Below, in pieces: positions 1 to 64,000 of a stretch of DNA of 64,000 nt; the stretch's first letter is position 1; each line of letters opens with the position of its first letter. Under the pieces are notes generated by a model. That model was not told the DNA's origin, did not search any database, and saw only the letters and a list, made by a program, of their open reading frames with translations. A program made the translations under genes and the position numbers. This stretch comes from Labilithrix luteola (lineage in GTDB: Bacteria; Myxococcota_A; Polyangia; Polyangiales; Polyangiaceae): positions 11,121,377 through 11,185,376 of the forward strand of contig NZ_CP012333.1 in the NCBI RefSeq assembly GCF_001263205.1, given 5' to 3'.

Positions 1-837
1 GACCACAGCCACGTCTACTGGACCAACAGCGAGACCGGCGAGCTTCATCGTGCGCCGATTGCCGGCGACGCAGGCAGCGAGGTTCTCTACGCGAACGACG
101 CCGGCTTCGGCACTCGGTTCGACGTCCATGGCGAAAACGTCTACTTCGTGCGCATTGGGGACAGCTCGATCCTCCAGTGTCCGAAGTCCGGCTGCGGCTC
201 GACCGCCCCCACCCCGATTGCGACCGCTGCACAGGTCCCGAGCGCACTCCTCGTCAACGACGCGGGCGCTCTTTTCTGGACGGAGCTCGATCCCGACGGC
301 GGCATCGGCACCTGCGATCTGCCGTGCACCGGCACGGTCACCTACCGCGTCTCCCACGAGACGAGGCCGACGTTCTTGGCCGTCGACGGTCCGGCACTCT
401 TCTGGACCACGCTCGGCCCGTCGCAGGTCCGCGGGCAGTCTGCGCCGGGCGACGAAGCCCGCACGCTCACGAGTAAGCAGTTCCTGTCCGACGTGAAGGT
501 CGCGGGGGAGCGCGTCTTCTACACGAACCTCGGCGAGGCCGCGCGCGTCGTCTTCCGTGACGGCGGCGGCGACATGGCGCTGCCGAAGGCCGGCACGAAC
601 ATCGGCCCGCTCGCCACCGACGGCGCGGACGTCTACTTCGCCGAACAAAGCGATCAGGGCCGGATCTTCCGCTGCCCCGTCACTGGCTGCGCCGCTGCCC
701 CCGAGGTCATCGCCACGAGCCAGGGGCGTCCGACGGCCCTCGCCGTCGACGCCGTCAGTATCTACTGGACCAATTCGGGCGCCACCCAGACCGACGGCGG
801 CACCGCCGGCCCGGGCGTCATGCGCCTCGCCAAGTAG
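1..837 (+). CDS. YWTD/LDL-receptor class-B-like beta-propeller repeat protein (5' partial)
   Basis: Frame 1 is open from base 1 and stops at TAG 835-837. The motif HVYWTN/LFWTE/LFWTT/SIYWTN recurs every ~40-45 aa. Third-position GC is high. Confidence 0.6.
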   Translation, partial: DHSHVYWTNSETGELHRAPIAGDAGSEVLYANDAGFGTRFDVHGENVYFVRIGDSSILQCPKSGCGSTAPTPIATAAQVPSALLVNDAGALFWTELDPDGGIGTCDLPCTGTVTYRVSHETRPTFLAVDGPALFWTTLGPSQVRGQSAPGDEARTLTSKQFLSDVKVAGERVFYTNLGEAARVVFRDGGGDMALPKAGTNIGPLATDGADVYFAEQSDQGRIFRCPVTGCAAAPEVIATSQGRPTALAVDAVSIYWTNSGATQTDGGTAGPGVMRLAK

Positions 838-852
838 TGCAACCTCGCGGCT

Positions 853-2081
853 TCACGCGCGCAGCAACCGGCGCAGCTCCGCGATGCCTGCTTGGAGAAT
901 GTCCGCTCCTTCGCTGACGGTGACGTCGGGTCGAAAGAGCGACCGAGGAGCGTCCCAGACGTCGTACACCGGTTCGGCGGAGTATTGCGCCTGGACGCCC
1001 GTTCGATCGAGGCGAAGTGCAAAAACCGCCGCGCCGAGAGCCGCCATGCGCGTGCCGACGATCCGCGCGCGGCCCAGCCCGCGCATGCCCATCGGAAAGC
1101 CTTCGGCCATGCTGCCGCTCCAGCGATCGACGAGCACGACGACCGGCGCGCTATACGTGAATGGCCCGCGCGGATCGACGTATTCGGTCCACGCATCCCC
1201 AAGACCGCGCCGCTGCGTCGACGCATCTTGGCGTACGGCTTTCGTTGGGTGATGAAGCGGCCCATGATCGGACGCGCGACCGCCGTATCACCGCCGCCAT
1301 TCCGACGAACATCGATGATGAGTCCTCGGGTTTCGCGCAGCTGGGCGAGCGCTCGATCGAAATCACCCGAGGCATCGCGATTGGCGAACGTCGCGATACG
1401 AATGTAACCGAGACCACCATCTAGCAGGTTCGACGAGATCGGCACCTCGGGTGTCTTCGCGGTCGACGAGAGCGTCACCGACCGCGTCGTCTTGTTCTGC
1501 GCATCGCGGATCGACAGCACCCGAGGTTGGCCGGTCAGGCCTGCAACAGCGACGTTCCACGCATACGACTCGGCTGCAGGATCGGGGCGTGCGAGACATC
1601 GGGGCATATGCTTTGCGGCCACGGTGGCGATGGCGACGTTGTCGATGGCGAGGATCTGATCGCCGGGTCGAAGTCCGACCGATGCCGGGGAACTACCTTC
1701 CTCGACGGCGACGATCCGCGCGACGTCGGCCACGCGCTCGACGACCAAGTCGTATCCGGGCCAACGAGGAGCTCCCGGGGGCGGCGACGACAGATGGGTG
1801 TGAGCGTCATAAAGCTCGGCAAGCGTGGCGCGCATGACGTCGACGAACTCCTCGTCCGTCCGCGCCGCCATCGCCAGCGGTCGATAGACCGTCCTCACTT
1901 TTTGCCAGTCGGTCGTCTTCTCCGCAAAGTAGCAATATCGCTCCGCGAGCGTTCGCCAGAGCTCGTCGAAATCTTCCTCCACAGTCACGTCGCTCGGCGG
2001 TTCGGCGGCGTAGGCCCGCGTGGAAGCCAACGCAACGGCACCACCGCAAAAGACGCGACGACCGATCTTCCGAATTTTCAC
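853..2081 (-). CDS. S41 family C-terminal processing peptidase with PDZ domain; apparent frameshift near 1205-1225
   Basis: Signal-peptide-like N-terminus VKIRKIGRRVFCGGAVALASTRAYAA from GTG 2081, with GGAGGAG 12 nt upstream. PDZ-like segment LRPGDQILAIDNV. S41 motifs IIDVRRNGGG and catalytic-Ser-like VVVLVDRWSGSMAEGF. The reading frame switches between ...RKPYAKM (frame of ORF 762..2282) and ...GLGDAWTEYVDPRGPFTYSAPVVVLVDRW (frame of ORF 853..1137) within ~20 nt. Confidence 0.6.
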
Positions 2082-2242
2082 GCCGTCCAAGCTCCTCCGG
2101 CCCGATGGTACATGGGCCCCGTCTCTCCGTCGGGTGGCCCACCCGGTTAATTTCAGCCCAAGGGCGATTCTCGACTTTTTCGTCGGGCGGCGAGCGGCCG
2201 GGTCGATCCGACGACGATTTTCGATAGTGATGCCCATGCCGA

Positions 2243-2281
2243 CGCACAAAACGCGAAGGGCCCCCGAACGAGGGCCCTTCA
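2243..2281 (-). terminator. Rho-independent terminator downstream of the FHA-ABC transporter gene
   Basis: Perfect 9-bp stem gaagggccc / gggcccttc (2255-2263 and 2272-2280) with an 8-nt loop. On the minus strand it is followed by GCGUUUUGUG. It lies between the ABC gene stop (2304) and the peptidase start (2081). Confidence 0.6.
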
Positions 2282-2303
2282 CATCACACGCCGCGGTGGA
2301 CGG

Positions 2304-5300
2304 TCAGACCGGATCGCGACGCTTGAGGATGACGAGCAGCATGCCGAGCATGAGGACCGTCATCGCCATGAGAACCGCGATGGGCAAAAAGGCCTGGTCG
2401 TAGTTCACGAAGCCCCACGCGCCCTTCAGCGTGTCGGAGCCCATCTGGGCAATCGCGCACTGGAAGTGGCCGCCGAAGACGTAGTCGGGCGGGCTGTTCA
2501 ACGTGGGGTTCTGAAGATCGATGAGCCATGCCGGCTGCTTGGCGATAGCGAGGCGCTCGTGCGCGATCGACCCCTCGAAGCCCCAGCGCGCCGGCATGAT
2601 GTACATGAGCGGCTTGAGCATCGGGTTCGTGGTCATCGGCACCATGAGGCCGCCGAGGACGACCTGCGGGATAAGCGCGATCGGCGTGAGCGACATCGCG
2701 GCTTCCGCCGACTCGACGATCGTGGAAAGCAGGAGGCCGAGCGCCGTCGCGTTCATGGCCACCGCAATGATGACGGCCAGCTCGGAGAGGAAGGCCAGGA
2801 TGCCTCCGTGGAAGCCGAGCGTGAAGAACACGATCCCGAGCAACACCGTGCACTGGAAGATGCAGATGAGCGTCAGGATGATGTACTTCGAGAACACGTA
2901 GTTCACGACCGAGAGATTCACCATGCGCTCACGCAGGTAGATCGCTCGTTCGGTGACGATCTCGCGCGCGGAGTTCGACGTGCCGAACCAGACCGCGCTG
3001 ACGACGACGAAGAACATGGCCGCCGTGTGGTCGTTCGTCGTGAGCATGCGCGCGAGGAGGTCCGACGAGCTTTGCTGGTTGCCCTGGACCTTCTTGCCGA
3101 GCTCTTGCAGCGCTCCGAGGCACCAGAACGGCACGCTCTCTTGCTGCCCGGCGAAGACGAACGCCAGCATGATGCCGATGACAGGCGCCTGCAGGAACAT
3201 GATCGCGGCGCCGGCGCGATCGCGAATCTTCACCTTCCAGTAACGACTCATGAGCAGCGTGAGCTGCGTCATGAGGGCTACCGCCGGCCGGTGAGGAACA
3301 CCGCGTGCGGCAGGCTCGGTGCCGACGGCGCGGCGACCCGAGTACATCTGCTGGAAGACGGGGTTCTGGTTGTTCATGAACTCCGAACGCCAGCCTCTCG
3401 CCGCCTCGAGTCGGGCGGTGTTTCGGGAGACGTTCGGGTCGCGCGCCTTCATCTGGTCCTGCACGACACGCTCACGGATGTTGAGCATGTCGAACATGTC
3501 GCGCGGGTTGTCGATCGTGCGGTTCTGCGCTTGTGGCAGCGACCGATACGGCCCTTCGCGCTCGATGATCGAGGCGAAGAAGCGGTAGCTCGCTTGACCC
3601 GTAGGACCGAAGTACGTCGGGATACCGCCGTAGCCCATGATGAACGCGAGATTGAACTTCTCGTATTCGTCCTTCGCGGGCTGGTGGATCGTCATGATGA
3701 TCGTCTTGCCGGTCTTCTTCGTGAGATCGTGCAAGAGATTGATGAGCGCGGTCGTGTCGTCGGCGGCGAGACCCGAGGTGGGCTCGTCGAGGAAGAGGAT
3801 GACCGGGTCGGTGACGAGCTCGAGCGCGATGTTGACGCGCTTACGCTGACCACCGGAGAGAACCTTCTTCTCGGGCTTTCCGATCTGGAGGTTCTTCACG
3901 CCCTCGAGACCGAGATCGCGCAGCGTCTGCTCGACGCGCTGGTTGATCTCCTCCTCCGAGTAGTCGTTCGGGAGGCGGAAGCGCGCCGAGTACTTCACGG
4001 CCTCGAAGACCGTGAGCTCGGGGTGGACGATGTCGTCCTGCGGGACGTAGCCGATGACGCCGCGGAGCGCGTCGTAGACGGCGTAGAGGTCGTCGCCGTT
4101 GATGCGGACCTGACCGCTCGTGGGCGGCAGGTAGCCGTTGAGCGTCATGAGGAGGGTCGTCTTGCCGGCGCCCGACGGACCCATGAGCGCGATCATGTCG
4201 CCCGGCAAAGCCTTGAACGACACGTGGTCGAGCAAGGTCTTCATCTGGGCCTTGTTGTCGCGATCGGGAACCTCGAGGAAGAGGTCCCACGCTTCGATCT
4301 CGTAGAGCGGCTTGCCTGCCCACGAGGCCTGCTGATCTTCGACGACGACGTTGACCTGCTGGCCGGCGATATGGATCAACACCGGCATCGGGCCGATGTA
4401 GACCTTCTCCCCGTTCGAGACCTGAACGCGCTGGCCCTTCGCGAGGCGCTGGCCGCGCACGAAAGTACCGTTGCCGCTCCCGAGATCTTCGAGGAAGAGC
4501 GTCCCGCCCTGGTCGATGATCTGCGCGTGACGCGCGGAGACCTGCGGGTGCGGGACGACGATCTTGTTCTCCGGCGTTCGTCCGATGGAGATCACGCCGC
4601 CCTGGAGCTGGTCGAGCTTCAGCTCGCCGATGACCGTACGGTGCTTGCGGGGCGCATGGTCGCCACCGCCACCGCCACCGCCACCGCCCGCGGCAGGCGC
4701 GCCACCGGGAGCATGCCCGTGCGCGCCCGTCGGAGCTCCGCCGCCGGCGAACGACTGCGCGATCTGACCGAGCAGCGGCACGGGAATCGGAATCGGCCCG
4801 AACGCGACGACGCCGTTCGGATCGAGCGGCACGGGCTGGTTCGGCGGAATGCGCTGACCGCCGACGTAGGTGCCGCTCGTGGAGCCGGAGTCCTGCACCA
4901 TCATGCGGTCCATCATCACGGTCGCGTGCGTCGCGCTGACCGCCGCGTTGGCGATGACGAGCGTGGCGGTCGCCGCTTCACGGCCGATAATCAGGTGCCC
5001 CGGGGGAGCGCTCAGCTGACCGCGCGCCATCGCCATCATCACGATGGCGGGGTGCGACAGCGGTAGGGGGACCTGACCGAGAACGAACGGGGTGCGGAAG
5101 TCGAAGGGCACCGGCTGGTTCGGCGCCACAGGCGCGCCGTTCGCCGTCGAGGGGCCGGCGCCTCCATCGAGGAAGGCGAGCTGGTTGCCTTGCTTGACGA
5201 TCCTCGCGTGACGAGGAGCGACGCCGGGCCCGTTGAGCACCACGTCGTTGTCGGGTGCACTGCCGATCGAGACTTGTTCCTTGCCGAAGCCGGGAATCAT
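2304..5300 (-). CDS. ABC transporter with three N-terminal FHA domains, then ATPase and ABC-2 permease (Rv1747-like architecture)
   Basis: 998-aa ORF starting at ATG 5300. It has three FHA-like segments (VSIGS...NGAPV, GTYVGGQRI, ISIGRTPENKIVV...SGNGTFVRGQRL). A poly-Gly linker follows. Walker A is GPSGAGKTT, the ABC signature is LSGGQRKRV, and Walker B is ILFLDEPTSGL. The C-terminus has about six hydrophobic helices. Confidence 0.9.
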   Translation of the reverse strand: MIPGFGKEQVSIGSAPDNDVVLNGPGVAPRHARIVKQGNQLAFLDGGAGPSTANGAPVAPNQPVPFDFRTPFVLGQVPLPLSHPAIVMMAMARGQLSAPPGHLIIGREAATATLVIANAAVSATHATVMMDRMMVQDSGSTSGTYVGGQRIPPNQPVPLDPNGVVAFGPIPIPVPLLGQIAQSFAGGGAPTGAHGHAPGGAPAAGGGGGGGGGDHAPRKHRTVIGELKLDQLQGGVISIGRTPENKIVVPHPQVSARHAQIIDQGGTLFLEDLGSGNGTFVRGQRLAKGQRVQVSNGEKVYIGPMPVLIHIAGQQVNVVVEDQQASWAGKPLYEIEAWDLFLEVPDRDNKAQMKTLLDHVSFKALPGDMIALMGPSGAGKTTLLMTLNGYLPPTSGQVRINGDDLYAVYDALRGVIGYVPQDDIVHPELTVFEAVKYSARFRLPNDYSEEEINQRVEQTLRDLGLEGVKNLQIGKPEKKVLSGGQRKRVNIALELVTDPVILFLDEPTSGLAADDTTALINLLHDLTKKTGKTIIMTIHQPAKDEYEKFNLAFIMGYGGIPTYFGPTGQASYRFFASIIEREGPYRSLPQAQNRTIDNPRDMFDMLNIRERVVQDQMKARDPNVSRNTARLEAARGWRSEFMNNQNPVFQQMYSGRRAVGTEPAARGVPHRPAVALMTQLTLLMSRYWKVKIRDRAGAAIMFLQAPVIGIMLAFVFAGQQESVPFWCLGALQELGKKVQGNQQSSSDLLARMLTTNDHTAAMFFVVVSAVWFGTSNSAREIVTERAIYLRERMVNLSVVNYVFSKYIILTLICIFQCTVLLGIVFFTLGFHGGILAFLSELAVIIAVAMNATALGLLLSTIVESAEAAMSLTPIALIPQVVLGGLMVPMTTNPMLKPLMYIMPARWGFEGSIAHERLAIAKQPAWLIDLQNPTLNSPPDYVFGGHFQCAIAQMGSDTLKGAWGFVNYDQAFLPIAVLMAMTVLMLGMLLVILKRRDPV

Positions 5301-5449
5301 GAGGCGGCCATCCTAACCCGGCCGTCCTCCCAACGCGCGCCCGAGTCGCATGGAGAAGCGTCGAAATTCAGCCCGGTGACCGGTCGCCAAGCGTCGCCAG
5401 GCGCGTCAGCACAGGCGTGACGCAGCGGGGCCTCCCCACCTACGAGCGG

Positions 5450-5836
5450 CTATTTCGCGGGGACGAGGCGCATGTTGCACTTGGGACATACGCCCGGTGT
5501 GCTCGAGGTCACTTCCGGGTGCATGGGGCACGCGTACGTCACGGCGGCGTCGCCGGTCGTGCCCGTTTCCCCACGGCCCCCTTCGGCTGAAGCCAATTCG
5601 GCGCCCCCCGTATCGTGAGAATGGGCGTCGTGCGAATGCCCGCCGTGCGCGTGCTCGTGGGGGTGCGCTTCATTTCGCGCCTGAACGGTGGAAACCGCCG
5701 GCGTGCTTCCCTCGGCAGCATGGGGGTTCGACGGATCATGCGGCGACGCCGAAACCGGCGCGGGGCCGAGAGAGCAGGCCGCGAGCGGGAGCGCCATTCC
5801 GAGGAGCCGTGAGCGAGCGATACGACCGAGCTTCAT
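5450..5836 (-). CDS. His-rich metal-binding lipoprotein with C-terminal YxCPMHPE...CPKC heavy-metal-binding motif
   Basis: ATG at 5836 overlaps the copZ stop (TGATG). The protein has a signal peptide plus lipobox LAAC. A His-rich stretch HPHEHAHGGHSHDAHSHD is present. The C-terminus reads YACPMHPEV...GVCPKCNM. Confidence 0.75.
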   Translation of the reverse strand: MKLGRIARSRLLGMALPLAACSLGPAPVSASPHDPSNPHAAEGSTPAVSTVQARNEAHPHEHAHGGHSHDAHSHDTGGAELASAEGGRGETGTTGDAAVTYACPMHPEVTSSTPGVCPKCNMRLVPAK

Positions 5837-6069
5837 CACGCCACCTCCTTCGCGGAATAACCGGCCTCTTCGACGGCGCCGATGAGGGCCGTCACGGCGA
5901 CTTTCGAGGGGTCGTGCTGCACGCGAACCTTACTCGTTCGCCCAACCGCAAGCTCGACGTCGACAGATTCGACCCCATCGAGCTCGCGAAGCGCCGCGTT
6001 GACGTGGCGAACACACGACGCGCAGGACATTCCCTGGACATCGAGGACGGTAGCCTTGTTCGTACTCAT
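5836..6069 (-). CDS. copZ: Copper chaperone, HMA domain (CopZ-like)
   Basis: 77 aa MSTNKATVLDVQGMSCASCVRHV... with a GMxCxxC metal-binding motif. ATG at 6069. Sits directly downstream of copA. Confidence 0.85.
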   Translation of the reverse strand: MSTNKATVLDVQGMSCASCVRHVNAALRELDGVESVDVELAVGRTSKVRVQHDPSKVAVTALIGAVEEAGYSAKEVA

Positions 6070-6143
6070 GTAGGTAGCTCTCGACTTTCGTGGCAGGCGC
6101 GGTGCGCTGTTTCGAGGAGGCAGACGCAGACGCGCCCGATTTC

Positions 6144-8429
6144 TTACAGAGCGAAGCGACGAAGGCGCAGGGAATTGGTGAGCACGGAGACGCTGGACAG
6201 AGACATGGCTGCGCTCGCGATGACCGGCGAAAGGAGCCAGCCCGTCCACGGGTAGAGCAGGCCGGCGGCGATGGGGATGCCGACGACGTTGTAGACGAAC
6301 GCCCAGAACAGGTTCTGGCGGATGGTGCGCAACGTCGCGCGCCCGAGGCGCAGCGCCGTGACGAGGCCACCGATGCCGCCGCGCAGAAGGGCGACGTCCG
6401 CCGCGGCGACCGCGACGTCGGCCCCGGAACCGATGGCCACGCCCACGTGCGCTCCCGCGAGAGCGGGCGCGTCGTTGATGCCGTCGCCGACCATCGCCAC
6501 GACGTGTCCTTTCGCGCGCTGCTCGGACACGATGCGTGCTTTGTCTTCGGGGCGAACCTCCGCGAACACGGTCGCGATGCCGAGCTCGGACGCGATGGCC
6601 TCGGCCGTGCTCCTACGGTCACCGGTGATCATCGCGGTGTCGATGCCCATCGCCCGGAGATCCGCGAGAGCGGGCGCGGCTTCAGCCGCCGGGCGATCGG
6701 CGACGGCAACGAGCCCCGCGAGCCGATCGGCGCGTGCGACGAAGAACGGCGTCCGACCCTGGCGGGCGAGGTTCTCGGCCTCGCGCGCAAGCGGCTCGGG
6801 ATCGACTCCGCCATCGCGCAGCCACGCGGCCGTGCCGACGCGAACACGTGCATCACCGATCGTCGCTTCGACGCCAGCTCCCACGACACTACGGAAGTCG
6901 TACGAGGGCGCGATGGCGAGCGTCTTTTCTCGCGCAGCCGTCACGACCGCGCGCGCGAGAGGATGCTCGCTCGACGACTCGGCACTCGCGGCAAGCGCGA
7001 GAAGCTCGTCGCTCCCCTCGCCCGTCACGCTCACCACGTCCGTGAGGGTTGGTTTGCCCGTCGTCAACGTGCCGGTTTTGTCGAAGAGCACCAGGTTCAC
7101 GCGGCTCGCGGCCTCGAGCGACGCGCCACCCTTCACGAGCACGCCGAGCTCTGCACCGCGACCGGTTCCCACGGCCACCGCCGCAGGCGTGGCAAGTCCG
7201 AGCGCACACGGGCATGCGATGACGAGCACCGCCACGAAGCGCTCGATGGCCGTCGCCACGCCCTGGGAGGTCGGGTCGAGCGCGAGCCAGACCGCGAACG
7301 TCACCGCCGCGATCGCGAGCACCACGGGAACGAACACGGCACTGACGCGATCGGCGAGCCGGGCGATGGGCGCCTTGGAGCCTTGCGCCTGCTCGACGGC
7401 CTCGATGATGCGTGCCAGAGCGCCTTCCTTGCCCGTCTTCGTCACACGCACCGTGAGCGCGCCGCTCTGGTTGAGCGTTCCACCGAAGGCTGGCGAGCCC
7501 TCGGTCTTGTCGACAGGAAGGCTCTCGCCGGTCAGCATCGACTCGTCGACCGCCGAGCGTCCACGCACGACCTCGCCGTCCGCGGGCAATCGTTCACCGG
7601 GGCGTACGAGAATCGTATCGCCAGGCAGGAGCGTCGCGGAGGGCACGTCTTCCTCGATGTCGCCGCGCAGGCGATGCGCGGTCTTCGGTGCGAGCGCGAC
7701 GAGGCCTTTCACGGCGTCCGCGAGGTGCTTGCGAGCCCGAGTCTCGAGCAGTTTGCCGAGCAGGACGAACGTCAGAATCGCCGCCGCGGCTTCGAAGTAG
7801 AGGTGCGGGACGAGACCGTGCGACGCGTGGGGAAACACACCGGGCGCGACGAGCGCGACGGTCGAATAGATCCACGCGGCCCCCGTTCCGATCGCGATGA
7901 GCGTATTCATGTCCGCGGCGCGATGCGCGAGCGCGATCCACGCGAGGCGGAAGAAGCGTCGGCCTGGCCCGAAGACGACGGGGGTGGCGAGCAGGAACTG
8001 CAACCAGCGCCCGGGCAGCGTCGTCGTCCATGGCCAGAGCCCGTGCGACATGGCCACGACGAGGAGCGGAACGGTGAGCACGGCCGCGAAAGTGACCGAT
8101 CGGCGGAGCTCACGCTGCTCGCGCTCCTCGGGCTCGCTCGCCTCTTTGGTCTCTTCGACCGGCGCGGGACGCACGAGCTCGTAGCCGGCCTTGGCGACAG
8201 CCGCGGCAAGAGCATCGAAGGTCGTCGCGCCTTCACCGAACGTGACCGTGGCGCGCCGCGTGGCGAGGTTCACCTGCGCCGAGCGAACGCCGCCGACGTC
8301 GTTCAAGGCCTTTTCGACGCGCCGAACGCAGGCCGCACACGTCATCCCCTCGACCGGGAGATCGAGCCGCGTCTCGGGAACGTCGGACGCGTTGAGCGAG
8401 GGGGACTGCATCGGAAGGGCTGCCATCAT
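6144..8429 (-). CDS. copA: Copper-translocating P1B-type ATPase
   Basis: N-terminal HMA domain GMTCAACV. Transmembrane CPC motif. Phosphorylation site DKTGTLT. Hinge GDGINDAPAL. 761 aa. Confidence 0.95.
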   Translation of the reverse strand: MMAALPMQSPSLNASDVPETRLDLPVEGMTCAACVRRVEKALNDVGGVRSAQVNLATRRATVTFGEGATTFDALAAAVAKAGYELVRPAPVEETKEASEPEEREQRELRRSVTFAAVLTVPLLVVAMSHGLWPWTTTLPGRWLQFLLATPVVFGPGRRFFRLAWIALAHRAADMNTLIAIGTGAAWIYSTVALVAPGVFPHASHGLVPHLYFEAAAAILTFVLLGKLLETRARKHLADAVKGLVALAPKTAHRLRGDIEEDVPSATLLPGDTILVRPGERLPADGEVVRGRSAVDESMLTGESLPVDKTEGSPAFGGTLNQSGALTVRVTKTGKEGALARIIEAVEQAQGSKAPIARLADRVSAVFVPVVLAIAAVTFAVWLALDPTSQGVATAIERFVAVLVIACPCALGLATPAAVAVGTGRGAELGVLVKGGASLEAASRVNLVLFDKTGTLTTGKPTLTDVVSVTGEGSDELLALAASAESSSEHPLARAVVTAAREKTLAIAPSYDFRSVVGAGVEATIGDARVRVGTAAWLRDGGVDPEPLAREAENLARQGRTPFFVARADRLAGLVAVADRPAAEAAPALADLRAMGIDTAMITGDRRSTAEAIASELGIATVFAEVRPEDKARIVSEQRAKGHVVAMVGDGINDAPALAGAHVGVAIGSGADVAVAAADVALLRGGIGGLVTALRLGRATLRTIRQNLFWAFVYNVVGIPIAAGLLYPWTGWLLSPVIASAAMSLSSVSVLTNSLRLRRFAL

Positions 8430-8475
8430 GCCCGTGCAGACGCCCGAGCCGTCGTTCTCTTACGGTCCTTTCGGC

Positions 8476-9846
8476 TCAGAGGCTTCCGCCGGCCGCACGA
8501 CACGCCTTTTCGTAGGTTTCGACGAGGTTCGCGGGCTTGCCGGCCTTTTTGGCCCAGCGAGCTCGAGCACATTCGCGGGGCTCGCCGTTCGGAGGCGACG
8601 CATCCGGATCGAGCCACCACTTCGCCGCGCTCCCACTCGGGCTCGTGAGCGGCGGTACGGGCGTGACGTCGGTGGTGACGCTTGCGTCCTCGTTCGAGTC
8701 GGTCGACGCCGCGGCGTCGCGCATGCCAGCGTCGTTCGCGACGATCGGAACGTTGACGTGCTTGGGCTGGTTGAGCGTCCACACGAGAACGCCGGCGATG
8801 GCGAGCGCGATGAGAGCGAGCCCGATGCCGATGGCGAGCGGTGCGCGCGACCGCCCTGCCCCCGCCTCCGACGGACGATTCGGAGCCGGCGGAATACCGA
8901 CGACCGCGGACACGGGAGGATTGCCCCCCACCGGCGTTGCCGCGGGCATCATGTGCGTTCCACCCGCAGGCATGGCGGCATGCGCGGGAGCCATCTGCGT
9001 GCCACGCGGACCCGACGCGCGATCGGGCGGCACGGCGTGCGCCGTGAGCTGCACGGTCTTCACGAGGGTCGCCGACTCGGAGACGGCCGCCGAGGCCTTC
9101 ATCCGGAGCACCATCGCCGTGATGTTGTCGTGGCCTCCTCGTGCATTCGCGAGGTCGACGAGCTGCCCGGCAGCCTGCTGCGCGGGCTTGCCGCCGGCCG
9201 TGTCGAGGATCTCCGCGGGCCCGACGAGATCGCTGAGGCCGTCGGAGCAAAGCACGAGCACGTCGCCTGCGACGTACGGAATCGGCTCCGGTCGAAGCTC
9301 GACCTCCACGTCTTTGGCGATGCCGAGCGCGCGCAGAATCTTGTTCGCGTCGGGATGCGATGCGGCGTCCTCGGCGCGGATGATGTTGTGCTCCACCATC
9401 TGCTGGACCATCGAATGGTCCTTCGTCACCTGCGCGATCGCCCCGGCGTGCACGAGGTAGATTCGACTGTCGCCAACGTGGGCGATGTCCGCGCCGCCCG
9501 GGTGGACGAGCGCGGCGACGACGGTCGAGCCCGGCCGATGGCCGCTCTCGTTGGTGGGCATCGACCACACGCGTCGATTCGCTTCTTCGATCGCCACGCG
9601 AAGCGCATCGCGCGGCTTGGTCATCGGCGGAGCGCTCTGCACGAGCTCGACGATCGTCTTGACCGCGAGCTCCGAGGCCTCCTTGCCGCCCGCATGACCG
9701 CCCATGCCGTCACACACGACGGCGAGCAGACCGAGCGCGGTCTCGACGTGCCTTGCCGAGTCTTCGTTGACCTGCTTCTCCGGATCACGACCAGGGTCGG
9801 TCCGGAAAGCGATCTCGACGGCAGGAACGTTGGCGCGCTCGGTCAC
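8476..9846 (-). CDS. PP2C-family Ser/Thr phosphatase with C-terminal TM segment and extracytoplasmic tail
   Basis: GTG start at 9846 with GAGAGGAA RBS. PPM motifs LAVVCDGMGGHAGG and GGHDNITAMV. A hydrophobic helix LAIGIGLALIALAIAGVLVW follows. The stop is 12 nt from the upstream FHA gene. Confidence 0.85.
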   Translation of the reverse strand: MTERANVPAVEIAFRTDPGRDPEKQVNEDSARHVETALGLLAVVCDGMGGHAGGKEASELAVKTIVELVQSAPPMTKPRDALRVAIEEANRRVWSMPTNESGHRPGSTVVAALVHPGGADIAHVGDSRIYLVHAGAIAQVTKDHSMVQQMVEHNIIRAEDAASHPDANKILRALGIAKDVEVELRPEPIPYVAGDVLVLCSDGLSDLVGPAEILDTAGGKPAQQAAGQLVDLANARGGHDNITAMVLRMKASAAVSESATLVKTVQLTAHAVPPDRASGPRGTQMAPAHAAMPAGGTHMMPAATPVGGNPPVSAVVGIPPAPNRPSEAGAGRSRAPLAIGIGLALIALAIAGVLVWTLNQPKHVNVPIVANDAGMRDAAASTDSNEDASVTTDVTPVPPLTSPSGSAAKWWLDPDASPPNGEPRECARARWAKKAGKPANLVETYEKACRAAGGSL

Positions 9847-9858
9847 GAGCTTTTCCTC

Positions 9859-12558
9859 TCAATCGATGCGGACGCTGAACTCGACGGGCCCGAAACGAAG
9901 GGTGCCGCCAGATGCCACAGGAGTCCAGACGGCAGGTTGGATGCGCCCGCCGCCGACGTAGGTTCCGTTGTTCGAGTTCTCGTCGCGAACGAAGAGCTGC
10001 ACACCCTCGAACTTGAGGGTCGCGTGCACACCGCTCACACGAGGCTCGATCAACGTGATGGGACACTGCGCAGGATCACGTCCTACGCGAACCTCGACAC
10101 CGGCGCGGATGGCGAACTGCCCAGCCGCGCCGATGATCGTGGCGCCGGTCGGATTGCCGACCGCGCCGTACGGATTAGGCGGAGGTTCGAGGGGAGACGG
10201 AAGCGCTCCGGTGAGCGGAAACGCTTCGGGCGAGGACGCCTGCCCCGCGCCCGACGCGGCGGAGGCGAGGTCGCGCGGCAGAGGCTGACCGCACGAGAAG
10301 CACACCGCCGACTGACCAGGCGTCGCCATCGTGAGCATGTTGCAGGCGGGGCAGCGCACCTGAACGACCGGCGCGCCCCCCGCTACGGCTAAAGGGTAGC
10401 CACCTCCTTTCGGTTCGGGGGGAGGTGGGACGGGGGACGGGGGGACGGGGGCCGGAGGCGCGTAGGCCGCCTGCGCGAACGCAGGAGCTTGGGCCTGTGC
10501 CTGCGCGACAGGCGCCGGCGCAGCGCCGTACACCGCTGCGGGAGCTTCCTCGGCGGACGCACCGTAGCCACCGCCACCGCCGCCCGAGCCGTAGTTGCCA
10601 CCGCCATAGCCACCGCCAGGCTGGTTGCCACCACCGTAGCCGCCGCCACCGTAGCCCCCACCACCGTAGGGCGGTGCACCGCCACCGGCGACGACCGGCT
10701 GGGGCGGGGGCTGGTTCGCGCGCTTGCCACCCTTGCCACCGCCGCCACCGCGCAGGAGCACGACGAGGAGGAGCAGGATGACGACGACGATGCCGGCGGC
10801 GCCGAGGATGATCGGAAGGTTGAGCGGCTTCTTGCCGGCCTTCAGCGAGAGCACGGTCTCGGCGGTGACACCGCTTCCGCGCTTTGCCCTGTTGTCGTAG
10901 AGGACGACGCGTGTAACGGCAGTCTCGCCCGAGCCCTCGATGATCTTATCCTCGTCGGGGACGTTGAAGACGGCGAACGTCTCGCTCGTTTCGAGCGCAC
11001 CGCCGCGCATGTTCTGGGCGATGAGGTTCGCCATGGCGGCCTTGGCCACCTCGGGATCGTTGCGATTGACGTTCGTGTCCGGCTTCGTGCCGGCGGGAAC
11101 GAAGTACGCCTCGGCGCGGCTCTTGTCGCCGGCCCAGCAGAAGTCACCGTAGACGCGGAACGTACCGCCCGGGTGGACGGGGTTCTGGGCGGCCTCGGCC
11201 TGCGTCTGCGCGACGTTGATGTTGAGCGGCCAGGCGGTGGGGTCGACGCCGATCGGCACGTCCTTGAACGACCCGTCGGGTCCGATCATGGGCGTGACGT
11301 TCTGGAAGAACAGATTGAACGACTGTTCCGGCGTGGTCGCGAGGCAGCCGAGGCGCCACTTGACGACCCACATCTGGTTGAAGCGCGACTTGACGAGACC
11401 AAGAATCTTGGTGGCCTTCGTCACGCCCTGACCGGTGCGCACGATGTCGAAGAAGCCGCCGATCTCGACGTTCGCGAGATCCTGCATGAACTGCATGTCG
11501 TTCGACGCATACAGATCGTTCGTCAGGCCTCCCGAGTTCGGGAAGAAGATCGAGATGACCGGCAGCGGCGTCTTCGGCGCAAGCGGGTTGTTCTCGGGGA
11601 AGCGGCCATTGTTGAAGTACTGCTTCATGGCCTCGGCGCTGACCGCCGCGCTGCCCGCGTCTTCACGGCCCGCGCCGTTCGACAGGAAGACCATCGCCTG
11701 GTGCATCGGAACGCTCTGAATCGCGCCCGAGTTGCCGATGTCACCGAACGACTGCGTGATGCTCTTGATCTGGTTGAACAGCGGGCGGCCGCGCTGGTGC
11801 GAAGGCGACGTGCTCGGGTTCGCGTTCAGGATGTTCACGAGCGTCGCCTTCTGCGCCGCGGGAACCCACGACGAGTTGGCGACGTACGGGCTGATGCGAT
11901 CGTCGAAGATGATGAGCTTCGCGATGTCGTTCTTGCCCATCGTGCCGATGAACTGGTTCGCGACCTGACGCGCGTCCTCGTAGCGGGCGCCCATCATGCT
12001 CGATGCATCGAGCGCGATGAGCCACGCCGTGCCGACCAGAGGGTCGTTGCCGGCCTGCGACCACTGCGCCTTGCTGTCGAACTTCGCGGGAAGGTCGCTG
12101 CCGTCGACGCGCACCGTGAAGCGGGCGTTCGCCTCGGAGAACGGGAACGCCTTCCAGAGGACGTTCGGCTTCTCCACCGCTTCGGAGATGCAGTCGAGGA
12201 GCGGGTTGCCCTTCTGCTGGCCGCAGCCGGCATTCGTGACGACCTCGCTCATCGGCGAGAACTGCACGACTTCGACGACCGTCGTGAGCAGCGGCTGCTG
12301 CCCGGCCATACCCGCCCGCGGATCGATGCGGAGGATGTTGGCCTTCGGCGCGGCGCTGGCCGACGTCGCGAAGGACAGCGTTCCCAGGAGCACGACGAGC
12401 GCCGTCCAGAGGGAGGACTGGCGTGATTCACGACGGGCGCGGCTGGGGCGGCTGGGGCGGCCGGGGCGGCTGAGACACGAGGCGTTCGGTAATGTTCGCT
12501 TGCTCATTTCGAAAGGCTCGACCTTTCCCGCATGCCGACGGGCGGACACGCGGCGCAA
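9859..12558 (-). CDS. Membrane-anchored FHA protein: signal peptide, large extracytoplasmic (vWA-like) domain, TM, Gly/Tyr-rich linker, zinc ribbon, C-terminal FHA
   Basis: Signal peptide SLWTALVVLLGTLSFATSASA. Extracytoplasmic segment includes LIALDASSMMG...LIIFDDR. TM helix LNLPIILGAAGIVVVILLLLVVLL. (GGGYGGG)n low-complexity linker. CxxC...CxxC zinc ribbon. C-terminal FHA LIEPRVSGVHATL...NSNNGTYVGG. Start is uncertain: alternative ATG at 12507 (MSKRT...). Confidence 0.8.
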   Translation of the reverse strand: MRRVSARRHAGKVEPFEMSKRTLPNASCLSRPGRPSRPSRARRESRQSSLWTALVVLLGTLSFATSASAAPKANILRIDPRAGMAGQQPLLTTVVEVVQFSPMSEVVTNAGCGQQKGNPLLDCISEAVEKPNVLWKAFPFSEANARFTVRVDGSDLPAKFDSKAQWSQAGNDPLVGTAWLIALDASSMMGARYEDARQVANQFIGTMGKNDIAKLIIFDDRISPYVANSSWVPAAQKATLVNILNANPSTSPSHQRGRPLFNQIKSITQSFGDIGNSGAIQSVPMHQAMVFLSNGAGREDAGSAAVSAEAMKQYFNNGRFPENNPLAPKTPLPVISIFFPNSGGLTNDLYASNDMQFMQDLANVEIGGFFDIVRTGQGVTKATKILGLVKSRFNQMWVVKWRLGCLATTPEQSFNLFFQNVTPMIGPDGSFKDVPIGVDPTAWPLNINVAQTQAEAAQNPVHPGGTFRVYGDFCWAGDKSRAEAYFVPAGTKPDTNVNRNDPEVAKAAMANLIAQNMRGGALETSETFAVFNVPDEDKIIEGSGETAVTRVVLYDNRAKRGSGVTAETVLSLKAGKKPLNLPIILGAAGIVVVILLLLVVLLRGGGGGKGGKRANQPPPQPVVAGGGAPPYGGGGYGGGGYGGGNQPGGGYGGGNYGSGGGGGGYGASAEEAPAAVYGAAPAPVAQAQAQAPAFAQAAYAPPAPVPPSPVPPPPEPKGGGYPLAVAGGAPVVQVRCPACNMLTMATPGQSAVCFSCGQPLPRDLASAASGAGQASSPEAFPLTGALPSPLEPPPNPYGAVGNPTGATIIGAAGQFAIRAGVEVRVGRDPAQCPITLIEPRVSGVHATLKFEGVQLFVRDENSNNGTYVGGGRIQPAVWTPVASGGTLRFGPVEFSVRID

Positions 12559-12697
12559 AAGCGAGCGCAGCGTACTACAGAACGCGGAGCGCGATCAGGA
12601 ATGGGGCAGCGCCAACGAAAAGAGCGAGGTCCGCTTGCGCTGGGCAGCGGCCTCGCTCTCGTGTGGGTGTGCGCTCGAAGGGCTGAAAAGCGCCAGT

Positions 12698-13735
12698 TCA
12701 GACGCGCGTGACGATCTTCACGATGGTCGTGAAGCCGCCGAAGCGGACCTTGTCACCGTCACGAAGGTCGCGCTTACCGTTGAAGCCAATGTGCTCTTCG
12801 TTGACGAACGTGCCGTTCGTCGAGCCCGTGTCTTCGACGGTGATCGTGCCGGCCGTCGCGTCGACGACGAGCGCCGCGTGGCGGGACGAAATCGTCGCGT
12901 CGGACAGGGGGATGTCCACTTGCTCGCCCGAATTCGCACGGCCGACCGTCTTGCGTCCGCCCTGGAGCGGCCAGAAGTCACCCTGCGTGTTCGCTTGGTA
13001 CGCGACGAGGAAGCCACGGAGCGCGTTCGGCGGGAGATTCAGCGGAGGAGCGGCGGCGGGCGTGGGAGGCGCGCCGTAGCCAGCGGCCTGCGGAGCGGGC
13101 GGCGGGGGGGCGCCGAATCCCTGCTGATCCGGCGGGCCGAAGCCAGGCTGCGGGGCATAGCCTTGCGCCGGCGGAGGAGCGCCGAACGGCTGCTGCGGAG
13201 GCGCACCGAAGGGCTGCTGCGGGGGCGGGAATCCGCCCTGGGGCTGGCCGTAGCCACCGTACTGCGCGTTGGGATCCGGATATGGTTGACCATATCCCTG
13301 CTGCACGGGATCAGGCGCGTAGCCCGGCATGCCCGCCGGAGCGCCGAACCCCGGCTGCGGAGGAGGCGCGCCAAACCCCGGCTGCTGACCGTACTGCGGC
13401 TGCGGCGGGGGGAAGCCACCTTGCGGCTGGCCGTAGCCACCGCCGTACTGGTCATTGGCGAACGGCATCGCGTCGAGCGCGATGGGGTGACCGTGCGGGC
13501 AGTAGCTCTGGCCCGGAGCAATGTCGTGACCCATCTGACAACGCAGCGGCGCGCCCTGACCGGGCGCAGGAGCGCCGTAGGCGTTCGGCGGCGGAGCACC
13601 GAAGCCACCTTGCGCGGGAGGAGGCGCGAAACCTCCGGGGGCGCCAAAGCCTGGCTGGGCGGTCGGGGTCCCGCAAATGTTGCAGAACTTGTCCGTCGGC
13701 TGAGGGGTCGCACCGCACTGCGGACACGGATTCAT
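12698..13735 (-). CDS. Zinc-ribbon / Pro-Gln-Gly-rich / C-terminal FHA domain protein
   Basis: ATG 13735 with GGAG 9 nt upstream. N-terminus MNPCPQCG...CNICG. Long PQGGF/PGFGAPP low-complexity region. C-terminal FHA (DIPLSDATISSRHAALV...GSTNGTFVN). Confidence 0.75.
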   Translation of the reverse strand: MNPCPQCGATPQPTDKFCNICGTPTAQPGFGAPGGFAPPPAQGGFGAPPPNAYGAPAPGQGAPLRCQMGHDIAPGQSYCPHGHPIALDAMPFANDQYGGGYGQPQGGFPPPQPQYGQQPGFGAPPPQPGFGAPAGMPGYAPDPVQQGYGQPYPDPNAQYGGYGQPQGGFPPPQQPFGAPPQQPFGAPPPAQGYAPQPGFGPPDQQGFGAPPPPAPQAAGYGAPPTPAAAPPLNLPPNALRGFLVAYQANTQGDFWPLQGGRKTVGRANSGEQVDIPLSDATISSRHAALVVDATAGTITVEDTGSTNGTFVNEEHIGFNGKRDLRDGDKVRFGGFTTIVKIVTRV

Positions 13736-13872
13736 TCGTCGCTCCTGAGGCGTCACGTCGGATTGTCCAACGGGCCCCGGCAGCATATCGGAGAACCGCG
13801 GAAAGGCGAAAGAGCCGAAGGCGATGGGGCACTGCGCCAAAAAAAGCTAGCTCTGCCAGCCCGCAACGCACT

Positions 13873-15495
13873 TCAGGAAGCGCGTGCGCGTGGGCGAGGA
13901 CGCTTCTTCTCGCCGCTCGAAGCCTTCACCTTCCGCTTCGGAACCGTCGTTGCCGTGGGCGGGAGAGCCTTCGGTTGCGGGGCAGCGCCGATCGCCGCGA
14001 TGGCGGCTTCGAGGACGGCGCGCACGGGCACGTCGTGCTCGCGCGCGGCCGCTAGGCATGCCGAAAATTCCGGCTTGCGGGACGGAGGACCAAACGGGCC
14101 GGCCGCGACCTTGACGGGGATCGTCCCGTACGGCGTCGCGACGTGTTCGACGTGCCGGGGCCTCGTCACGCGCGCGACCTCGTGACGGCGGACGCCAATC
14201 GTCGTGCTCTCGCGCAGCATCACGGCGGCGATGTCGTCGGCCTGCGCGAGCGGAGCAAGCGCGCAGAGCTGGAACGCCGGACGCCCCTTCTTCATGGTCA
14301 TCGGGACGACCCACGCATCGAGCGCGCCCTCGGCGAGAAGCGCGTCGATACAATGACCGAGGAGCTCGCCGGTCGCATCGTCGATGTTCGCCTCGAGCAC
14401 GGCGTGCGTCGTGGTCGGCACCATCGACGTCGCTTCGCCGAGCACCACACGAAGGAGGTTCGGTCGGTCGCGGAGGTTCGCGGTGCCCGCGCCCCATCCG
14501 GTTCGCTCGGGGGCCATCGCCGGCCATTGCGCGGAGCCTTCTGCGTGCGCCGCGACGATCGCAGCGCCGGTGGGCGTGACGAACTCGAACGCGAGGCCGC
14601 CGTCGTAGGTCGGCAGTCCATGCAAGCACTCGACGACCGCAGGCGGCGGGAGCGGCAGCACGCCATGACGCGCCTTCACCCAACCGTGGCCCATCGGAAG
14701 CGGCGACACGACGACGCGCGCACCGAGATACTCGAGGGCCGCCGCGCTTCCGACCACGTCGACGATGGCATCGACCGCACCGACTTCGTGGAAATGCACG
14801 TCGTCGATCGGCATGCGATGAACCCGCGATTCCGACTCGGCGAGCTTCCGGAACGTGGCCTGCGCCCGCTCTTTCACCCCGCGCGGAAGCTTGGACGCAT
14901 CGAGCATCTTGCGGATGGCCCCGTAGGTCCGCTCCGGCTGCTTCCCGTCGACGTGAACGTCGAACGCGGTCGCGACGATCCCACTGCGCTCACGCGTACC
15001 GAAGTGCACGTGAAAGCCCTTCAGCGGAAGCAGCGCGACGGCGTTGGTGACGACCTTCTCGGGTACCCCGAGGTCGACGAGCGCCGCAATGATCATGTCC
15101 CCCGCGAGCCCACTCGGAGCATCGAAGAACAGGGTCTTTCCATGCCCCGCACCGAGCTTCAGACCCTCGCGGCTCCCCCCGTGCGCGTGCACGTGTCCAT
15201 GCCCATGAGCGTGGCCGTGCTCGTGATCGTGATCATGTCCGTGAGCATGCGCATGATCATGAGGATGCGCGTGTCCATGAGCATGCGAATGGCCGTGCTC
15301 GTCTTCATGATCATGGCCTGCGCCGTGCGCATGGAGCTCGTCGTCGGCGTGGGCGTGATCGTGATGCGCGTGAGCATGGGCATGTTCGTGCCCGTGTTCG
15401 TGCGCGTGCACGGTGCCGTCGGCGTGACCGTGCGCGTGCGCGTGGACGTGGCCGTGCGTCTTCGCGCCTTTGATCTTCTTCTTTTTCGCGCTCAC
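13873..15495 (-). CDS. larC: Nickel-pincer cofactor biosynthesis protein LarC (nickel insertase) with His-rich N-terminal extension
   Basis: GTG 15495 (GGAG upstream) overlaps the larB stop (GTGA). About 90 aa of HxHxH repeats (HGHVHAHAHGH...). DUF111/LarC core follows: TLFFDAPSGLAGDMIIAALVDLG. Confidence 0.8.
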   Translation of the reverse strand: MSAKKKKIKGAKTHGHVHAHAHGHADGTVHAHEHGHEHAHAHAHHDHAHADDELHAHGAGHDHEDEHGHSHAHGHAHPHDHAHAHGHDHDHEHGHAHGHGHVHAHGGSREGLKLGAGHGKTLFFDAPSGLAGDMIIAALVDLGVPEKVVTNAVALLPLKGFHVHFGTRERSGIVATAFDVHVDGKQPERTYGAIRKMLDASKLPRGVKERAQATFRKLAESESRVHRMPIDDVHFHEVGAVDAIVDVVGSAAALEYLGARVVVSPLPMGHGWVKARHGVLPLPPPAVVECLHGLPTYDGGLAFEFVTPTGAAIVAAHAEGSAQWPAMAPERTGWGAGTANLRDRPNLLRVVLGEATSMVPTTTHAVLEANIDDATGELLGHCIDALLAEGALDAWVVPMTMKKGRPAFQLCALAPLAQADDIAAVMLRESTTIGVRRHEVARVTRPRHVEHVATPYGTIPVKVAAGPFGPPSRKPEFSACLAAAREHDVPVRAVLEAAIAAIGAAPQPKALPPTATTVPKRKVKASSGEKKRPRPRARAS

Positions 15496-16268
15496 GGCGT
15501 GCTCCGCGCGGCGCGGGCGCGTGCCCGGAGAATGCGCACCGCCGCAAAGGCCGCGCCGAACCCGTTGTCGATGTTGACGACCGTGATGCCCGAAGCGCAG
15601 CTCGTGAGCATGCCGAGCATCGCCGCAAGGCCGTGGAATGCCGCGCCGTAGCCGACCGACGTCGGGACGGCGATGACCGGCACGTCGACAAGACCGCCGA
15701 CGACGCTGGAGAGCGCGCCCTCCATGCCCGCGATGACGATGATGACGCCGGCCTCCTCGAGGAGCGGGCGCTTGTGGAGCAGGCGGTGAAGGCCCGCCAC
15801 GCCGACGTCGAAGATGCGGTCGAAGGTGACGCCGAGCATGCGCATGGTCTCGGCGCATTCCTCGGCCACGGGCAGATCGCTGGTTCCCGCGCTGACGAGG
15901 GCGACCTTGGTGTCCGAGAGAGGGACGATGGGCGAGCGCTCGAGCGTGCAGGTGCGCGCCATCGGGGAGTGTTTCATCCCCTCGATCTCACTCACGACGA
16001 CCGCCGCCTTCGCGTCGTCGACGCGCGTGACGAGCACGTTCTGGCCGGTGCGCGCGAGCTCCTTCGCGATCGCCACGATCTGCGCCGCCGTCTTGCCTTC
16101 CCCGAGGATCACCTCCGGAACGCCCTGACGGATCGCGCGATGGTGGTCGACGTGCGCAAAGCCGAGATCGGCGAACGGCAGCTGCCGCAACTCCGTCAAC
16201 GCATCTTCGATCGGCGTACCGCCGGCTCGTACGCGCGCGAGCAGATCCTTGAGTCGAGCTTCGTCCAC
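15492..16268 (-). CDS. larB: Nickel-pincer cofactor biosynthesis protein LarB (PurE-like carboxylase/hydrolase)
   Basis: 258 aa. PurE-like C-terminal half VALVSAGTSDLPVAEE...VIIVIAGMEGAL...VIAVPTSVGYG. N-terminal LarB-specific region. Translationally coupled to larC. Confidence 0.75.
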   Translation of the reverse strand: MDEARLKDLLARVRAGGTPIEDALTELRQLPFADLGFAHVDHHRAIRQGVPEVILGEGKTAAQIVAIAKELARTGQNVLVTRVDDAKAAVVVSEIEGMKHSPMARTCTLERSPIVPLSDTKVALVSAGTSDLPVAEECAETMRMLGVTFDRIFDVGVAGLHRLLHKRPLLEEAGVIIVIAGMEGALSSVVGGLVDVPVIAVPTSVGYGAAFHGLAAMLGMLTSCASGITVVNIDNGFGAAFAAVRILRARARAARSTP

Positions 16269-16584
16269 GCGCGCTCTTTAGCATGGGACGAGAAACCGTG
16301 GGTCGGGTCGACTCGGGCGCGACCGTAGCCCCGTTCTCCGGTTCGAAGCGCAAAAATGGGCTGGCTCCGCTGCCGAGACCTCGAGAGCACTCGACCGATT
16401 GCTCCTGTCCGCCCGTCCGCTTGTCCGCTTGTCCTCTTTGTTGCCAATTTCCGTCGCCGCGCTTCGTCGCTCGGCTCGGAACCGGACGGAAATACTCGGT
16501 CCGCGAACGGTTCGGTGCTCTACAGCGCAACTCGGTTGCGCTGATTTGAAAAGTCAAACGGAGATCGCGACAGACTTGTGCAAA

Positions 16585-16636
16585 GGACCGTGGATTCGGG
16601 GCCCTCGCCCATCGTGGGCCCCGAAATTCACGGTCC
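16585..16636 (+). promoter_or_regulatory. Long near-perfect hairpin ending exactly at the start codon of ORF 16637
   Basis: Left arm ggaccgtggattcggggccc (16585-16604). 12-nt loop. Right arm gggccccgaaattcacggtcc (16616-16636). 19 of 21 positions pair. ATG at 16637. Confidence 0.5.
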
Positions 16637-17224
16637 ATGCAAGTGGCCGCCGCAGTAGTCTGCCGCGCCATGCCGCTGCCTTTCGCGATTCCCGTCGGTC
16701 TCCTCGTGGGGATGACGCTCGCGTGGCTCGCGCGGAGCGAGCTTGCGCGCTCCGAGGTTCCGCTCGTCCTTGCTCGTCCGTTCCTCGTCGCGCTCGGGCT
16801 CTCCGTGCTGGTGTTCGCGCCCGTCGTCGGCTACTTCGCCGCCTTCCACGGCGATTGGGCTTACCTCTATCTCGTCCGCTGGAACCGCGTTCCGTCCGCG
16901 CTGGATCTCGCCTTCGTCCTCGTCGCGGCCGCGCAAATTCCCCTCGGCTTCGCGCTGGCGTCACCGTGGGCGATTGCCAAGCGAAGCTCACGCTTCCTGA
17001 CGGCGTCGGCCATCGCGCTCGGCGTCGTGCTCGCGGCGAGCGCAGTGACTGCGCGGCGGCTCGGGGTCAGCGCCACGTATGCCCAGTATCAAGGAGGATT
17101 TGGCGCGGTACCGATTGGACGCAGTCCGCTCGGGCGCGGGGTACTCCTGAGCTGGGCGGTCCTGGCAGCCGGCTACGCATGGACGGCGCACGTGCTTCGG
17201 TCGGCGCGTTCGCGGCGTCCGTGA
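16637..17224 (+). CDS. Hypothetical integral membrane protein
   Basis: 195 aa with four or five hydrophobic helices and high GC3. Alternative start at 16670. Confidence 0.55.
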   Translation: MQVAAAVVCRAMPLPFAIPVGLLVGMTLAWLARSELARSEVPLVLARPFLVALGLSVLVFAPVVGYFAAFHGDWAYLYLVRWNRVPSALDLAFVLVAAAQIPLGFALASPWAIAKRSSRFLTASAIALGVVLAASAVTARRLGVSATYAQYQGGFGAVPIGRSPLGRGVLLSWAVLAAGYAWTAHVLRSARSRRP

Positions 17225-17254
17225 CGGGCTCGGGCGTGCTAGAACGAACTGGCT

Positions 17255-17845
17255 ATGTGGGTCCGCGGCGCGGCCATCCGTCCTGTTCCACCGTACGCGG
17301 TCGTCGATCGTCGTGTGCTCGATACCATCGAGGACGAGCTCGCCGAGAACGGGCAACGTACGAAGTCGGATCTCGATGACGCCTTCGGGCGCTTCGAGAA
17401 CACGCAGCCTGCCCTCGCCCACGAAGCCGCGCAGGTGCTCGCGCGCCCGCTCGATCAAACGGCGCTCGCCCTCGGGTACTTCCTCACGATCGCCGTGTGG
17501 ATGGCGTTCGACCGCGCGTTCGGAAGCCGCCTCGCCGAGGTGACGGAAGACGAGCTGCGGGCCGCCGAGAGCGCGCTCACGCTCGAAGAAGAACTTCGTG
17601 CTGCGCACGCCAACGAGCCCCTCGAGCTCGACGACGTTATGGCGATCGAGCAGCCGGGCGTTCTCGGTTTCATCAATGAGCACCTCGAAGCGGCCCTCGA
17701 ACCGAGCGATTCGCGCGAAGAGACGCGCGAGGTCGACGTCGACGACGTGCACACGGTCTATCGCACGGTGCTGATCATGACCCTCGCCCTCTCCCACGCG
17801 GTGGGAACGGCGTCGGGAGCGAGACCGCGCGAGATGCTCGCGTAG
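17255..17845 (+). CDS. Hypothetical protein
   Basis: 196-aa ORF with coding-like GC3 bias. The central segment is hydrophobic (ALALGYFLTIAVWMAF). No recognisable motif. Confidence 0.45.
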   Translation: MWVRGAAIRPVPPYAVVDRRVLDTIEDELAENGQRTKSDLDDAFGRFENTQPALAHEAAQVLARPLDQTALALGYFLTIAVWMAFDRAFGSRLAEVTEDELRAAESALTLEEELRAAHANEPLELDDVMAIEQPGVLGFINEHLEAALEPSDSREETREVDVDDVHTVYRTVLIMTLALSHAVGTASGARPREMLA

Positions 17846-17994
17846 GCGGTTGCGCAAAGCTCGCGACTATTTGTCGCAAACACGCTCGGCGCGGCCCACG
17901 GCCCCGCTGCACCTACTCGAAACCACACAAAAAATTCTGCTGTCCCGTCACGTGGTCGTTGCTGCCAGACGCCTAGCGTCGAGCTATCTTCACC

Positions 17995-19248
17995 GTGATG
18001 TCCCATACGACTCGTCGTTCCAGAGAAGACGAGCGGAGATTCGGCGTCGTCGTCGGTGGGAAGTGGCGCATCGATGGCTTCTTGGGGAAGGGTTCGACCT
18101 CGTCGATCTACTCCGCAACCCACGAACGCGGCGCTCGCGCCGCCATCAAGATGCTCCATGCATCGCGCGCCCGTGACGAACACGCGGTGCGTGAGCTGCT
18201 CGACGAAGCGCGTCTCGCGCGCGCGGTCGATCACCCGGGGATCGTTCGCGTCATCGACGACGGCGTAACCGAAGACCGATGCCGATTTCTCGTGCTCGAG
18301 CTCGTGGATGGCCCCACGCTCGAAGAGCGGAGAGAGGCGCGCGGTGGTCGGCTTCCGCTGCACGAAGCGATCGCCGTCGGCGATGCGCTCATGTCGGCGC
18401 TGGCGGCGCTCCACGACGCGGGCATCGTGCATCGCGACCTCAAGCCCGACAACGTCCTCTTGGGCCGCGATGGGGCCATCAAACTGATCGACTTCGGCCT
18501 CGCGCGCGAGATGGGCGCGTCCGCCGAACGCGCAGAGGCTCTCCTCGTCGGAACACCTTCGTTCATGCCTCCGGAGCAAGCCCTCGGCTTCTCCGAGCGC
18601 ATGGATGCGCGTTCGGACGTCTGGGCGCTCGGCGCGCTCCTCTTCTACGTCCTCACGGGTCAGACCGTTCACGAAGGCAAGCACTCGCGCGCCATCGTGC
18701 TCGCGACCGCGTCGACGCCCGCTCGTTCGCTCGCCACCGTGGCCCCCGACCTGCCTCCGGCCATCGTCGAGGTCGTGGATCGTGCGCTTCGTTTCCGACG
18801 CGCCGAACGCTGGGCGGACATGCGCGCGATGCAGCACGCCTGGCGCGCAGCGTACCCCGACTGGCTGCCGACGATTCCCCCAGACACGCGTTTGTCGGAA
18901 GCGAGTCTCGTCGTCGGAACGCCGATGAGCCTCGTGATCCCCGGGCCGCCGAAGATGCCCGAGGTCGAGACGGCGGTTTCCGCGGATCCCGCGCCGCGAA
19001 GCACCATCCCTTCGCGCCATCGAAGCGAGCGGACCAAGGCGCGCCTTTTCTTCGCAGGACTCGTGGCGGCGACGGCCGGCGCGGTCACGTGGGCGGCGGA
19101 GAACGGGTCGCTCTTCCCGTCCGCCACCAACGCGAGCGTCACCTCGCTCGCTCCCCCACCCCCTGTGACCGCAACCTTCGCCGCGTGGCCTGCCGAGCTT
19201 GGCGCCCACGATGCGGGGCTCGGCCAGCGCGACGGCTCGCCTCTCTGA
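17995..19248 (+). CDS. Hanks-type Ser/Thr protein kinase
   Basis: Gly-loop GKGSTSSIY. Lys AIKML. Catalytic loop HRDLKPDNVL. DFG motif. The C-terminus is Pro/Ala-rich with a probable TM segment LFFAGLVAATAGAVTWA. Confidence 0.9.
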   Translation: MMSHTTRRSREDERRFGVVVGGKWRIDGFLGKGSTSSIYSATHERGARAAIKMLHASRARDEHAVRELLDEARLARAVDHPGIVRVIDDGVTEDRCRFLVLELVDGPTLEERREARGGRLPLHEAIAVGDALMSALAALHDAGIVHRDLKPDNVLLGRDGAIKLIDFGLAREMGASAERAEALLVGTPSFMPPEQALGFSERMDARSDVWALGALLFYVLTGQTVHEGKHSRAIVLATASTPARSLATVAPDLPPAIVEVVDRALRFRRAERWADMRAMQHAWRAAYPDWLPTIPPDTRLSEASLVVGTPMSLVIPGPPKMPEVETAVSADPAPRSTIPSRHRSERTKARLFFAGLVAATAGAVTWAAENGSLFPSATNASVTSLAPPPPVTATFAAWPAELGAHDAGLGQRDGSPL

Positions 19249-19312
19249 GACCGATCGGATTCGCGTCGAACGTCATCTCGCCCTTCTTCCGCTGCGTGGT
19301 AGCGTCGCCGCC

Positions 19313-20350
19313 ATGCAGACGGAAGCGATGGTCATGCGCGCCACGGGCGGTCCCGAAGTCCTCGAACGAGCGACGATCGAGCTCCCTGAGCCCGGTCCAC
19401 GCGAAGTCCGGATCCGCGTGCATGCGGTCGCGCTCAACCACATCGACCTCTGGGGCCGGCGCGGGCTTCCGAACTACCGCTACGAGTTCCCGCATCGTCT
19501 CGGCGCCGACGTCGCCGGCGTGGTGGAAGCGCTCGGGCCGGGCGCGCTCAACGCAAAGGTCGGTGACCGCGTCGTCGTCAACCCTGGCCTCTCGTGCGGT
19601 GCGTGCGAGCGATGCCTGCTCGGCGAAGACACGTTCTGCAAAAGCTACCGCCTGATGGGCGAGAACGCGCAGGGAGGATACTCGCGCCACATCGTCGTGC
19701 CCGACGCGAACGTCTTGCCGATGCCGAAGCGCCTCTCGTTCACGGAGGCGGCCTCGCTCCCGCTCTGCTTTCTCACGGCGTGGCAGATGGTGGTCCGCAA
19801 AGGCCAGGTTCGTCCGGGCCAGACGGTCCTCGTCCAAGCCGCGGGCAGCGGTGTTTCGAGCGCGGCCATCCAGATCTCGAAGATGCTCGGCGCACGTGTC
19901 ATCACCACGACGAGCACCGACGAGAAGGCCGCCCGCGCCCGCAGCCTCGGGGCCGACGAGGTCATCAACTACACGTCGCAAGATTTCGTTGCAGAGTGCA
20001 AAAAGCTCACGAACAAGAAGGGCGTCGACGTCGTCATCGAGCACGTCGGCGGCGACGTCTTCGCGAAGAGCATCCTCGCCGCCGCCTGGGGCGGCCGCGT
20101 CGTCACCTGCGGCGCGACCACAGGCTTCACGCCCACGATCGATCTCCGCCACATCTTCTTCCGTCAGGTCGAAGTCCTCGGTTCGACGATGGGCCCCAAG
20201 GGCGACCTGTTCGGCATCCTCCGCCTCGTCGACGAGGGCAAACTCCAGCCCGTCGTCGATCGCGTCATGCCGCTCTGGGACGCCGCCGATGCCCACCGCC
20301 TTCTCGAAGCGCGCCAGGTCTTCGGCAAAATCGTGCTCGAAGTGGACTAG
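19313..20350 (+). CDS. Zinc-type alcohol dehydrogenase / quinone oxidoreductase (MDR superfamily)
   Basis: ATG 19313. N-terminus MQTEAMVMRATGGPEVLE...PREVRIRVHAVALNHIDLWGRRG. Rossmann motif AAGSGVSSAAIQISKMLGARV. Confidence 0.85.
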   Translation: MQTEAMVMRATGGPEVLERATIELPEPGPREVRIRVHAVALNHIDLWGRRGLPNYRYEFPHRLGADVAGVVEALGPGALNAKVGDRVVVNPGLSCGACERCLLGEDTFCKSYRLMGENAQGGYSRHIVVPDANVLPMPKRLSFTEAASLPLCFLTAWQMVVRKGQVRPGQTVLVQAAGSGVSSAAIQISKMLGARVITTTSTDEKAARARSLGADEVINYTSQDFVAECKKLTNKKGVDVVIEHVGGDVFAKSILAAAWGGRVVTCGATTGFTPTIDLRHIFFRQVEVLGSTMGPKGDLFGILRLVDEGKLQPVVDRVMPLWDAADAHRLLEARQVFGKIVLEVD

Positions 20351-20431
20351 TCCTCGCCGGAGCGAGCCACCAAACGCCCGTAGGAAGACGCACTGGAACT
20401 GGCTCCAGAATTGCTGTAGAAACGCGGCATC

Positions 20432-20596
20432 ATGCAGCGCGGAACGGCACAGATCTTTCTGGGGATTGGCCTCATTCTCATGGGAATCCTCGGCCTGAAG
20501 CTGACCGACCTCAACCTCTGGTGGATCGCCATCGCGCTCGGCGGGGTCGTCGGGACCCACGGCGGGATCTCGATTTCTCAGACCGCAAGGGTGTGA
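20432..20596 (+). CDS. Small hypothetical membrane peptide (54 aa)
   Basis: Sequence MQRGTAQIFLGIGLILMGILGLKLTDLNLWWIAIALGGVVGTHGGISISQTARV. No clear RBS. The stop codon abuts the left inverted repeat of the downstream element. Confidence 0.3.
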   Translation: MQRGTAQIFLGIGLILMGILGLKLTDLNLWWIAIALGGVVGTHGGISISQTARV

Positions 20597-20597
20597 G

Positions 20598-21027
20598 TCT
20601 CGTTCGAGGGGGAGCTGCGCTGCCCCCTCGAGCTCCCCCACGCTTGAGCCGGCGTTTGTCGGCGTGATTCTAAAGTGTGACGCCACCGCTCGCGAGACGT
20701 GGCCAGGCTCGGGTCAGCTAGGCTGGGCCCCTCGAGGGCTCCACGCCTACGTCCGCGTGGGCTGCGAGTTACGCGCCCGTGCGTGGCAACGGGATTGAAG
20801 CTGGCTCCCTCGAGTCGTTGGGCTACATACGAGCGCTGCAGCTGCCGCACATCTCGGCCCTTGCGTGCCGGCGGGCTCGATACCTGCGCACATCCCGGCC
20901 CCGACCGGAGCCGACGCGGTCTCAGTGCGCTGAATTCGATGGATGCGCGAAGTTCCCTCAAGCGCGGGCGTTAAGCGAGGGGGAGCTCGAGGGGGAAGCG
21001 CAGCTCCCCCCTCGAACAAGAACGAGA
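20598..21027. mobile_element. MITE-like non-autonomous element: ~430 bp bounded by ~42-50 bp terminal inverted repeats that each contain an internal palindrome
   Basis: Left repeat tctcgttcgagggggagctgcgctgccccctcgagctccccc (20598-20639). The reverse complement of 20977-21027 is tctcgttcttgttcgaggggggagctgcgcttccccctcgagctcccc, about 93% identical. The core contains no credible ORF. Confidence 0.5.
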
Positions 21028-21086
21028 CCGCGGGAATCGAAGAGGCATCTGGCTGGTTTCGGCCCCACCGTCCCTCGTGGTAGGAC

Positions 21087-22088
21087 GTGGCCGGATCAGG
21101 CATGCAAGACGCCCGTGAACTGAACGAAATCGTCGCGCGCGAAAGCGCGTTCGTGGATCGAATCCAGTCCGAGGTCGGCAAGGTCATCGTAGGTCAGACC
21201 TACATGATCGAGCGGATCCTGATCGGGCTGCTCACCGGTGGACACGTCCTCCTCGAGGGCGTCCCTGGGCTCGCGAAGACGTTGACCGTCCGCACACTGT
21301 GCGACGCGATCTCGTCGAAGTTCGCGCGCATCCAGTTCACGCCGGACCTCTTGCCGGCCGACGTCATCGGCACGGTGATCTACAACCAGCAGAAGGGCGA
21401 ATTCACGTCCAAGCTGGGTCCGGTCTTCGCGAACCTGGTGCTGGCGGACGAAATCAACCGCGCGCCGGCGAAGGTCCAGAGCGCCCTGCTCGAGGCGATG
21501 CAGGAGCGGCAGGTCACCATCGGCGACCGCACCTATCCCCTGCCCAATCCGTTCATCGTCATGGCGACGCAGAACCCGATCGAGCAGGAGGGCACGTATC
21601 CGTTGCCCGAAGCGCAGGTCGACCGCTTCATGCTGATGTGCAAGGTCGGTTACCCGACCCGCGAAGACGAGCGGAAGATCATGGATCGCATGACGAGCCT
21701 CGTGCCGGTGAAGGCCGAGCATGTCGTCACGCAGAGCGAGCTGCTCGACGCGCGCAAGACCATCAACCAGATCTACGTCGCCGACAAGGTGAAGGACTAC
21801 ATCGTCGACGTCGTCTTCGCCACGCGCGATCCGGCCAAACATGGCCTGAAAGACCTCGCGCCGCTCATCGAGTTCGGCGCTTCGCCCCGCGCGTCGATCG
21901 CACTGAACCTCGCGGCGCGCGCGCACGCGTTCTTGCGCCATCGCGGCTACGTCACGCCCGAAGACGTGAAGGCCGTCGGCCCCGACGTCCTCCGCCATCG
22001 CGTGGTCCTCACCTACGAGGCCGACGCCGAGGAGGTCACGAGCGAGCAGGTCGTGCGCCGCGTCTTCGAAGTGGTCGAGGTTCCCTGA
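21087..22088 (+). CDS. moxR: MoxR-family AAA+ ATPase
   Basis: Walker A LEGVPGLAKT. Walker B VLADEINRA. Sensor region conserved. GTG start 21087, alternative ATG at 21102. Confidence 0.9.
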   Translation: MAGSGMQDARELNEIVARESAFVDRIQSEVGKVIVGQTYMIERILIGLLTGGHVLLEGVPGLAKTLTVRTLCDAISSKFARIQFTPDLLPADVIGTVIYNQQKGEFTSKLGPVFANLVLADEINRAPAKVQSALLEAMQERQVTIGDRTYPLPNPFIVMATQNPIEQEGTYPLPEAQVDRFMLMCKVGYPTREDERKIMDRMTSLVPVKAEHVVTQSELLDARKTINQIYVADKVKDYIVDVVFATRDPAKHGLKDLAPLIEFGASPRASIALNLAARAHAFLRHRGYVTPEDVKAVGPDVLRHRVVLTYEADAEEVTSEQVVRRVFEVVEVP

Positions 22089-22128
22089 CCTTCTCCGACA
22101 CTCGCCCGAATTCGATCGCCCTCGCCCC

Positions 22129-23061
22129 ATGATTCCCCGCGAGATCCTCGCCGCGCTGCGCACCATCGAGATTCATACGGCGCGCCTCGCCAACGAGCAG
22201 CTCTCCGGTACGTACAAGTCGAGCTTCAAGGGTCAGGGCCTCGCCTTCCGCGAGGTCCGTCCGTACCAGCCCGGCGACGACGTCCGGACGATCGACTGGA
22301 ACGTCTCCGCGCGCATGAACGACCCCTTCGTGAAGGTGTTCGTCGAAGAGCGCGAGATGACGGTCATGCTCGCCGTCGATCTCTCCGCGAGCGAGCGCTT
22401 CGGCACGCAGCGAGCGCCCAAGGCGCGCGTCGCTTCCGAGGTAGCGGCGCTCCTCGCATTCAGCGCGATCCGCAACAACGATCGCGTGGGTCTCATTCTT
22501 TCGACCAGCAAGGTCGAGCGCATCGTGCCGCCCAAGAAGGGCGAAAAGCACGTGATGCGCGTCGTACGCGAGATCCTCGGCTTCGAGGCGCCGCATCCGG
22601 CGTCGATGCGCGAGGAGTCGAGCCATCGCGTTCCGAAGCTCGGTGCAGCGACCGATCTCAAGAGCGCACTCGAGGCGCTCGCCCACGTCGCTCGACGCCG
22701 AAGCGTGGCCTTCGTCGTGTCCGACTTCTTCACGTCCGGATACGAGCGCGCGCTCTCGCTGGCGAGCGCGAAGCACGACGTGATCGCCGTCGTCCTCACC
22801 GACAAGCGTGACTACGAGCTGCCCGACGTCGGCCTCGCCACCTTCGAAGACCTCGAGAGCGGCGAGATGATCGTCGTCGACACGTCCGACAAGCGCGTGC
22901 GCGCGCACTTCGCGTCGGAGATGAAGAAGATCCGCGACACGCGCCAGAAGCTATTTTTCAAGCTCGGAATCGACGCGGTGGAGATCGAGACGGGCGGCTC
23001 GTTCGTCAAACCCATTCGCGATCTGTTCGCGCGCCGTGCGCGCCGGGTGAGCACACGATGA
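22129..23061 (+). CDS. DUF58 (vWA-like) protein, MoxR partner
   Basis: Motifs REVRPYQPGDDVRTIDWNVSAR and VMLAVDLSASERFG. Follows moxR. ATGA overlap with the next gene. Confidence 0.85.
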   Translation: MIPREILAALRTIEIHTARLANEQLSGTYKSSFKGQGLAFREVRPYQPGDDVRTIDWNVSARMNDPFVKVFVEEREMTVMLAVDLSASERFGTQRAPKARVASEVAALLAFSAIRNNDRVGLILSTSKVERIVPPKKGEKHVMRVVREILGFEAPHPASMREESSHRVPKLGAATDLKSALEALAHVARRRSVAFVVSDFFTSGYERALSLASAKHDVIAVVLTDKRDYELPDVGLATFEDLESGEMIVVDTSDKRVRAHFASEMKKIRDTRQKLFFKLGIDAVEIETGGSFVKPIRDLFARRARRVSTR

Positions 23062-24290
23062 AGACGCGAGCGCTGCTCCTCGTCGCTTGCTCCGCCTTGT
23101 CGTTCGCGTCGTGGACGGCCGTGGCCGAGCGCGCTTCGGCCCAGGGGCCGGACGCCGGGATTACCGATGCCGGTGTGCCCTCCGACGGCGGTGCGCCTTC
23201 GTCGGTGACCGGCTGCGTCGAGAGCGTGCCGAAAGGCGCCGAGCGCCCCGCCATCGCCGAGACGTTTCCGCAGCGCGGCACAAGCGGCTGGGCAGCCACG
23301 CTCGCCATCACGGTGCAGCACGGCAAGGGCGAACGCGTACTTCCGTCGGGCCTCGATCTCTCGTCGGCCGTCGACGCCAAGAAGTACCTGAAGCAGGCCG
23401 GCTTCGCGATTCCCGATCAAGACGGAGGCGCTGCGGCGCGCCTTTGGACCGAGCCGGACGATCCGGCGAAGTCGCGCGCCACGACGCACCTCGATCTTCC
23501 GCTCGTCACGCTGCCGGAAGGTCCGGGCCGCAACATCATGCATCTGCCGCCGCTGCCCGTCGCTGTCGCGCGCGCGAACGGCGAGATCGCAACGGTGTGC
23601 ACGCATCCGCACACGATCGTCGTCGAAGATCCTACCGCCAACGTTCCGACGGCGGAGCCGAAGGGCAATCCGCCTCCGCGCCCGCAGCGCGAAGAATGGA
23701 CGTCGCTCAAGAAGGCCCTCCTCTGGGGAGGCGCGGGCCTCCTCGCAGGCGCCCTCCTCGCGTACGCGGCCTACCGGTTCTTCACGCGGCCGAAGCCTCC
23801 GCCGCCGCCCGTTCCGCCGAGGCCGCCGTGGGAGATCGCGCTCGAGAAGCTCGACGAAGTTCGTCACGCGGGCCTGCTCGAGACCGGCCGACACACGGAG
23901 TACTTCGACCGCGTGAGCGACGCCGTGCGCGGCTACCTCGGTGCGCGTTTCGGCTTCGACGGCCTCGAGTCGACCACCGACGAGATCCTCGTTGCCCTGC
24001 GCAAGCAAGGCGGCGGCTTCGTTCGCCTGGAGAGCGGCGCCGAGCTCGATCTCTTGCCGGGGCCGGCCATTCCGCTGAACGAGATCGCCGGCTTCCTCGC
24101 GGAATGCGACCTCGTGAAGTTCGCGAACCTCATGCCTTCGCCCTCGCAGTGCGCCGCTGCGCTCGACGCCGGCGAGCACATCGTGCGCACCACGTCCCCG
24201 CTTCGCGCGTTCGGTAGCGGCATCGCGAAAGAGCCTGCGCCAGCCTCCGAAGCCGTGCCCGAAAAGAGCGACGATGGAGGTGCCTCGTGA
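23058..24290 (+). CDS. DUF4381-like membrane protein of Bat-type operon
   Basis: Signal peptide, Pro-rich segment, TM helix LLWGGAGLLAGALLAYAAYRFF. Sits between the DUF58 and BatA genes. GTGA overlap with batA. Confidence 0.6.
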   Translation: MKTRALLLVACSALSFASWTAVAERASAQGPDAGITDAGVPSDGGAPSSVTGCVESVPKGAERPAIAETFPQRGTSGWAATLAITVQHGKGERVLPSGLDLSSAVDAKKYLKQAGFAIPDQDGGAAARLWTEPDDPAKSRATTHLDLPLVTLPEGPGRNIMHLPPLPVAVARANGEIATVCTHPHTIVVEDPTANVPTAEPKGNPPPRPQREEWTSLKKALLWGGAGLLAGALLAYAAYRFFTRPKPPPPPVPPRPPWEIALEKLDEVRHAGLLETGRHTEYFDRVSDAVRGYLGARFGFDGLESTTDEILVALRKQGGGFVRLESGAELDLLPGPAIPLNEIAGFLAECDLVKFANLMPSPSQCAAALDAGEHIVRTTSPLRAFGSGIAKEPAPASEAVPEKSDDGGAS

Positions 24291-25465
24291 ACCGCGTCGT
24301 GCGTGGCCTCACGGTGGCGCTCGGCACCATCGTCTTCTTCGCGCTCGGCCTGCTCTATCCCGCGCTCGCGCGAGGCGAGGCGTGGCTCACGTCGGTGTGG
24401 ACCGTGCCGGTGCTCGCATGGCTGCCCCGCGAAGCGCGATTTCCGGTGCTCGCGGCGGTCATCCTCGTCGTGTGCTCGCTCGTCGTCTGGCGCATGACGC
24501 TCGCCGCCGACACACGCACGCCTCGTCTGCGTATCTCCAGCGTGGCGCCGCTCCTCACGGGCCCGCGCGGCCTTCGCACGCGCCTTCGTGACATGCCCGG
24601 CATGCTACGCGGCGCTTGCCTCGCGCTCTGCTTGCTGGCCCTCGGTCGCCCGCAGAACGTGCTCCGCGGCGAGAACACCGACGAGCGCGGCATCGACATC
24701 GTCATCGTCCTCGACCTCTCGGGCTCGATGAAGGCTCTCATGGATGCCGACGAGTCGGGCGCGCGTTCGCAAGGTGGTCAGATCCGCCGCCTCACGCGCC
24801 TCGACACGGCGAAGGAAGTCATCCTCGACTTCGTCTCGCGTCGAAAGAACGACCGCATCGGCGTCGTCGTCTTCGGGCGAACGGCTTACATCCTCTCGCC
24901 GCCCACGCTGGACAAGTCGCTGCTCTCGACGCTCGTGAGCAAGATGGACCTCGGCCTCATCGACGGCAACGGCACCGCCATCGGCGATGCGGTCGGAACG
25001 GCGGTAGCGCGGTTGCGTCGTTCGAACGCGCGCTCCAAAGCGGTCATCCTCCTCACCGACGGTGATTCGAACGCCGGCTCGATCGCGCCCGACTACGCCG
25101 CGCACCTTGCGCAGACGCAAGCGGTCAAGGTCTACACCGTGCAGATCGGCGACGGCGACGACGTCGAGGTCCAAGACGGCGTCGATCTCTTCGGCCAGCC
25201 GCGTTTCGTGCGTCAGCACTTCCCGGTGAATCCCGAGCTGCTCAAGCGCATGGCCAGCAGCACCGGCGGAGACTCCTTCGTCGCCACCGACAAGAAGGGC
25301 CTCACGCGCTCGATGCACAGCATTCTCGACAAGCTCGAGAAGACCCGCTTCGAAGCGCAGGCGGCGACGATGGAGGACCTCTTCCCGTTCTTCGTCGTGC
25401 CGGCGGTGATGCTGCTCGCGATCGAGGCGCTCGTTCGAATCTTCCTCGTGCGGAGGTTCCCGTGA
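24287..25465 (+). CDS. batA: vWA-domain protein BatA-like
   Basis: Two N-terminal TM helices. vWA MIDAS motif IVIVLDLSGSM. GGAGG RBS. Translationally coupled on both sides. Confidence 0.85.
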   Translation: MNRVVRGLTVALGTIVFFALGLLYPALARGEAWLTSVWTVPVLAWLPREARFPVLAAVILVVCSLVVWRMTLAADTRTPRLRISSVAPLLTGPRGLRTRLRDMPGMLRGACLALCLLALGRPQNVLRGENTDERGIDIVIVLDLSGSMKALMDADESGARSQGGQIRRLTRLDTAKEVILDFVSRRKNDRIGVVVFGRTAYILSPPTLDKSLLSTLVSKMDLGLIDGNGTAIGDAVGTAVARLRRSNARSKAVILLTDGDSNAGSIAPDYAAHLAQTQAVKVYTVQIGDGDDVEVQDGVDLFGQPRFVRQHFPVNPELLKRMASSTGGDSFVATDKKGLTRSMHSILDKLEKTRFEAQAATMEDLFPFFVVPAVMLLAIEALVRIFLVRRFP

Positions 25466-26631
25466 GGTTCTTCTACGACCTCGGTGCGATGCCTTGGGCG
25501 CTCGTGGCGATTGCCTGTGCGCTCATCGTCGTCCTCTTCGCCGGCTCGCTTCTCCTGGCGTCCGTGCGCCGTGGGCGAGCCACCACGCTCTTCGGTGAGG
25601 CGAAGCTCGTCACCAAGCTCGAGTCGTTCGACGCCTCGGGCCGTCGTGCCTTCAAAAGCGTCCTCCTCGTCGTAGCACTCGCCTCTGCGTTCCTCGCGCT
25701 CGCGCGACCCCAATGGGGACGCGGCACGAAGCTCATTCCGGCCACGAACCTCGACGTGGTGATCGTGCTCGACTACTCGAAGAGCATGTACGCGCGCGAC
25801 GTCGCGCCGAGCCGTATCGCGCGTGCGAAGGCCGAGGTCAGCAAGCTCGTTCGTGACCTTCCGGGTGCTCGTTTCGGGGCCGTGGCCTTCGCCGGTGAGC
25901 CCATGAGCTTTCCGATGACGAGCGACTCGGCGGCCATCAGTCAGTTCTTCCGGCAGCTCGAGCCGAACGACATGCCCATCGGCGGTACGGCCATCGCGCG
26001 TGCCCTCGAACGCGCGCGCGAGCTCTTGGCACGCGATCCGAAGTCGAAAGAGCACGTGCGCGTCATCGTGCTGGTGACCGACGGTGAAGATCTCGAAGGC
26101 GATCCCGTGGCCATCGCGCGCTCTGCGGCCGAGGAGAAGACGCGCATCGACGTCGTGCAGATCGGCGGTCGTGCGCCCGAGCCCATCCCCGACGTCGGCC
26201 CGGACGGCAAGGTGAACGGCATCCGCAAAGACGAAGACGGAAACGTCGTCACCACCGAGCTGTCCGCCGAAGGCGAGACGCAGCTCGCCGAGATCGCCAA
26301 GGCGACAGGCGGCGCCATCGTCCGCGCCGAGAAGGGCGAGACCGGCATCGACGAGGTTGCGCGCTCGCTGAAGAAGATGATGCGCGAGGAGCTCGCCGAG
26401 CACGTCGAGACCGCGTTCGACGAGGAATACATGTGGCCGCTCGGCATCGCCACGTTGCTTCTGGTCATCGAGGGCCTCGTGCCCGAGGCGCCGCTTCCGA
26501 AGCTTCCGTCGTTCCCGCTCACGGCGATCACGGCCACCGCGCTTCCCGGCAAACGCCGCACGCCTTCGAGCAAGAAGGGGGCATCGAAGAAGAAGGACCG
26601 CGGAAGCGACGACGCGAGGAGGTCCGCATGA
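25462..26631 (+). CDS. batB: vWA-domain protein BatB-like
   Basis: TM helices. vWA motif VVIVLDYSKSM. GTG start with GGAGG RBS. ATGA overlap with batC. Confidence 0.85.
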   Translation: MRFFYDLGAMPWALVAIACALIVVLFAGSLLLASVRRGRATTLFGEAKLVTKLESFDASGRRAFKSVLLVVALASAFLALARPQWGRGTKLIPATNLDVVIVLDYSKSMYARDVAPSRIARAKAEVSKLVRDLPGARFGAVAFAGEPMSFPMTSDSAAISQFFRQLEPNDMPIGGTAIARALERARELLARDPKSKEHVRVIVLVTDGEDLEGDPVAIARSAAEEKTRIDVVQIGGRAPEPIPDVGPDGKVNGIRKDEDGNVVTTELSAEGETQLAEIAKATGGAIVRAEKGETGIDEVARSLKKMMREELAEHVETAFDEEYMWPLGIATLLLVIEGLVPEAPLPKLPSFPLTAITATALPGKRRTPSSKKGASKKKDRGSDDARRSA

Positions 26632-27641
26632 AGACGCGAACGTTCCCTCGCCTTCGTGTCGTCGTCGCCCTGAGCCTCGCCTCCAACGCGCTGCTCTTCG
26701 CTTGCGGTTGGGATCCGTCGCGTCCGTTCGATCGCGAGTCTCCCGAGGTCAATCAGGCAATCGGTCACCTCGACGGGGGAGACGCCACCACCGCCGGCGA
26801 TCTCCTTCAGACCTACTTGCAGACCGGCGCGTGCAAGGAAGGCAGCATCGGCACGCCGCCGCGCGTCCGCGCCATGGCGAACGGCTCGTTCGACCTGGGG
26901 CTCGCCATCTTCAAGATCGCCGAGCGCTACGGTCGTCGTTTCGGTGAGGAAGAAGTCGACGCCGGTCCCGCCGATGAGGCGCTCAAAGGGCAGCGAACCG
27001 AGCAGGTCGACTGTGCGCTCCGCATCGTCACCGCCATCGCGGAGGATCGCGCGGTCCCCGTCGATCTGCGCGCACGCGCGTACTACCTCCAAGGCAACCT
27101 GCACTTCTTGAACGCGAACTACGAGGAAGCCGTTCGCGCCTACGACAAGGCCCTCGAGCTCGCCCCCGGCATGGGTGACGCCGGGCCGCTCGGCGCGAGT
27201 GACGCGGGCCCGCCGATCACGCCGGACCTCGTTGGTCGCGACTCGGCGTGGAACCGCGCCATCGCGCTTCGTCGCATCGAGGACAAGAAAGACGCCGGCA
27301 ACGACGCGTCGAACGATGCCTCGCAGGACTCCGGCGGCGACAGCGGCCAGAACGACGAGAACAAGGACTCCGGTAAGGACGACAAGGACTCGGGCAAAGA
27401 CTCCGGCGGCGACAGCGGCCAGAACGACGAAAAGGACTCGGGCAAGGACTCCGGCGACGATCAGAACAAGCCGCCGCCGCCCAAGCCCGACGAGCAAGAC
27501 GCCGGCGCCCCTCCCCCGCCCTCGAAGCAGAACCAGGACGAGCGCATGCTCGACCAGCTCGAGAACGCTCCCACCGTGCAGCAAGAGGCGGCACGAAAGC
27601 AGGGCCAGAAGCGCCGCGTCCGCGGGATGAGCGACAAGTAG
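26628..27641 (+). CDS. batC: TPR lipoprotein BatC-like with acidic DSGKDSGGDSGQNDE repeat tail
   Basis: Strong RBS GAGGAGG. Lipobox LLFAC. TPR-like segment NYEEAVRAYDKALELAP. Tandem acidic repeats at the C-terminus. Confidence 0.8.
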   Translation: MKTRTFPRLRVVVALSLASNALLFACGWDPSRPFDRESPEVNQAIGHLDGGDATTAGDLLQTYLQTGACKEGSIGTPPRVRAMANGSFDLGLAIFKIAERYGRRFGEEEVDAGPADEALKGQRTEQVDCALRIVTAIAEDRAVPVDLRARAYYLQGNLHFLNANYEEAVRAYDKALELAPGMGDAGPLGASDAGPPITPDLVGRDSAWNRAIALRRIEDKKDAGNDASNDASQDSGGDSGQNDENKDSGKDDKDSGKDSGGDSGQNDEKDSGKDSGDDQNKPPPPKPDEQDAGAPPPPSKQNQDERMLDQLENAPTVQQEAARKQGQKRRVRGMSDK

Positions 27642-27643
27642 CG

Positions 27644-29527
27644 ATGCGCTGGCTTTCGTTCGTCTTCGCCATTTTCAGCGTGCTCTTCGTGGCGCGCATC
27701 GCCGGCGCCCAGCAGCAGGCGCAGGTGCAGGTGCAGGTGAACGCGACCGTCGAGACCGATCGCGTCGAGCTCGGAGACACGCTCGCCTACACGCTCCAGA
27801 TCAGCGTTCAAGGCCGAACCTCACCGTCGGATCCGAAGCCCGGATCGACGAACGGCTTCAGCGTCATCGGTGCGGGCTCTTCGCCCATGCAGATGCGCAT
27901 GAACATGAACGGCACGCCGAGCGAGATGAACAGCCTGACCACCACGTGGACGCTCCGCGCGGAGAAGGTCGGCACGTTCACGCTGGGGCCGGCCTCGGGA
28001 AGCGTCGCCGGCACACGCTACTCGGCGCGCGCGCAGCGTGTCACCGTCGTGCCTCGCGGCCAGGCCGGCGGACAGCGCCAACGTGGCGGCTCGCGCGGCA
28101 ACAGCATCACCATCGATCCGTTCGGTGGCGGCTTCGGTTCGCTGCGCGGCTTGCTCGGCATGGACGACGAGCCGCCTCAGGAAGCGCTTCGCCCCACCGG
28201 TGACCCGAAGCTCGCGCTCGACGCGCCTCGTGGTTCGACGGCCTTTTTGCACGCCACCGTCGACAAGACGCGCGCGGTGGTCGGCGAGCAGGTGACGCTC
28301 AACGTCTACCTCTACCTCGATCCTTACTCGAATCCGGGTCGCGCCTCCGACGTCCACGAAGCGAACGCCAACGACTTCGTCAAACGGTCGCTCATCGACG
28401 ACCAGGCCAACGCGCCCGACATGGGCACGGCCCTCGTGGGCGGACGCATCTGGAGCGTGAAGCTCATTCGCAAGAGCGCTCTCTTCCCGCTCCGCTCCGG
28501 CAAGCTCACGATCGACCCGATGTCGATCTCCTTCCCGCAGGGCGGCCTCGGCGTGCGCGAGTCGGAGAAGCTCTCGGTCGACGTGTCCGATCCTCCCGTC
28601 GCTGGGCGTCCCCCGGGCTACGCGCTCGGTGACGTGGGCGATTTCTCGATGCAGGCGACGGTGACTCCGCGCGCCATCGAGCAAGACGGCGCCATCGGTG
28701 TGAGCATCGAGCTCCGCGGCACGGGGAATCTTCCTTCGCAACTGCCGATGCCGGTCGTTCCCGGCGTGGAATGGCTCGAGCCCACGACGCGCGAGAAGGT
28801 CGGCGCCGTTTCGAACGACCGCTTCGGCGGAACGCGCACGTTCGAGTACGTCGTTCGTCTGCACAACGACGGCGCGATCGATCTCGGCGAGGTTCGCCTT
28901 CCGTTCTACGACGCCGACAAGCGTGCGTATGGCGTCGCCCGCGCGAGTCTCGGCATCGTAAACGTCGCCAAGGGCCTGGCTCGCGACGCTGGCGTAGAGC
29001 AGCCCGAGCCGCTCCTCGCGAACATGCCCAAGCCGCGCACGGCACTCGAGAAGCGCGGCGCGGAGAGCTACCTCACGGACTCGCCGCTCTATTGGGCAGC
29101 ACTGTTCGGCTCGCCCATCGCGTGTGTGCTGGCCATCGTCCTTGGTCGCAGCGTTCGCAAGATGCGCGAGCGACGCGCGGAGGCGGCACCGAGCCCAGAG
29201 CGTATCGCGAAGACGAGGCGCGCCGAGGCCAAGGCGGCATGCGAGGGCGACGATGCGAAGGCGGCCATCGGAAGCGTTGCGCGCGCGGTCGAAGCCGTGG
29301 TGCTCGCCGCGACGGGCGTGAATCTCCGCGGAGCCTCGCGCACGACTGCAAAGTCCGAGCTCGAGGAGGCAGGCGTGTCCGAAGCCTCTGCAACGGAGGC
29401 GCTCGACATTCTTCGCGCCTGCGAAGATGCACGCTTCTCGCCCGAAGGCGTCTCGATGGCCGACGCACGATCCCTCTGGGACCGCGCGGAAAAGGTCCTC
29501 TCCGCGATCGAGGGAGGTCGCTCGTGA
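27644..29527 (+). CDS. batD: BatD-like oxygen-tolerance protein
   Basis: 627 aa. N-terminal signal peptide, C-terminal TM. Position and size match BatD of Bat operons. Confidence 0.75.
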   Translation: MRWLSFVFAIFSVLFVARIAGAQQQAQVQVQVNATVETDRVELGDTLAYTLQISVQGRTSPSDPKPGSTNGFSVIGAGSSPMQMRMNMNGTPSEMNSLTTTWTLRAEKVGTFTLGPASGSVAGTRYSARAQRVTVVPRGQAGGQRQRGGSRGNSITIDPFGGGFGSLRGLLGMDDEPPQEALRPTGDPKLALDAPRGSTAFLHATVDKTRAVVGEQVTLNVYLYLDPYSNPGRASDVHEANANDFVKRSLIDDQANAPDMGTALVGGRIWSVKLIRKSALFPLRSGKLTIDPMSISFPQGGLGVRESEKLSVDVSDPPVAGRPPGYALGDVGDFSMQATVTPRAIEQDGAIGVSIELRGTGNLPSQLPMPVVPGVEWLEPTTREKVGAVSNDRFGGTRTFEYVVRLHNDGAIDLGEVRLPFYDADKRAYGVARASLGIVNVAKGLARDAGVEQPEPLLANMPKPRTALEKRGAESYLTDSPLYWAALFGSPIACVLAIVLGRSVRKMRERRAEAAPSPERIAKTRRAEAKAACEGDDAKAAIGSVARAVEAVVLAATGVNLRGASRTTAKSELEEAGVSEASATEALDILRACEDARFSPEGVSMADARSLWDRAEKVLSAIEGGRS

Positions 29528-30384
29528 AGCGCACGTCTCTGGTCATCGCCGCGTTCCTCGCGTTCGGAATCTCCGGATCGGCGCATGCCGACACGGACTC
29601 CGGCACGAACGCCGAAGCCGCGGTCGACACCGAGCGAGATCCGGCGCGCCTCTTCGAGGCCTCGGTCGACGCGCTCGCCAAGGGACATGCCGCCACGGCC
29701 ATCGCGGGGTTCGAGTCGCTCGGGGATCACGGCGTGGTCGATCCGGTCGTGAGCTACGATCGCGGCCTCGCGTACGCGGCTCGCGTCCGCGCCGGCGCCG
29801 AGCAGCCTGGCGATCTCGGACGCGCCACGCATGGCTTCGAGGAAGCGCGCGACCTCACGAAGGACTCCGCCTTGGCCGCCGACGCCTCGCGTGCCCTCAC
29901 CGACATCCGCGCCGAGATCGCCCGGCGTCGCGCGCGGGCGGGTGATCCGGTCGAGTTCGAGCATGGCGCCTCGTTCGGACGCTCGATCGTCACCCTGCTC
30001 GACGAGAACGTGTGGGCCGTGCTCGCCGGCATCTTCGCCGCGGCGCTTGCCGTCGGCATCGTTCTTCGCGCACGCGCGACCGCGCCTCGAGCCAAGGTCG
30101 CCGGCAACACCACGGCGGCTGTCGCAGGCGGCCTGCTTCTCGTGACGTCACTCGTTCTCTACTTCGCACGCGATGCTCGACTGCATCTACGCGAAGGCGT
30201 CGTCGTGATCGAAGGCGCGCACCTCCTCGACGACCGTCACGTCGCACTCGGCGGTGTCGCCCCGATTCCGGAGGGCGCACGCGTTCGTATTCTCGACGAC
30301 GGCATCGACTTCACGCGTGTCGTCGTCTCCGAGACCAAGGGCTATCTGCCCTCGAACGCCGTCTTGCCTCTCGCCAAGCGCTGA
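29524..30384 (+). CDS. batE: BatE-like protein (signal peptide, TPR-like region, TM, SH3b-like C-terminus)
   Basis: GTG 29524 with GGGAGG RBS, overlapping the batD stop. Signal peptide LVIAAFLAFGISGSAHA. TM helix VLAGIFAAALAVGIVL. Confidence 0.65.
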   Translation: MKRTSLVIAAFLAFGISGSAHADTDSGTNAEAAVDTERDPARLFEASVDALAKGHAATAIAGFESLGDHGVVDPVVSYDRGLAYAARVRAGAEQPGDLGRATHGFEEARDLTKDSALAADASRALTDIRAEIARRRARAGDPVEFEHGASFGRSIVTLLDENVWAVLAGIFAAALAVGIVLRARATAPRAKVAGNTTAAVAGGLLLVTSLVLYFARDARLHLREGVVVIEGAHLLDDRHVALGGVAPIPEGARVRILDDGIDFTRVVVSETKGYLPSNAVLPLAKR

Positions 30385-30950
30385 TCGAGGCGCTCGAGCG
30401 TCGCAGCTAGGCGATTCGGGCGACGTCCTACGCCATCTACGACTTCGCCATTGCGAGGTACGTCTTGGCCCGCTGGCGCGAGAAGGGCACCCTCGACGCG
30501 GCTCTGTCGACCCGGCCATGAGCGCTCCACCAGCGTGCCTATCGCGACGCACGGCAGGGCAAGTCCGATGCTTGGAGGTCCGCGATCCGCGCAGGAAATC
30601 AGCCTAAAGCATAGGTCGTGCCGTCCGATTTTGGCTTGCACGAGCTCGGGTGCGACACACGTTACGCACCAAGCACGGCGCCAATGACCCGTGCACCCCG
30701 AATCACATAAGACGAAGGCAAGACGCACGCGATCGAGCTCACGGAGCGCGTCACGCGTGCCAGCCGACCCTGACGTGCGCCCCGTTCGATCGCGTTGTCG
30801 AATCGACCGAGGTGGGCAAGAGGGCCGGCGTGCACGTTTTGGACGGCTCCCGGGCTCTTGTTCCTGACTCTGCACGCACACGCGTTGCCGCGCTCGAAAC
30901 GCGCGTCAGCGCGAAGGCGATCGTGCCTTCGTCACTCAAGGAGGCTGTGC

Positions 30951-33050
30951 ATGTTCGCGCTCAGTGGGCTCGCTCTATTTGGCATCGCCCTTGCGCTTCT
31001 GTGTGTCCTCGTTCTTCTGTCCGGTATTCGCTATATCCCGAACGATCGGGTCGGCATCGTCGAGAAACGATGGAGTCTCGCAGGCTCGGTGAAGAGCGGT
31101 TTCATCGCACTCGGCGGTGAAGCAGGCTTCCAACCGGAGCTTTTGCGCGGTGGCGTCCACTACCTGTTGCCGCTGCAATACAGCGTCCACAAAACATCCC
31201 TCGTCACGATTCCGCAGGGAAAGATCGGATACGTCTTCGCGCGCGACGGCCGCCCTCTCACGGCCACGCAGACGCTCGCCTCGGGTGCGGCTTCGACCCA
31301 GTTCCAAGATGTTCGCCAGTTTCTCGCGAGCGGCGGACAACGCGGCCCGCAGCGCCAGATCTTGCGAGAAGGCACCTACGCCATCAACCTCGCCCAGTTC
31401 CTCGTCGTGACGGAGAACAAGCTTTTCTACCTATCGCTCAGCCGCGACGAAGACAGCGTCTTCCGTCAAATGGGTCAGACCGTGGCCGAGCGCTTCGGCT
31501 TCTCGCCGGTCGTCATCAAGGGCGCCGACGACCTCGTCGGCATCGTCACCGTGCACGACGGTCCCTCGCTTCCGCAGGGGCAGATCATCGCGCCCATCGT
31601 CGGCGATCAGCCCGCCGACCCGCGCTCGTACCACAACAACTTCCAGGATCCGGAGGCCTTCCTCGTGGCTGGTGGTTTCCGCGGCCGTCAGCTCCAGGTT
31701 CTCGTCGAGGGCACGTATTACGTGAATCGACTCTTCGCGACCGTGGAGATGATTCCGAAGACGGTGGTCGAAGTCGGCAACGTCGGCGTGGTCGTCTCCT
31801 ACACGGGAAGCGAAGGCAGCGACCTCTCCGGCTCCGAGTACAAGCATGGCGAGCTCGTTCACAAGGGCGAGCGCGGCGTGTGGAGCGAACCGCTCCTTCC
31901 CGGCAAATACGCGTTCAACACGTATGCCGGCAAGGTCATCAACGTGCCGACCACGAACTTCATCCTCAAGTGGACGAAGGGCGAAATCGGCTCGCACCGC
32001 TTCGACGAGAACCTCTCCGAGGTCTCGCTCATCACGAAAGACGCCTTCGAGCCTTCGCTGCCGCTCTCGGTGGTCGTGCACATCGACTACCGCAAGGCGC
32101 CCCTCGTGGTGCAGCGCTTCGGTGACGTCAAACGACTCGTCGAGCAGACTCTCGACCCGATGGTCGCCGCGTACTTCAAGAACATCGGTCAGACGCGCAC
32201 GCTCATCCAGCTTCTCCAGGAACGAAGCATGATTCAGGCAATCGCCAGCGAGGAAATGAAGGCTCGCTTCTGCCACTACAACCTCGAGCTAGAAGAGGTG
32301 CTCATCGGCACCCCGGCGGCCTCGAACGGAGACAAGCACATCGCCACGATCCTCGAGCAGCTCCGTGCGCGCCAGATCGCCGAGGAGCAGGTCGAGACCT
32401 ATGCGCGGCAGGAGAAGGCCTCGGCCAAGGAGCGCGACCTCCGCGAGGCGATGGCCCGCGCCGAGAAGCAAAAGCACCTCACCGAGAGCGAGCTCGCCAT
32501 CACCATCGAGGCGAACCAGGGCCGCGCCGCTTACGAGCGAAGCGTCCAGCAGGCCGCGCAGATGCGTACGATGGCCGAGGCGCAGGCGATGGAGATGCGC
32601 ACCCTCGCCGAGTCGGAGGCCGCCCGTGTTCGCATGATCGGCGAAGCGGAGGCCGACAAGGCCGCGCGCGTCGGTATCGCCGAGGCGATCGCGATCGAAG
32701 AGCAGGTCCAGGCGTACGGCGGCCCGAAGTTCCAGGTCACGCAGAACGTGATGAAGAACTTCTCGGACGCCATCGCCAAGGCCAAGGTGGACGTCGTTCC
32801 GAAGATTGTCCTCGGCGCGGGCGCCGGAAACGGTCAGAACGGCGGCAGCGGCAGCGTGATGGAAACGCTGCTGGCCCTCCTCCTCTCGGACAGGCTCGGC
32901 GAAGGCGACCTGGCCATGATTCGCGACCCTGCTCCGCGCGATCCGGCCGTCGAGGCCATGCGCTCACGCATCCGGAGTGAGCTGACCTCGCCCGTCAACG
33001 GAGCGAACGCCGCGGTCAAACCGGCAACGCTGCCCGCGGCCAAGAGCTGA
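30951..33050 (+). CDS. Flotillin-family SPFH/band-7 protein
   Basis: AAGGAGG RBS. N-terminal TM. SPFH core followed by a long Ala/Glu-rich coiled coil (EAMARAEKQKHLTESELAITIEANQG...). Confidence 0.85.
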   Translation: MFALSGLALFGIALALLCVLVLLSGIRYIPNDRVGIVEKRWSLAGSVKSGFIALGGEAGFQPELLRGGVHYLLPLQYSVHKTSLVTIPQGKIGYVFARDGRPLTATQTLASGAASTQFQDVRQFLASGGQRGPQRQILREGTYAINLAQFLVVTENKLFYLSLSRDEDSVFRQMGQTVAERFGFSPVVIKGADDLVGIVTVHDGPSLPQGQIIAPIVGDQPADPRSYHNNFQDPEAFLVAGGFRGRQLQVLVEGTYYVNRLFATVEMIPKTVVEVGNVGVVVSYTGSEGSDLSGSEYKHGELVHKGERGVWSEPLLPGKYAFNTYAGKVINVPTTNFILKWTKGEIGSHRFDENLSEVSLITKDAFEPSLPLSVVVHIDYRKAPLVVQRFGDVKRLVEQTLDPMVAAYFKNIGQTRTLIQLLQERSMIQAIASEEMKARFCHYNLELEEVLIGTPAASNGDKHIATILEQLRARQIAEEQVETYARQEKASAKERDLREAMARAEKQKHLTESELAITIEANQGRAAYERSVQQAAQMRTMAEAQAMEMRTLAESEAARVRMIGEAEADKAARVGIAEAIAIEEQVQAYGGPKFQVTQNVMKNFSDAIAKAKVDVVPKIVLGAGAGNGQNGGSGSVMETLLALLLSDRLGEGDLAMIRDPAPRDPAVEAMRSRIRSELTSPVNGANAAVKPATLPAAKS

Positions 33051-33067
33051 ACGCAGTCACCTGAACG

Positions 33068-33110
33068 CGAGCCCGACTGCCCTTCTCTCGGTGGCCGGGC
33101 TCGTGTCGTT
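33068..33110. terminator. Hairpin between the convergent flotillin gene and gene 33131-34540
   Basis: 8-bp stem cgagcccg / cgggctcg (33068-33075 and 33096-33103) with a structured loop, followed by a T-containing tract. Confidence 0.4.
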
Positions 33111-33130
33111 CTCGAAGACCGCGTGACGCG

Positions 33131-34540
33131 TCACTTCATGGTGCCGGCGCCAACGCCGAGACCGAAGGCTCGAGTGAACGAGATTCCGCCGAGGAATCGG
33201 CCGTCTTTCGCGACCACCCCCCAGAATCCGAATCCGGGATCGGTATGGATGATCGCGTTCGGATACACGTTGAGATTGAGGAAGTAATCGTCGACGTCGG
33301 CCACTTGCAGTGAGGCAAGGAGCGAGTTGTTCCGATCGATGAACAGCGCTCCCGCGAGCTGCGTGGTGACCTTGTTCTCCACCCGACCGGGCGACGTATT
33401 CACGAGCGTATCGAACTTGCCGCCCATCGCCGCGGAGATCGAATACCCGCCGTCGAGCAAGTACGAGAGGCCGCCCATCGTGGCCATTCCGCCATATCCG
33501 AGCAGTCGGAGACGCGGATGCCAGGGAATCGGAATCTTGGCAGAGTAGTAGTTGCCCTGGTTGTGCAGATTGCCCGTTTGCGGAATGAGTGCAGGCTGCA
33601 TCGACCAGTCGGACACGATGATGTGTCGACTGAAGAAATCGCGAACCCCCTCGAAGCTGAAGAGGACGATGCCCGCGACATCGAACACCATGATGTCCGC
33701 GATGCAGTCGGTGTTGTAACCGATGACCCCCTTGTTCTCGATCGACTCGTTCACGAACGCCGAGGCGAAGATCGTGGCGGCCGAGAACGCCGAGGCCGCG
33801 AGAGGCGACGCCTCGCGGTCCATGAACCATTCGCGAAGCTGCGCATACGTCTGCCCGCCGCCAATCAGGTGCAGCGTGTAGTTCGGCACCCAACGGGCCG
33901 TATCGGGCGTGAAGCTGAGAGGAAGAATCTCCTGGCGGATGAAACGCCACCAGCCGCCGGTGCCGTTGATGGCCTGAGGCGCGTGCGTCACGTTCGCCCA
34001 GACGTTGCCGCCATCGAGCTGGAAGTTCTGCCCGAGCTGGCGGTTCTCACCGCGCATCTGCAGAACGTCGTAGCCGCGATTGAGGATGACGTAGAGCGGG
34101 CCGTAGAGCGACTCCGAGCCGTAGTCGTAGTGATGGTAAAAATAGCGCTTCGGCGGATCGGGCCGCGCCGCCGAAGAAACGGACGCGGATGCGAGCGCGG
34201 GAACGGGGGCGGATGCGGGGGCGGGAACGGGGGCGGACGCGGACGCGGGAACGGGGGCGGACGCGGGAACGGGGGCGGACGCGGATGCGGACGCCGGATC
34301 GGCTACGGCCCCCCCCGCTGGTTCAGCGGCCGCATCCGCCGTCGGTGCCCCCGCGTCGGGCTCTGGCGCGTCGACGGACGCGGACGGCTCGGCGTGCGCG
34401 AGGGATTCGCCAGCGAGGAAGACAAACGCGAAGAGCAGCGCGAAGGCCAGACGCGGCACGGATTCCGGTGCCTCCGATGCACGGAGTGCCCGCGCCGTCG
34501 CGCGCCTCGAACGCGTTCTCCGCGATTGCACGGTCCCCAC
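33131..34540 (-). CDS. Secreted hypothetical protein with (SAPVPA)n repeat region
   Basis: Signal peptide LAFALLFAFVFLAGESLAHA. Low-complexity ASAPVPA repeats encoded by an 18-bp tandem nucleotide repeat (about 34183-34295). A 330-aa aromatic-rich domain follows. Confidence 0.65.
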   Translation of the reverse strand: MGTVQSRRTRSRRATARALRASEAPESVPRLAFALLFAFVFLAGESLAHAEPSASVDAPEPDAGAPTADAAAEPAGGAVADPASASASAPVPASAPVPASASAPVPAPASAPVPALASASVSSAARPDPPKRYFYHHYDYGSESLYGPLYVILNRGYDVLQMRGENRQLGQNFQLDGGNVWANVTHAPQAINGTGGWWRFIRQEILPLSFTPDTARWVPNYTLHLIGGGQTYAQLREWFMDREASPLAASAFSAATIFASAFVNESIENKGVIGYNTDCIADIMVFDVAGIVLFSFEGVRDFFSRHIIVSDWSMQPALIPQTGNLHNQGNYYSAKIPIPWHPRLRLLGYGGMATMGGLSYLLDGGYSISAAMGGKFDTLVNTSPGRVENKVTTQLAGALFIDRNNSLLASLQVADVDDYFLNLNVYPNAIIHTDPGFGFWGVVAKDGRFLGGISFTRAFGLGVGAGTMK

Positions 34541-34718
34541 CTCAGCCGTTGACGAGCAAGCGTCGATCGCGTTGCGTAAATGTTAGAGTTCCGCGGGTCG
34601 GAGGCCGCGGAGACCGCCGTCCCGAAAACGGGCGCGAGTTCGTAGCCTGTCTCCGACCAACTTCTCGAACACGCTCTCGAACACGCTCCCGAACACGCCC
34701 GCAGCCCGCATCCGGTCC

Positions 34719-36257
34719 ATGAAGCTTCGCATCGTCGCGGTGAACGACGTCTACGTCCTCGACAACCTGCCTCGCCTCCGCACGCTCGTGCGGCACTACG
34801 CAGAAACCGATCCCGCCGACGCTCTGCTCGTCACGCTCGCGGGCGATTTCCTGTCGCCGAGCATTCTCTCCAGCCTCGATGCGGGCCGGGCGATGGTGGA
34901 TTGCTTGAACGAGGTGGGGGTCACGCACGTGACCTATGGCAACCACGAAGACGACCTCACGAGCGAGGAACTCCTTTCGCGCATCCACGAGCTCCGCGCA
35001 ACCTGGCTTTCCACGAATGTTCGAAAGCTCGATCCGGCGTTGCCGGCGTCGCAGGTCCTCGACGTCGCCGGGATCAAGATTGGCCTCGTCGGCGTCGTGA
35101 TGAACGACCCCAGCGTCTACCGTCGAGCTCCCTTCGGCGGCGAACCAATGGCGTCTCCGAACACGGCGGCGCTCGCCGAGACCGAGCGCCTCCTTCATCA
35201 AGAACATTGCGCGTTCGTCATCCCGCTTACGCATCAGTTCGCCGATGCCGACCGCGAGCTCGCCGCGGCGCAGCAATCGCCGCCCTACCCCGTCATCATC
35301 GGCGGCCACGACCACCAGGGTGTCCTCGAGCAGGGCTCGGGCACGTGGATCGTCAAGGCGAAGAGTGATGCGCTCAACGCCGGCATCGTCGACATCGTCT
35401 ACGACGGGGGCGTCATCACGGCGACCGCGCGGCTCGAAGCCCTCGACACGTACGCGCCCGACGCGGCCCTTGCCGAGCGCGTCGCCATGCACATGAAGCG
35501 CGTCGAAGAGCTCGATCACGCGACGCTTCTGGCGCTTCCCGAAGGGCAGACGCTCTCGTCCGTCGGCTCGCGCGCCCGCCAAACGTCGATGGGAACGTTG
35601 CTCGCATCCCGCATTCGCGATGCGCTCGGCGCCGAAGTCTCCCTCTTCAACGGCGGCGGCATCCGTGCGTCGCGCGACTACAGCGAGTACTTCACCTACG
35701 GCGCGCTGAAGTCGGAGGTTCCCTTCGACAACGAGATCGTCTGCATGCGCATCCCCGGCCGCGTCATCGCGGAGGCCATTGCGTTCTCGCGTCAGCTCGC
35801 ACCACTCGAATCGGGCGGCTTTCTCCAGGTGGACGACCGCACCGTCGTCGAGCAGCCCGGCAACGTGGTGGTCACCATGGCCGGCCAGCCCTTCGATCCC
35901 GATCGCGAGTACAACATCGCGCTCGTCCGAAACTTCTTGCTCGGCCTCGACAACATCACGCCGCTCGTCCGCTTCGCTCAGGAGAGTCCCGACCGCGTTC
36001 CGAAGGAAGACAGCGGACGCGACGTGCGCCTGGTGCTCGCGACGGCGTTCTCCGTGGAGCTCTGGAAGCAACTCGGCGGGTTCGACGCGGTCGACGCGAA
36101 CGGCGATGGCCAGGTCACGCCGTCGGAAGTCAGCGCCGCCGTCGCGCGCCTCGCGGGCCAGAAGCGCCCGGACATCACCGCAGGCCTCATCGTGAACGCG
36201 CTCGATACGAACCGCGATCTCGTCATCTCACGCGACGAAGCCGAAGCCGTCGAGTAG
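34719..36257 (+). CDS. Metallophosphoesterase/5'-nucleotidase family protein with C-terminal EF-hand-like motifs
   Basis: Calcineurin-like motifs VNDVY...GDF, GNHE, GGHDH. C-terminal DANGDGQVTPSEV and DTNRDLVISRDEAE. Confidence 0.8.
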   Translation: MKLRIVAVNDVYVLDNLPRLRTLVRHYAETDPADALLVTLAGDFLSPSILSSLDAGRAMVDCLNEVGVTHVTYGNHEDDLTSEELLSRIHELRATWLSTNVRKLDPALPASQVLDVAGIKIGLVGVVMNDPSVYRRAPFGGEPMASPNTAALAETERLLHQEHCAFVIPLTHQFADADRELAAAQQSPPYPVIIGGHDHQGVLEQGSGTWIVKAKSDALNAGIVDIVYDGGVITATARLEALDTYAPDAALAERVAMHMKRVEELDHATLLALPEGQTLSSVGSRARQTSMGTLLASRIRDALGAEVSLFNGGGIRASRDYSEYFTYGALKSEVPFDNEIVCMRIPGRVIAEAIAFSRQLAPLESGGFLQVDDRTVVEQPGNVVVTMAGQPFDPDREYNIALVRNFLLGLDNITPLVRFAQESPDRVPKEDSGRDVRLVLATAFSVELWKQLGGFDAVDANGDGQVTPSEVSAAVARLAGQKRPDITAGLIVNALDTNRDLVISRDEAEAVE

Positions 36258-36412
36258 CGCGAACGACGTTCGCGGAAGCTCGCCGCGCGGGCCGACAGGC
36301 CACCGCTATCCCGCCTTCGGATTAACTGACACAAGGCTGTCAAAGCACTCCGGTAGCTTTTCTCTCACGCCGAAGTCGCCTCCCTCGAGACGGCGCTGGA
36401 AGGACGAAGATC

Positions 36413-36844
36413 ATGGGACACCAAGCAGACGGAACGAAGAAGCACGTTGGCAGCTGTCACTGCGGTGCGGTCCGATTCGAGGTCGACGTCGACTTGAGCG
36501 AGGGCGCGAGCGGCTGCAACTGCTCCATCTGCACGAAGATCGCGTCGCTCGGCGCCATCGTGAAGCCGAATGCCTTCACGCTCCTCGCGGGTGAAGAGAG
36601 CCTCTCGACGTACGTGTGGGGCGCGAAGATCTCGACGCGCTATTTCTGCAAGAACTGCGGCGTCCACTGCTTTGGGCGCGGCCATCTCGCCGAGGTCGGA
36701 GGCGACTACGTCTCGGTGAACGTCAACACGCTCGACGACATCGATCTGTCGACCATGGCGCTCGCGTACTGGGACGGCCGCAACAACAACTGGCAGTCGG
36801 GCACGCGCAAAACGCGCTGGCCGAACACGCCTTCTGCCTCCTGA
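36413..36844 (+). CDS. GFA-family (CENP-V/glutathione-dependent formaldehyde-activating-like) zinc protein
   Basis: Motifs CHCGAVRF and CNCSICTK. RBS GGAAGGA. Confidence 0.8.
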   Translation: MGHQADGTKKHVGSCHCGAVRFEVDVDLSEGASGCNCSICTKIASLGAIVKPNAFTLLAGEESLSTYVWGAKISTRYFCKNCGVHCFGRGHLAEVGGDYVSVNVNTLDDIDLSTMALAYWDGRNNNWQSGTRKTRWPNTPSAS

Positions 36845-36880
36845 CGAAAACGTGACGAGGCGCTTCTGAGACGTTGTTTC

Positions 36881-37657
36881 ATGGGCCCGCCAACCTTGTC
36901 GCTCCCGGCGAGCACAGGTATGACGGCGCCCATGCACAACGTTCGCATCGGCCTGATTTCGGCCCTTCTCGTCTCTGGACTCTCGCTCGGAAGCATCGCT
37001 TGCGGTGGTTCGGATCAACCTGCCAAGGCACCCGAGAACACCTCGGCGACCGCGGAAGGCGCATCGGCCGGCAAGGAAGACATGCCTGCCCCGCCGGCCA
37101 AGGAAGGCGAAGCAGCAACGGCTCCCGCCGCTCCTGCAACGCCGTCGCTCAAGCTCCCCGCGTCGAGCGTGAAGCTCACGCTCGAGCCGGTCGGCAAGGA
37201 CAAGAAGAAGAGCGTGATCGAGCTCGCGGCCGACGGCAACGTCACGCAGGACGGCAAGCCGTTCGCGAAGCTCGCCGGCTCGGAGGTCTCCTTCAAGGGC
37301 AAGCCCGCGATGAGCCTCATGGCCGACAACTCGATCATCACGCCGGCCGGCACGAGCTTCGGCTCGTTCTCGGGCGACGATCTCTCGCTCGGCAACAACG
37401 GCGGCAAGCTCACGATCGGAAGCGACGGCGCGATCACGCTGACCGGCGCGGACGGCAAGGCGAAGCCGCTCGGCAAAGCCGAAGGCGTCGGTGATGCGAA
37501 GCGCGCGATCCTCATCGTCGCGGCGCTCACGACGAACCCGTCGGACGGCGCGGGTGCGAGCGACGTATTGAGCGAAAGGCACGACAAGCCCGCCTCGACG
37601 GGCGCCGGCGCGGGCGGCAAGGGCGACAAGCCGACGAAGGCTGCCCCCAAGAAGTGA
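36881..37657 (+). CDS. Hypothetical lipoprotein
   Basis: Lipobox LSLGSIAC. Ala/Gly/Lys-rich, with a Lys-rich C-terminus. Alternative internal starts are possible. Confidence 0.6.
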   Translation: MGPPTLSLPASTGMTAPMHNVRIGLISALLVSGLSLGSIACGGSDQPAKAPENTSATAEGASAGKEDMPAPPAKEGEAATAPAAPATPSLKLPASSVKLTLEPVGKDKKKSVIELAADGNVTQDGKPFAKLAGSEVSFKGKPAMSLMADNSIITPAGTSFGSFSGDDLSLGNNGGKLTIGSDGAITLTGADGKAKPLGKAEGVGDAKRAILIVAALTTNPSDGAGASDVLSERHDKPASTGAGAGGKGDKPTKAAPKK

Positions 37658-37661
37658 GCGT

Positions 37662-38627
37662 TCAGGTCTCCGATTCGAGGAGACCCGACGCAAGCTCCGG
37701 AGCGCGCTGGGCAGGCGTGCGCACGAACACTCGCTGAGCGATCGCCATGAGCGCCGTCACGAGTGCCGCGTACGAGCTGCCCAGCAGCGCATCGATCACC
37801 CAGTGGTGATCGAGGTAGATGGCCGAGAACACCATCGACACATAGTAGAAGGCCGAAGCCGCGCGCAGCTTCCAACCGAAGGCCTTCCAGCCCGTCAGCA
37901 GCACGAGCAGCGGGTACGCGCAGTGGAGCGAAGGGAGCGCGCCGAACACGCTCGCCGCTTTGCCGTACATGCCGTGGAAGTACGCGACGCCGAGCATATG
38001 ATCCACGCGCATCAGCGCCGGCCCTTCACTCGCGTGCGTCGCGAGATCCACCACGCAGCCGTGCGAGTGAAAGTACCAGGGCGGCGCGGCCGGAAGCAGG
38101 TGGTACGTCGTGAAGCCGAGGAGGTTCAGCAGGAAGAACCCCCAAGCCAGCCGAAACATCGCCGGCCGATCCTTCACGTAGAGGAAGATGCCGCAGGCAA
38201 CGGTGACGAGAACGAAGGTCGCGTAGGGAATCGCGCAGTAGAGGTCCACCGCCGGGGTGTGGTGCACGAAGAACCAGTCGTGGAGCGTCATCCGCTGGTC
38301 GCCGACCGTGATGCCGAAGAAGCGCAGCTCGAGCGCGCGTAGGTCGCACAAATGGACGCGCTCCACCGAGAGCCCGAGCTGCTGGTACGGCCGCATCGCG
38401 TCGTAGAGCACGCCGACGAGCCCGAGCGGAAGGAGCCCCTCGAAGATCTGCCGCGTTCTGTCGTGCGCAAACACGAGCACGACGGCCACGACCGCGAGCA
38501 GCACGTGCTCGGGGCGCAGATCGTGACGCAGCGCCGAATACGCCATGTAAAGAACGAACGGGGCGATCAGAAGCAGCTTGCGCACACGCGCGCGCATCGA
38601 CCCGGCCCCACTCATCGGCAAGCCCAC
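37662..38627 (-). CDS. PAP2-superfamily integral membrane protein
   Basis: Six or more TM helices. PAP2-like motifs KxxxxxxRP-like, PSLH and HH-containing loops. GTG start at 38627, alternative ATG at 38615. Confidence 0.6.
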   Translation of the reverse strand: MGLPMSGAGSMRARVRKLLLIAPFVLYMAYSALRHDLRPEHVLLAVVAVVLVFAHDRTRQIFEGLLPLGLVGVLYDAMRPYQQLGLSVERVHLCDLRALELRFFGITVGDQRMTLHDWFFVHHTPAVDLYCAIPYATFVLVTVACGIFLYVKDRPAMFRLAWGFFLLNLLGFTTYHLLPAAPPWYFHSHGCVVDLATHASEGPALMRVDHMLGVAYFHGMYGKAASVFGALPSLHCAYPLLVLLTGWKAFGWKLRAASAFYYVSMVFSAIYLDHHWVIDALLGSSYAALVTALMAIAQRVFVRTPAQRAPELASGLLESET

Positions 38628-38758
38628 TTCACGACAGCGAACATCATTTCGTCGAGCGTCATCCCCGCGACCTCACGCTCTCGGCGTCGGCGTCGCGAAC
38701 AAAGAGAGGGTGACGCACGAAACGACACCATCTCACCGATGCGGCAACGGCCGCGCAG

Positions 38759-38778
38759 GTTGCGCATCTTTGCGCAAC
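38759..38778. promoter_or_regulatory. Operator-like perfect palindrome gttgcgca-tctt-tgcgcaac in divergent intergenic region
   Basis: 8-bp perfect inverted repeat with a 4-bp spacer, seen directly. It lies between the divergent PAP2 gene and the thiolase gene. Confidence 0.4.
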
Positions 38779-38955
38779 GCCACGGATCCCGCAAAGCGTC
38801 CGTAAGGATGAGCGGCCCGAATCACGTCGGCGCAGCCGGGCCATCCCGAGCGGCATCGAACGTCTTGCGATCACGGTCTCACACGCAGGCCTTCCTCCTT
38901 GCGCGCGCCCCGTGGTCGCCATACTCGTCTTCGCATCAAAGGCGGGAGACGAGTC

Positions 38956-40221
38956 ATGACGAAACCCATCTGGCTTGCTGCGGGCGTGCGTACCCCCTTT
39001 ACGAAGGTCGACGGAGGCCTGGCGAAACGAGACGCGATCGCCCTCGGCGTCCCTGTCTTGCAGGCGATGGCGGAGCAAGTGAGCGGCCGCATCGACGCCG
39101 CCGCATGGGGCAGCGTCATCCCGAACCTCGGCTACAGCAACCTCGCACGCGAGACGTGGCTCGAGGCGAAGCTCGATCCGACGGTGCCGACGTTCACCGT
39201 CGTCATGCAGTGCTCGACCAGCATGATGGCCGCCTTCGATCTGGCCGGCATCCTCGGTCGAGGCGCCTTCGAGCTCGCACTCGCCGGCGGCGCCGAGAGC
39301 ATGACGCACATCCAGGCTGGCCTCACTCAGCCGCTCTCCGATTGGCTACGCCACCTCTCGCAGGCCAAGGACTGGAAGCAGCGCGCCGAGGTCGCGCGTG
39401 ACATTCCCACGCACGACATTCATCTCCAGCTGCAGTCGATCAAGAACCGCTCGACCGGCAAGAGCATGGGCGAGCACTCCGAAGAGACGGCCAAGCAGTG
39501 GGAGATCGGTCGCGTCGACCAAGACGTCCAGGCGCTCGAGAGCCATCAGCGTGCCGTCGCCGGTCAGGATCGCGGCTTCTTCAAGGATCTCATCGTCCCC
39601 GTCGATGGCGTCGACGTCGACACATTCCCTCGACGCAACACCTCGCTCGAGGCACTCGGTCGCCTCTCGCCGGCGTTCGACAGGACGAGCGGGCACGGCA
39701 CCATCACCGCGGGCAACTCCTCGCCCCTCACCGACGGTGCCGCCGCCGTCTGGGTCGCGACCGACGTGGGGCTCACACGTCTCCCCTCGTCGATTCCGCG
39801 CGCGCGCCTCGTCGACTTCGACTTCGGGGCGGTCGACATCCAGAACGAAGGGCTGCTCATGGCGCCGGCCTACAGCATTCCTCGTCTCCTCGCGCGGAAC
39901 GGCCTCAAATACGAGGACATCGCGCTCTGGGAGATCCACGAGGCCTTCAGCTCGCAGGTGCTCTACCAGCTCAAGGCGCTCGACTCGGCCGAGTTCGTGA
40001 AGGACAAGGCGAAGGTCGACGCGTCGCTCGGCACCGTTCCGCGCGAACGCATCAATCCGAACGGCGGCAGCGTTGCGCTCGGTCATCCGTTCGGGGCCAC
40101 GGGCGCGCGCATTCTCAGCCAGGCCATCAAGGAGCTCTCGGCCTTGCCGAAGGGCTCGCGCGCCATCGTGAGTGTCTGCGCCGACGGCGGCGTCGGAACC
40201 GTCGCGCTGCTCGAAAACTGA
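38956..40221 (+). CDS. Acetyl-CoA C-acyltransferase (thiolase)
   Basis: N-terminus MTKPIWLAAGVRTPF. Thiolase Cys region. C-terminal GHPFGATGARIL and CADGGVG. Confidence 0.85.
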   Translation: MTKPIWLAAGVRTPFTKVDGGLAKRDAIALGVPVLQAMAEQVSGRIDAAAWGSVIPNLGYSNLARETWLEAKLDPTVPTFTVVMQCSTSMMAAFDLAGILGRGAFELALAGGAESMTHIQAGLTQPLSDWLRHLSQAKDWKQRAEVARDIPTHDIHLQLQSIKNRSTGKSMGEHSEETAKQWEIGRVDQDVQALESHQRAVAGQDRGFFKDLIVPVDGVDVDTFPRRNTSLEALGRLSPAFDRTSGHGTITAGNSSPLTDGAAAVWVATDVGLTRLPSSIPRARLVDFDFGAVDIQNEGLLMAPAYSIPRLLARNGLKYEDIALWEIHEAFSSQVLYQLKALDSAEFVKDKAKVDASLGTVPRERINPNGGSVALGHPFGATGARILSQAIKELSALPKGSRAIVSVCADGGVGTVALLEN

Positions 40222-40239
40222 ATCGCCTAGGTGACGGGC

Positions 40240-40272
40240 GCAGTCGCGGAGCTCTCGACTCTCCGCGACTGC
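40240..40272. terminator. Bidirectional hairpin terminator between convergent thiolase and osmC genes
   Basis: 12-bp perfect stem gcagtcgcggag / ctccgcgactgc with a 9-nt loop. Confidence 0.55.
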
Positions 40273-40285
40273 GAACGTGCGCTCG

Positions 40286-40720
40286 TCAGACGAGCTTCGC
40301 GTTGAGCGTCATCGGCGTAGACGCGAGCGCCTTCGAGAGCGGGCAGTTCTTCTTCGCCGCCTCGGCGATGGTCTGGAACTTCGCCGCGTCGATGCCGGGG
40401 ACCTTGGCTTCGAGATCGAGCGTGATGTGCTTGATGCTGAAGCCTTCGCCGTCCTTCTGGAGGTCGACGCTCGCCGTCACGCGCAGCTCGTCGGCCACGT
40501 TGCCCGCGTCCGTGAGGGCGAATCCGAGCGCCATGGCGAAGCAGCCCGCATGCGCGGCGCCGACGAGCTCTTCGGGGTTGGTGCCCGCTTTGCCGTCTTC
40601 GCTCTGGAAGCGCGTATTGAACGAGTAAGGCTGGTCTTTGAAGACTCCGCTCTGCGTGGTCAGAGCGCCTTTGCCGTGGAGTCCATCGCCTTTCCAGACC
40701 GCCGTGCTCTTTCGGATCAT
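40286..40720 (-). CDS. osmC: OsmC/Ohr-family peroxiredoxin
   Basis: 144 aa. Two conserved Cys (AHAGCFAM and KNCPLSKA). RBS GGAGGG. Confidence 0.85.
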   Translation of the reverse strand: MIRKSTAVWKGDGLHGKGALTTQSGVFKDQPYSFNTRFQSEDGKAGTNPEELVGAAHAGCFAMALGFALTDAGNVADELRVTASVDLQKDGEGFSIKHITLDLEAKVPGIDAAKFQTIAEAAKKNCPLSKALASTPMTLNAKLV

Positions 40721-40837
40721 GATCGTCCCTCCTGCGTTGGGCTGCTCGGTCTACCACTCCTGGCAGCGCGCGAGCAGCCCCGGCGGAGGCAACTTCGACG
40801 TGACGACGTCACGAGCATCCATGACGTCGCTGCGACG

Positions 40838-42328
40838 TCAGCCCACGGCGATGCCGATCTGACGGCGAAGCTTCGTGTAGCGGTCGGAGACCACGAAACT
40901 CATTAGGTCGTTCATCTTCTCGTCGGCGTGCGCCGTGTCCTCGAGCGAGATGACCTGATGCGCCGCCTTGAGATCGTTGGCGAGCAGAAGCCCGGCGCGC
41001 GCGCACGTGCGCGACGCAGCGTCGCTCCAGCGCTGGAGATTCGTGCGCCCGCCTTCTTCGACGAAGCGCAGGAAGTGGCCGCGCAGACGGTCGACCGCCT
41101 GCGGCTCGAGGATCGGCTCGATGGCCTGGGCGATCGGAACGACGAGCTGCTTCACCTGCGGGCTCATCGGAAGACCGGGGTTGCCGATCGAGAGCGCTGC
41201 GAGGAAGACGTCTTCGAGGCCTCGTGCCGTCGGCACGATGAGCTTCACGAAGTGCTCTTCGCGGTAGTTGGCGAGATGACGTCCCGCGAGGAACGCGAGC
41301 TCCGCGGCGGAGCGCCCCGACAGCGCCTGCGCGCCGATGCGCGACGACGGCGGTACGCCGGGCACCATCTCGACGAGCCCGTCGAAGTCCGGATCGGCGA
41401 AGAGCGCCGGCGAGTGCATGCCGAGGATAGCCGCTGCCCAATGGAAGCAGCGGACGGCCTGAATCGTGGTTTTCTCCGGATCCTGCTTGCGCGCCGGATC
41501 GAGCTTCACGAGCTGCTTGTCACGACGTAGGGCCGAGACGCGCCCGAGCAGAACGGCCGACACGACGACCGAGAAGATCTCGCCCACGAGCGTTTCTTCT
41601 TCCGGGTGGAAGAGGAGACGGCGCCACGCCTCGAGCGTGAGCGACGCGTTCGGACGGATGAGCGCAGCTTCCTTGTGCTTGCCGTAGACCTCCTGCTCTT
41701 CGGCGTTCGCCGCGCCGAGGAACGAGAGCACGTGGGCCACGCACCACTGGCGATCGACGTCGCCCGCCTTCTTCGAGAGACGGAACAGCGCGTGCAGACT
41801 CGCATCGTCGCGCGGATCGTGACGAACGCGGCGCGCGAGCTCCGTCGGATCTTCGTCGGGCACGGACGCGGCCGCCGGGGCCGCCGGAGCCACGTCCGAG
41901 AGATCGACTTCCACCGCGATGTGGGCGCGCGCCTCTTCGAGCTCACGTTCGAGCTCGGCGATACGCCCCTCGAGGAACTTCACGCGGCGTTCGAGGGCGA
42001 GCGTGCGATGGTCGGTCGCCGGTTCGAACGGCGAGATGGACATCGGCGGCGGGGCGTCGTCCATCGAGAGGTCCTTGATGACCACGCGGTGGCGCGCCTC
42101 GTAGGCGGCTTGCAGCGCGGACTCCAGGCGGCGAAGACGCGCGCGATCGAGGCCAAGGCTGTCGGCCATCTTGTCGAGCTGCGTCCGCTCCTCCTGCGTG
42201 ATGATCCCGTCTTCGATCACCTCCGCGAAGAGCTCCTCGTACATCGCCTCGAGCTTGCCGAGTCGGACGTTGCCCGTAACCTCACCGAGCTCGAACCGCT
42301 GGCTGTGCTCGAACGTCGCGTCGCTCAT
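40838..42328 (-). CDS. Hypothetical protein with N-terminal coiled coil
   Basis: ATG 42328 with CAGGAGGA RBS. 497 aa with coding-like GC3. No recognisable catalytic motif. Confidence 0.6.
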   Translation of the reverse strand: MSDATFEHSQRFELGEVTGNVRLGKLEAMYEELFAEVIEDGIITQEERTQLDKMADSLGLDRARLRRLESALQAAYEARHRVVIKDLSMDDAPPPMSISPFEPATDHRTLALERRVKFLEGRIAELERELEEARAHIAVEVDLSDVAPAAPAAASVPDEDPTELARRVRHDPRDDASLHALFRLSKKAGDVDRQWCVAHVLSFLGAANAEEQEVYGKHKEAALIRPNASLTLEAWRRLLFHPEEETLVGEIFSVVVSAVLLGRVSALRRDKQLVKLDPARKQDPEKTTIQAVRCFHWAAAILGMHSPALFADPDFDGLVEMVPGVPPSSRIGAQALSGRSAAELAFLAGRHLANYREEHFVKLIVPTARGLEDVFLAALSIGNPGLPMSPQVKQLVVPIAQAIEPILEPQAVDRLRGHFLRFVEEGGRTNLQRWSDAASRTCARAGLLLANDLKAAHQVISLEDTAHADEKMNDLMSFVVSDRYTKLRRQIGIAVG

Positions 42329-42567
42329 ACATTCCTCCTGAACGGGGACTTCAAAACCGGAAGTGGAGTGTCGCCCGGGTCGGGGCCGTCGCACAACGAC
42401 CGCTCCTCGCGTGGGCACGGTGCGCGATGTGGGCGATGTGGGCGGCAGTCACCCACCGACCGGATGTCAGGTCGACGGTCGAAAGGGCCGGCCGTACGGG
42501 GCAAAACGCGGCCCTTGCGCCTGAGTCGCCACATTCCGTCGAAATTCGTTACTCTGGTCGCGAGTCG

Positions 42568-45315
42568 ATGTTCGAGTCGATCGACGTTCTCTACGCCCGT
42601 TGGCAGGAAAATCCGGACGCGTCTCGCACGGCGGCCCTTTGCGACGCCTTGCGCGGATCGAGGCGTTTGGACCTCGTCGACATCGTTGGCAACCATGCCG
42701 CCCGGCAACTCGACGTTCCAGCCCTCGTGGCTGCCGCTCGCATGTACACCGACACGGGGCGCCTCGAAGACGCTCAGCAGGTGCTCATCTCGGCGGGTCG
42801 TCTCGCTCCGCGCGACGGTGAGGTCTTCCGTTGGCTCGGCGAAGTCCTCCTTCGACGCGGCGACGCCGAGCGCGCGGAGAAGGTCCTCGAGCGCGCCGTG
42901 CAGATCGGCGGGAGCGCGCAGGCGCAGACGTGGCTCACCCATGCTCGGACGCTGCTCACCACGCAGCGTTCGTCGGGCATGATGGCCGTCGCGCACGAGC
43001 TCGCGCAGATGATCGAGAGCGGAGCGCACGAAGCGCCCGACGCCGACGAGCTCGAGACGCAGATTCGTGGGCAAGACGAGGTACGCGCGGCGCTGAGCAA
43101 GGCAGGCCTGGCACTGCCAGCCGCCGGTCGTGCGCCGGCCCCGCCTCCCGCCAACCGAACGCGCCCCCTCGACGACGGTCTCTTCGGCCTCGGCCAGACA
43201 GCCGGTGTCGGCCTTCCCCAACCCGATTTCGGCGCTCACGCGGCACCACTCGGAGGCGGAACGGCGGCGTTCGGCGGAGGACCGCCTTCCTCGACGCTGA
43301 TGCGCGCCGCGAAGCCGGTCTTGCCCGAGCTTCCCGTCAATCCGAAGCTCCTTCCGCAGAGGCCGCCGGCGCCTTCGAGCCACGGTCGCGTGCCGGAGCC
43401 GCGTGACGTCCTCGAGGCCCTGCAAATCGCCGGCGTCTACGAACCGGACGGCGCCGTGAGTCCCGTCGGGGCATGGGCCGCGCCCGAGCGCGGGAGGCGC
43501 CGCATCGGCAGCCTGATTTCGCTCATCACGCTCGCCGCGGTCACCGTGGGAGGCGCCACAGGCGCCTACTACTACGTGAAGGACAAGCGGGCGAAGCAGC
43601 ACGTCGAGGCGGAGGCGATGCTCGCGCAGGTCGACGCCGATCTCGCTGCGAGCAACACGACGCTCCTCGAGTCCGTCGAGCAGCGTCTCGGCCAGGCGTT
43701 CGATCTCGAATCCCGGTCGCCCCACGCCGCGCTCACGTGGGTGCACGAGCGCGCGATGCTCGGCTTGTTGAAGGGCGGCGAGAACGTCGCCTTCGAAGAT
43801 TCCGTGCAGCGCGCGAAGGAAGTCGGCATCCCGGAGAAGCAGCTCGCCTTCGCCAACGTCGCGTCGTTCCTTTTCCAGGGCGACACGGCAGGTGCCGCCG
43901 CCGCCGTTGCCAAGTGGGACAGCGTCGCGAGCGACGATGCATGGTTCCAGCTCGTCGCCGGCGCCACGTTCGAGCGCGCGGGCGACGCACGTGCCGTCGA
44001 TCGCTACGCCGCCGCGACGAAGCTCGACCCCTCGGTCCTCGCGGCGCAGATGCTCCTCGTGCGCACCAGCGCCGTCGACGGCGATGCGGAGAAGGCGAGC
44101 GAGGTCGCCAAGGAGTTCCGTACGAAGTACCCGACGAGGCCCGAAGGCGCGGCGCTCGTCACGCTCGCCTGGGCGCGCAATCCTGCACGCGGCGAGCCGC
44201 CGGCGGAGGCCAAGGAAGTCAGCGACAAGCCCGACGCGCTGCCGATGCCGCTCAAGGCGGTTCCGTACGCAGCGCGCGCGCTTCTGGCGCTCGAGACGCA
44301 CAAGATCGACGAAGCCAAGACGGCGCTCACCAAGGGCCTCGCCGTCAGCGACACGCCAGGCATCGCCTCTTGGCTCGGCGGCATTGCGCTCACCACGGGC
44401 GACGAAGCGCTCGCGCGCAAGGCGGCCCTCGCGGCGGTCTCCTACTCGGCGGTGTATCCGCCGGCACGCGTGCTCGCGGCGCGTGTCGCGCTCCTCGGTG
44501 CCCGTCTCGACGAAGCGCTCAAGGCTGCCGAAGAGCTGCCTCCTGCGTCTCCCGACGTTGCCGTGGTGACGGCGGCAGTAGCGTACGAAAAGCTCGACGG
44601 CGAGCGCATGTCTCGCGCACTCGAAGCCGTGCCCGACGATGTGAAGAAGCGGCCGTTCCTCGTGCCGCTCGTCCGTGGGCAGGCCTTGCTCGGCGGAAAT
44701 CCCGCGGGGCTGCTCGGCGACAAGGCCGTTGCCATGGCCGACGACGACTTCCCGTGGGCCGATCTCGTCGCGATGGACGCGGCTCTCGACACCGGCGACC
44801 TCGACACGGCGGCCAAGATCGCCGCGCAATGGGCAGGCGATTCGCGCCCGCTTCGTGCGCTTCGCCTTGCGCGACTTGCCCGTTACCAGGGCAAGCTCGA
44901 AGACGCCGACAAATACAGCCGCGCCGCGCTCGAGGGCACGGTCACTCTGCGCACGCTGACCGAGCGCGTCTTCAGCCTGATCGCTGCAGGCAAGGCTCAC
45001 GACGCCGTGGTGCTCTTCAAGACGTACCCGAACGTCGGCGGACCGCTCGCCAAGTGGCTCCGCGCGTACGCGGTCGCTTCGAACGGCAAAGTCGAAGAGG
45101 CCCGTGCGTCGATCGCGCAAGAGGATCCGCCTCCGCCGCTCTCGCCGATGCCCTCGCGCATCATCGCCGCCGCCGCTTACGGCGCAACGAAGGATGCGCG
45201 TCATGGGGCCGACTACGTGAAGTCGATCGCGCAAGCCGGCTTCGCGAACCCCGACGTTGCTGCCGCCGCTGAGAAAGTCGGAGCCGGCAAGCCCGCGCCC
45301 CCGAAGCGAAAGTAG
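42568..45315 (+). CDS. Large TPR-like repeat protein with a single TM segment
   Basis: 915 aa. Repeated helical Ala/Leu-rich TPR-like units. TM helix IGSLISLITLAAVTVGGATGAYYY around residue 360. Confidence 0.7.
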   Translation: MFESIDVLYARWQENPDASRTAALCDALRGSRRLDLVDIVGNHAARQLDVPALVAAARMYTDTGRLEDAQQVLISAGRLAPRDGEVFRWLGEVLLRRGDAERAEKVLERAVQIGGSAQAQTWLTHARTLLTTQRSSGMMAVAHELAQMIESGAHEAPDADELETQIRGQDEVRAALSKAGLALPAAGRAPAPPPANRTRPLDDGLFGLGQTAGVGLPQPDFGAHAAPLGGGTAAFGGGPPSSTLMRAAKPVLPELPVNPKLLPQRPPAPSSHGRVPEPRDVLEALQIAGVYEPDGAVSPVGAWAAPERGRRRIGSLISLITLAAVTVGGATGAYYYVKDKRAKQHVEAEAMLAQVDADLAASNTTLLESVEQRLGQAFDLESRSPHAALTWVHERAMLGLLKGGENVAFEDSVQRAKEVGIPEKQLAFANVASFLFQGDTAGAAAAVAKWDSVASDDAWFQLVAGATFERAGDARAVDRYAAATKLDPSVLAAQMLLVRTSAVDGDAEKASEVAKEFRTKYPTRPEGAALVTLAWARNPARGEPPAEAKEVSDKPDALPMPLKAVPYAARALLALETHKIDEAKTALTKGLAVSDTPGIASWLGGIALTTGDEALARKAALAAVSYSAVYPPARVLAARVALLGARLDEALKAAEELPPASPDVAVVTAAVAYEKLDGERMSRALEAVPDDVKKRPFLVPLVRGQALLGGNPAGLLGDKAVAMADDDFPWADLVAMDAALDTGDLDTAAKIAAQWAGDSRPLRALRLARLARYQGKLEDADKYSRAALEGTVTLRTLTERVFSLIAAGKAHDAVVLFKTYPNVGGPLAKWLRAYAVASNGKVEEARASIAQEDPPPPLSPMPSRIIAAAAYGATKDARHGADYVKSIAQAGFANPDVAAAAEKVGAGKPAPPKRK

Positions 45316-45982
45316 TGTCTCGAGCGCAGTCCAGGACGAGGCGGCGAGCCTCTCTTGCTGCGCTCGCGGCTCTGATCTTCGGTGCGAAGATCGCTCGCGC
45401 CGACGCTCCCCTGCCCGCATCGAGAGCTCGGCCGCTGGCTCCTCGAGTGCGCAGCCTGTGCCTGCGCGAGGCAAGGCATACCTACGTTGTGCGACCAAAC
45501 GTAAGAAAAAATCATTCTGAGTGATCGCGGGCGCGCGTTGCCGGTGATTGCGATGGTTATGGGGCGGCGCAACACGATGGCAGTTGCCCCTGCGCAGCGG
45601 ACACAGAGTCGAACATTCATGTGCACACCGAGGCCCTGGTCGGCGTGACGACCGTGGCTCGATCGCACGAGACGGTCGTCGCCCAGTTCTAGCAGCGACC
45701 CACGCCTCGTATCGGACTGCCGACGAATCGACGTCGTGCAGTTACGAATTCAGCGGGTCGCGTTCGTAAAGGACGCGAACCCAAAAGATTGAATCGGCAA
45801 TTGGCTCACCCCTCGGCAACGTCCGGGTCGGGTGCGACACCTCATCGTTTTTTGTAAAGCGTCATCGACGATTGAGGAGTGCCAATCGTCAATCGCGCCA
45901 GTGTCACCTTGGTTGGTTCAATCCCTTTGCGATAGGCGATTTTCTCCGCCGCATTCGCGAAAGGGAGAGGAGCGGTCACCGT

Positions 45983-47740
45983 ATGCTTTTCAGTAGGTCC
46001 GGTCTGGTCGGCGTTGCTGTTACGAGTCTCCTTGGATCGTTCGTAGCGGTGGGATGTGGCGCGGACGGTGGCAGCGATCTGCCGTCGGAGACCCTGTCCG
46101 TGGACAGCAGCGCGCCGCAGCAGGAGGAGGACAACTCGACGCGGCTTCCCGGTCCGAGCGACGATCGCGACGCCTCCACAGGGAAGGACGCCGGAAAGGA
46201 CGCCGGAAAGGACGCCGGGAACGACGCCTCCACAGGGAAGGACGCCGGAAAGGACGCGGGACCTGCACCCGACCCGGGTGCTTCTTGCACCACCGTCGAT
46301 CAGATGACATCGCGCACGTGCGGAATGTGCGGCAAGCAGCAGGCCATTTGTCAGTCCGACGTCAACGGGACCCTCACGTGGAGCGATTACGGCCCGTGCC
46401 TCAACGAGGTTGGTGAGTGCATTCCCGGCGCGACGAAGGCGTGTGGGGACTGCGGTACCCAGACGTGCTCGAACACCTGCGGCTGGGGAACATGCGCGAG
46501 CCAACCCGCGAATCACTGCTCGCCCGGAACCGTCGACCGCACGGTGGCGGGTTGCCCTCAGGGTGGCTGGAAGAGTCGAACGTGCGATGGCACGTGCCAA
46601 TGGTCGGGCTATGCACTCACGTGCAGCCTTCCCACACCCGTTGATCTCTTCGCGGGCGGGTACAGCTACTCGACGTACATCCGCGGAAGCGACGGCGCGC
46701 TGTACGGTTGGGGGCGCAATACCGCCGGTCAGCTCGGTGGCCCCGACACCGACGACAAGCGCAAGATATCGCCGGGGTCGTTCGGTGACATCGTCTCGGT
46801 CCAGGCGGGTGGCGGTACTTCGTCGACGAACGGCTTCGCGTGCGCGGCCTTCGGGAACGGCAGCGCGAAGTGCTGGGGGAGCATCAGCAGCTCGTACACG
46901 TTCGGCGACGGCTCGACGACCACCTCGTCGACCGGCGTGACGCCCAACGGGTTCGAGGCAAACGTCAAGCAGATGGTCGTCGGCTACTCGAACGGCTGCG
47001 GCGTGTTCGCGGACGGCTCCGCGAAGTGCTGGGGCTACAACTACTACGGGCAGCTCGGCAACGGACTCACGACGGATTCGAAGACGCCCGTCGCCGTCAC
47101 CGGCCTCACGGACGCCAAACAGCTTGGCCTGGGCTACTACACCGTCTGCGCTCGCAAGGGCGACGGCTCGGCGTACTGCTGGGGCTACAACACCAACGGG
47201 ATGATCGGCGACGGAACGACCACCAACCGAAGCACGCCCACCCTCGCGATCGCCAGCGGAGTCGCGTCGGTCGCGCCTGGCTACTACCACACGTGCGCCG
47301 CCATGACGGACGGCACGGCCAAGTGCTGGGGCCAGAACACGAACGGCGAAATCGGAAACGGGGCGGGCGGAAGCAGCGCATCGAACGTCACGTCTCCAGC
47401 CACGGTCTCCGGCATCGACGGGGCCGGCCAGCTCTCGGGCGTCGCCGAGGTCTGCACCGGATATGGCATCAGCTGCGCGCGACTCTCGGACGGTCGCGTC
47501 GCGTGCTGGGGCCGCAACAATTACGGGCAGCTCGGCATCGGCAGCACGACCCCCTCGTCGGCGAACGTACCGAAGCTTGTCGGCGGCATCACGGCCGCGA
47601 CCAAGCTGGTGTGCGGCTACCAGCATGCTTGTGTCATCGACGTCGATAACCAGGTGAAGTGCTGGGGTGACGGCCAGTACGGGCAGATCGGTAACGGCGG
47701 AACCGCCGTTGCGACCACCGCCCAGCTCGCGACCTTCTAG
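45983..47740 (+). CDS. Lipoprotein: DAGKDAG repeats, Cys-rich module, then RCC1-like beta-propeller repeats
   Basis: Lipobox VAVGC. (DAGKDAG)n repeats. A 12-Cys module CTTVDQ...CGMCGKQ...CGDCGTQTCSNTCGWGTC. At least seven RCC1-type repeats (CWG.N.YGQLGNG). Confidence 0.85.
   Translation: MLFSRSGLVGVAVTSLLGSFVAVGCGADGGSDLPSETLSVDSSAPQQEEDNSTRLPGPSDDRDASTGKDAGKDAGKDAGNDASTGKDAGKDAGPAPDPGASCTTVDQMTSRTCGMCGKQQAICQSDVNGTLTWSDYGPCLNEVGECIPGATKACGDCGTQTCSNTCGWGTCASQPANHCSPGTVDRTVAGCPQGGWKSRTCDGTCQWSGYALTCSLPTPVDLFAGGYSYSTYIRGSDGALYGWGRNTAGQLGGPDTDDKRKISPGSFGDIVSVQAGGGTSSTNGFACAAFGNGSAKCWGSISSSYTFGDGSTTTSSTGVTPNGFEANVKQMVVGYSNGCGVFADGSAKCWGYNYYGQLGNGLTTDSKTPVAVTGLTDAKQLGLGYYTVCARKGDGSAYCWGYNTNGMIGDGTTTNRSTPTLAIASGVASVAPGYYHTCAAMTDGTAKCWGQNTNGEIGNGAGGSSASNVTSPATVSGIDGAGQLSGVAEVCTGYGISCARLSDGRVACWGRNNYGQLGIGSTTPSSANVPKLVGGITAATKLVCGYQHACVIDVDNQVKCWGDGQYGQIGNGGTAVATTAQLATF
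46286..46605 (+). repeat. Dispersed repeat copy 1, encoding the Cys-rich module (copy 2 at 50458-50775)
   Basis: About 80% nucleotide identity to 50458-50775, aligned by eye from ctgcaccac(c/g)gtcgatcagat... through ...cgaacgtgcg. Confidence 0.7.
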
Positions 47741-47810
47741 TCACGCGTGATGGCGACCGACGCGATATCTCCCCGTCGCGTCGGGTCCCCCATACCGTGT
47801 ACCGCGCCGT

Positions 47811-47886
47811 CCTGATTGGGAATCAGGCGGAGCCCCCCGGCGCTGCAAGACGCCGCTATCAAAACTGCCCCTGATTGACAATCAGG
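47811..47886. promoter_or_regulatory. Two copies of palindrome CCTGATTG-N-CAATCAGG spaced 59 bp apart, upstream of lipoprotein gene 47964
   Basis: cctgattgggaatcagg (47811-47827) and cctgattgacaatcagg (47870-47886). Both are followed by GCG. Confidence 0.45.
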
Positions 47887-47963
47887 CGTCCTGTCTCATC
47901 CCACTGCTCCGAAACCAATCGTCGAGCGGTATCCAACAAAACTGTAGTTAGGAGGATTTCCAT

Positions 47964-49349
47964 ATGCGCCACGCAACCGCGTTCGTCGCGCCTCTCGCGC
48001 TGATTGGTTTCTTCGTCGCCTGTAGCAGCAACTCGTCACGAGCGACGTTCCGCGGCGACGTCAATAGCAGCGACGCCCGGGCCCCGGAGGCTGGCACGGA
48101 CCCCAGCAGCGGGACCTTCGTGGAGGACGCCAACGCCCCCCTATGCGATCGGCTCGACTGCAAGGTGGCCGATTGCGGCGAAGGTCCCACCACCACGCTC
48201 GTGGGCAAGGTCTACGATCCGGCGGGAGCGAACCCGCTCTACAACGTGCAGGTCTACATCCCGAAGCTGGAGCCCGGAGAAGAGCTTCCGCCCCTGGCCG
48301 ACACCACCGTCGACGGGGTCGCGTGCGAGACCTGCGCCAGCGTCGTCGTGAACCCCCTGAGGAGCGCCATCACGAACGAGAAGGGGGAGTTTACCCTCGA
48401 GAACGTTCCGGTCGACAAGAACGTCCCCGTCGTCATCCAGGTCGGCAAGTGGCGCCGAAAGTTCGAGATCGAAGTCAAGAACGCGTGTGACGAAAACAAG
48501 GTCTCCGACCGCACACTCAAGCTCCCGAGGAACGGCTCCGAAGGCGATATGCCTCAAATCGCCGTCTCGACGGGTGGCTGCGACGCGCTCGAGTGCCTGC
48601 TCCGCGGGATCGGAGTCGACGACAACGAGTTCGTCCAAGGCCACGGCGGATCAGGCCACGTGCACGTGTTCAAGGGTGAGTTGGGCGAGATGGGCGCACC
48701 GGCTCAGTCCTTCTGGAACGACGCCGAGCAGCTCAAGAAATACGACATGGTGCTCCTCTCCTGCGAATGCGGCGAGAACCTGCCGAACAAGGGCGGCAGC
48801 GCGCAGGGAGCGCGCGGGTCGATGTACGATTATCTGAATGCGGGCGGCCGCGTGTTCGCGACGCACTTTCATTACAGCTGGTTCAGGTATTCACCCTCGT
48901 ACGACTTCCGCCAAATCGCGAGTTGGGGAAGCAGCGATTCGAGCTCCGGTGACTACAACGTCAACATGGACTTCCCCAATGGTGACATGCTCGCCCGCTG
49001 GCTCGTCGAGACAGGCGGCTCGTCCACCCTCGGCAAGGTCCCGCTGACCGACGCGACGGGATCGATAACGCGCGTGAACAGTCCCGCGACCACATGGATC
49101 TCGAGGCCGTCTGCCCCGAAGTTCTTGAGCTTCAATACGCCCGTCGACGTCCCCGAGGACGAGCAGTGCGGGCGCGCGGTCTTCAGCGATGTCCACGTCA
49201 CGGGCAATGGAGGCCCGTCGAGCATCTCGGGTTGCTCGATCAGCGCGGGCGGGCTGAGCGGCCAGCAGAAGGCGCTCGAGTTCCTCTTCTTCGACCTGTC
49301 GTCGTGCGTGCAGAAGATCGAAGATCCGCCGACGCCCCCGACGAAATAA
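47964..49349 (+). CDS. Hypothetical Cys-rich lipoprotein with carboxypeptidase-regulatory-like N-terminal fold
   Basis: RBS TAGGAGGA. Lipobox FFVAC. N-terminal segment KVYDPAGANPLYNVQVYI. Many Cys residues. Confidence 0.75.
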   Translation: MRHATAFVAPLALIGFFVACSSNSSRATFRGDVNSSDARAPEAGTDPSSGTFVEDANAPLCDRLDCKVADCGEGPTTTLVGKVYDPAGANPLYNVQVYIPKLEPGEELPPLADTTVDGVACETCASVVVNPLRSAITNEKGEFTLENVPVDKNVPVVIQVGKWRRKFEIEVKNACDENKVSDRTLKLPRNGSEGDMPQIAVSTGGCDALECLLRGIGVDDNEFVQGHGGSGHVHVFKGELGEMGAPAQSFWNDAEQLKKYDMVLLSCECGENLPNKGGSAQGARGSMYDYLNAGGRVFATHFHYSWFRYSPSYDFRQIASWGSSDSSSGDYNVNMDFPNGDMLARWLVETGGSSTLGKVPLTDATGSITRVNSPATTWISRPSAPKFLSFNTPVDVPEDEQCGRAVFSDVHVTGNGGPSSISGCSISAGGLSGQQKALEFLFFDLSSCVQKIEDPPTPPTK

Positions 49350-49361
49350 CAAGACTCGCAA

Positions 49362-50000
49362 GTGATTCGCAGTCCCCATTTCACATTGGCACTCGCACTT
49401 TCGGCGGTCGTCGCTGCCTGCACGACGACCGCCGCGCCCTCGCCCTCCCCCTCGCCTGACGGGGATGCGGTTGTCGTCCAGCGGACGGCGCAGCCCTGCG
49501 TGCCGGGCGAGGTCACGCTTCCCATTGGCGCGTTCGACATGACATCGAGCGAAGGCGGAGGCAGGGCGTGCGCGGTCGGCAACGTCCTCGACGAGGACGG
49601 CAAGTTCGCCGCGATCGCGAGCGCCGGTTCCGCGACGCACGAGCTCGCAGGGCGTGCCGTGAACGGCTGCATCGGTGTCGAGTTCGGCGACGACATCCTG
49701 CTTTCGTCGTTCATCATGAAGATGCGGCCGACGCATGGCGCGTGCGGGCACTCGTGCACGCCGGGCGTCGAGACCGGCTGCGGCACGGGCTGGAAGGTGG
49801 CCATCTTCGTCGGGCCGACGCTCGAGGAGCTCGAGTTCCTCCAGCAGCTTTCGCTCACGACAGAGGACGTCTTCGAGTATCGCGTCGCTGTCTTCAAATC
49901 CAATCGTGCGCGCTACGCGGTCATCTGTCGGGAGCCGACGCCGGAGACGGGCGACGATGTCGAAATCGACGCTCTCGCCGGCTTCTGCCAAGTCCAATGA
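49362..50000 (+). CDS. Hypothetical Cys-containing lipoprotein
   Basis: GTG start. Lipobox AVVAAC. 212 aa. No clear RBS. Confidence 0.5.
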   Translation: MIRSPHFTLALALSAVVAACTTTAAPSPSPSPDGDAVVVQRTAQPCVPGEVTLPIGAFDMTSSEGGGRACAVGNVLDEDGKFAAIASAGSATHELAGRAVNGCIGVEFGDDILLSSFIMKMRPTHGACGHSCTPGVETGCGTGWKVAIFVGPTLEELEFLQQLSLTTEDVFEYRVAVFKSNRARYAVICREPTPETGDDVEIDALAGFCQVQ

Positions 50001-50136
50001 GTCCGAACGATTGACAGTTTGCGGCGGGATAGAGGCGCGCACCCCGTCCCTTCGCCTCGCCGATCGACCAGCCGTCACATTGCTGCAGGCCCTCCGCTGC
50101 AGTGGGAATCCGTAGTGGGTAGTAAGGAGCGAGATT

Positions 50137-51297
50137 ATGCGTTCGAGAAGGTCTGGTCTGGTTGGATTCGCCATTGCTGGTCTCGTCGGCGCGTACGCGG
50201 TGATCGGGTGCAGCGCTGACGGCGGCGGCGTCGAGCCCGACGGTCTCGAGCTCGATCTCGCGGACAGTGGGGAGGACGCGACCGAGCCTGAGTCGTCCAC
50301 CGTCCTTCCGCCAAGCACGGACGCATCCGCCCAGGACTCAGGCCCCAAAGATGCGGGCAAAGACGCTGCCAAAGACGCCGGCAATGATGCGGGCAAAGAC
50401 GCGGGCGGTACCGTAGCCAAGGATGCCGGCGCTCCCCCGCCCACCCCGTGGACCCCCTGCACCACGGTCGATCAGATCGCCGCGCGGAGCTGCGGAATGT
50501 GCGGCAAGCAGACGGCCATCTGTCAGGAAGTCTACGGGGAGCTCGTTTGGACCGATTACGGCCCATGCCAGAACGAAGCAGGAGAGTGTCTGCCTGGCGC
50601 GACACAGGCGTGCGGAAACTGCGGGACCCAGACGTGCTCGAACACGTGCGGATGGGGATCGTGCACCGGGCAGCCCCCCTCGAGCTGCACGCCGGGAACC
50701 GTCGAGTACACGCAGGCGGGGTGTCCGACCGGCGGATACAAGAACCGAGCGTGCGGGACGGCGTGCTCGTGGGACCCCTATACCGTCGCCTGCGCTGTCC
50801 CCACGGCTCCGAACAAGATGACGATCTCCGCCACGGTCGGCACCATCGTGAAACAGCAGTACAGGTTCCCGGACGACACGGCCCCGAAGCCAAACACCTC
50901 GTGCAACGGCCTAACGACCACCAACGTCCGTTCGTTCCCCGTCGAGGTGGCGAACCCGACGTCGCAGACGGCGACGCTCACCGTGTTCAACTCGAAGTCG
51001 CCGACGACGGGCGCCGATGTCGATACGGTCATTTGGTACTACAAGGGTGAGGCGCTGCCGATGTCCGACGCCGAACGCGGCCAGTGCACCGGTACGGTGA
51101 CCGACTCTTGCAGCGGGACGACTCCCATCAACCTCTGCGGGAATGCGAGCGACACGAGCTCCCTGCTCGCTGGCGTCCCGAACGTCACGATCCCGCCGAA
51201 CGGCAAGATCGTCGTATTCACCGCGCTCTGGGGCTCCAGCACCAGCGCCGGAGACGGCACGATCATGCTGAACCTCAAGACGGACAAGCTTCAGTGA
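50137..51297 (+). CDS. Lipoprotein sharing the DAGKDA-repeat plus Cys-rich N-terminal module with gene 45983, but with a different C-terminal domain
   Basis: RBS AAGGAG. Lipobox VIGC. Identical-pattern Cys module CTTVDQIAARSCGMCGKQTAICQ...CGNCGTQTCSNTCGWGSC. The C-terminal 200 aa are unrelated to RCC1. Confidence 0.8.
   Translation: MRSRRSGLVGFAIAGLVGAYAVIGCSADGGGVEPDGLELDLADSGEDATEPESSTVLPPSTDASAQDSGPKDAGKDAAKDAGNDAGKDAGGTVAKDAGAPPPTPWTPCTTVDQIAARSCGMCGKQTAICQEVYGELVWTDYGPCQNEAGECLPGATQACGNCGTQTCSNTCGWGSCTGQPPSSCTPGTVEYTQAGCPTGGYKNRACGTACSWDPYTVACAVPTAPNKMTISATVGTIVKQQYRFPDDTAPKPNTSCNGLTTTNVRSFPVEVANPTSQTATLTVFNSKSPTTGADVDTVIWYYKGEALPMSDAERGQCTGTVTDSCSGTTPINLCGNASDTSSLLAGVPNVTIPPNGKIVVFTALWGSSTSAGDGTIMLNLKTDKLQ
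50458..50775 (+). repeat. Dispersed repeat copy 2 (Cys-rich module)
   Basis: See copy 1 at 46286-46605. Confidence 0.7.
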
Positions 51298-51427
51298 GCT
51301 GACCCACGTTCCGGCGACGCACGGAGCGGCGGGCTTGGCGAACCTCAGGGTGCCGCTCGCCGGACGTGCTCAGCCAATCTTCGTCGATCGCTCACGCTCG
51401 AGAGTCTGACGGCATAAGTTTCAACAA

Positions 51428-54028
51428 ATGGATTCGTCGACATTCGACGAAGGCAGAATTCAAAACATGGCTATAACGATGACTCGGCATCGCGTGGTTC
51501 TCGCGGCTTGCGCGCTTGTCGCCGCGGTTATCGCGTGGGGATGTAGTGGCAGTGACGGGCCTTCGAATATTCCCGATTGCCAAGTTGGACAGGAGCTCTG
51601 TTCGGGGGTTTGCGTCGACGTCGGTGCCAACCGCGCCAACTGCGGAGCGTGTGGCAAGTCGTGCTCCAGCGGCGAAGCATGCAACGACGGCAAGTGCGTC
51701 CTCTCGTGCACCGGAAGTACGACGAACTGCGAAGGGGCGTGCGTTGACACGCGAGTCGACAGCGCCAACTGCGGAGCGTGTGGAACCGCGTGCACCGGGG
51801 GCGAGGTGTGCAGTGCTGGCAAGTGCGCACCGTCGTGCAGCGGTGGCACCACGCAATGCGGGTCGAAGTGCATCGATACGAAGCTCGATAACGCCAACTG
51901 CGGAGCATGCGGCAAGGCGTGTGGCAAGGGCGAGCTCTGCTCGAACGGTGCATGTGCTCCGAGCTGTGGCGCCGGCACCGCCGAGTGCGGAGGCAAGTGC
52001 GTAGAGACGGAGAACGACCCGGCCAACTGCGGTGCGTGCGGGAATGCATGTCCCGAAGGCAAGGTCTGCTCGCACGGAACCTGCTCGGTGACATGCCTTG
52101 GCGGCAGCACCAAGTGCGGTGGCAAGTGCGCGGACACGGCAGTCGACCCGGCCAACTGCGGAGGGTGCTTGCTCGAATGTGCGAGCGGTCAAGTCTGCTC
52201 GAACGGAGCGTGCTCGCTCTCGTGCGTCGGCGGGACGAAGAAGTGCGGGAACAGGTGCGTCGACACGGCCGCCGATCCGGCAAACTGCGGCGCCTGCGGA
52301 AATTCATGCACGAACGGCCAGGCATGTTCGAACGGCACGTGCTCGTTGAAGTGCGCGGGCGGAACCACGAAGTGCGGAAGCAAGTGCGCGGATACGGTCA
52401 CCGACCCGGCCAACTGCGGCACATGCGGGAACGCGTGTCCGAGTGGTCAGGTCTGCTCGAACGGCGCGTGCACCCTGTCGTGTGCCGGCGGCACGACCAA
52501 GTGCGGGTCCAAGTGTGCCAACACGACGAACGATCCTTCCAACTGTGGCGCCTGCGGGACCGCGTGCACCGGCGGCACCGTGTGTTCGAACGGCACGTGC
52601 TCGCTGACGTGTGTTGGCGGCACCACCAAGTGCGATTCGAAGTGTGTCGACACGAAGAGCGATTCGTTCAACTGCGGAAGCTGCGGAACCGCGTGCGATT
52701 CCGGTGAGCGATGCTCGAACGGCGTCTGCGCGAGCGCGGGGACCGGCACGGGCGAGGTATGCGGCGTCGGCACGACCGGTTGCAGCGGTGTCTGCGTCGA
52801 CACGTCGAGCAACGCGAGCCACTGCGGTGCGTGTGGCAATGCCTGCACGTCGGGCAGAACGTGCAAAAACAGCGTGTGCGTTTGCAACCCGGGCGAGTCC
52901 GCGTGCGGTACGGGCTGCGCGAACTTGTCGACGAACAGCTTGAACTGCGGTGCGTGCGGCAACGCATGTGGCGCGAACCAGGTCTGCGCCGGCGGCACGT
53001 GTATGGGGATCACGCAAGGCACGGGCGGTGCGGGCGGTAGCCTGACGGGCTCGGCCCTGCCGAAGGTCGCCGTCATGGCGGCTGCTTCGACGCAGGGGCC
53101 GGATCTTCAGGCAAAGCTCGTCGCGACCAAGCTGTTCTCTGCAGTCGATTTCGTCAGCGTCAGCAGCACCTCCACGCCCACTCTCGCGACGATGAAGACG
53201 TACGACGCGATCGTGGCCTGGACCTATTCGTCGGTGGCCTCGGCGTTCGGCGACAACCTCGCGCAGTACCTCGAGGCAGGCGGCGGCGTGGTCCTCGCCG
53301 ACTACGAGTCGCAGGAGACGGGGACGTATGCACTCACCGGCCGTTACCAGACGGACTACACACTCTCGACGCCGGTCCCCTCGAGCAACTGGGTGAAGAC
53401 TCCCGTGACGCTCGGCACGATCAACGAGCCCGCGAGCCCGCTCATGGCTGGCGTAACCTCCTTCGGTTACCCCTCCACCTCGTCGGCGTATCACCTGCCA
53501 GCGTCGAGCTTCAACAAGAACAACCCGGTCATCGTGGCGTCGTACTCCGACGGCATTCCCGCGGTCGTGCGAGGCGTGATCAACGGGCACACCGTGGTCG
53601 AAATCAATGGCTCGGGCGCTTCGACGACATCGTACTCGTCCGGATGGGACCCGGCGAGCAGCGGAGCCAGGCTGTTCGCGAACGCGCTGATCTTCACGAT
53701 TCCGTCGCCGACGATCACGACGTCAAAGCAGCTCGATTTCGGCAACCAGCAAGTCTTCACCTCGTCCTCGCCTCAGCTGGTGACGTACACGAACGCGAGC
53801 AACGTGCCCCAGACGATCACGGCGCTCGGCCTCAGCGGCAGCCACATCGGCGACTTCGCGATGGCGCCGTCGTCCGGGCTGCCGGTCACGCTCCAGCCGG
53901 GAGATACGTTCGTCGTGAACGTGGGCTTCTCGCCTGCTGGAACGGGCCTCCGCGCAGCGATGCTCTCCGCGACCATCGCGAGCACGAACGCGCAGGCGAC
54001 GACGTTGCTCACCGGCACCGGCAACTGA
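51428..54028 (+). CDS. Lipoprotein with 13 tandem myxobacterial cysteine-rich repeats (CxxCGxC type) and a C-terminal Ser/Thr-rich domain
   Basis: Lipobox AWGC. About 13 repeats of ~28 aa with pattern C.DT..D..NCGACG..C..G..CS.G.C...C.GGTTKCG.KC, encoded by ~84-bp tandem nucleotide repeats between 51600 and 52990. Alternative start at 51467. Confidence 0.85.
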   Translation: MDSSTFDEGRIQNMAITMTRHRVVLAACALVAAVIAWGCSGSDGPSNIPDCQVGQELCSGVCVDVGANRANCGACGKSCSSGEACNDGKCVLSCTGSTTNCEGACVDTRVDSANCGACGTACTGGEVCSAGKCAPSCSGGTTQCGSKCIDTKLDNANCGACGKACGKGELCSNGACAPSCGAGTAECGGKCVETENDPANCGACGNACPEGKVCSHGTCSVTCLGGSTKCGGKCADTAVDPANCGGCLLECASGQVCSNGACSLSCVGGTKKCGNRCVDTAADPANCGACGNSCTNGQACSNGTCSLKCAGGTTKCGSKCADTVTDPANCGTCGNACPSGQVCSNGACTLSCAGGTTKCGSKCANTTNDPSNCGACGTACTGGTVCSNGTCSLTCVGGTTKCDSKCVDTKSDSFNCGSCGTACDSGERCSNGVCASAGTGTGEVCGVGTTGCSGVCVDTSSNASHCGACGNACTSGRTCKNSVCVCNPGESACGTGCANLSTNSLNCGACGNACGANQVCAGGTCMGITQGTGGAGGSLTGSALPKVAVMAAASTQGPDLQAKLVATKLFSAVDFVSVSSTSTPTLATMKTYDAIVAWTYSSVASAFGDNLAQYLEAGGGVVLADYESQETGTYALTGRYQTDYTLSTPVPSSNWVKTPVTLGTINEPASPLMAGVTSFGYPSTSSAYHLPASSFNKNNPVIVASYSDGIPAVVRGVINGHTVVEINGSGASTTSYSSGWDPASSGARLFANALIFTIPSPTITTSKQLDFGNQQVFTSSSPQLVTYTNASNVPQTITALGLSGSHIGDFAMAPSSGLPVTLQPGDTFVVNVGFSPAGTGLRAAMLSATIASTNAQATTLLTGTGN

Positions 54029-54179
54029 ACGCAACCGAACGCTAGCGGGCTTGGGCGGCGCCAAACGTGCGCTGCCCAGGCCCGCGCTCGTTTCGACGCC
54101 TCGAACGTTGTTGATCATCCCGCTCCTCCGTGCTCCGTGCCTTCAAGGGCCAGATCACGAACGGCGAGTTCGCGGGCAA

Positions 54180-55295
54180 TCAGCGCCCGGGCATCGGATG
54201 CCCCGCCTTCGCGCGGGCCTCGATCATGTTCTTCAACTCTTCGACTTCGATCGACTGATTGAGCGCCTGCTCGAGCGTGATGAAGCGGCGCATGTAGAGG
54301 TTCAGGAGCGACTGGTTCAGCGTGAGCATGCCGAACTTGTCCTGGCCGACCTGCATCTGACCGTAGATCTGATGGACCTTGTTCTCGCGAATCAGGTTCC
54401 GGATGGCGGGGTTCGGCACCAGGATCTCCATGGCGAGGCAGCGGCCCGGCGCACCGGCGCGCGGCAAGAGCTGCTGGGTGATGACGCCCTGGAGAACGAA
54501 CGACAGCTTGTTGCGGATCTGGTCCTGCTGGTGGGGCGGGAAGACGTCGATGATACGGTTGATCGTCGACACCGCGCTGTTCGTGTGGAGCGTGGCGAAG
54601 ACCAAGTGACCGGTTTCGGCGATGGTCAGCGCGGCCTCGATGGTGTCGAGGTCGCGCATTTCGCCGACGAGCACGACGTCGGGGTCCTGGCGAAGAACGT
54701 AACGGAGCGCGCCCTTGAACGACGCGGTGTCCGAGCCGACTTCGCGCTGATTCACGACGCACATCTTGTGCGGGTGCAAGTACTCGATCGGGTCTTCGAT
54801 CGTAAGGATGTGCATCCGCTGCTCGCTGTTGATCTTGTCGATGATCGACGCGAGCGTGGTGCTCTTGCCCGAACCGGTGGGTCCGGTGACGAGGACGAGG
54901 CCGTTCGGCTTGTTCGCGATGTCCGAGATGACGGTCGGCAGACCGAGCTCGTCGAACGAGAGGATCTTGAAGGGAATCGTTCGAATCGCGCCGGCGATCG
55001 TGGTGCGCTGCAGGTAGATGTTGGCGCGGAAACGCGAGAGGTTCTTCACGCCGAACGAGAGGTCGAGCTCGCTGTCCTTTTCGAACGAGATCTTCTGCTC
55101 CTCGGTCATGATCGAGTAGCAGAGCTGCTTCGTGTCGACCGGGGTGAGCGGCGGCAGCTTGAGCGGAATGACCTCGCCGTCGATGCGCAGGAGCGGCGGC
55201 GCGCCTGCCGTGATGTGCATGTCGCTCGCGCCCTTCTCGACCATCGCCTTGAGGAGCTGGTGGAGATTGACCTTGAGTTCGCCAGCCTGGGTCAT
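54180..55295 (-). CDS. pilT: Type IV pilus retraction ATPase PilT
   Basis: Walker A GPTGSGKST. Motifs ILTIEDPIE and LRQDPDV. C-terminal AIRNLIRE. RBS AAGGA. Confidence 0.9.
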   Translation of the reverse strand: MTQAGELKVNLHQLLKAMVEKGASDMHITAGAPPLLRIDGEVIPLKLPPLTPVDTKQLCYSIMTEEQKISFEKDSELDLSFGVKNLSRFRANIYLQRTTIAGAIRTIPFKILSFDELGLPTVISDIANKPNGLVLVTGPTGSGKSTTLASIIDKINSEQRMHILTIEDPIEYLHPHKMCVVNQREVGSDTASFKGALRYVLRQDPDVVLVGEMRDLDTIEAALTIAETGHLVFATLHTNSAVSTINRIIDVFPPHQQDQIRNKLSFVLQGVITQQLLPRAGAPGRCLAMEILVPNPAIRNLIRENKVHQIYGQMQVGQDKFGMLTLNQSLLNLYMRRFITLEQALNQSIEVEELKNMIEARAKAGHPMPGR

Positions 55296-55379
55296 GCCTT
55301 GATTCCTTCTCGATTCCTTCGACTCAGTCGGCGCATATCAGCCAGCGCGTTAGTCGCAATGCCCTTCGGATAGGCAGAA

Positions 55380-55537
55380 TTTTCACAGGAAGGTAGGAAG
55401 AACGGAAGGATTTAAAAATCGCCCGGCGTAAGCGCCAAACTGCGCTTGCTAGGGAATTGAATGCCCCGATGACGACGCCGTGTCGACTTGCCCTCTCCGC
55501 CAAAAAGACTTCCGACCTTCCGACCTTCCTGTGAAAA
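55380..55537. promoter_or_regulatory. 18-bp inverted repeat pair separated by ~120 bp in the AT-richer pilB-pilT intergenic region
   Basis: ttttcacaggaaggtagg (55380-55397). The reverse complement of ccgaccttcctgtgaaaa (55520-55537) matches 17 of 18 positions. The right arm is preceded by tandem ttccgacc ttccgacc. Confidence 0.45.
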
Positions 55538-55596
55538 ATCTCGGGTCGAATCCATCGGTGTTTGATGGATGTCTGTTTATCCGAACGGCATAGGCG

Positions 55597-57303
55597 TCAG
55601 TCTGCCATCGTGACGCGGAGGATTTCCTCCGTCGTCGTGACTCCGTCGAGCACCTTGCCGATGCCCGACATTCGGAGAGTCATCATGCCTTGCTTGATCG
55701 CGGCGGCCTTGAGCTCCGCAGTCGACGAGCCCTGGAGAACGAGCTCCTTGAGCGTGTCGTTGAAGCGCATGACTTCGTAGAGAGCCACGCGGCCTTTGTA
55801 GCCCGTGCCGTTGCACGTGCGGCAGCCGAAGCCTTTCACGAGACGACCCGGCGCGGCTTGGATCTGCGCCGGCGTGAAGCCGACCTCCTGCAGCGCCGCG
55901 GGGTCGATCTGGATCTGCTGCCGGCAGTCGCCACACACCTTACGCGCGAGACGCTGGGCGAGAACGAGGTTGACCGACGCCGTGATGAGGAACGGCTCGA
56001 CACCCATGTTGAGGAGACGCGAGATCGTTGCCGGAGCGTCGTTCGTGTGGAGCGTCGAGAGAACCATGTGGCCGGTGAGCGCGGCCTTGACCGCGATTTC
56101 CGCGGTCTCGAAGTCACGGATCTCGCCGACCATGATGATGTCGGGGTCCTGACGGAGGAACGAGCGGAGCGCCGCGGCGAAGTTCAGGCCGATCGAGTCC
56201 TGCATCTGCACCTGGTTGATGCCGTGCAGGTTGTATTCGACCGGGTCTTCGGCGGTGCTGATGTTCGTGTCGGGCTGATTGAGCTCGCTGAGCGCCGAGT
56301 AGAGCGTCGTCGTCTTTCCCGAACCCGTGGGCCCCGTGACGAGCACCATGCCCCAGGGCTGGTTGATGGCCCACTTGAAGTCCTCGAGGGGCTTCACGTC
56401 GAAGCCGAGCTTCGTCATGTCGAGCTGGAGGTTGCCCTTGTCGAGGAGGCGCATGACGATCTTCTCGCCCCACAGGGTCGGAAGAATGCTCACGCGGAAG
56501 TCCATCTCGCGGCCCTTGCCGAGCTTCAGCTTGATACGACCGTCTTGCGGGAGCCGGCGCTCGGCGATGTCGAGCGAGCTCATGATCTTCAGACGGCTGA
56601 CGATCGCGTTCTTCAACTTGAGGGGCGGCGTCATCTCTTCGACGAGCACGCCGTCGACGCGGTAACGCACGCGGAGCCGCTTTTCGTAGGGCTCGATGTG
56701 AATGTCGCTCGCGCCCTTCTTGATGGCGTTGAGCAGGATCATGTTCACGAGACGAACGACGGGAGCGTCTTCGCTGGCGCGCTCGAGCTCGAGGGCGTTG
56801 AGATCTTCTTCGTCGCCGGTGAACTCGATCTCCGACTCGTCGAAGCCGGCCATGACCTCCTCGTACGAGGGGCCGACCGAGTAATAACGCTCGACGGCGG
56901 CGAGGATGGCCGCCTCGCTCGCGATGACCGGCTCGATGTTGTAGCCGGTGAGGAACTTCAGGTCGTCGATGGCGTGGAGGTTCGTCGGGTCGGCCATCGC
57001 CACGATGAGCGAGCTACCCGCGCGCGAGACCGGGATGACCCGGTGCTTCTCGCACTGGTCCTTCGACACCAGCTTCAGGATCTCGGCGTCGATCTCGTAC
57101 TCTTCGAGATTGATCGTCGGGACGCGGTACTGCTGAGACAGGAAGTTGGTGATTTCCTGGTCACTGATGAAGCCGAGCTTCGCCAGCGTGTAACCCAGGT
57201 TCTGCCCGGAGCGATTCTGCTCGTCCTGCGCCTGCCGCAGCTGCGTGAGCGAGATCAGCTTCTCTCGAACGAGCAGCTCACCGAGCCTGTTCTGGTTCGC
57301 CAT
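55597..57303 (-). CDS. pilB: Type IV pilus assembly ATPase PilB
   Basis: N-terminal GSPII domain, Walker A GPTGSGKTTT, C-terminal Cys4 zinc motif. ATG 57303 preferred over the upstream TTG at 57315. Confidence 0.9.
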   Translation of the reverse strand: MANQNRLGELLVREKLISLTQLRQAQDEQNRSGQNLGYTLAKLGFISDQEITNFLSQQYRVPTINLEEYEIDAEILKLVSKDQCEKHRVIPVSRAGSSLIVAMADPTNLHAIDDLKFLTGYNIEPVIASEAAILAAVERYYSVGPSYEEVMAGFDESEIEFTGDEEDLNALELERASEDAPVVRLVNMILLNAIKKGASDIHIEPYEKRLRVRYRVDGVLVEEMTPPLKLKNAIVSRLKIMSSLDIAERRLPQDGRIKLKLGKGREMDFRVSILPTLWGEKIVMRLLDKGNLQLDMTKLGFDVKPLEDFKWAINQPWGMVLVTGPTGSGKTTTLYSALSELNQPDTNISTAEDPVEYNLHGINQVQMQDSIGLNFAAALRSFLRQDPDIIMVGEIRDFETAEIAVKAALTGHMVLSTLHTNDAPATISRLLNMGVEPFLITASVNLVLAQRLARKVCGDCRQQIQIDPAALQEVGFTPAQIQAAPGRLVKGFGCRTCNGTGYKGRVALYEVMRFNDTLKELVLQGSSTAELKAAAIKQGMMTLRMSGIGKVLDGVTTTEEILRVTMAD

Positions 57304-57466
57304 GTTTGGGGACAAAGCGTCGATGATGCGACGGGATACGTCAATGGGCTCGCAGCACCGACGTGCGTGGTGACGTTCACGCCGGCCTTTCGAGAGGGTG
57401 ACGCCGTCCGTCCGATCGCAGGGGCACCAGGAGTTGCAGCGTTGTGGCAGACTGTGGGTCCGCCGA

Positions 57467-58672
57467 ATGCCGACCTTCTTCGACCGCTTCTTCGGAAAAG
57501 GACGCGCCGCGACGGCCGCTCAGGCCGCCGAGCTGCGAGGGGACCTCGCCAAGGCAGCTGAGCTCTACGGCGAGGCCGACCTGCCGGAGGAAGCCGCGCG
57601 GGTCATCCTCCTCCGCGGCGACAGCGAGACCGATCCGCGGGCGCGCCTCCAGTTCTTCGCCCAAGCCCGCCAGTTCGCACCGGCCGACTCGGACATCCAC
57701 AACGAAGCCCGAAGAAAGCGGGCAGAGCTCCTGCTCGCGCTTGCCGGCGACGCGACCGTGAGCGCTGTGGCTCGCCACGACGTGCTCGAGGCCGCGAAGG
57801 ACCTCGAAGCGGTCGGCGAGCCGCTCAGGGCCGCCGAAGCCTATGCGCGCGCCGGCGACAAGGAGGGCGAAGCGCGGGCGCTCCAGGCGGCGGGCGACGT
57901 CGAGCGCCTCGAGTTCCTCTTGTCGACCGAGCAGCACAAGGAGCGCATCTCCCGCGCACGTGACGACCGCACGAAAGACGTCGACCTGCTCATCGCGTGC
58001 GGCCGACGGCGCGAAGCGCTCGGTGCGCTCGACGAGCTCCTGCGCGAGATCCACAAGACGTCGAACGGAGACTTCGGCGTGCGTGTCGACGAGACGTCGC
58101 TCCGAGAGCGCGCCAACGGACTGCGCGCCCGCAAGATCGAGGCGCCCATCGTGGAGGTCGAGATCGGCGAGAGCCACGTCCGGCTCGTGCTCGGACGCGA
58201 GATCGTGATCGGCCGGAGCGAGGGCACCATCCGCGTCAGCTCCAACGCCATCAGCCGCCAGCACCTCCGGATCTTCCGCGAGGGCGACGCCGTCGTGGTA
58301 CGCGATCTCGAGAGCCGGAACGGCACGCAGCTCCGGGGCGTGAACCTCGCGGGCACCTTTCCCATCCACGAGGGCCTCGAGTTGAAGCTCGGACGCGAAG
58401 TCCCTCTACGAATCACGCCGAGCGAGGCGCTGCCGGGTGCCATCGAGATCGAGGTCGCCGGTCAGCGGTATCTCGCCACGCTCGGCCCGACGAACCTGCC
58501 CGCCTTCGGATTCGAGCTGGTTGCCGGTCCTGACGGTTGGGTGGAGCTGCTCGCGCGGCACCCGGCGTTCCAGGGCGACGTCGAACTCGTGGGACAGACG
58601 ACACTTCTCGCGGGTGACGCCATCGCCACGACGCGGGGTGGTGCACCGGCGATCCGGTTCGTGAGCACCTGA
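57467..58672 (+). CDS. TPR-like N-terminal / C-terminal FHA domain protein, divergent from pilB
   Basis: ATG 57467. Ala/Glu-rich helical N-terminus. FHA segment VIGRSEGTIRVSSNAISRQHLRI...SRNGTQLRG. Confidence 0.7.
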   Translation: MPTFFDRFFGKGRAATAAQAAELRGDLAKAAELYGEADLPEEAARVILLRGDSETDPRARLQFFAQARQFAPADSDIHNEARRKRAELLLALAGDATVSAVARHDVLEAAKDLEAVGEPLRAAEAYARAGDKEGEARALQAAGDVERLEFLLSTEQHKERISRARDDRTKDVDLLIACGRRREALGALDELLREIHKTSNGDFGVRVDETSLRERANGLRARKIEAPIVEVEIGESHVRLVLGREIVIGRSEGTIRVSSNAISRQHLRIFREGDAVVVRDLESRNGTQLRGVNLAGTFPIHEGLELKLGREVPLRITPSEALPGAIEIEVAGQRYLATLGPTNLPAFGFELVAGPDGWVELLARHPAFQGDVELVGQTTLLAGDAIATTRGGAPAIRFVST

Positions 58673-58766
58673 GCGCGCCTTCCGAGCCGCAAATCACGCG
58701 CTATTTTCGATCCCGAGACAAAGAAATGACGGGTCTATTTTCGGCCGCGAACTACTGTGTGGGCCC

Positions 58767-60182
58767 ATGTCGGTCTCGCGCAGGCTTGGTCAAGCTTCTC
58801 TCGCTATCGTCACGCTTCTCGGAGCGGCCGTAGGCGCCTGCGCGTCGTCGGGTTCGGGGGAAGGAACCGAGTCCCCGTCGCCGAGCTCGTCGACCACGAC
58901 GCCGCCGACCACGACGAACAAGACCGACGATCCGATCCCCGATCAGCCCGACAAGGCGATCACGAAGGACGGCCAGCTCCTCTTCGCGGACGGCGCGCCG
59001 ATCGTCGGCCTCGACTACGCGTCGGGCGATACGAAGGGCACGACCGACGCGACCGGCAAGTTCACGTACGAAGACGGCAACACGATCAAGTTCAGCCTCG
59101 GCGACATGATCTTCGGAGAGCCGAAGGGCGCCGCGATTCTCACGCCGTACCAGCTGGCGGCCTCGGTCACGTGCGACGACACCGATCCGGTCAAAGTGCT
59201 CGTCGGTCTCCTCGAAACCCTCGACCAGGACAACAACGCGGCGAACGGCATCACGCTGCCGAAGGTCACGGCGGGCGGCACGGCCAAGGCGCTCATCCAG
59301 GCAACGGCCGAGGAGATCAACGCGTTCGTCGCGGCAAACGCGCCCGGCAAGACGCTCCCCGCCGCCGCCGACGGCCTCAAGGCGTTCATCACCGTCTTCG
59401 ACGCGGAGGCCTACACGGCCGGCGGTGCGTTGGAAAAATTCGCGATCACCACCGCTCCCGTTCGCTCCCAGGGCGTCGCGACGGACGGGACGAACGTCTA
59501 CTTCTCAGGCAACTACGGCTTCGACATCACCGACCCGGTCACCCTTGCGAGCAAGAAGTCGAACGCGCTCGCGATCCCCGGCGAGCTGATGCTCGCGGGC
59601 AGTGATCACATCGGCGACATCGACGTCTGGAACGGTACGATCTACGCGCCCATCGAAGACAGCAACGGTTACAAGCACCCCAAGATCGTTCTCTACGATG
59701 CGGCCTCGCTCCAGGCCGGAACTCAGTACGACATCCCGACGACGTTGCAGAGCGAAGGCGTTCCGTGGGTCGCCGTCGACGGTCCGCGCGGGTTCGCATA
59801 CATGGCTGAGTGGACCACCACGCCGGTCATCCACGTCTTCGACCTCGCGACGATGACGTTCAAGCACGACATCGCGCTCTCGAAGACGCTCGGGCGCATC
59901 CAGGGTGGGAAGGTCTACAAGGGGCTCCTCTACTTCTCGATGGACGACGCGAACAAGACCGTCGGCAAGATCCATCTCGCCACCGGCATGGTGATGGACC
60001 TCTTCACCATCAACATCTCGACGATCGAGCTCGAAGGCCTCGTGCTCTATCCGCGCGCGGCGGACGGCTCGATGCTCCACACCCTCGACATCGACCGCAG
60101 CGGCGGCAAGCTCCAAGCGAACCCCGAGTACCGCCACTTCAAGGCCACGAAAGAGCCGCTCCGCTGGAAGGCGTGCCCCTGA
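58767..60182 (+). CDS. Hypothetical lipoprotein
   Basis: Lipobox AVGAC. Ser/Thr/Pro linker. 471 aa. Confidence 0.65.
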   Translation: MSVSRRLGQASLAIVTLLGAAVGACASSGSGEGTESPSPSSSTTTPPTTTNKTDDPIPDQPDKAITKDGQLLFADGAPIVGLDYASGDTKGTTDATGKFTYEDGNTIKFSLGDMIFGEPKGAAILTPYQLAASVTCDDTDPVKVLVGLLETLDQDNNAANGITLPKVTAGGTAKALIQATAEEINAFVAANAPGKTLPAAADGLKAFITVFDAEAYTAGGALEKFAITTAPVRSQGVATDGTNVYFSGNYGFDITDPVTLASKKSNALAIPGELMLAGSDHIGDIDVWNGTIYAPIEDSNGYKHPKIVLYDAASLQAGTQYDIPTTLQSEGVPWVAVDGPRGFAYMAEWTTTPVIHVFDLATMTFKHDIALSKTLGRIQGGKVYKGLLYFSMDDANKTVGKIHLATGMVMDLFTINISTIELEGLVLYPRAADGSMLHTLDIDRSGGKLQANPEYRHFKATKEPLRWKACP

Positions 60183-60280
60183 GGCGACGTGGATCGATCG
60201 CTTCCGTGCGCTGAGGCGCTGGCGATCCAGTGCCCGGCGCACGCGCGGGAAATAGGCCGCGCGCACTCGCGAAGAAGGGC

Positions 60281-60481
60281 ATGCAGAAGACGGCGAAGTG
60301 GCTCGGCCGCGGAAGCCTCGCCGGCGTCGGCGCGCTCTTCGTCTACACGCTCGCTACGAAGAAAAGCCTGCGTGAGGTGATGGAGACGCTCGTTCCCGAG
60401 GAATGCGTCTCCACGTACGACTTCCTCACGCGCTCGCCGAACGCGTCGTCGCCAGTGACGCAAGCAACGCAATCGAAGTAG
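60281..60481 (+). CDS. Small hypothetical protein (66 aa) with one hydrophobic helix
   Basis: RBS-like GAAGAAGGGC upstream of the ATG. Sequence MQKTAKWLGRGSLAGVGALFVYTLATKK.... Confidence 0.3.
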   Translation: MQKTAKWLGRGSLAGVGALFVYTLATKKSLREVMETLVPEECVSTYDFLTRSPNASSPVTQATQSK

Positions 60482-60548
60482 CTCGGAAGCATCGCGTCAC
60501 GCGTCCTTCACGCTCGCGCCGCACGGAAGGCACGCGTACGATGGGTGC

Positions 60549-61829
60549 ATGAGCTCGCCCAGCACGTCGACGGATCACGCCGCAGATCGCGCCGCAACTC
60601 ACTTGGCCATCAACGGAGATCGCCTGTGGACCTCGTTGATGGAACTTGCACGTATCGGCGGTACGCCGAAAGGCGGGGTGTGCCGTTTGGCGCTGACCGA
60701 TCTGGATCGTCAGGGCCGTGATCTGGTCGTGTCGTGGGCCAAGAAGGCCGGCATGACCGTCACGATCGACAAGATCGGAAACGTGTTCATGCGCCGCGCG
60801 GGCAAGAACCCGAACCTCCCACCGATCGCCTGCGGAAGCCACATCGACACGCAGCCCACCGGCGGCAAGTTCGACGGCAACTATGGCGTGCTCGCTGGCC
60901 TCGAGGTCGTTCGGACGCTCAACGACCACGGCATCGAGACCGACGCGCCGATCGAGGTGATCTTCTGGACGAACGAAGAGGGCTCGCGCTTCGTCCCCGT
61001 CATGATGGGCTCGGGCGTGTTCGCCGGCGCGTTCAGCCTCGAGTCGGTCTACGCCGCGAAGGACGTCGAGGGAAAGACCGTCAAAGAGGAGCTCGAACGC
61101 ATCGGCTACGTGGGTGACGAAGAGCCGGGGAAGCATCCGCTCGGCGCGTACTTCGAGGCTCACATCGAGCAAGGCCCGGTGCTCGAAGATGCGAACGTGA
61201 CCATCGGCGTCGTGACCGGTGTGCTCGGATTGCGCTGGTACGACTGCGTGGTCAACGGCATGGAAGCCCACGCGGGCCCCACGCCCATGGCCCTCCGCAA
61301 AGACGCCTTGCAGGTGGCCGCGCGCATCATGCAGGAGACGGTGGCGATCGCGCTCCGCTATCCGCCTTACGGGCGCGGCACCGTCGGCTTCGTGCAGAAC
61401 TTCCCGAACAGCCGCAACGTCATCCCCGGGCGTGTGTCCTTCTCGATCGATCTTCGCAACGTCGACAGCGAGCGCCTCGACAAGATGGACGCCGAAATCC
61501 GCGCATTCATCGCGAAGACCGCCGAGGAATCGGGCCTGTCGATCTCGCTCGAGCAGGTCTCGTACTTCCCGCCCTGCCCCTTCGAGAAGGGCTGCGTCGA
61601 CGCCGTCGAGAGCGGCGCGAAGAAGCTCGGCTACTCGTACATGAACGCGGTGTCGGGCGCCGGGCACGACGCGGTGTACATGGCTCGCCTCGCGCCGGCC
61701 GGCATGATTTTCGTGCCGTGCAAAGACGGCATCAGCCACAACGAGATCGAAGACGCGAAGCCGGAGCACCTCGAGGCCGGCTGCAACGTGCTCTTGCACG
61801 CGATGCTCGACCGCGCCCGCGCGCGCTGA
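60549..61829 (+). CDS. M20-family Zn-dependent amidohydrolase (N-carbamoyl-amino-acid / allantoate amidohydrolase-like)
   Basis: Motifs GSHIDTQPTGGKFDG and NEEGSRF. A dimerisation-domain insert. C-terminal GAGHDA. Confidence 0.8.
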   Translation: MSSPSTSTDHAADRAATHLAINGDRLWTSLMELARIGGTPKGGVCRLALTDLDRQGRDLVVSWAKKAGMTVTIDKIGNVFMRRAGKNPNLPPIACGSHIDTQPTGGKFDGNYGVLAGLEVVRTLNDHGIETDAPIEVIFWTNEEGSRFVPVMMGSGVFAGAFSLESVYAAKDVEGKTVKEELERIGYVGDEEPGKHPLGAYFEAHIEQGPVLEDANVTIGVVTGVLGLRWYDCVVNGMEAHAGPTPMALRKDALQVAARIMQETVAIALRYPPYGRGTVGFVQNFPNSRNVIPGRVSFSIDLRNVDSERLDKMDAEIRAFIAKTAEESGLSISLEQVSYFPPCPFEKGCVDAVESGAKKLGYSYMNAVSGAGHDAVYMARLAPAGMIFVPCKDGISHNEIEDAKPEHLEAGCNVLLHAMLDRARAR

Positions 61830-61848
61830 GGGCGCCTTCGAATCGACG

Positions 61849-63210
61849 TCAGGGAATCGAAACTCCGACCACGTCGAGTGCGCCGGAGTTTTCCTGCGTC
61901 CAGTAGACGGCCTTGTGGCCCGGCGTCGACATTCCGCCGAGGAAGGTCCTCACGGCCGCCTTCGTCGTCACGTCGTGCCAGCTCGAGGCCCACTTCGTGC
62001 CGTCCCACGCCACGGTTTTGACCGTGCGCGCGGCGCCGACGTCGATCGCGTACAGCGAGAACGTGCTGCCCTCGCCGACGAGCACGAGGCCTCCTCCGAC
62101 GAGTGGCGTCATCGCCGGAATCGTTCCACCGGGCTGCCACGTCGTGCCCGTGAACCTGGCGTGCTCGAAACCGACCGATGCCGCGTAGCGCACGGCGTGC
62201 ATCTCCGTGTCGCTCACGCGGAACACCGACCAGTCGTTGTAGTTCTGCGTCGCATCGACCGCGAAGACCGCGCCCCCGGTCCAGGAACCCGACGCATACA
62301 CCCCGAACGCGAGGTTCGGAGGGTCAGGCTCCGCCTCTGCGTTCTCAGCGACCCAGAGAAGGCCGCCCGAGGTGAGAGGAACGAGCGTCTGCGCATTGAT
62401 CCAACTCTTCGGGAAATAGAACTCGTCTTGGATGGGAGCTTGCGACGAGAAGCTGGTTCCGGATTCGGAGCCGAAACGCCAAACGGCCCCGTTGAACGTG
62501 CCCCCATCGGAGACGAGATCGAGCGCATCGACGACGATGTTGCCGCCCGCGGTGAGGATGGTCGTCGCCGGACCGCCGACGGTGGTTTTCGGTGCGCCGA
62601 TGCTGCTCACTGTACGAGGGGCGTCGAAGGCGATGACGTCGCTCGGCAGTGTGGCCCGCGCATGCACGTGCGTTGCGCCGGAGCCGTCGAAACACGCGAT
62701 CGCGGCATGCACGACAGCCGCGTTCGGCATCGCGGCGATGCCGACGTTTCGACCGTCGCTGCCGTGCGCGACGGGCATCGCCAAGGTGTGCGCCGACGAC
62801 CAGCTCTTGAAGTCCTTCGACGAGAACGCGGCAAAGTCCTTCGTCCCGGACAGCGTGAAGAACCAATACGTGTCGTTCGGCTTCACGAAGACGAGGTGCT
62901 GCTGCTGCGCGTTGCCTGACGGCGCGGCGATACCAGCGCCCGAAACGATGACGACAGGGTCGGGATAGCCGGACGATCCACCCTCACCGTCCGCATCCGA
63001 AGCGTCGTTCCCTCCACCGCCGTCATCGAACGGTCCGCCATCGCTCGATGGCGAGCCATCTCCACCACCGGCGTCGGGTCCCGCGGAGGCGTCGGCTCCC
63101 GTGAGGCCGGGCGACACGTCGCCGCCTGACAGGCCACTCGTATCGACCAGGGCGGAACAACCAGCCGCGGCCGCTGCGAGCAGCGCGAAAACCGATAGAC
63201 GATTTTGCAT
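61849..63210 (-). CDS. Hypothetical lipoprotein with Gly/Asp/Ser-rich linker
   Basis: ATG 63210. Lipobox AAAAGC. GGGDGSPSSDGGPFDDGGGGNDASDADGEGG linker. Globular C-terminal domain. Confidence 0.65.
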   Translation of the reverse strand: MQNRLSVFALLAAAAAGCSALVDTSGLSGGDVSPGLTGADASAGPDAGGGDGSPSSDGGPFDDGGGGNDASDADGEGGSSGYPDPVVIVSGAGIAAPSGNAQQQHLVFVKPNDTYWFFTLSGTKDFAAFSSKDFKSWSSAHTLAMPVAHGSDGRNVGIAAMPNAAVVHAAIACFDGSGATHVHARATLPSDVIAFDAPRTVSSIGAPKTTVGGPATTILTAGGNIVVDALDLVSDGGTFNGAVWRFGSESGTSFSSQAPIQDEFYFPKSWINAQTLVPLTSGGLLWVAENAEAEPDPPNLAFGVYASGSWTGGAVFAVDATQNYNDWSVFRVSDTEMHAVRYAASVGFEHARFTGTTWQPGGTIPAMTPLVGGGLVLVGEGSTFSLYAIDVGAARTVKTVAWDGTKWASSWHDVTTKAAVRTFLGGMSTPGHKAVYWTQENSGALDVVGVSIP

Positions 63211-63428
63211 CGAAGCTTCAAACGCGAGCGTATCAGAAGGAACGCCCCGTTCGCGCATGTCGACCGATCGTTCGACGCGTTGTCGAGAAACCGTCCACGC
63301 GGGCTAGACTGCCTTTTCCACGGCCGCGCTTCCATAAGTAGAATTCACCAGCAATCTCGGCGGCTACGGCGGCGGCGATGGGAGCTCGCCACGCCGCCTT
63401 CGAGTCGTGCCACATTGGGGAGCGCGTC

Positions 63429-64000
63429 ATGGGGTTCTGGTCGTTCTTGAAAGGCAAGCCGGAGAGCCCGGAGAGCGCGCGCCCGGCGACCACGACGACG
63501 ACGGCGACCATCAAGCCCGTCATCGCGAAGCCGGCCCCGGCCGCGCAAGCGCCGGTCGACCCCCTCGGAACCGGCCTGCCGCCGGACATCGCCCGCCTCA
63601 CACGCGCAGGGCTCGCCGGCGGCCCCACGAGCGACGAAGCCATTGCGCTGCTCGCCGAACTGCGAAGGACGCCCGACGAAGCACGTGCCGTCGAGGAGCT
63701 CGCGCGCACGTCGCAGATTCGTCCCCTGCCCGAGCCGCTGCTGCTCGCGCTCGGATCGGCGATGGTCGATCGCGGAGAGCCGGAGGCCGCCACACGCGTG
63801 CTGGCCAATGCAGGCTCGTCCGCCGCGCTCGTCCTTCGCGCCGATCTCGCCGAGCAAAAGGGCGACGTCGCCACGGCGCTCGCGCTCATCGAACGCGTAC
63901 TCTTGCGCGATCTCGATCACTACGGAGCCCGTGAGCGGCATCGACGCTTTCGCACGGCGCTCGGCTTCGAGGTCGAACAGAAAGCGACGACGAGCGGCGT
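63429..64000 (+). CDS. Hypothetical protein (3' partial), Ala/Leu-rich helical
   Basis: ATG 63429 with GGGGAG upstream. Frame open to the window end. Strong GC3 bias. Preferred over the Arg-rich overlapping ORF 63407..63934. Confidence 0.5.
   Translation, partial: MGFWSFLKGKPESPESARPATTTTTATIKPVIAKPAPAAQAPVDPLGTGLPPDIARLTRAGLAGGPTSDEAIALLAELRRTPDEARAVEELARTSQIRPLPEPLLLALGSAMVDRGEPEAATRVLANAGSSAALVLRADLAEQKGDVATALALIERVLLRDLDHYGARERHRRFRTALGFEVEQKATTSG

Follow-up and report, generated by a model that had tools for sequence, protein, structure and literature searches.

Gene content of the minus-strand run

The apparent phospho-Ser/Thr signalling island of Labilithrix luteola (GCF_001263205.1, NZ_CP012333.1:11121377-11185376; this whole stretch of 64,000 nt is called the window below) resolves into a conserved module of four genes and an insertion. 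The module encodes a vWA-FHA protein, a ZnR-FHA protein, a phosphatase of the PP2C family and an ABCG exporter with three FHA-like stretches, and is a widely conserved, uncharacterised unit of the Polyangia. The insertion consists of copper efflux (cop) genes. The evidence favours a tolerated insertion over a copper cassette controlled by the FHA and PP2C proteins, and the juxtaposition of copper and FHA genes is probably historical, through a single ancestral insertion, vertical inheritance and read-through from PP2C, rather than a designed regulatory circuit.

Pfam searches and reading of the sequence recovered all genes named in an earlier sequence-only reading, at or near the places assigned to them (Table 1); the fourth FHA gene, which had been put at 57467, is also present. 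The run lies entirely on the minus strand with short gaps, as had been noticed: 12 nt from FHA-TM to PP2C, the distance given before, 46 nt from PP2C to copA, 74 nt from copA to copZ, an overlap of the copZ stop with the start of the HMBD-lipoprotein gene, and 149 nt from the latter to FHA-ABC. ZnR-FHA is the first gene of the module, with an AGGAG Shine-Dalgarno sequence 5' of the ATG at 13735, and a terminator-like hairpin with a T-run (13862-13844) lies between it and LarB-LarC. An S41 peptidase gene is found 21 nt past FHA-ABC. The cop segment does not stand out from its neighbours in GC content (0.69).

Table 1. Features of the window, in nucleotide positions of the 64,000-nt stretch
Feature	Position	Strand	Evidence or remark
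FHA-ABC: three FHA-like stretches, ABC_tran, ABC2_membrane	2304..5300	-	Pfam FHA 2.8e-39
TAGGAT, -10-like TAnnnT hexamer	5310..5315	-	ends 9 nt before the FHA-ABC ATG
HMBD lipoprotein, lipobox LAAC	5450..5836/5839	-	Pfam HMBD 3.6e-12
CopZ-type HMA copper chaperone, 77 aa	5836..6069	-	Pfam HMA 2.1e-14
CopA, P1B-1 Cu(I)-exporting ATPase (predicted), one N-terminal HMA	6144..8429	-	Pfam E1-E2_ATPase, Hydrolase, HMA
PP2C Ser/Thr phosphatase, C-terminal TM segment and extracytoplasmic tail	8476..9846	-	Pfam PP2C_2 4.4e-16, PP2C 8.7e-14
FHA-TM: signal peptide, vWA-fold ectodomain, one TM, Gly-rich linker, Zn ribbon, FHA	9859..12507	-	
ZnR-FHA: Zn-ribbon, P/Q/G-rich linker, C-terminal FHA	12698..13735	-	Pfam FHA 1.4e-16, Zn_ribbon
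LarC (Ni_insertion) and LarB (AIRC)	13873..16268	-	Pfam
Membrane-anchored Hanks Ser/Thr kinase	17995..19248	+	Pfam Pkinase 1.1e-44
Fourth FHA gene	about 57374-58672		

Proteins of the module

The description of FHA-TM as an FHA protein with a TM segment was right and incomplete, since a signal peptide, a vWA-fold ectodomain and a Zn ribbon are present as well. Its reading frame is open up to 12558, and the ATG at 12507 is the likely start. The ectodomain has the Rossmann-like alpha/beta fold of a vWA domain. A complete MIDAS motif (D-x-S-x-S) is absent from this ectodomain and an imperfect D-A-S-S-M is found instead, in which Asp129 never varies and Ser131 and Ser132 hardly do, the second Ser being shifted by one position.

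FHA-ABC does contain FHA sequence, in three FHA-like stretches rather than one. With ABC_tran (residues 357-509) and ABC2_membrane (residues 678-912, both by Pfam) in the same chain, the protein combines two or more FHA domains at its N-terminus with an ABC ATPase and a membrane domain of the ABC-2/ABCG type, as does Mycobacterium tuberculosis Rv1747. The best PDB sequence matches of FHA-ABC were CDR1/PDR5, ABCG2 and ABCA, and its residues 175-225 form a Gly-rich linker containing Thr residues. The FHA domains of the module resemble Rv1747 FHA-1 in sequence and fold, and PP2C has a PPM catalytic domain with the metal-binding Asp motifs (DGMGG, DGLSD and GGHDN).

Conservation of the module in related genomes

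Synteny was compared at about 60 informative loci from related Labilithrix/Polyangiaceae genomes. The order ZnR-FHA / vWA-TM-FHA / PP2C / FHA-ABC was kept in dozens of genomes, down to about 47-55% protein identity, with ZnR-FHA upstream of FHA-TM and PP2C adjoining FHA-TM in nearly all relatives; FHA-ABC identity ranged from 64 to 91%, and LarB-LarC was present upstream on the same strand in most loci. PP2C was followed directly by FHA-ABC at 23 loci and non-cop inserts were present at 8, whereas copA was carried by only 1 of the 32 FHA-TM-seeded loci showing both genes.

With this gene order repeated across dozens of related genomes, the clustering of FHA genes is not due to chance. A fortuitous gathering of FHA, PP2C and kinase genes, which are abundant in a 12-Mb myxobacterial genome, with no module behind it, is contradicted by this synteny and is extremely improbable, although it would account for three genes that are not conserved neighbours of the module, namely those for the S41 peptidase, the kinase (17995-19248) and the fourth FHA protein (near 57.4 kb). 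The signalling island of the sequence-only reading therefore stands for the FHA/PP2C/FHA-ABC order, but the kinase and the fourth FHA gene fall outside it.

The kinase, which has HRDLKPDN and DFG motifs and a C-terminal TM segment, is the sole kinase in the window. It is encoded on the opposite strand about 12.7 kb from FHA-ABC and 5 kb beyond the minus-strand run. No orthologue was present at that position in the relatives, where only kinase matches of 30-44% identity were found, at varying positions. It is a candidate to serve as the module's kinase.

The copper cassette

Cu(I) efflux operons with copA and copZ include Bacillus subtilis copZA, which is under CsoR, and Enterococcus hirae copYZAB. 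The Labilithrix cassette is similar in combining a CopZ-type chaperone with a P1B-1 ATPase that carries a CxxC-containing HMA domain at its N-terminus and the motifs CPC, YN(x4)P and M(xx)SS. All P1B-1 Cu(I) signature motifs are present in the window CopA (CAAC at 31, CPC at 406, DKTGT at 450, YNVVGIP at 713 and MSLSS at 742, besides SEHP and GDGIND), which by these motifs is a predicted P1B-1 Cu(I)-exporting ATPase. In contrast to the known operons, the cassette has an extra HMBD lipoprotein, His-rich in one stretch and with its HMBD (CxxC...CxxC) at the C-terminus, and is embedded on the same strand between the PP2C and FHA-ABC genes. It also differs from them in its lack of an adjacent copper-responsive regulator; Pfam analysis of the window showed none of the CueR, CsoR or CopY type beside it. 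A second CopA paralogue (P0124) is encoded elsewhere in the same genome.

Distribution and origin of the insertion

The PP2C / cop / FHA-ABC arrangement was found in the window and in four other genomes only (L007, L084, L085 and L086, the last being equal to L087), and neither PP2C nor FHA-ABC flanked any of 80 other copA loci. The insert consists of copA-copZ-HMBD, copZ-copA or copA alone, depending on the subclade, so that CopZ and the HMBD protein, whose gene is shared with L084 and L085, are not constant members. In the module tree the cop-bearing modules and L004 form one clade with 100% neighbour-joining (NJ) bootstrap; in L004 itself PP2C lies directly beside FHA-ABC, without cop genes. 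The embedded CopAs, which have diverged to 67-69% identity among the five genomes, cluster together in the NJ tree and are united by 10 derived residues, where the alternative groupings have 1 and 0. This suggests that the cop cassette is a single old insertion, limited to one small lineage.

Since the gene order differs between the two subclades, two captures at the same junction also come into consideration. Two or more independent captures, whether by an insertion hotspot or by selection, would further agree with a bootstrap of only 60% for uniting the embedded CopAs, with the window CopA being slightly closer in raw identity to the paralogue from its own genome (73%) than to those of L086 and L007 (68-69%), and with parsimony on the module tree, where one gain plus one loss equals two gains. 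The junction demonstrably takes other cargo as well. An ABC ATPase with a CPBP-domain membrane protein, a Kef-type exchanger and an STK-MFS-STK set were found there in other genomes, and ParE and HicAB lie beside copA in L007; the sister clade with the ABC_tran and Rce1-like (CPBP-domain) insert also has 100% NJ bootstrap. Against repeated capture stand the derived residues, the joint position of the embedded CopAs in the NJ tree and the confinement of every cop-bearing module to one fully supported clade, and we consider it decidedly unlikely. If true, it would argue for selection of the arrangement.

Transcription of the run

At 25 of 29 loci the FHA-ABC ATG is preceded by a TAnnnT hexamer, the distance from its end to the ATG being 6-12 nt, and exactly 9 nt in 18. 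Only one other TAnnnT occurred in all 60-nt stretches upstream of FHA-ABC, the remaining sequence of which is not conserved. In the window no Shine-Dalgarno sequence is found between TAGGAT and the ATG, and in L086, where the copA stop overlaps the FHA-ABC start, the hexamer is retained inside the 3' end of copA. From its conserved sequence and placement the box looks like FHA-ABC's own promoter, giving a leaderless mRNA.

In the cop-bearing loci only 4-92 nt separate the PP2C stop from the start of the first cop gene, and for this reason the cop genes are probably on the PP2C transcript. No terminator-like site was found between PP2C and the first cop gene or, in the window, in any of the gaps from FHA-TM through FHA-ABC; the 149-nt gap before FHA-ABC showed no unusual structure (z = 0.56). 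The proposed co-transcription is thus plausible for cop with FHA-TM and PP2C, given this spacing and the lack of terminator-like sites between them, but may not extend to FHA-ABC. For that part of the run, the conserved -10-like box at leaderless distance looks like the kind of independent promoter that the sequence-only reading had itself named as counter-evidence.

Is copper export coupled to the signalling module?

The arrangement does not require coupling between copper export and phospho-signalling. A functional link, with copper export co-expressed with or controlled by the FHA/PP2C circuit and forming one envelope/metal-stress unit with FHA-ABC, would be in keeping with the persistence of the arrangement in five genomes despite the divergence of the embedded CopAs, the tight spacing to PP2C, the copA/FHA-ABC overlap in L086 and the lack of a neighbouring CueR, CsoR or CopY type regulator. 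The separate CopA paralogue means that the embedded copy could be specialised, and the vWA ectodomain has its MIDAS-like metal site. However, the module predates the cop insert by far, is much more widespread and functions in its absence in most genomes, including L004 within the cop clade, unrelated cargo occupies the same junction in sister clades, and FHA-ABC retains its own promoter-like box. Moreover, no N-terminal Thr-containing motif that might serve as an FHA docking site is conserved among the embedded CopAs, and CopZ and the HMBD protein are inconstant. On balance such a link is unlikely. Its specific form for the Labilithrix lineage, in which Cu(I) efflux is expressed, and perhaps post-translationally controlled, by a vWA envelope-sensing phospho-threonine circuit that also drives the Rv1747-like exporter, seems quite unlikely.

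We propose instead that the module is a phospho-threonine signalling and export unit of the Polyangia, its exporter built like Rv1747. The vWA domain of FHA-TM would be periplasmic and its Zn-ribbon-FHA part cytoplasmic, with ZnR-FHA as a soluble protein. By analogy with Rv1747 and PknF, a Hanks kinase without a constant place in the locus may phosphorylate Thr residues, the five FHA domains may bind these and thereby promote assembly or activation of the exporter, and PP2C may reset the phosphorylation state. The Cu(I) cassette (P1B-1 CopA, CopZ and HMBD lipoprotein) would have entered the junction of PP2C and the exporter gene, most likely in a single event ancestral to a small subclade of Labilithrix, with vertical inheritance afterwards. 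This junction would be the border of two transcription units, the end of FHA-TM/PP2C and the leaderless-type promoter of the exporter, where insertions are tolerated. The cop genes would probably be read through from FHA-TM/PP2C, yielding a constitutive copper exporter beside the separate CopA paralogue. Insertion at a tolerant junction with probable read-through would thus leave a historical juxtaposition.

The cassette has been kept at the exact spot with tight spacing, and with no copper regulator adjacent, over substantial divergence. This runs counter to the insertion reading, and such retention is also a prediction of a functional link.

Significance

The arrangement had been called undescribed, and a full-text literature search indeed returned no description of cop genes within an FHA/PP2C/FHA-ABC run, so a functional link would be new. 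If FHA/PP2C signalling did control the copper cassette, metal efflux would be regulated in a new way, and such a linkage of Hanks-type signalling to copper homeostasis would be the first in bacteria. Of more lasting value is the module itself, a Gram-negative counterpart of the Rv1747 system, with an apparently leaderless exporter gene and one junction that repeatedly accepts cargo. Gene adjacency in a single genome needs to be checked against relatives before regulation is inferred.

Comparison with known systems

In the actinobacterial fhaA-fhaB-pstP cluster, two FHA genes are followed by a membrane PP2C (PstP) with a single TM and an extracytoplasmic tail, on one strand with short gaps. The module likewise has two FHA genes and then a TM-bearing PP2C, on one strand with short gaps. 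It differs in that rodA/pbpA/pknA/pknB are missing downstream, the FHA-ABC exporter taking the place of the cell-wall genes, and in that one of its FHA proteins bears a large periplasmic vWA domain.

The kinase PknF acts as a positive regulator of the FHA-ABC exporter Rv1747 (PMC3138270; also PMC3908365). The Labilithrix FHA-ABC has the same plan, N-terminal FHA domains joined with an ABC ATPase and a membrane domain of the ABC-2/ABCG type, and likewise belongs to a setting of Ser/Thr phospho-signalling. Rv1747 has two FHA domains, against three FHA-like stretches in the Labilithrix protein, and its host is an actinobacterium rather than a myxobacterium. In contrast to the pknF-Rv1747 operon, no kinase gene accompanies FHA-ABC or holds a fixed position in relatives; unlike Rv1747, FHA-ABC is partnered by PP2C and two further FHA proteins.

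Signalling sets of vWA, FHA and PP2C proteins (plus kinase) include the Deinococcus radiodurans DRA0331-0334 operon (bioRxiv 10.64898/2026.01.23.701218), Sulfolobus ArnA/ArnB (PDB 8s05) and the T6SS proteins PpkA/PppA/Fha1, and the module shares with them the co-occurrence of vWA, FHA and PP2C. In contrast to all three, the vWA domain of the module is fused to an FHA protein and predicted to lie outside the cytoplasmic membrane (signal peptide and TM), and the unit encodes no kinase, its apparent output being an ABC exporter. ArnA also combines FHA with a Zn ribbon, and ArnB was among the fold matches of the FHA-TM ectodomain.

Gene content of the run and identity of the proteins

Labilithrix luteola is a myxobacterium with a genome of 12.2 Mb, and the GC content of the window is 62-69%. 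FHA-TM and CopA of the window each match an L. luteola protein at 100% identity. Genes in the window were assigned by Pfam scans and direct reading of the sequence. This bore out the genes named in the sequence-only reading: the FHA genes, a PP2C phosphatase gene, the minus-strand run with copA, copZ and a HMBD lipoprotein gene (together cop), and a Hanks kinase gene. The 661-aa ORF of LarC overlaps LarB by ~370 nt, so its real start is probably near 15490.

Features in the window and at the PP2C/FHA-ABC junction of related loci
Locus	Feature	Position	Strand	Remark
Window	S41/Tricorn-C1/PDZ peptidase	762-2282	-	21-nt gap after FHA-ABC
Window	FHA-ABC (three FHA stretches, ABC_tran, ABC2_membrane)	2304-5300	-	149-nt gap after HMBD lipoprotein
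Window	HMBD lipoprotein	5450-5839	-	stop/start overlap with CopZ
Window	CopZ	5836-6069	-	74-nt gap after CopA
Window	CopA	6144-8429	-	46-nt gap after PP2C
Window	PP2C, C-terminal TM segment	8476-9846	-	12-nt gap after FHA-TM
Window	FHA-TM	9859-12507	-	ORF open to 12558
Window	ZnR-FHA (Zn ribbon, PQG-rich, FHA)	12698-13735	-	
Window	Terminator-like hairpin and T-run	13862-13844		between LarC and ZnR-FHA
Window	LarC (Ni_insertion)	13873 to about 15500	-	Pfam
Window	LarB (AIRC)	15492-16268	-	Pfam
Window	ORFs between LarB and kinase	16399-17857		e.g. 17255-17845 (+)
Window	Hanks kinase, membrane-anchored	17995-19248	+	
Window	Zn-ADH	19199-20350		
Window	MoxR, DUF58 and vWA genes	21087-25465	+	
Window	RCC1-repeat protein	45770-47740	+	
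Window	PilT-like ATPase	54180-55337	-	
Window	PilB-like ATPase (MshEN, T2SSE)	55597-57519	-	
Window	Fourth FHA gene	about 57374-58672	+	
L001	ABC ATPase + CPBP insert	14037-16900		Pfam-confirmed
L005	ABC ATPase + CPBP insert	14065-17001		Pfam-confirmed
L011	ABC ATPase + CPBP insert	10155-13006		homologous ORFs
L019	ABC ATPase + CPBP insert	14655-16721		homologous ORFs
L007	ParE-like toxin, HicA/HicB	13015-14936		

FHA-TM is named 'DNA polymerase III subunits gamma and tau' by NCBI and UniRef. This identity was rejected, as the protein consists of a vWA ectodomain, a TM segment and an FHA domain; the misnomer probably stems from its Pro/Gly-rich low-complexity linker. CopA carries the full P1B-1 Cu(I) signature set (HMA CxxC, CPC, DKTGT, SEHP, GDGxND, YN(x4)P and M(xx)SS), and the cop unit corresponds to a conventional copA-copZ pair without an adjacent regulator. 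A CopA paralogue of 827 aa (P0124, 73-74% identical) is encoded elsewhere in the L. luteola genome, outside the window, and may be the copper-inducible copy.

Across the module (ZnR-FHA, FHA-TM, PP2C and FHA-ABC), five FHA domains are spread over three proteins; PP2C is a membrane protein and FHA-ABC an ABCG-type exporter. Actinobacterial fhaA-fhaB-pstP consists of two FHA genes followed by a membrane PP2C gene, an order that the module resembles. [quoted passage not shown] FHA-ABC is ABCG/PDR/ABCA-like by sequence and has the architecture of Mycobacterium tuberculosis Rv1747, an FHA-ABC exporter under positive control by the kinase PknF (PMC3138270). However, Rv1747 has its kinase in the operon, whereas FHA-ABC has no operonic kinase here.

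Conservation of the module and content of the junction

An alignment of FHA-TM homologues gave 80 loci from contigs, with one genome per species; more loci were obtained by contig look-ups. The window proteins were placed on all retrieved loci with tblastn, which showed that the order LarB-LarC-(ZnR-FHA)-FHA-TM-PP2C was kept down to about 50% identity. In most of the related genomes (L001-L083), LarB and LarC immediately precede the FHA module in the same orientation; LarA and LarE were not identified in the scanned part of the window.

FHA-ABC directly followed PP2C in 23 loci (with a gap of 20 nt in L002), and non-cop genes separated the two in 8 others. Five distant loci were without PP2C and had FHA-ABC directly after FHA-TM, and 17 loci had no FHA-ABC for at least 6 kb past PP2C. 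The cop genes were found at the junction between PP2C and FHA-ABC in the window and in the loci L007, L084, L085 and L086 (L087 is identical to L086 in gene content). The presence of the arrangement in four more genomes rules out a one-off insertion peculiar to L. luteola. The arrangement is confirmed as real and recurs within a small clade. Among the 32 loci of the unbiased, FHA-TM-seeded sample that show both PP2C and FHA-ABC, only 1 carries copA. A full-text search retrieved no paper on genes for copper efflux placed within an FHA/PP2C unit, in agreement with the earlier statement that this is not a described arrangement. The novelty lies mainly in the conserved, so far uncharacterised module.

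In the sister clade a two-gene insert recurs at the junction, encoding an ABC ATPase (~245 aa) and a membrane protein (~710 aa) whose C-terminal part is an Rce1-like/CPBP domain (L001, L005, L011 and L019). L008 and L030, which belong to the module clade of L001, L005 and L011, had unannotated inserts of comparable size. A Kef-type Na/H exchanger with a TrkA domain occupied the junction in L037, and STK-MFS-STK that in L035. In L007, a Polyangiaceae MAG from a termite-gut sample, genes for a ParE-like toxin and a HicA/HicB pair separate copA from FHA-ABC. Such genes are typical accessory cargo, which supports an insertion-tolerant junction.

Origin of the copper genes

All phylogenies were built by neighbour joining (NJ) only. 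For the module tree, the FHA-TM ectodomain, PP2C and the ABC core were concatenated. It grouped the window with L004, L007 and L086/87 in one clade with 100% bootstrap support; the sister of this clade, likewise at 100%, was the one with the ABC-ATPase/CPBP insert. L004, in which PP2C directly adjoins FHA-ABC, paired with the window in 73% of the replicates.

The CopA proteins encoded at the junction clustered together, apart from P0124, in a tree of 121 CopA sequences, with a bootstrap value of only 60%, and identity between the two embedded subgroups was 68-69%, versus 73% to P0124. Two independent captures of cop at the junction are possible. A common origin is favoured, because 10 shared derived residues unite both embedded CopA groups, versus 1 and 0 for the alternatives, and recurrent capture was judged less likely after the CopA trees, the module tree and this count. 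As a negative control, a CopA-seeded metagenome scan showed PP2C or FHA-ABC flanks at none of 80 other copA loci; the closest matches were of the two-HMA paralogue type.

The insert has the order copA-copZ-HMBD in the window, L084 and L085, copZ-copA in L086, and copA with the ParE and HicAB modules in L007. With moderate confidence, we consider cop a single old insertion that was later rearranged into three orders and lost once, in L004. The genome comparison speaks for an insertion that was tolerated and passed on vertically, rather than for a copper-signalling circuit.

Transcription units

The distance from the PP2C stop to the first cop gene ranges from 4 nt (L007) through 18 nt (L086) and 46 nt (window) to 92 nt (L084/85); in L084/85 there is a good Shine-Dalgarno sequence. 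Between positions 500 and 14500, 9 terminator-like sites were found (6.8 expected), none of them in the cop-flanking gaps. Because of these short gaps and the lack of a terminator-like site, cop is probably expressed as part of the FHA-TM/PP2C transcript. A sigma-70 consensus scan returned no promoter in the same region. For a myxobacterium of 67% GC, these promoter and terminator results say little. RNA folding revealed no structured element or terminator in the 149-nt gap before FHA-ABC (z = 0.56).

With the FHA-ABC start codon as anchor, we compared the upstream 60 nt of 29 loci. A TAnnnT hexamer, mostly TAGGAT or TAGTAT, ended 6-12 nt before the ATG in 25 of the 29 loci, and exactly 9 nt before it in 18. 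Just one further TAnnnT occurred across all these stretches, and the flanking sequence was unconserved. A Shine-Dalgarno reading was rejected: the variants retain T1, A2 and T6 and not the AGGA core, which argues for a -10 box. From the distance between this predicted box and the ATG, we infer a leaderless FHA-ABC mRNA; a literature search on leaderless genes in Myxococcota or transcripts in Myxococcus gave nothing usable.

The box is present whether PP2C, cop or other cargo lies upstream, so FHA-ABC probably has its own promoter. In L086 it lies within the 3' end of copA, the stop codon of which overlaps the FHA-ABC start. The proposed co-transcription of copper export with FHA/PP2C signalling may therefore hold in part, for the genes up to the predicted promoter box that FHA-ABC keeps. 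The insertion point would be the boundary of two transcription units, which would explain why the junction tolerates cargo.

Putative function of the module

By analogy with Rv1747 and PknF, we infer that a Hanks kinase would place pThr marks for the FHA domains to read, leading to assembly or activation of the exporter, and that PP2C would remove these marks. The periplasmic vWA domain may act as a sensor or anchor. For the cop cassette, the most likely role is that of an ordinary Cu(I) efflux unit, with expression that would be borrowed from the upstream FHA-TM/PP2C unit.

Genes outside the module

The kinase had no positional orthologue in the relatives, where kinase matches were 30-44% identical and varied in position. 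None of the related loci had an equivalent of the S41 peptidase; this includes L084 and L085, the closest relatives, with an embedded CopA at 88% identity. The fourth FHA gene is 50 kb off and adjoins genes for PilB-like and PilT-like ATPases. Since these three genes are not conserved neighbours, what remains of the signalling island suggested earlier is a single conserved module of four genes, together with the cop insert.

The fourth FHA gene is divergent from the PilB-like ATPase gene, which is followed by that of the PilT-like ATPase; a link of this FHA protein to a type IV pilus or secretion ATPase, unrelated to the module, is possible. ORFs in the stretch from LarB to the kinase show a good GC3 bias but no Pfam match; at the equivalent spot, relatives encode two small proteins (about 182 and 200 aa), also without Pfam match. 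The MoxR AAA+ ATPase, DUF58 and vWA genes form a Bat/MoxR-type cluster, and in many relatives MoxR and Zn-ADH are likewise conserved as neighbours of the module. An RCC1 (beta-propeller) protein similar to that of the window is encoded near the module in L001.

Follow-up and report, generated by a model that had tools for sequence, protein, structure and literature searches.

The window, a 64 kb stretch of DNA from the soil myxobacterium Labilithrix luteola, contains two lipoprotein genes, here called A and D, whose products share one N-terminal scaffold and end in unrelated domains (Table 1). The gene starts given by the initial annotation are borne out by the translated open reading frames: ATG 45983 opens MLFSRSGLVG...VAVGC (gene A) and ATG 50137 opens MRSRRSGLVG...VIGC (gene D). 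The start of gene A fits the family consensus, MRSLKSGL…VVGCSADG, and the product of gene D matches P0151, a hypothetical protein of L. luteola, at 100%. Each protein has a lipobox, as had been read at the outset; it is of the form [LVI][ASTVI][GAS]C with its cysteine at residue 25, and all 62 homologs keep both G24 and C25. The residue that follows this cysteine is Gly in A and Ser in D and in most relatives; it is not Lys. The DAG/KDAG repeats reported for both genes are also present, as 12-nt tandem repeats that encode KDAG tetrapeptides. A scan for terminators and promoters gave no signal above background. A further lipoprotein gene, E, lies 130 nt downstream of D and encodes globular domains preceded by a long stretch of Cys-rich repeats.

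Table 1. Features of genes A, B and D, with positions counted from the first nucleotide of the window.
Feature	Position	Strand	Description	Basis
Gene A	45983..47740	+	lipoprotein, 585 aa: signal peptide/lipobox, KDAG linker, 16-Cys module, RCC1-like beta-propeller	ORF and translation
Gene A signal peptide and lipobox	45983..46057	+	…FVAVGC, Cys25	read from sequence
Gene A low-complexity tether	46058..46282	+	D/A/G/K/P-rich	Tandem Repeats Finder
Gene A 12-nt tandem repeats	46184-46261	+	encode KDAG	Tandem Repeats Finder
Gene A Cys-rich module	46283..46633	+	aa 101-217, 16 Cys, three degenerate sub-repeats	
Gene A head	46658..47737	+	RCC1-like beta-propeller, aa ~226-585	Pfam
Gene B	47964..49349	+	lipoprotein, 461 aa, adjoins gene A	
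Gene D (AKJ09_10562)	50137..51297	+	lipoprotein, 386 aa: signal peptide/lipobox, KDAG linker, 16-Cys module, beta-sandwich head	
Gene D signal peptide and lipobox	50137..50211	+	…AVIGC, Cys25	read from sequence
Gene D disordered tether	50212..50454	+		pLDDT 39-48 for residues 1-99
Gene D 12-nt tandem repeats	50346-50406	+	encode KDAG	Tandem Repeats Finder
Gene D Cys-rich module	50455..50802	+	aa 107-222, 16 Cys	
Gene D head	50803..51294	+	C-terminal beta-sandwich, aa 223-386	

The N-terminal parts of A and D align by BLASTP at 53% identity over 243 amino acids (E=1e-70), and their Cys-rich modules are 64–65% identical in protein sequence. At the DNA level the modules are 71% identical over 351 nt and 73% identical over the best 320 nt, and values of 79–81% are reached only in the best 100–200 nt. 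The initial observation of a shared module is thus real, with similarity that does not fall below ~50% on formal alignment (65% protein, 71% DNA), but its wording, near-identical at about 80% of nucleotides over some 320 bp, was overstated. Besides those in A and D, no copy of the module was found in the 64 kb window; a weak tblastn match at 55947-55804 lies inside pilB and is due to chance. A recent conversion event between genes A and D can also be set aside. Identical codons are somewhat in excess in the module (50 of 71 observed against 37.4 expected), with no such excess in the signal peptide or linker, and the module of A is no nearer to that of D than to modules from other genomes, which reach 66% identity. 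Any conversion would therefore be old or partial.

The spacing of the module cysteines is identical in A and D, as the initial annotation had it, but they number 16 rather than 12, and all 16 are invariant across 62 family members. The module is built from three degenerate copies of a repeat of 30–40 amino acids, the kinship of which is recovered by hhalign (second against third copy, probability 94%, E=2e-7; first against second, E=6e-5) and the consensus of which is C-x-PG-x(4-6)-CGxCGT-x(2-4)-C-x3-C-xW-x(1-3)-C. AlphaFold models the isolated module of gene D as all-beta hairpins with a pLDDT of 92.7, and its model of the whole D protein has a pLDDT below 50 for residues 1-99 and above 90 for residues 100-386. 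Calling the module undescribed was justified: sequence and fold searches found no relative in Pfam, NCBIfam or the PDB, PDB sequence searches with the module and full-family profiles gave nothing below E=0.1, and nothing relevant was found in the literature on the CGNCG motif or on myxobacterial RCC1 lipoproteins. A word-indexed homolog search with a two-sequence module alignment as query returned no match; the homologs were found by exhaustive HMMER search.

The repeat is present in 387 clusters. Long proteins carry it in arrays of 5–20 matched stretches. In very long multi-repeat proteins, of 1100–1550 amino acids, it is joined to a Laminin_G, NIDO or Lcl_C domain, and some repeat-bearing proteins contain FGE-sulfatase, Lcl_C, NIDO or CHAP domains. 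Among the best 150 cluster representatives, at least 29 BLAST-distinct C-terminal regions follow the repeat, and a lipobox-like motif is present in 105 of the 138 proteins with an intact start. The regions that follow the repeat include the D-type domain, RCC1 and Laminin_G_3.

That the C-termini of A and D are unrelated, with RCC1 in A, stands as first described. The head of A matches PF25390 with 163 bits (cut-off 150), PF13540 with 147 (22) and PF00415 with 131 (21.7). The tail of D is ~165 amino acids long, not ~200, and looks like a jelly-roll beta-sandwich similar to collagen-binding/PPC domains. This is a likeness at the level of fold: identity to the collagen-binding/PPC domains, as in clostridial collagenase ColG, is 8%, and gene D has no Pfam match at E<=0.1, PF04151 included. 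Both heads look like binding-type folds rather than toxins, and no toxin family of Pfam or NCBIfam was found in A or D.

Homologs of gene D form at least 159 clusters annotated as hypothetical, and most of the best 120 span its full length. D-type genes often occur as three tandem paralogs per locus, several times beside recD2, and their neighborhoods also include groEL and feoB. Within the family, mean pairwise identity is 60% for the signal peptide, 52% for the rod formed by the module and 38% for the head, which makes the head the most variable part and the rod better conserved; among tandem paralogs, heads diverge down to 17% identity. The linker is 52–81 amino acids long, with P, G, D and A accounting for 58% of its residues. 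Relatives of gene A, both orthologs and tandem paralogs, lie at 59–64% identity in L003, L009 and L010, and RCC1-type modules nest inside one D-type subclade. A scan of genome contigs returned two Labilithrix MAG loci, the source genome not being among them. The initial annotation proposed module shuffling on a common scaffold; one scaffold with unrelated heads is indeed what we see, but recent shuffling is not, because both architectures have orthologs at 55–65% identity in other Labilithrix-like genomes. As judged from these orthologs, the head swap between the A and D types is old.

Gene B, considered as a functional partner of A, is treated here as a mere neighbor. The pairing recurs in one related metagenome assembly. 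A homolog of 66% identity is flanked by RCC1-type paralogs in L009 and L010, but none lies beside the gene A ortholog in L003, and the family of gene B runs to thousands (at least 3499 clusters). Gene B thus probably plays no functional part in the scaffold.

We propose that A and D are paralogous, lipid-anchored and tethered stalks, stiffened by disulfides, that present ligand-binding heads in the manner of an adhesin or receptor, and we consider this reading fairly probable. Because the signal peptide ends in a lipobox, the mature protein would begin with a lipid-modified cysteine. The Gly or Ser, rather than Lys, that follows this cysteine suggests sorting of A and D to the outer membrane, by a rule drawn from M. 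xanthus and applied here to Labilithrix. Next comes a disordered tether, ~65–80 residues long, in which Pro, Gly, Asp and Ala abound and the KDAG repeats lie. It leads to a compact rod of ~117 residues with three degenerate beta-hairpin repeats and 16 invariant cysteines, presumably paired as eight disulfides. The rod ends in the globular head, an RCC1-type beta-propeller in A and a putative jelly-roll beta-sandwich in D. Together, tether and stiff rod could keep the ligand-binding head off the membrane, and the differing heads may bind differing ligands. The RCC1 version would have arisen long ago, when the head was replaced within the D-type family. The analysis demonstrates the architecture, the homology, the size of the family, the tandem arrays of paralogs and the lack of toxin or immunity features; disulfide bonding, an outer-membrane or surface location, and binding function are what we infer for both proteins.

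A precedent is TraA of M. xanthus, an envelope protein from a myxobacterium, for which a rigid stalk of Cys-rich tandem repeats presenting a variable binding head, there a PA14 domain, has been proposed (PMC3325183). The polarity of A and D is reversed relative to TraA, in that their anchor is an N-terminal lipid and their head is C-terminal, and in place of PA14 they carry an RCC1 propeller (A) or a PPC-like sandwich (D). A and D also lack the C-terminal MYXO-CTERM tag: they end in …LNLKTDKLQ* and …TTAQLATF*, and neither a hydrophobic helix nor a basic tail is present. No NCBIfam family matched A or D at E<=0.1, so their repeat is not TIGR04201, a model that we assume is still in NCBIfam release 20. 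The repeat is also of a different family from that of the MXAN_6577-like/STIG1-like repeat lipoproteins, which gene E strongly matches; neither NF041328 nor PF04885 matched A or D. Both kinds of repeat are present in a single protein, P0010, where they occupy separate regions. A more far-reaching version of our proposal holds that the ~35-residue repeat represents a novel fold family, absent from the catalogues, of matrix-like disulfide modules in bacteria, and that the tandem D-type and RCC1-type lipoproteins of Labilithrix are diversifying surface receptors for the recognition of kin, prey or substrate, with a TraA-like role. We regard this combined claim as rather improbable.

The alternative that fares best places A and D in the periplasm, as outer-membrane lipoproteins whose heads span to a partner on the peptidoglycan or the inner membrane and serve housekeeping in the manner of LpoA or LpoB. 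Lipoproteins of the LpoA/LpoB type have long linkers, and a disordered linker of ~70 amino acids is conserved behind the lipid anchor here. A tether-plus-rod design is equally fit for spanning the periplasm, a disulfide-rich fold suits that compartment, the signal peptide is unusually conserved at its 60% mean identity, and D-type genes lie among such housekeeping genes as recD2, groEL and feoB. However, three tandem paralogs per locus with heads as far apart as 17% identity look more like a diversified, outward-facing binding surface, and the Laminin_G, NIDO and Lcl_C domains that accompany the repeat in very long proteins are typical of extracellular proteins. We rate a periplasmic role as unlikely, though worth keeping in mind.

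It is also conceivable that the module serves metal binding or redox chemistry, with CGxCG as CxxC sites, and is not a structural rod. Each module has two CxxC motifs, some repeat-bearing proteins contain the MopE Cu-binding motif PF11617, and single module sequences match zinc-ribbon or Fe-S families very weakly (E >2). In principle, metal could be coordinated by the CGxCG motifs. Yet no metal-binding family is matched significantly, and the cysteines are even in number and invariant in proteins that are exported. Disulfide-knotted extracellular repeats typically have such a fold and such beads-on-a-string arrays, and the best, though weak, fold analogue is tandem fibronectin type I modules (TM-score ~0.33). 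These modules have a different Cys pattern and no similarity in sequence; like eukaryotic disulfide-rich matrix repeats in general, they offer an analogy of construction, and a faint one of fold. On balance, a metal or redox function for the module seems very unlikely.

The initial annotation likened A and D to polymorphic surface or toxin-delivery families. On such a reading the shared N-terminal part would be an escort, the C-termini toxins and a small neighboring gene the immunity determinant, as for SitA, in which a lipobox leads into a disordered region and the C-termini vary behind a conserved N-terminal part (PMC8546572). A and D share this layout, and their genes are multi-copy. Their C-termini, however, contain no nuclease or known toxin fold, and their shared module, of 117 amino acids, is much shorter than the ~375-amino-acid SitA escort domains and, going by their description, of a different nature. 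Immunity-like small genes were looked for beside the A-type and D-type genes, and no conserved small downstream gene was found at these loci in the genomes compared: what follows D is gene E, recD2 or a paralog, and what follows A is gene B, a VWA protein or a paralog, depending on the genome. Genes B, C and E all begin with a lipobox, so their products are exported, unlike the cytoplasmic immunity proteins expected against nuclease toxins. The surroundings are housekeeping genes with no mobile-element genes. Lacking a toxin domain, a sitI-like immunity partner and a mobile-element context, the toxin-delivery reading fails, and we hold it to be extremely improbable.

A and D look instead like members of a sizeable, uncharacterized family of stalked envelope proteins. 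In myxobacteria, adhesion, gliding, predation and kin recognition all depend on proteins of the envelope, of which, to our knowledge, only a few (TraA, CglB, SitA) are understood. Here, a family of at least 159 D-type clusters, its repeat being carried by 387 clusters, has gone unannotated, and its rod has no counterpart in Pfam, NCBIfam or the PDB. Its construction of lipid anchor, flexible tether, 16-Cys rod and exchangeable head is clear and confidently modelled. If the heads are surface receptors, the tandem paralog arrays would provide a tractable system for the diversification of recognition on a constant stalk; if the proteins are periplasmic, they would add one more unannotated family to the envelope. 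Either way, the rod would merit a domain model of its own, and the deposited annotation could be improved.

Genes A and D encode lipoproteins that can be aligned from residue 1 (53% identity over 243 aa; BLASTP E=1e-70), so that the common N-terminal module proposed in the initial annotation is borne out far beyond chance. Within the common part, a signal peptide with lipobox is followed by a low-complexity linker of 75–80 aa that contains KDAG repeats and then by a Cys-rich module. The module had been described as near-identical, with 12 Cys and about 80% nucleotide identity over some 320 bp. We count 16 Cys, and the likeness is looser: the two copies share 65% of their residues and 71% of their nucleotides, both above about 50%, with 73% in the best 320 nt and 79–81% confined to the best 100–200 nt. 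No third copy of the module is found within the 64-kb window.

Features of the lipoprotein gene cluster, its downstream neighbours and related loci (L007, L008 and L011 are loci of related genomes or metagenome assemblies)
Feature	Coordinates	Strand	Description
Cluster A–E	45983-54028	+	five consecutive genes, each with a lipobox start
Gene A	45983-47740	+	585 aa; lipobox VAVGC, Cys25
KDAG-encoding 12-nt tandem repeats, A	46184-46261
Cys-rich module, A	46283-46633	+
Gene B	47964-49349	+	461 aa lipoprotein; lipobox FFVAC; weak CarboxypepD_reg-like segment
Gene C	49362-50000	+	212 aa lipoprotein; lipobox VVAAC
Gene D	50137-51297	+	386 aa; lipobox VIGC, Cys25; identical to L. luteola hypothetical AKJ09_10562
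KDAG-encoding 12-nt tandem repeats, D	50346-50406
Cys-rich module, D	50455-50802	+
Gene E	51428-54028	+	866 aa lipoprotein; lipobox AWGC; 11 STIG1-like / MXAN_6577-like Cys-rich repeats, then choice-of-anchor D domain
pilT	54180-55295	-	type IV pilus ATPase; just downstream of cluster
pilB	55597-57315	-	type IV pilus ATPase; just downstream of cluster
FHA-domain protein gene	57398-58672		beyond pilB
L007	3047-6831		three tandem D-type paralogs immediately upstream of recD2-like helicase gene
L008	980-4908		three tandem D-type paralogs immediately upstream of recD2-like helicase gene
L011	7962-13242		three tandem D-type paralogs; context other than in L007 and L008

All 16 Cys are invariant across 62 aligned homologs. 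Profile-profile comparison matches repeat 2 of the module to repeat 3 (probability 94%, E=2e-7) and repeat 1 to repeat 2 (E=6e-5), and so shows the module to be one unit in three degenerate copies, a make-up that agrees with the long tandem arrays of the repeat in other proteins. Pfam and NCBIfam hold no model that covers the module in A or D, gave nothing for 36 isolated modules even at E<=10, and returned no model for the Cys-rich repeat in the arrays of long proteins; the myxobacterial Cys-repeat models are likewise without a match to the A/D module, assuming that TraA's TIGR04201 is in NCBIfam. The earlier phrase "undescribed Cys-rich stalk" holds as to cataloguing, and the repeat, the D-type family (relatives with the head of D) and its tandem arrays all appear to be absent from both collections. 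A literature search found no paper describing any of the three. Modular envelope proteins in which a Cys-rich stalk carries exchangeable heads are already known as a kind. TraA differs from A and D, in which polarity is reversed, the repeat unrelated and the anchor different.

Beyond the module, A carries an RCC1-like propeller (PF25390, PF13540 and PF00415 all exceed cut-offs), whereas the head of D has no match in Pfam or NCBIfam. The two C-termini are indeed unrelated, as had been claimed, although that of D spans about 165 aa rather than some 200. Fold matches of D are all binding modules, among them botulinum HA70, the receptor-binding C-terminal domain of C. perfringens enterotoxin and calpain C2-like domains; at a sequence identity of about 8%, the likeness is one of fold alone. 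Within the D-type family, mean pairwise identity declines from 60% (signal peptide) through 52% (module) and 44% (linker) to 38% (head), with 17% for the lowest head pair.

An exhaustive HMMER search of 1.84 billion cluster representatives with the module gave 387 matches at E<=1e-3 (139 at E<=1e-10). The best 150 of these 387 comprise 79 D-type proteins, 1 RCC1-type protein (with the head of A) and 70 others, many with 5–20 matched stretches in tandem (e.g. P0001, P0002, P0005); among the same 150, at least 29 BLAST-distinct regions lie C-terminal to the repeat, and a lipobox-like motif is present in 105 of the 138 whose start is intact. Known domains in the other proteins include Laminin_G_3, FGE-sulfatase, Lcl_C, NIDO, NBR1-Ig, CHAP and the MopE motif. 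The entry for one protein, P0009 (1554 aa; Cys-rich repeat plus MopE and NBR1-Ig motifs), names as its source a "Nanoarchaeota archaeon" MAG, which may reflect a binning error or a repeat reaching well beyond Myxococcota. Relatives of D form at least 159 clusters at 90% identity; among those listed, most span D end to end at 36–54% identity. None of those listed carries a Pfam domain or a name other than "hypothetical", and wherever the source is given it is Labilithrix or a Myxococcales MAG. RCC1-type relatives of A are P0003, P0197, P0230, P0247, P0251, P0252 and P0256; ortholog and paralog loci are 59–64% identical to A over the aligned length, with two copies in L009, a related metagenomic contig, aligned at full length.

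In a neighbour-joining tree, RCC1-type modules nest in one D-type subclade, that holding the D of the window. The module of A shares 64% identity with that of D and 56–63% with those of the A orthologs; with D-type modules of other genomes the figure reaches 66%. Tree placement and identities argue that head replacement on the common scaffold is ancient and inherited; of the "module shuffling" suggested earlier, the replacement stands and a recent cassette exchange does not. Identical residues of the module use identical codons in 50 of 71 cases, against 37.4 expected from codon usage, with no such excess in the signal peptide (6 versus 6.0 expected) or linker (13 versus 19.5). This could possibly reflect gene conversion, either old or partial, or else a local constraint on codons.

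Genes A–E form a lipoprotein cluster of mostly unassigned function, with only 12 nt between B and C, in a stretch of otherwise ordinary chromosome (thiolase, OsmC, TPR protein, pilT, pilB, FHA protein). Gene B has several paralogs in L. luteola, and its family numbers at least 3499 clusters. The protein deposited for B is 67 aa shorter at its N-terminus than the ORF, and its name, "Tryptophan synthase alpha chain", looks mis-annotated. Gene C has no match in Pfam or NCBIfam. Gene E, directly downstream of D, is a second Cys-rich "stalk" protein, unrelated to the A/D type (NF041328, E=4e-156). At the loci fetched, homologs of C and E never adjoin homologs of A or D. Single D-type genes lie upstream of recD2 in L001, L002 and L004–L006, and the tandem paralogs are 35–56% identical to D. 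In L009 (5296-13538), three RCC1-type genes, two directly adjacent, follow immediately on an ECF sigma factor gene and a 276-aa ORF, with an overlap of 4 nt; a B homolog (66% identity) separates the first RCC1-type gene from the second. This layout hints at ECF control. In L003 the A ortholog lies among different genes, one of them for a VWA protein.

Lipoproteins are cut before the lipobox Cys, which is then lipidated, and A and D would be processed in this way at Cys25. M. xanthus is reported to retain lipoproteins in the inner membrane by a Lys at +2; A and D have Gly or Ser there instead, which by analogy suggests sorting to the outer membrane. We propose that the disordered, acidic, Pro/Gly-rich linker would supply reach and flexibility, that the module, presumably locked by eight disulfides made in the periplasm, would act as a stiff spacer, and that the head would bind a ligand. 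A and D are probably stalked binding proteins of this kind. On this reading the heads may be exposed at the surface or the proteins may span the periplasm, the periplasmic variant being the less probable rival. That the CxxC motifs of the module serve in metal binding or redox chemistry is conceivable but unlikely, the positive support being very weak single matches. The known system that best corresponds to the toxin-delivery likeness drawn earlier is SitA. These lipoprotein toxins have a disordered stretch following the lipobox, an escort domain of about 375 aa and nucleases at the C-terminus; their immunity gene invariably belongs to the same operon, and they often lie on mobile elements (PMC8546572). 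Lipobox and disordered region are common to A and D; escort domain, nuclease, immunity gene and mobile setting are not, no conserved partner gene adjoins A or D homologs at the loci fetched, and no evidence for a toxin system emerges, so that this likeness is set aside. As candidate stalked binding proteins, the A/D type merits a localisation experiment, and its repeat merits a domain model.

What the first reader, a model, noticed from the sequence alone, without database searches (positions are those of the whole stretch)
45983..54028. Five consecutive same-strand Cys-rich lipoprotein genes as a possible secreted or surface cassette
All five ORFs have lipoprotein signal peptides and many cysteines: RCC1 propeller, carboxypeptidase-regulatory-like, small Cys protein, module paralog, and a 13-repeat Cys protein. 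Gaps are short (12-223 bp) with RBSs. AT-richer promoter-like DNA lies upstream (45480-45980) and paired palindromic operators lie at 47811-47886. The organisation suggests a coordinately expressed extracellular system of unknown function, possibly adhesion, predation or a kin-recognition-like role.
Basis: inference. Interest (0 to 1): 0.7.

Follow-up and report, generated by a model that had tools for sequence, protein, structure and literature searches.

The report
Cluster of cysteine-rich envelope lipoprotein genes
Five neighbouring genes of the soil myxobacterium Labilithrix luteola do encode cysteine-rich, lipid-anchored envelope proteins, but related genomes keep these genes apart, so this looks like a local gathering of ordinary binding-type lipoproteins and not a dedicated five-part machine.

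Summary
Window 45983-54028 carries five real + strand genes (GC3 0.82-0.85). Each has a lipoprotein signal peptide, and cysteine content is 3-10% against about 0.7% elsewhere in the window. The source is Labilithrix luteola DSM 27648.

- g1: Cys-rich module plus RCC1 propeller.
- g2: transthyretin-like domain plus a ThuA/GATase1-like domain with invariant His/Cys residues.
- g3: small 8-Cys protein.
- g4: the g1 module (53% identical) plus a collagen-binding/PPC-like beta-sandwich.
- g5: 11 (not 13) Stig1/MXAN_6577-type repeats, a weak ThuA-like domain and a choice-of-anchor-D Ig domain.

The "coordinated cassette" reading is only partly supported. In relatives, g2 homologues are solo genes in a conserved, unrelated locus, g3 orthologues lie between bamA and gyrA, g4 homologues lie between groEL and recD2, and one g1 homologue is solo. 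Only one metagenomic relative keeps g1-like and g2-like genes together, behind an ECF sigma/anti-sigma pair. A strong hairpin follows g1. The two palindromes are real but not conserved.

Best reading: a lineage-specific cluster of anchor-linker-stalk-head envelope lipoproteins, probably outer-membrane binding proteins, with g2 a possible enzyme or metalloprotein, expressed as several transcription units. Interest is low to moderate.

The parts
45500..45982 (+). AT-richer non-coding DNA upstream of g1 (part of the 668-nt gap after the TPR gene that ends at 45315). Presumed promoter region. GGGAGAGGAG Shine-Dalgarno at 45964-45973.
   Evidence: GC 0.578 against 0.66-0.68 in the flanks. Sequence read. 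No sigma-70 consensus promoter was found.
45983..47740 (+). g1: 585-aa lipoprotein. Lipobox Cys25, (K/N)DAG low-complexity linker, 130-aa Cys-rich module (46268-46657), RCC1 beta-propeller (46658-47737).
   Evidence: GC3 0.83. RCC1, RCC1_2 and WD40_RLD above the Pfam cut-offs. Module 53% identical to g4. Lipobox.
47743..47800 (+). GC-rich hairpin starting 3 nt after the g1 stop codon, with no T tract. Candidate transcript end or attenuator between g1 and g2.
   Evidence: MFE -28.9 kcal/mol, z -3.95, 1 of 200 shuffles folds as well. Not called by the T-tract terminator scan.
47811..47886 (.). Two exact palindromes CCTGATT-N3-AATCAGG (47811-47827 and 47870-47886), 59 nt start to start. The second contains TTGACA. 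Possible protein-binding sites upstream of g2.
   Evidence: Only 2 matches in 64 kb, 0.05 expected. Absent from all 32 related loci held at that point. The two can also pair with each other in an RNA fold.
47964..49349 (+). g2: 461-aa lipoprotein. Lipobox Cys20, disordered linker, transthyretin-like/CarboxypepD_reg domain (about 48186-48503), ThuA/GATase1-like alpha/beta domain (about 48546-49313) with invariant H232, H234, H301, H411, C267, E268, D207. AGGAGG Shine-Dalgarno at 47951-47956.
49362..50000 (+). g3: 212-aa lipoprotein (GTG start, 12 nt after the g2 stop, no clear Shine-Dalgarno). Lipobox Cys20, PSPSPSP linker, 8 conserved Cys, CGHxC...GCGTGWK motif.
   Evidence: Alignment of 18 homologues. 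Only 24 homologue clusters in 5.8 billion proteins. No Pfam, NCBIfam or PDB match.
50137..51297 (+). g4: 386-aa lipoprotein. Lipobox Cys25, KDAG linker, Cys-rich module (50440-50802, paralogous to that of g1), C-terminal jelly-roll beta-sandwich (50812-51294). AAGGAG Shine-Dalgarno at 50125-50130.
51467..54028 (+). g5: 853-aa lipoprotein (Cys26). 11 tandem 43-aa, 8-Cys Stig1/MXAN_6577-type repeats (51575-53008), weak ThuA-like domain (about 53153-53533), choice-of-anchor-D Ig-like domain (about 53693-53986).
   Evidence: PF04885 191 bits, 11 stretches. NF041328 514 bits and NF012200 45.0 bits at its cut-off of 45. 129-nt DNA period. Repeat count. ThuA E 1.3e-3, below cut-off.
54045..54086 (.). 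17-bp GC-rich hairpin between the convergent g5 and the pilT-like gene. Candidate bidirectional terminator that closes the cluster.
   Evidence: Fold of 54029-54178: z -2.79, 3 of 200 shuffles fold as well. pilT-like and pilB-like genes on the - strand.

Best explanation
**What it is.** This is a lineage-specific cluster, in Labilithrix luteola, of five genes for disulfide-rich envelope lipoproteins.

**Shared building plan.** All five follow the same plan:
- an N-terminal lipid anchor;
- a flexible low-complexity linker (KDAG or PSPS repeats);
- a rigid Cys-rich spacer: the three-sub-repeat module in g1 and g4, and eleven Stig1-type repeats in g5;
- a distal globular head. The heads are an RCC1 propeller (g1), a transthyretin-like plus ThuA/GATase1-like pair (g2), a jelly-roll of collagen-binding/CBM type (g4), and a ThuA-like plus Ig-like pair (g5).

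**How it most likely works (inferred).**
- The proteins are exported by Sec, lipidated at the lipobox cysteine and oxidatively folded in the periplasm.
- Because none has Lys at +2, they are probably sorted to the outer membrane.
- There the heads bind polymers or partner proteins.
- g2 probably has a catalytic or metal site formed by the invariant HxH/HxH/H/Cys-Glu/Asp cluster at the top of its beta-sheet.

**Organisation.**
- The cluster arose by local duplication and domain shuffling (the g1/g4 module) and by juxtaposing genes that are separate in relatives.
- It is probably read as several transcription units: g1 alone, g2-g3 together, g4 and g5 uncertain. It is probably not one dedicated operon.

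**Shown versus inferred.**
- Shown: gene reality, signal peptides, domain and fold assignments, and the lack of conserved synteny.
- Inferred: localisation, disulfides, the ligand-binding role, enzyme activity and the transcript structure.
For: - **Coding and signals:**
- **Domains and folds:**
- **Source organism and family sizes:** (at least 3500 g2 homologues, at least 3 paralogues in L. luteola; 24 g3 clusters; 159 g4/g1 hits; 352 module representatives in 1.84 billion proteins; some proteins carry 5-20 copies of the sub-repeat).
- **g2 homologues:** those at 56-59% identity are solo genes in a conserved ExbD / esterase-like ... DUF6929 / Metallophos context on at least four independent contigs. 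They occur as tandem pairs in L003 and L006.
- **g3 orthologues:** between bamA and gyrA.
- **g4 homologues:** next to recD2, downstream of groES-groEL.
- **g1 homologue:** solo in L024.
- **Only recurring adjacency:** g1-like with g2-like.
- **Transcript boundaries:** hairpins after g1 and after g5. The 12-nt g2-g3 gap was read.
- **g2 functional site:** five conserved His, an odd number (11) of conserved mature Cys, and perfect C206/C269 covariation, 21 CC against 24 non-Cys pairs.
- **Sorting:** none of the five has Lys at +2 or Ala at +7. These are the M. xanthus inner-membrane and matrix signals described in PMC3222651.
Against: - There are no expression, localisation or binding data of any kind.
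- The comparison loci are 45-66% identical homologues, so some may be paralogues and not orthologues. The rest of the L. luteola genome could not be scanned.
- The same strand, short gaps and the 12-nt g2-g3 junction are compatible with co-transcription.
- Five of the seven lipobox-positive ORFs in the window are contiguous. That is non-random and could reflect shared function, not only duplication.
- The g1-like/g2-like operon behind an ECF sigma factor in L017 shows that at least two of the families can work together.
- The sorting rule is extrapolated from a distantly related myxobacterium.
- Lipoboxes were tested only with a pattern, not with a trained predictor. The g5 lipobox (AWGC) is atypical.
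Confidence: 0.6

Rival explanations
1. One reading: all five genes form one coordinately expressed cassette that builds an extracellular or surface system for adhesion, predation or cell-cell interaction.
For: - Same strand, gaps of 12-223 nt, Shine-Dalgarno sequences before g1, g2 and g4.
- A single AT-richer region upstream.
- A strong hairpin only after g1 and after g5.
- A shared module in g1 and g4, and ThuA-like folds in both g2 and g5.
- The run of five lipoproteins is non-random.
Against: - The five-gene order is not seen in any of the 37 related loci.
- Homologues of g2, g3 and g4 each have their own conserved, unrelated neighbourhood.
- There is a hairpin after g1.
- No significant common upstream motif was found.
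- No secretion, assembly or regulatory gene lies inside the cluster.
Confidence: 0.15
2. Only g1 and g2 (perhaps with g3) form a functional pair: an RCC1-propeller lipoprotein working with the ThuA/GATase1-like lipoprotein, in some lineages under an ECF sigma/anti-sigma envelope-signalling pair. On this reading g4 and g5 are bystanders.
For: - L017/L018 hold the closest g2 homologue (66% identity).
- Their order is ECF sigma, a 276-aa single-pass anti-sigma-like gene, then g1-like, g2-like, g1-like, g1-like.
- The first three genes have overlapping start and stop codons, and the later gaps are 37-95 nt.
- g2 and g3 are 12 nt apart.
Against: - The adjacency is seen in only one organism (two contigs).
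- Other g2 homologues are solo or in tandem with themselves.
- A g1 homologue is solo.
- In the window a hairpin and 223 nt separate g1 from g2, and there is no ECF sigma gene nearby.
Confidence: 0.25
3. The proteins are TraA-like polymorphic kin-recognition receptors, with a Cys-rich stalk presenting a variable head.
For: The general architecture, a Cys-rich repeat stalk plus a globular head on a membrane anchor, resembles what is proposed for TraA (PMC3325183, read).
Against: - No PA14 domain, no TIGR04201 repeat and no MYXO-CTERM hit in the Pfam or NCBIfam scans.
- The C-termini lack the tag.
- The anchor is N-terminal lipid, not C-terminal.
- There is no OmpA-like traB neighbour.
- Polymorphism was not assessed.
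Confidence: 0.03
4. The lipoproteins are cargo or accessories of the adjacent PilB/PilT-type ATPases, that is of a type IV pilus or type II secretion-like machine.
For: pilT-like (54180-55337) and pilB-like (55597-57519, with an MshEN domain) genes lie immediately downstream.
Against: - They are on the opposite strand and convergent, separated from g5 by a strong hairpin.
- There are no pilin, secretin, platform or prepilin peptidase genes in the window.
- No such ATPase genes lie next to the homologues in any related locus.
Confidence: 0.03

Closest known systems
MXAN_6577-like cysteine-rich proteins (NCBIfam NF041328) / bacterial Stig1-type repeats (Pfam PF04885)
   Same: g5 matches at 514 bits (cut-off 100) and 191 bits (cut-off 24). 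It has 11 tandem 43-aa units with 8 Cys each.
   Different: The family has no experimentally known function, and a full-text search for MXAN_6577 found no paper. g5 adds a lipoprotein anchor, a weak ThuA-like domain and a choice-of-anchor-D Ig domain.
ThuA-like / non-catalytic class I glutamine amidotransferase-like proteins (PDB 3rht, 4jqs, 1t0b; GIFT domain of IFT52)
   Different: - No sequence-level match to Pfam ThuA or to any PDB chain.
- g2 is a lipoprotein with an N-terminal transthyretin-like domain and its own invariant His/Cys/Glu/Asp set.
- g2 and g5 are not detectably related by profile comparison (probability 1.4%).
TraA cell-surface receptor of Myxococcus xanthus
   Same: It works like TraA only in its general design: a Cys-rich repeat stalk proposed to present a globular binding head at the cell surface (PMC3325183).
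   Different: No PA14 domain, a different repeat family, an N-terminal lipid anchor in place of MYXO-CTERM, and no TraB partner. None of the five is a member.
Bacterial RCC1-like repeat (RLD) propeller proteins
   Same: The C-terminal 360 aa of g1 pass the Pfam cut-offs for RCC1, RCC1_2 and WD40_RLD.
   Different: g1 is fused to a lipobox, a KDAG linker and a Cys-rich module that has no Pfam or NCBIfam model. That module is found in only about 350 representative clusters.
Pre-peptidase C-terminal (PPC) / collagen-binding domains of clostridial collagenases, and CBM35-type jelly-rolls
   Different: Identity is only 7-11%, no Pfam match, and no protease or glycosidase domain is attached. The ligand is unknown.

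Membership tests
Bacterial lipoproteins (Lgt/LspA/Lnt substrates) | N-terminal signal peptide with a positively charged n-region, an uncharged h-region and a lipobox ending in Cys | tested here: met
   A pattern test was positive for all five. The g3 lipobox Cys is invariant in 18 homologues, and those of g2 and g4 are invariant or nearly so. No trained predictor (LipoP or SignalP) was available, and the AWGC of g5 is atypical at position -2.
Bacterial lipoproteins (Lgt/LspA/Lnt substrates) | Actual lipid modification and membrane localisation | not testable with these tools
   This needs globomycin sensitivity, palmitate labelling and cell fractionation.
RCC1 repeat family (g1) | Repeats scoring above the Pfam gathering thresholds | tested here: met
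   PF00415 131 bits (cut-off 21.7), PF13540 147 bits (22), PF25390 163 bits (150).
MXAN_6577-like Cys-rich protein / Stig1 (g5) | Score above the curated cut-off | tested here: met
   NF041328 513.6 bits (cut-off 100). PF04885 191.3 bits (cut-off 24.1) in 11 stretches.
Choice-of-anchor D domain (g5 C-terminus) | Score above the NCBIfam cut-off | tested here: inconclusive
   NF012200 scores 45.0 bits, exactly at the cut-off of 45. The related Ig-like models (HYDIN/ASH) fall below their cut-offs.
Carboxypeptidase regulatory-like domain (g2) | Pfam score above the gathering threshold | tested here: not met
Class I glutamine amidotransferase (catalytic) (g2) | Cys-His-Glu triad at the nucleophile elbow and the C-terminal strands | tested here: inconclusive
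TraA kin-recognition receptor | PA14 domain, TIGR04201 Cys-rich repeats, MYXO-CTERM tag and an adjacent OmpA-like traB (PMC3325183) | tested here: not met
   No such hits in the Pfam or NCBIfam scans of the five proteins. The C-termini lack the tag. The neighbours are a TPR protein and PilT/PilB-like genes.
Conserved operon / gene cassette | The same genes adjacent in several related genomes | tested here: not met
   tblastn of all five proteins against 32 of the 37 loci fetched found co-occurrence only of g1-like with g2-like genes, in L017/L018. In the last five loci (L033-L037) only the called genes and their Pfam hits were inspected. The sample is limited, and no g5 homologue loci were examined.
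Known anti-phage defence systems | Match to a PADLOC model | tested here: not met
   No hit at E <= 0.01 for any of the five proteins.

The most novel reading that the evidence does not exclude
The g2 family has at least 3500 clusters, mostly soil Polyangia, and no Pfam model for its main domain. It may be a new class of outer-membrane-tethered enzymes or metalloproteins on a ThuA/GATase1 scaffold, using the invariant HxH...C-E...HxH...H site. In Labilithrix-like bacteria it may work together with Cys-rich RCC1-propeller lipoproteins (g1 type) as an ECF-sigma-linked envelope module that captures and processes an extracellular polymer or prey-derived substrate. On this reading the window's cluster would be an expanded version of that module.
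Probability: 0.15. Interest if true: 0.5.

Novelty: new member of a known kind. Interest (0 to 1): 0.25.

Why it matters
Large myxobacterial genomes are full of uncharacterised cysteine-rich secreted proteins and lipoproteins, and their roles in adhesion, predation and social behaviour are mostly unknown.

This locus gives clean domain maps for four such families:
- It shows that the public annotation is wrong. One protein is named "tryptophan synthase alpha chain", and the deposited starts of g2 and g3 are too late, which removes their signal peptides.
- It flags the g2 family as a large, conserved, probably catalytic or metal-binding family on a ThuA-like fold.

As a "system", however, the evidence points to an ordinary lineage-specific gene cluster. 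Its value lies in annotation and as a source of candidates, not in a new mechanism.

Tried and rejected
- **Exact-protein look-ups.** g2 and its L. luteola paralogues P0002 and P0078 were not on record, so the paralogues' own neighbourhoods could not be seen.
- **PDB sequence searches.** Single proteins and the g2 profile gave only noise.
- **Profile comparison.** The g2 family against the g5 ThuA-like domain showed no relationship (probability 1.4%).
- **Palindromes as a conserved operator.** They are absent from all related loci, including the g1-like/g2-like intergenic region of L017.
- **Shared promoter or regulatory motif upstream of g1, g2, g4 and g5.** The best word, CCAATCGTC, occurs before g1 and g2 but is not significant (3 found, 0.79 expected, 7 of 100 shuffles reach 3). 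MAFFT of the four upstream regions shows nothing.
- **Consensus scans.** There was no sigma-70 promoter match, and T-tract terminator matches did not exceed chance.
- **Other screens.** Rfam, tRNA and PADLOC gave no hits. This argues against a riboswitch, a mobile island bounded by a tRNA, or a known defence system.
- **ECF sigma link.** No homologue of the L017 sigma or anti-sigma genes exists in the window.
- **Fold library.** afdb50 was unavailable.
- **Literature.** I found nothing on these families or on this locus.

Full report
**1. The observation**

The window is high-GC DNA of about 66%. GC3 is 0.82-0.85 in those frames, against 0.48-0.63 for the long antisense ORFs that overlap them. 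An apparent sixth ORF at 54051-55373 (+) is the shadow of a - strand pilT-like gene.

The genes are:
- g1: 45983-47740
- g2: 47964-49349
- g3: 49362-50000 (GTG start)
- g4: 50137-51297
- g5: 51467-54028

All five begin with a basic n-region, an uncharged hydrophobic stretch and a lipobox (AVGC, FVAC, VAAC, VIGC, AWGC). Cysteine makes up 3.0-10.6% of residues. The median of the other ORFs in the window is about 0.7%.

The same crude lipobox test flagged 7 of the 36 ORFs in the window, and five of those are this contiguous run. My own estimate for such a run is p of about 0.002, so the clustering is not chance.

- g5 has 11 repeats, not 13.
- g3 has no visible Shine-Dalgarno sequence.
- The gaps are 223, 12, 136 and 169 nt.

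The AT-richer upstream DNA is real: GC is 0.578. The two exact palindromes CCTGATT-N3-AATCAGG at 47811 and 47870 are also real. Only 0.05 such matches are expected in the window.

**2. Source organism and annotation**

The proteins are 99-100% identical to entries of Labilithrix luteola, whose genome is 12.19 Mb. g3 is AKJ09_10561 and g4 is AKJ09_10562.

The deposited names and starts are poor:
- g2 and its paralogues are called "Tryptophan synthase alpha chain".
- The deposited g2 (394 aa) and g3 (166 aa) start too late and lose the signal peptide that their homologues conserve.

**3. What each protein is**

*g1.*
- Lipobox, then a (K/N)DAG low-complexity linker.
- A 130-aa Cys-rich module made of three sub-repeats of the form C..CxxCG...C...C.W...C.
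- An RCC1 propeller that scores above the Pfam cut-offs.

*g4.*
- It shares the signal peptide, linker and module with g1: 53% identity over 243 aa, E 1e-70.
- It ends in a jelly-roll beta-sandwich. The AlphaFold model has pLDDT above 90 over residues 100-386.
- The shared module has no Pfam or NCBIfam model.
- It is rare: 352 representatives at E <= 1e-3 among 1.84 billion proteins. Some are long proteins with 5-20 copies of the sub-repeat.

*g2.*
- The model is confident, with pLDDT 87.6.
- The family is large, with at least 3500 hits and at least three copies in L. luteola.
- In 45 homologues, H232, H234, H301, H411, C267, E268 and D207 are invariant, and H303 is kept in 93%.
- The mature protein has 11 conserved Cys, an odd number.
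- C206 and C269 covary perfectly: 21 Cys-Cys pairs against 24 pairs with neither.
- By secondary structure these positions lie at the C-terminal ends of the parallel strands. That is where catalytic GATase1 enzymes keep their triad.
- I therefore infer a catalytic or metal-binding site. No residue-level superposition was possible.

*g3.* A small lipoprotein with eight conserved Cys and a CGHxC...GCGTGWK motif. It has no family or structural match, and only 24 homologue clusters exist.

*g5.*
- Lipobox, then eleven 43-aa, 8-Cys Stig1/MXAN_6577-type repeats. NF041328 scores 514 bits and PF04885 scores 191 bits.
- A domain with a weak ThuA hit (E 1.3e-3).
- A choice-of-anchor-D Ig-like domain at its cut-off.

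None of the five has a MYXO-CTERM-like C-terminus.

**4. Are the five a unit?**

I collected 37 related loci and ran tblastn with all five proteins against 32 of them. For the last five I inspected only the called genes and their Pfam hits.

- **g2 homologues** at 56-59% identity are solo genes. They sit in a conserved, unrelated context (ExbD, a divergent esterase-like gene ... DUF6929, Metallophos) on at least four independent contigs. More distant ones occur as tandem g2-g2 pairs (L003 and L006).
- **g3 orthologues** lie between bamA and gyrA in two lineages. L. luteola has a single copy among the 24 clusters. Between the two lineages bamA is 85% identical and the g3-like gene 71%.
- **g4 homologues** (52-55%) lie directly upstream of recD2. 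In L025/L026 they are also downstream of groES-groEL.
- **A g1 homologue** (59%) is solo.
- **The one recurrence** is in L017/L018, which hold the closest g2 homologue (66%). The order there is ECF sigma, a 276-aa single-pass anti-sigma-like gene, then g1-like, g2-like, g1-like, g1-like. The first three genes have overlapping start and stop codons.

So the five-gene order is not conserved, and only a g1-g2 link has comparative support. The caveats are that homologues at this distance may be paralogues, that no g5 loci were examined, and that the L. luteola genome itself could not be scanned.

**5. Regulation**

- A strong hairpin starts 3 nt after the g1 stop codon (z -3.95).
- A 17-bp hairpin separates g5 from the convergent pilT-like gene (z -2.79).
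- The g3-g4 and g4-g5 spacers fold no better than shuffled sequence.
- g2 and g3 are 12 nt apart.
- The palindromes lie between the g1 hairpin and g2, and the second one contains TTGACA. They are absent from all related loci, and no regulator gene is nearby.
- No shared upstream motif is significant. The sigma-70 and terminator consensus scans are uninformative.
- There are no Rfam, tRNA or PADLOC hits.

My inference is that g1 is transcribed alone and g2-g3 together, with g4 and g5 uncertain.

**6. Most likely mechanism**

All five follow one design: lipid anchor, flexible linker, disulfide-rich spacer, globular head. By the M. xanthus sorting rules, Lys at +2 means inner membrane and Ala at +7 means matrix (PMC3222651). 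None of the five has either residue. By extrapolation, the outer membrane is the likeliest destination.

The heads are classic binding folds. The g2 head may be an enzyme or metalloprotein. A Cys-rich stalk presenting a head recalls the model proposed for TraA (PMC3325183). The TraA features (PA14, TIGR04201 repeats, MYXO-CTERM, a TraB partner) are all absent here. That makes this an analogy of design, not family membership.

**7. Verdict**

The envelope or extracellular reading is supported.

The locus is a lineage-specific cluster of members of uncharacterised but typical myxobacterial lipoprotein families. The most interesting lead is the g2 family as a possible new ThuA-fold enzyme or metalloprotein, together with its occasional ECF-sigma-linked pairing with g1-type propellers.

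Interest is 0.25. Novelty: new member of a known kind.

Noticed in passing
L019 7061-10600; L032 5064-8573; L027 53-646: Orthologues of the small 8-Cys lipoprotein g3 lie immediately downstream of bamA (Omp85 with five POTRA domains) and upstream of gyrA in two Labilithrix-like lineages. This raises the possibility of a link to outer-membrane biogenesis.
   Followed up: partly
window 47964-49349 and 49362-50000: The public annotation names g2 and its paralogues 'Tryptophan synthase alpha chain', which is a misannotation. The deposited g2 (394 aa) and g3 (166 aa) start too late and lose the lipoprotein signal peptides that their homologues conserve.
   Followed up: yes
L017 6724-14966 (also L018): In a soil metagenome relative, an ECF sigma gene and a 276-aa single-pass anti-sigma-like gene overlap by 4-8 nt with the first gene of a g1-like, g2-like, g1-like, g1-like array.
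   Followed up: partly
window 48579-48581 and 48768-48770 (g2 residues 206 and 269): Across 45 family members these two positions are either both Cys (21) or both non-Cys (24). This is a subfamily-specific disulfide right beside the invariant D207 and C267-E268.
   Followed up: yes
window 54180-57519 (- strand): A pilT-like gene and a pilB-like ATPase gene (the latter with an MshEN domain) converge on g5. No other pilus or secretion genes are in the window. An FHA-domain gene starts divergently at about 57.4-58.7 kb.
   Followed up: partly
window 21084-29527: A Bat-like aerotolerance-type operon: MoxR AAA ATPase, DUF58, VWA protein(s) and a BatD-domain protein.
   Followed up: no
window 2304-5312 (-), 8476-12594 (-), 17977-19248 (+): The window is dense in Ser/Thr signalling genes: an FHA-ABC transporter fusion with three FHA domains, a PP2C phosphatase, a 911-aa FHA protein and a Ser/Thr kinase.
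   Followed up: no
window 58665-60182 (+) and 61849-63303 (-): Two further ORFs with lipoprotein-type signal peptides and no Pfam domain. They are not Cys-rich (0.4-0.8%), unlike the cluster.
   Followed up: no
window 47811-47886: Because each palindrome is self-complementary, the two copies can also pair with each other in an RNA fold of the g1-g2 spacer (whole spacer z -2.6). An RNA-level role cannot be excluded.
   Followed up: partly
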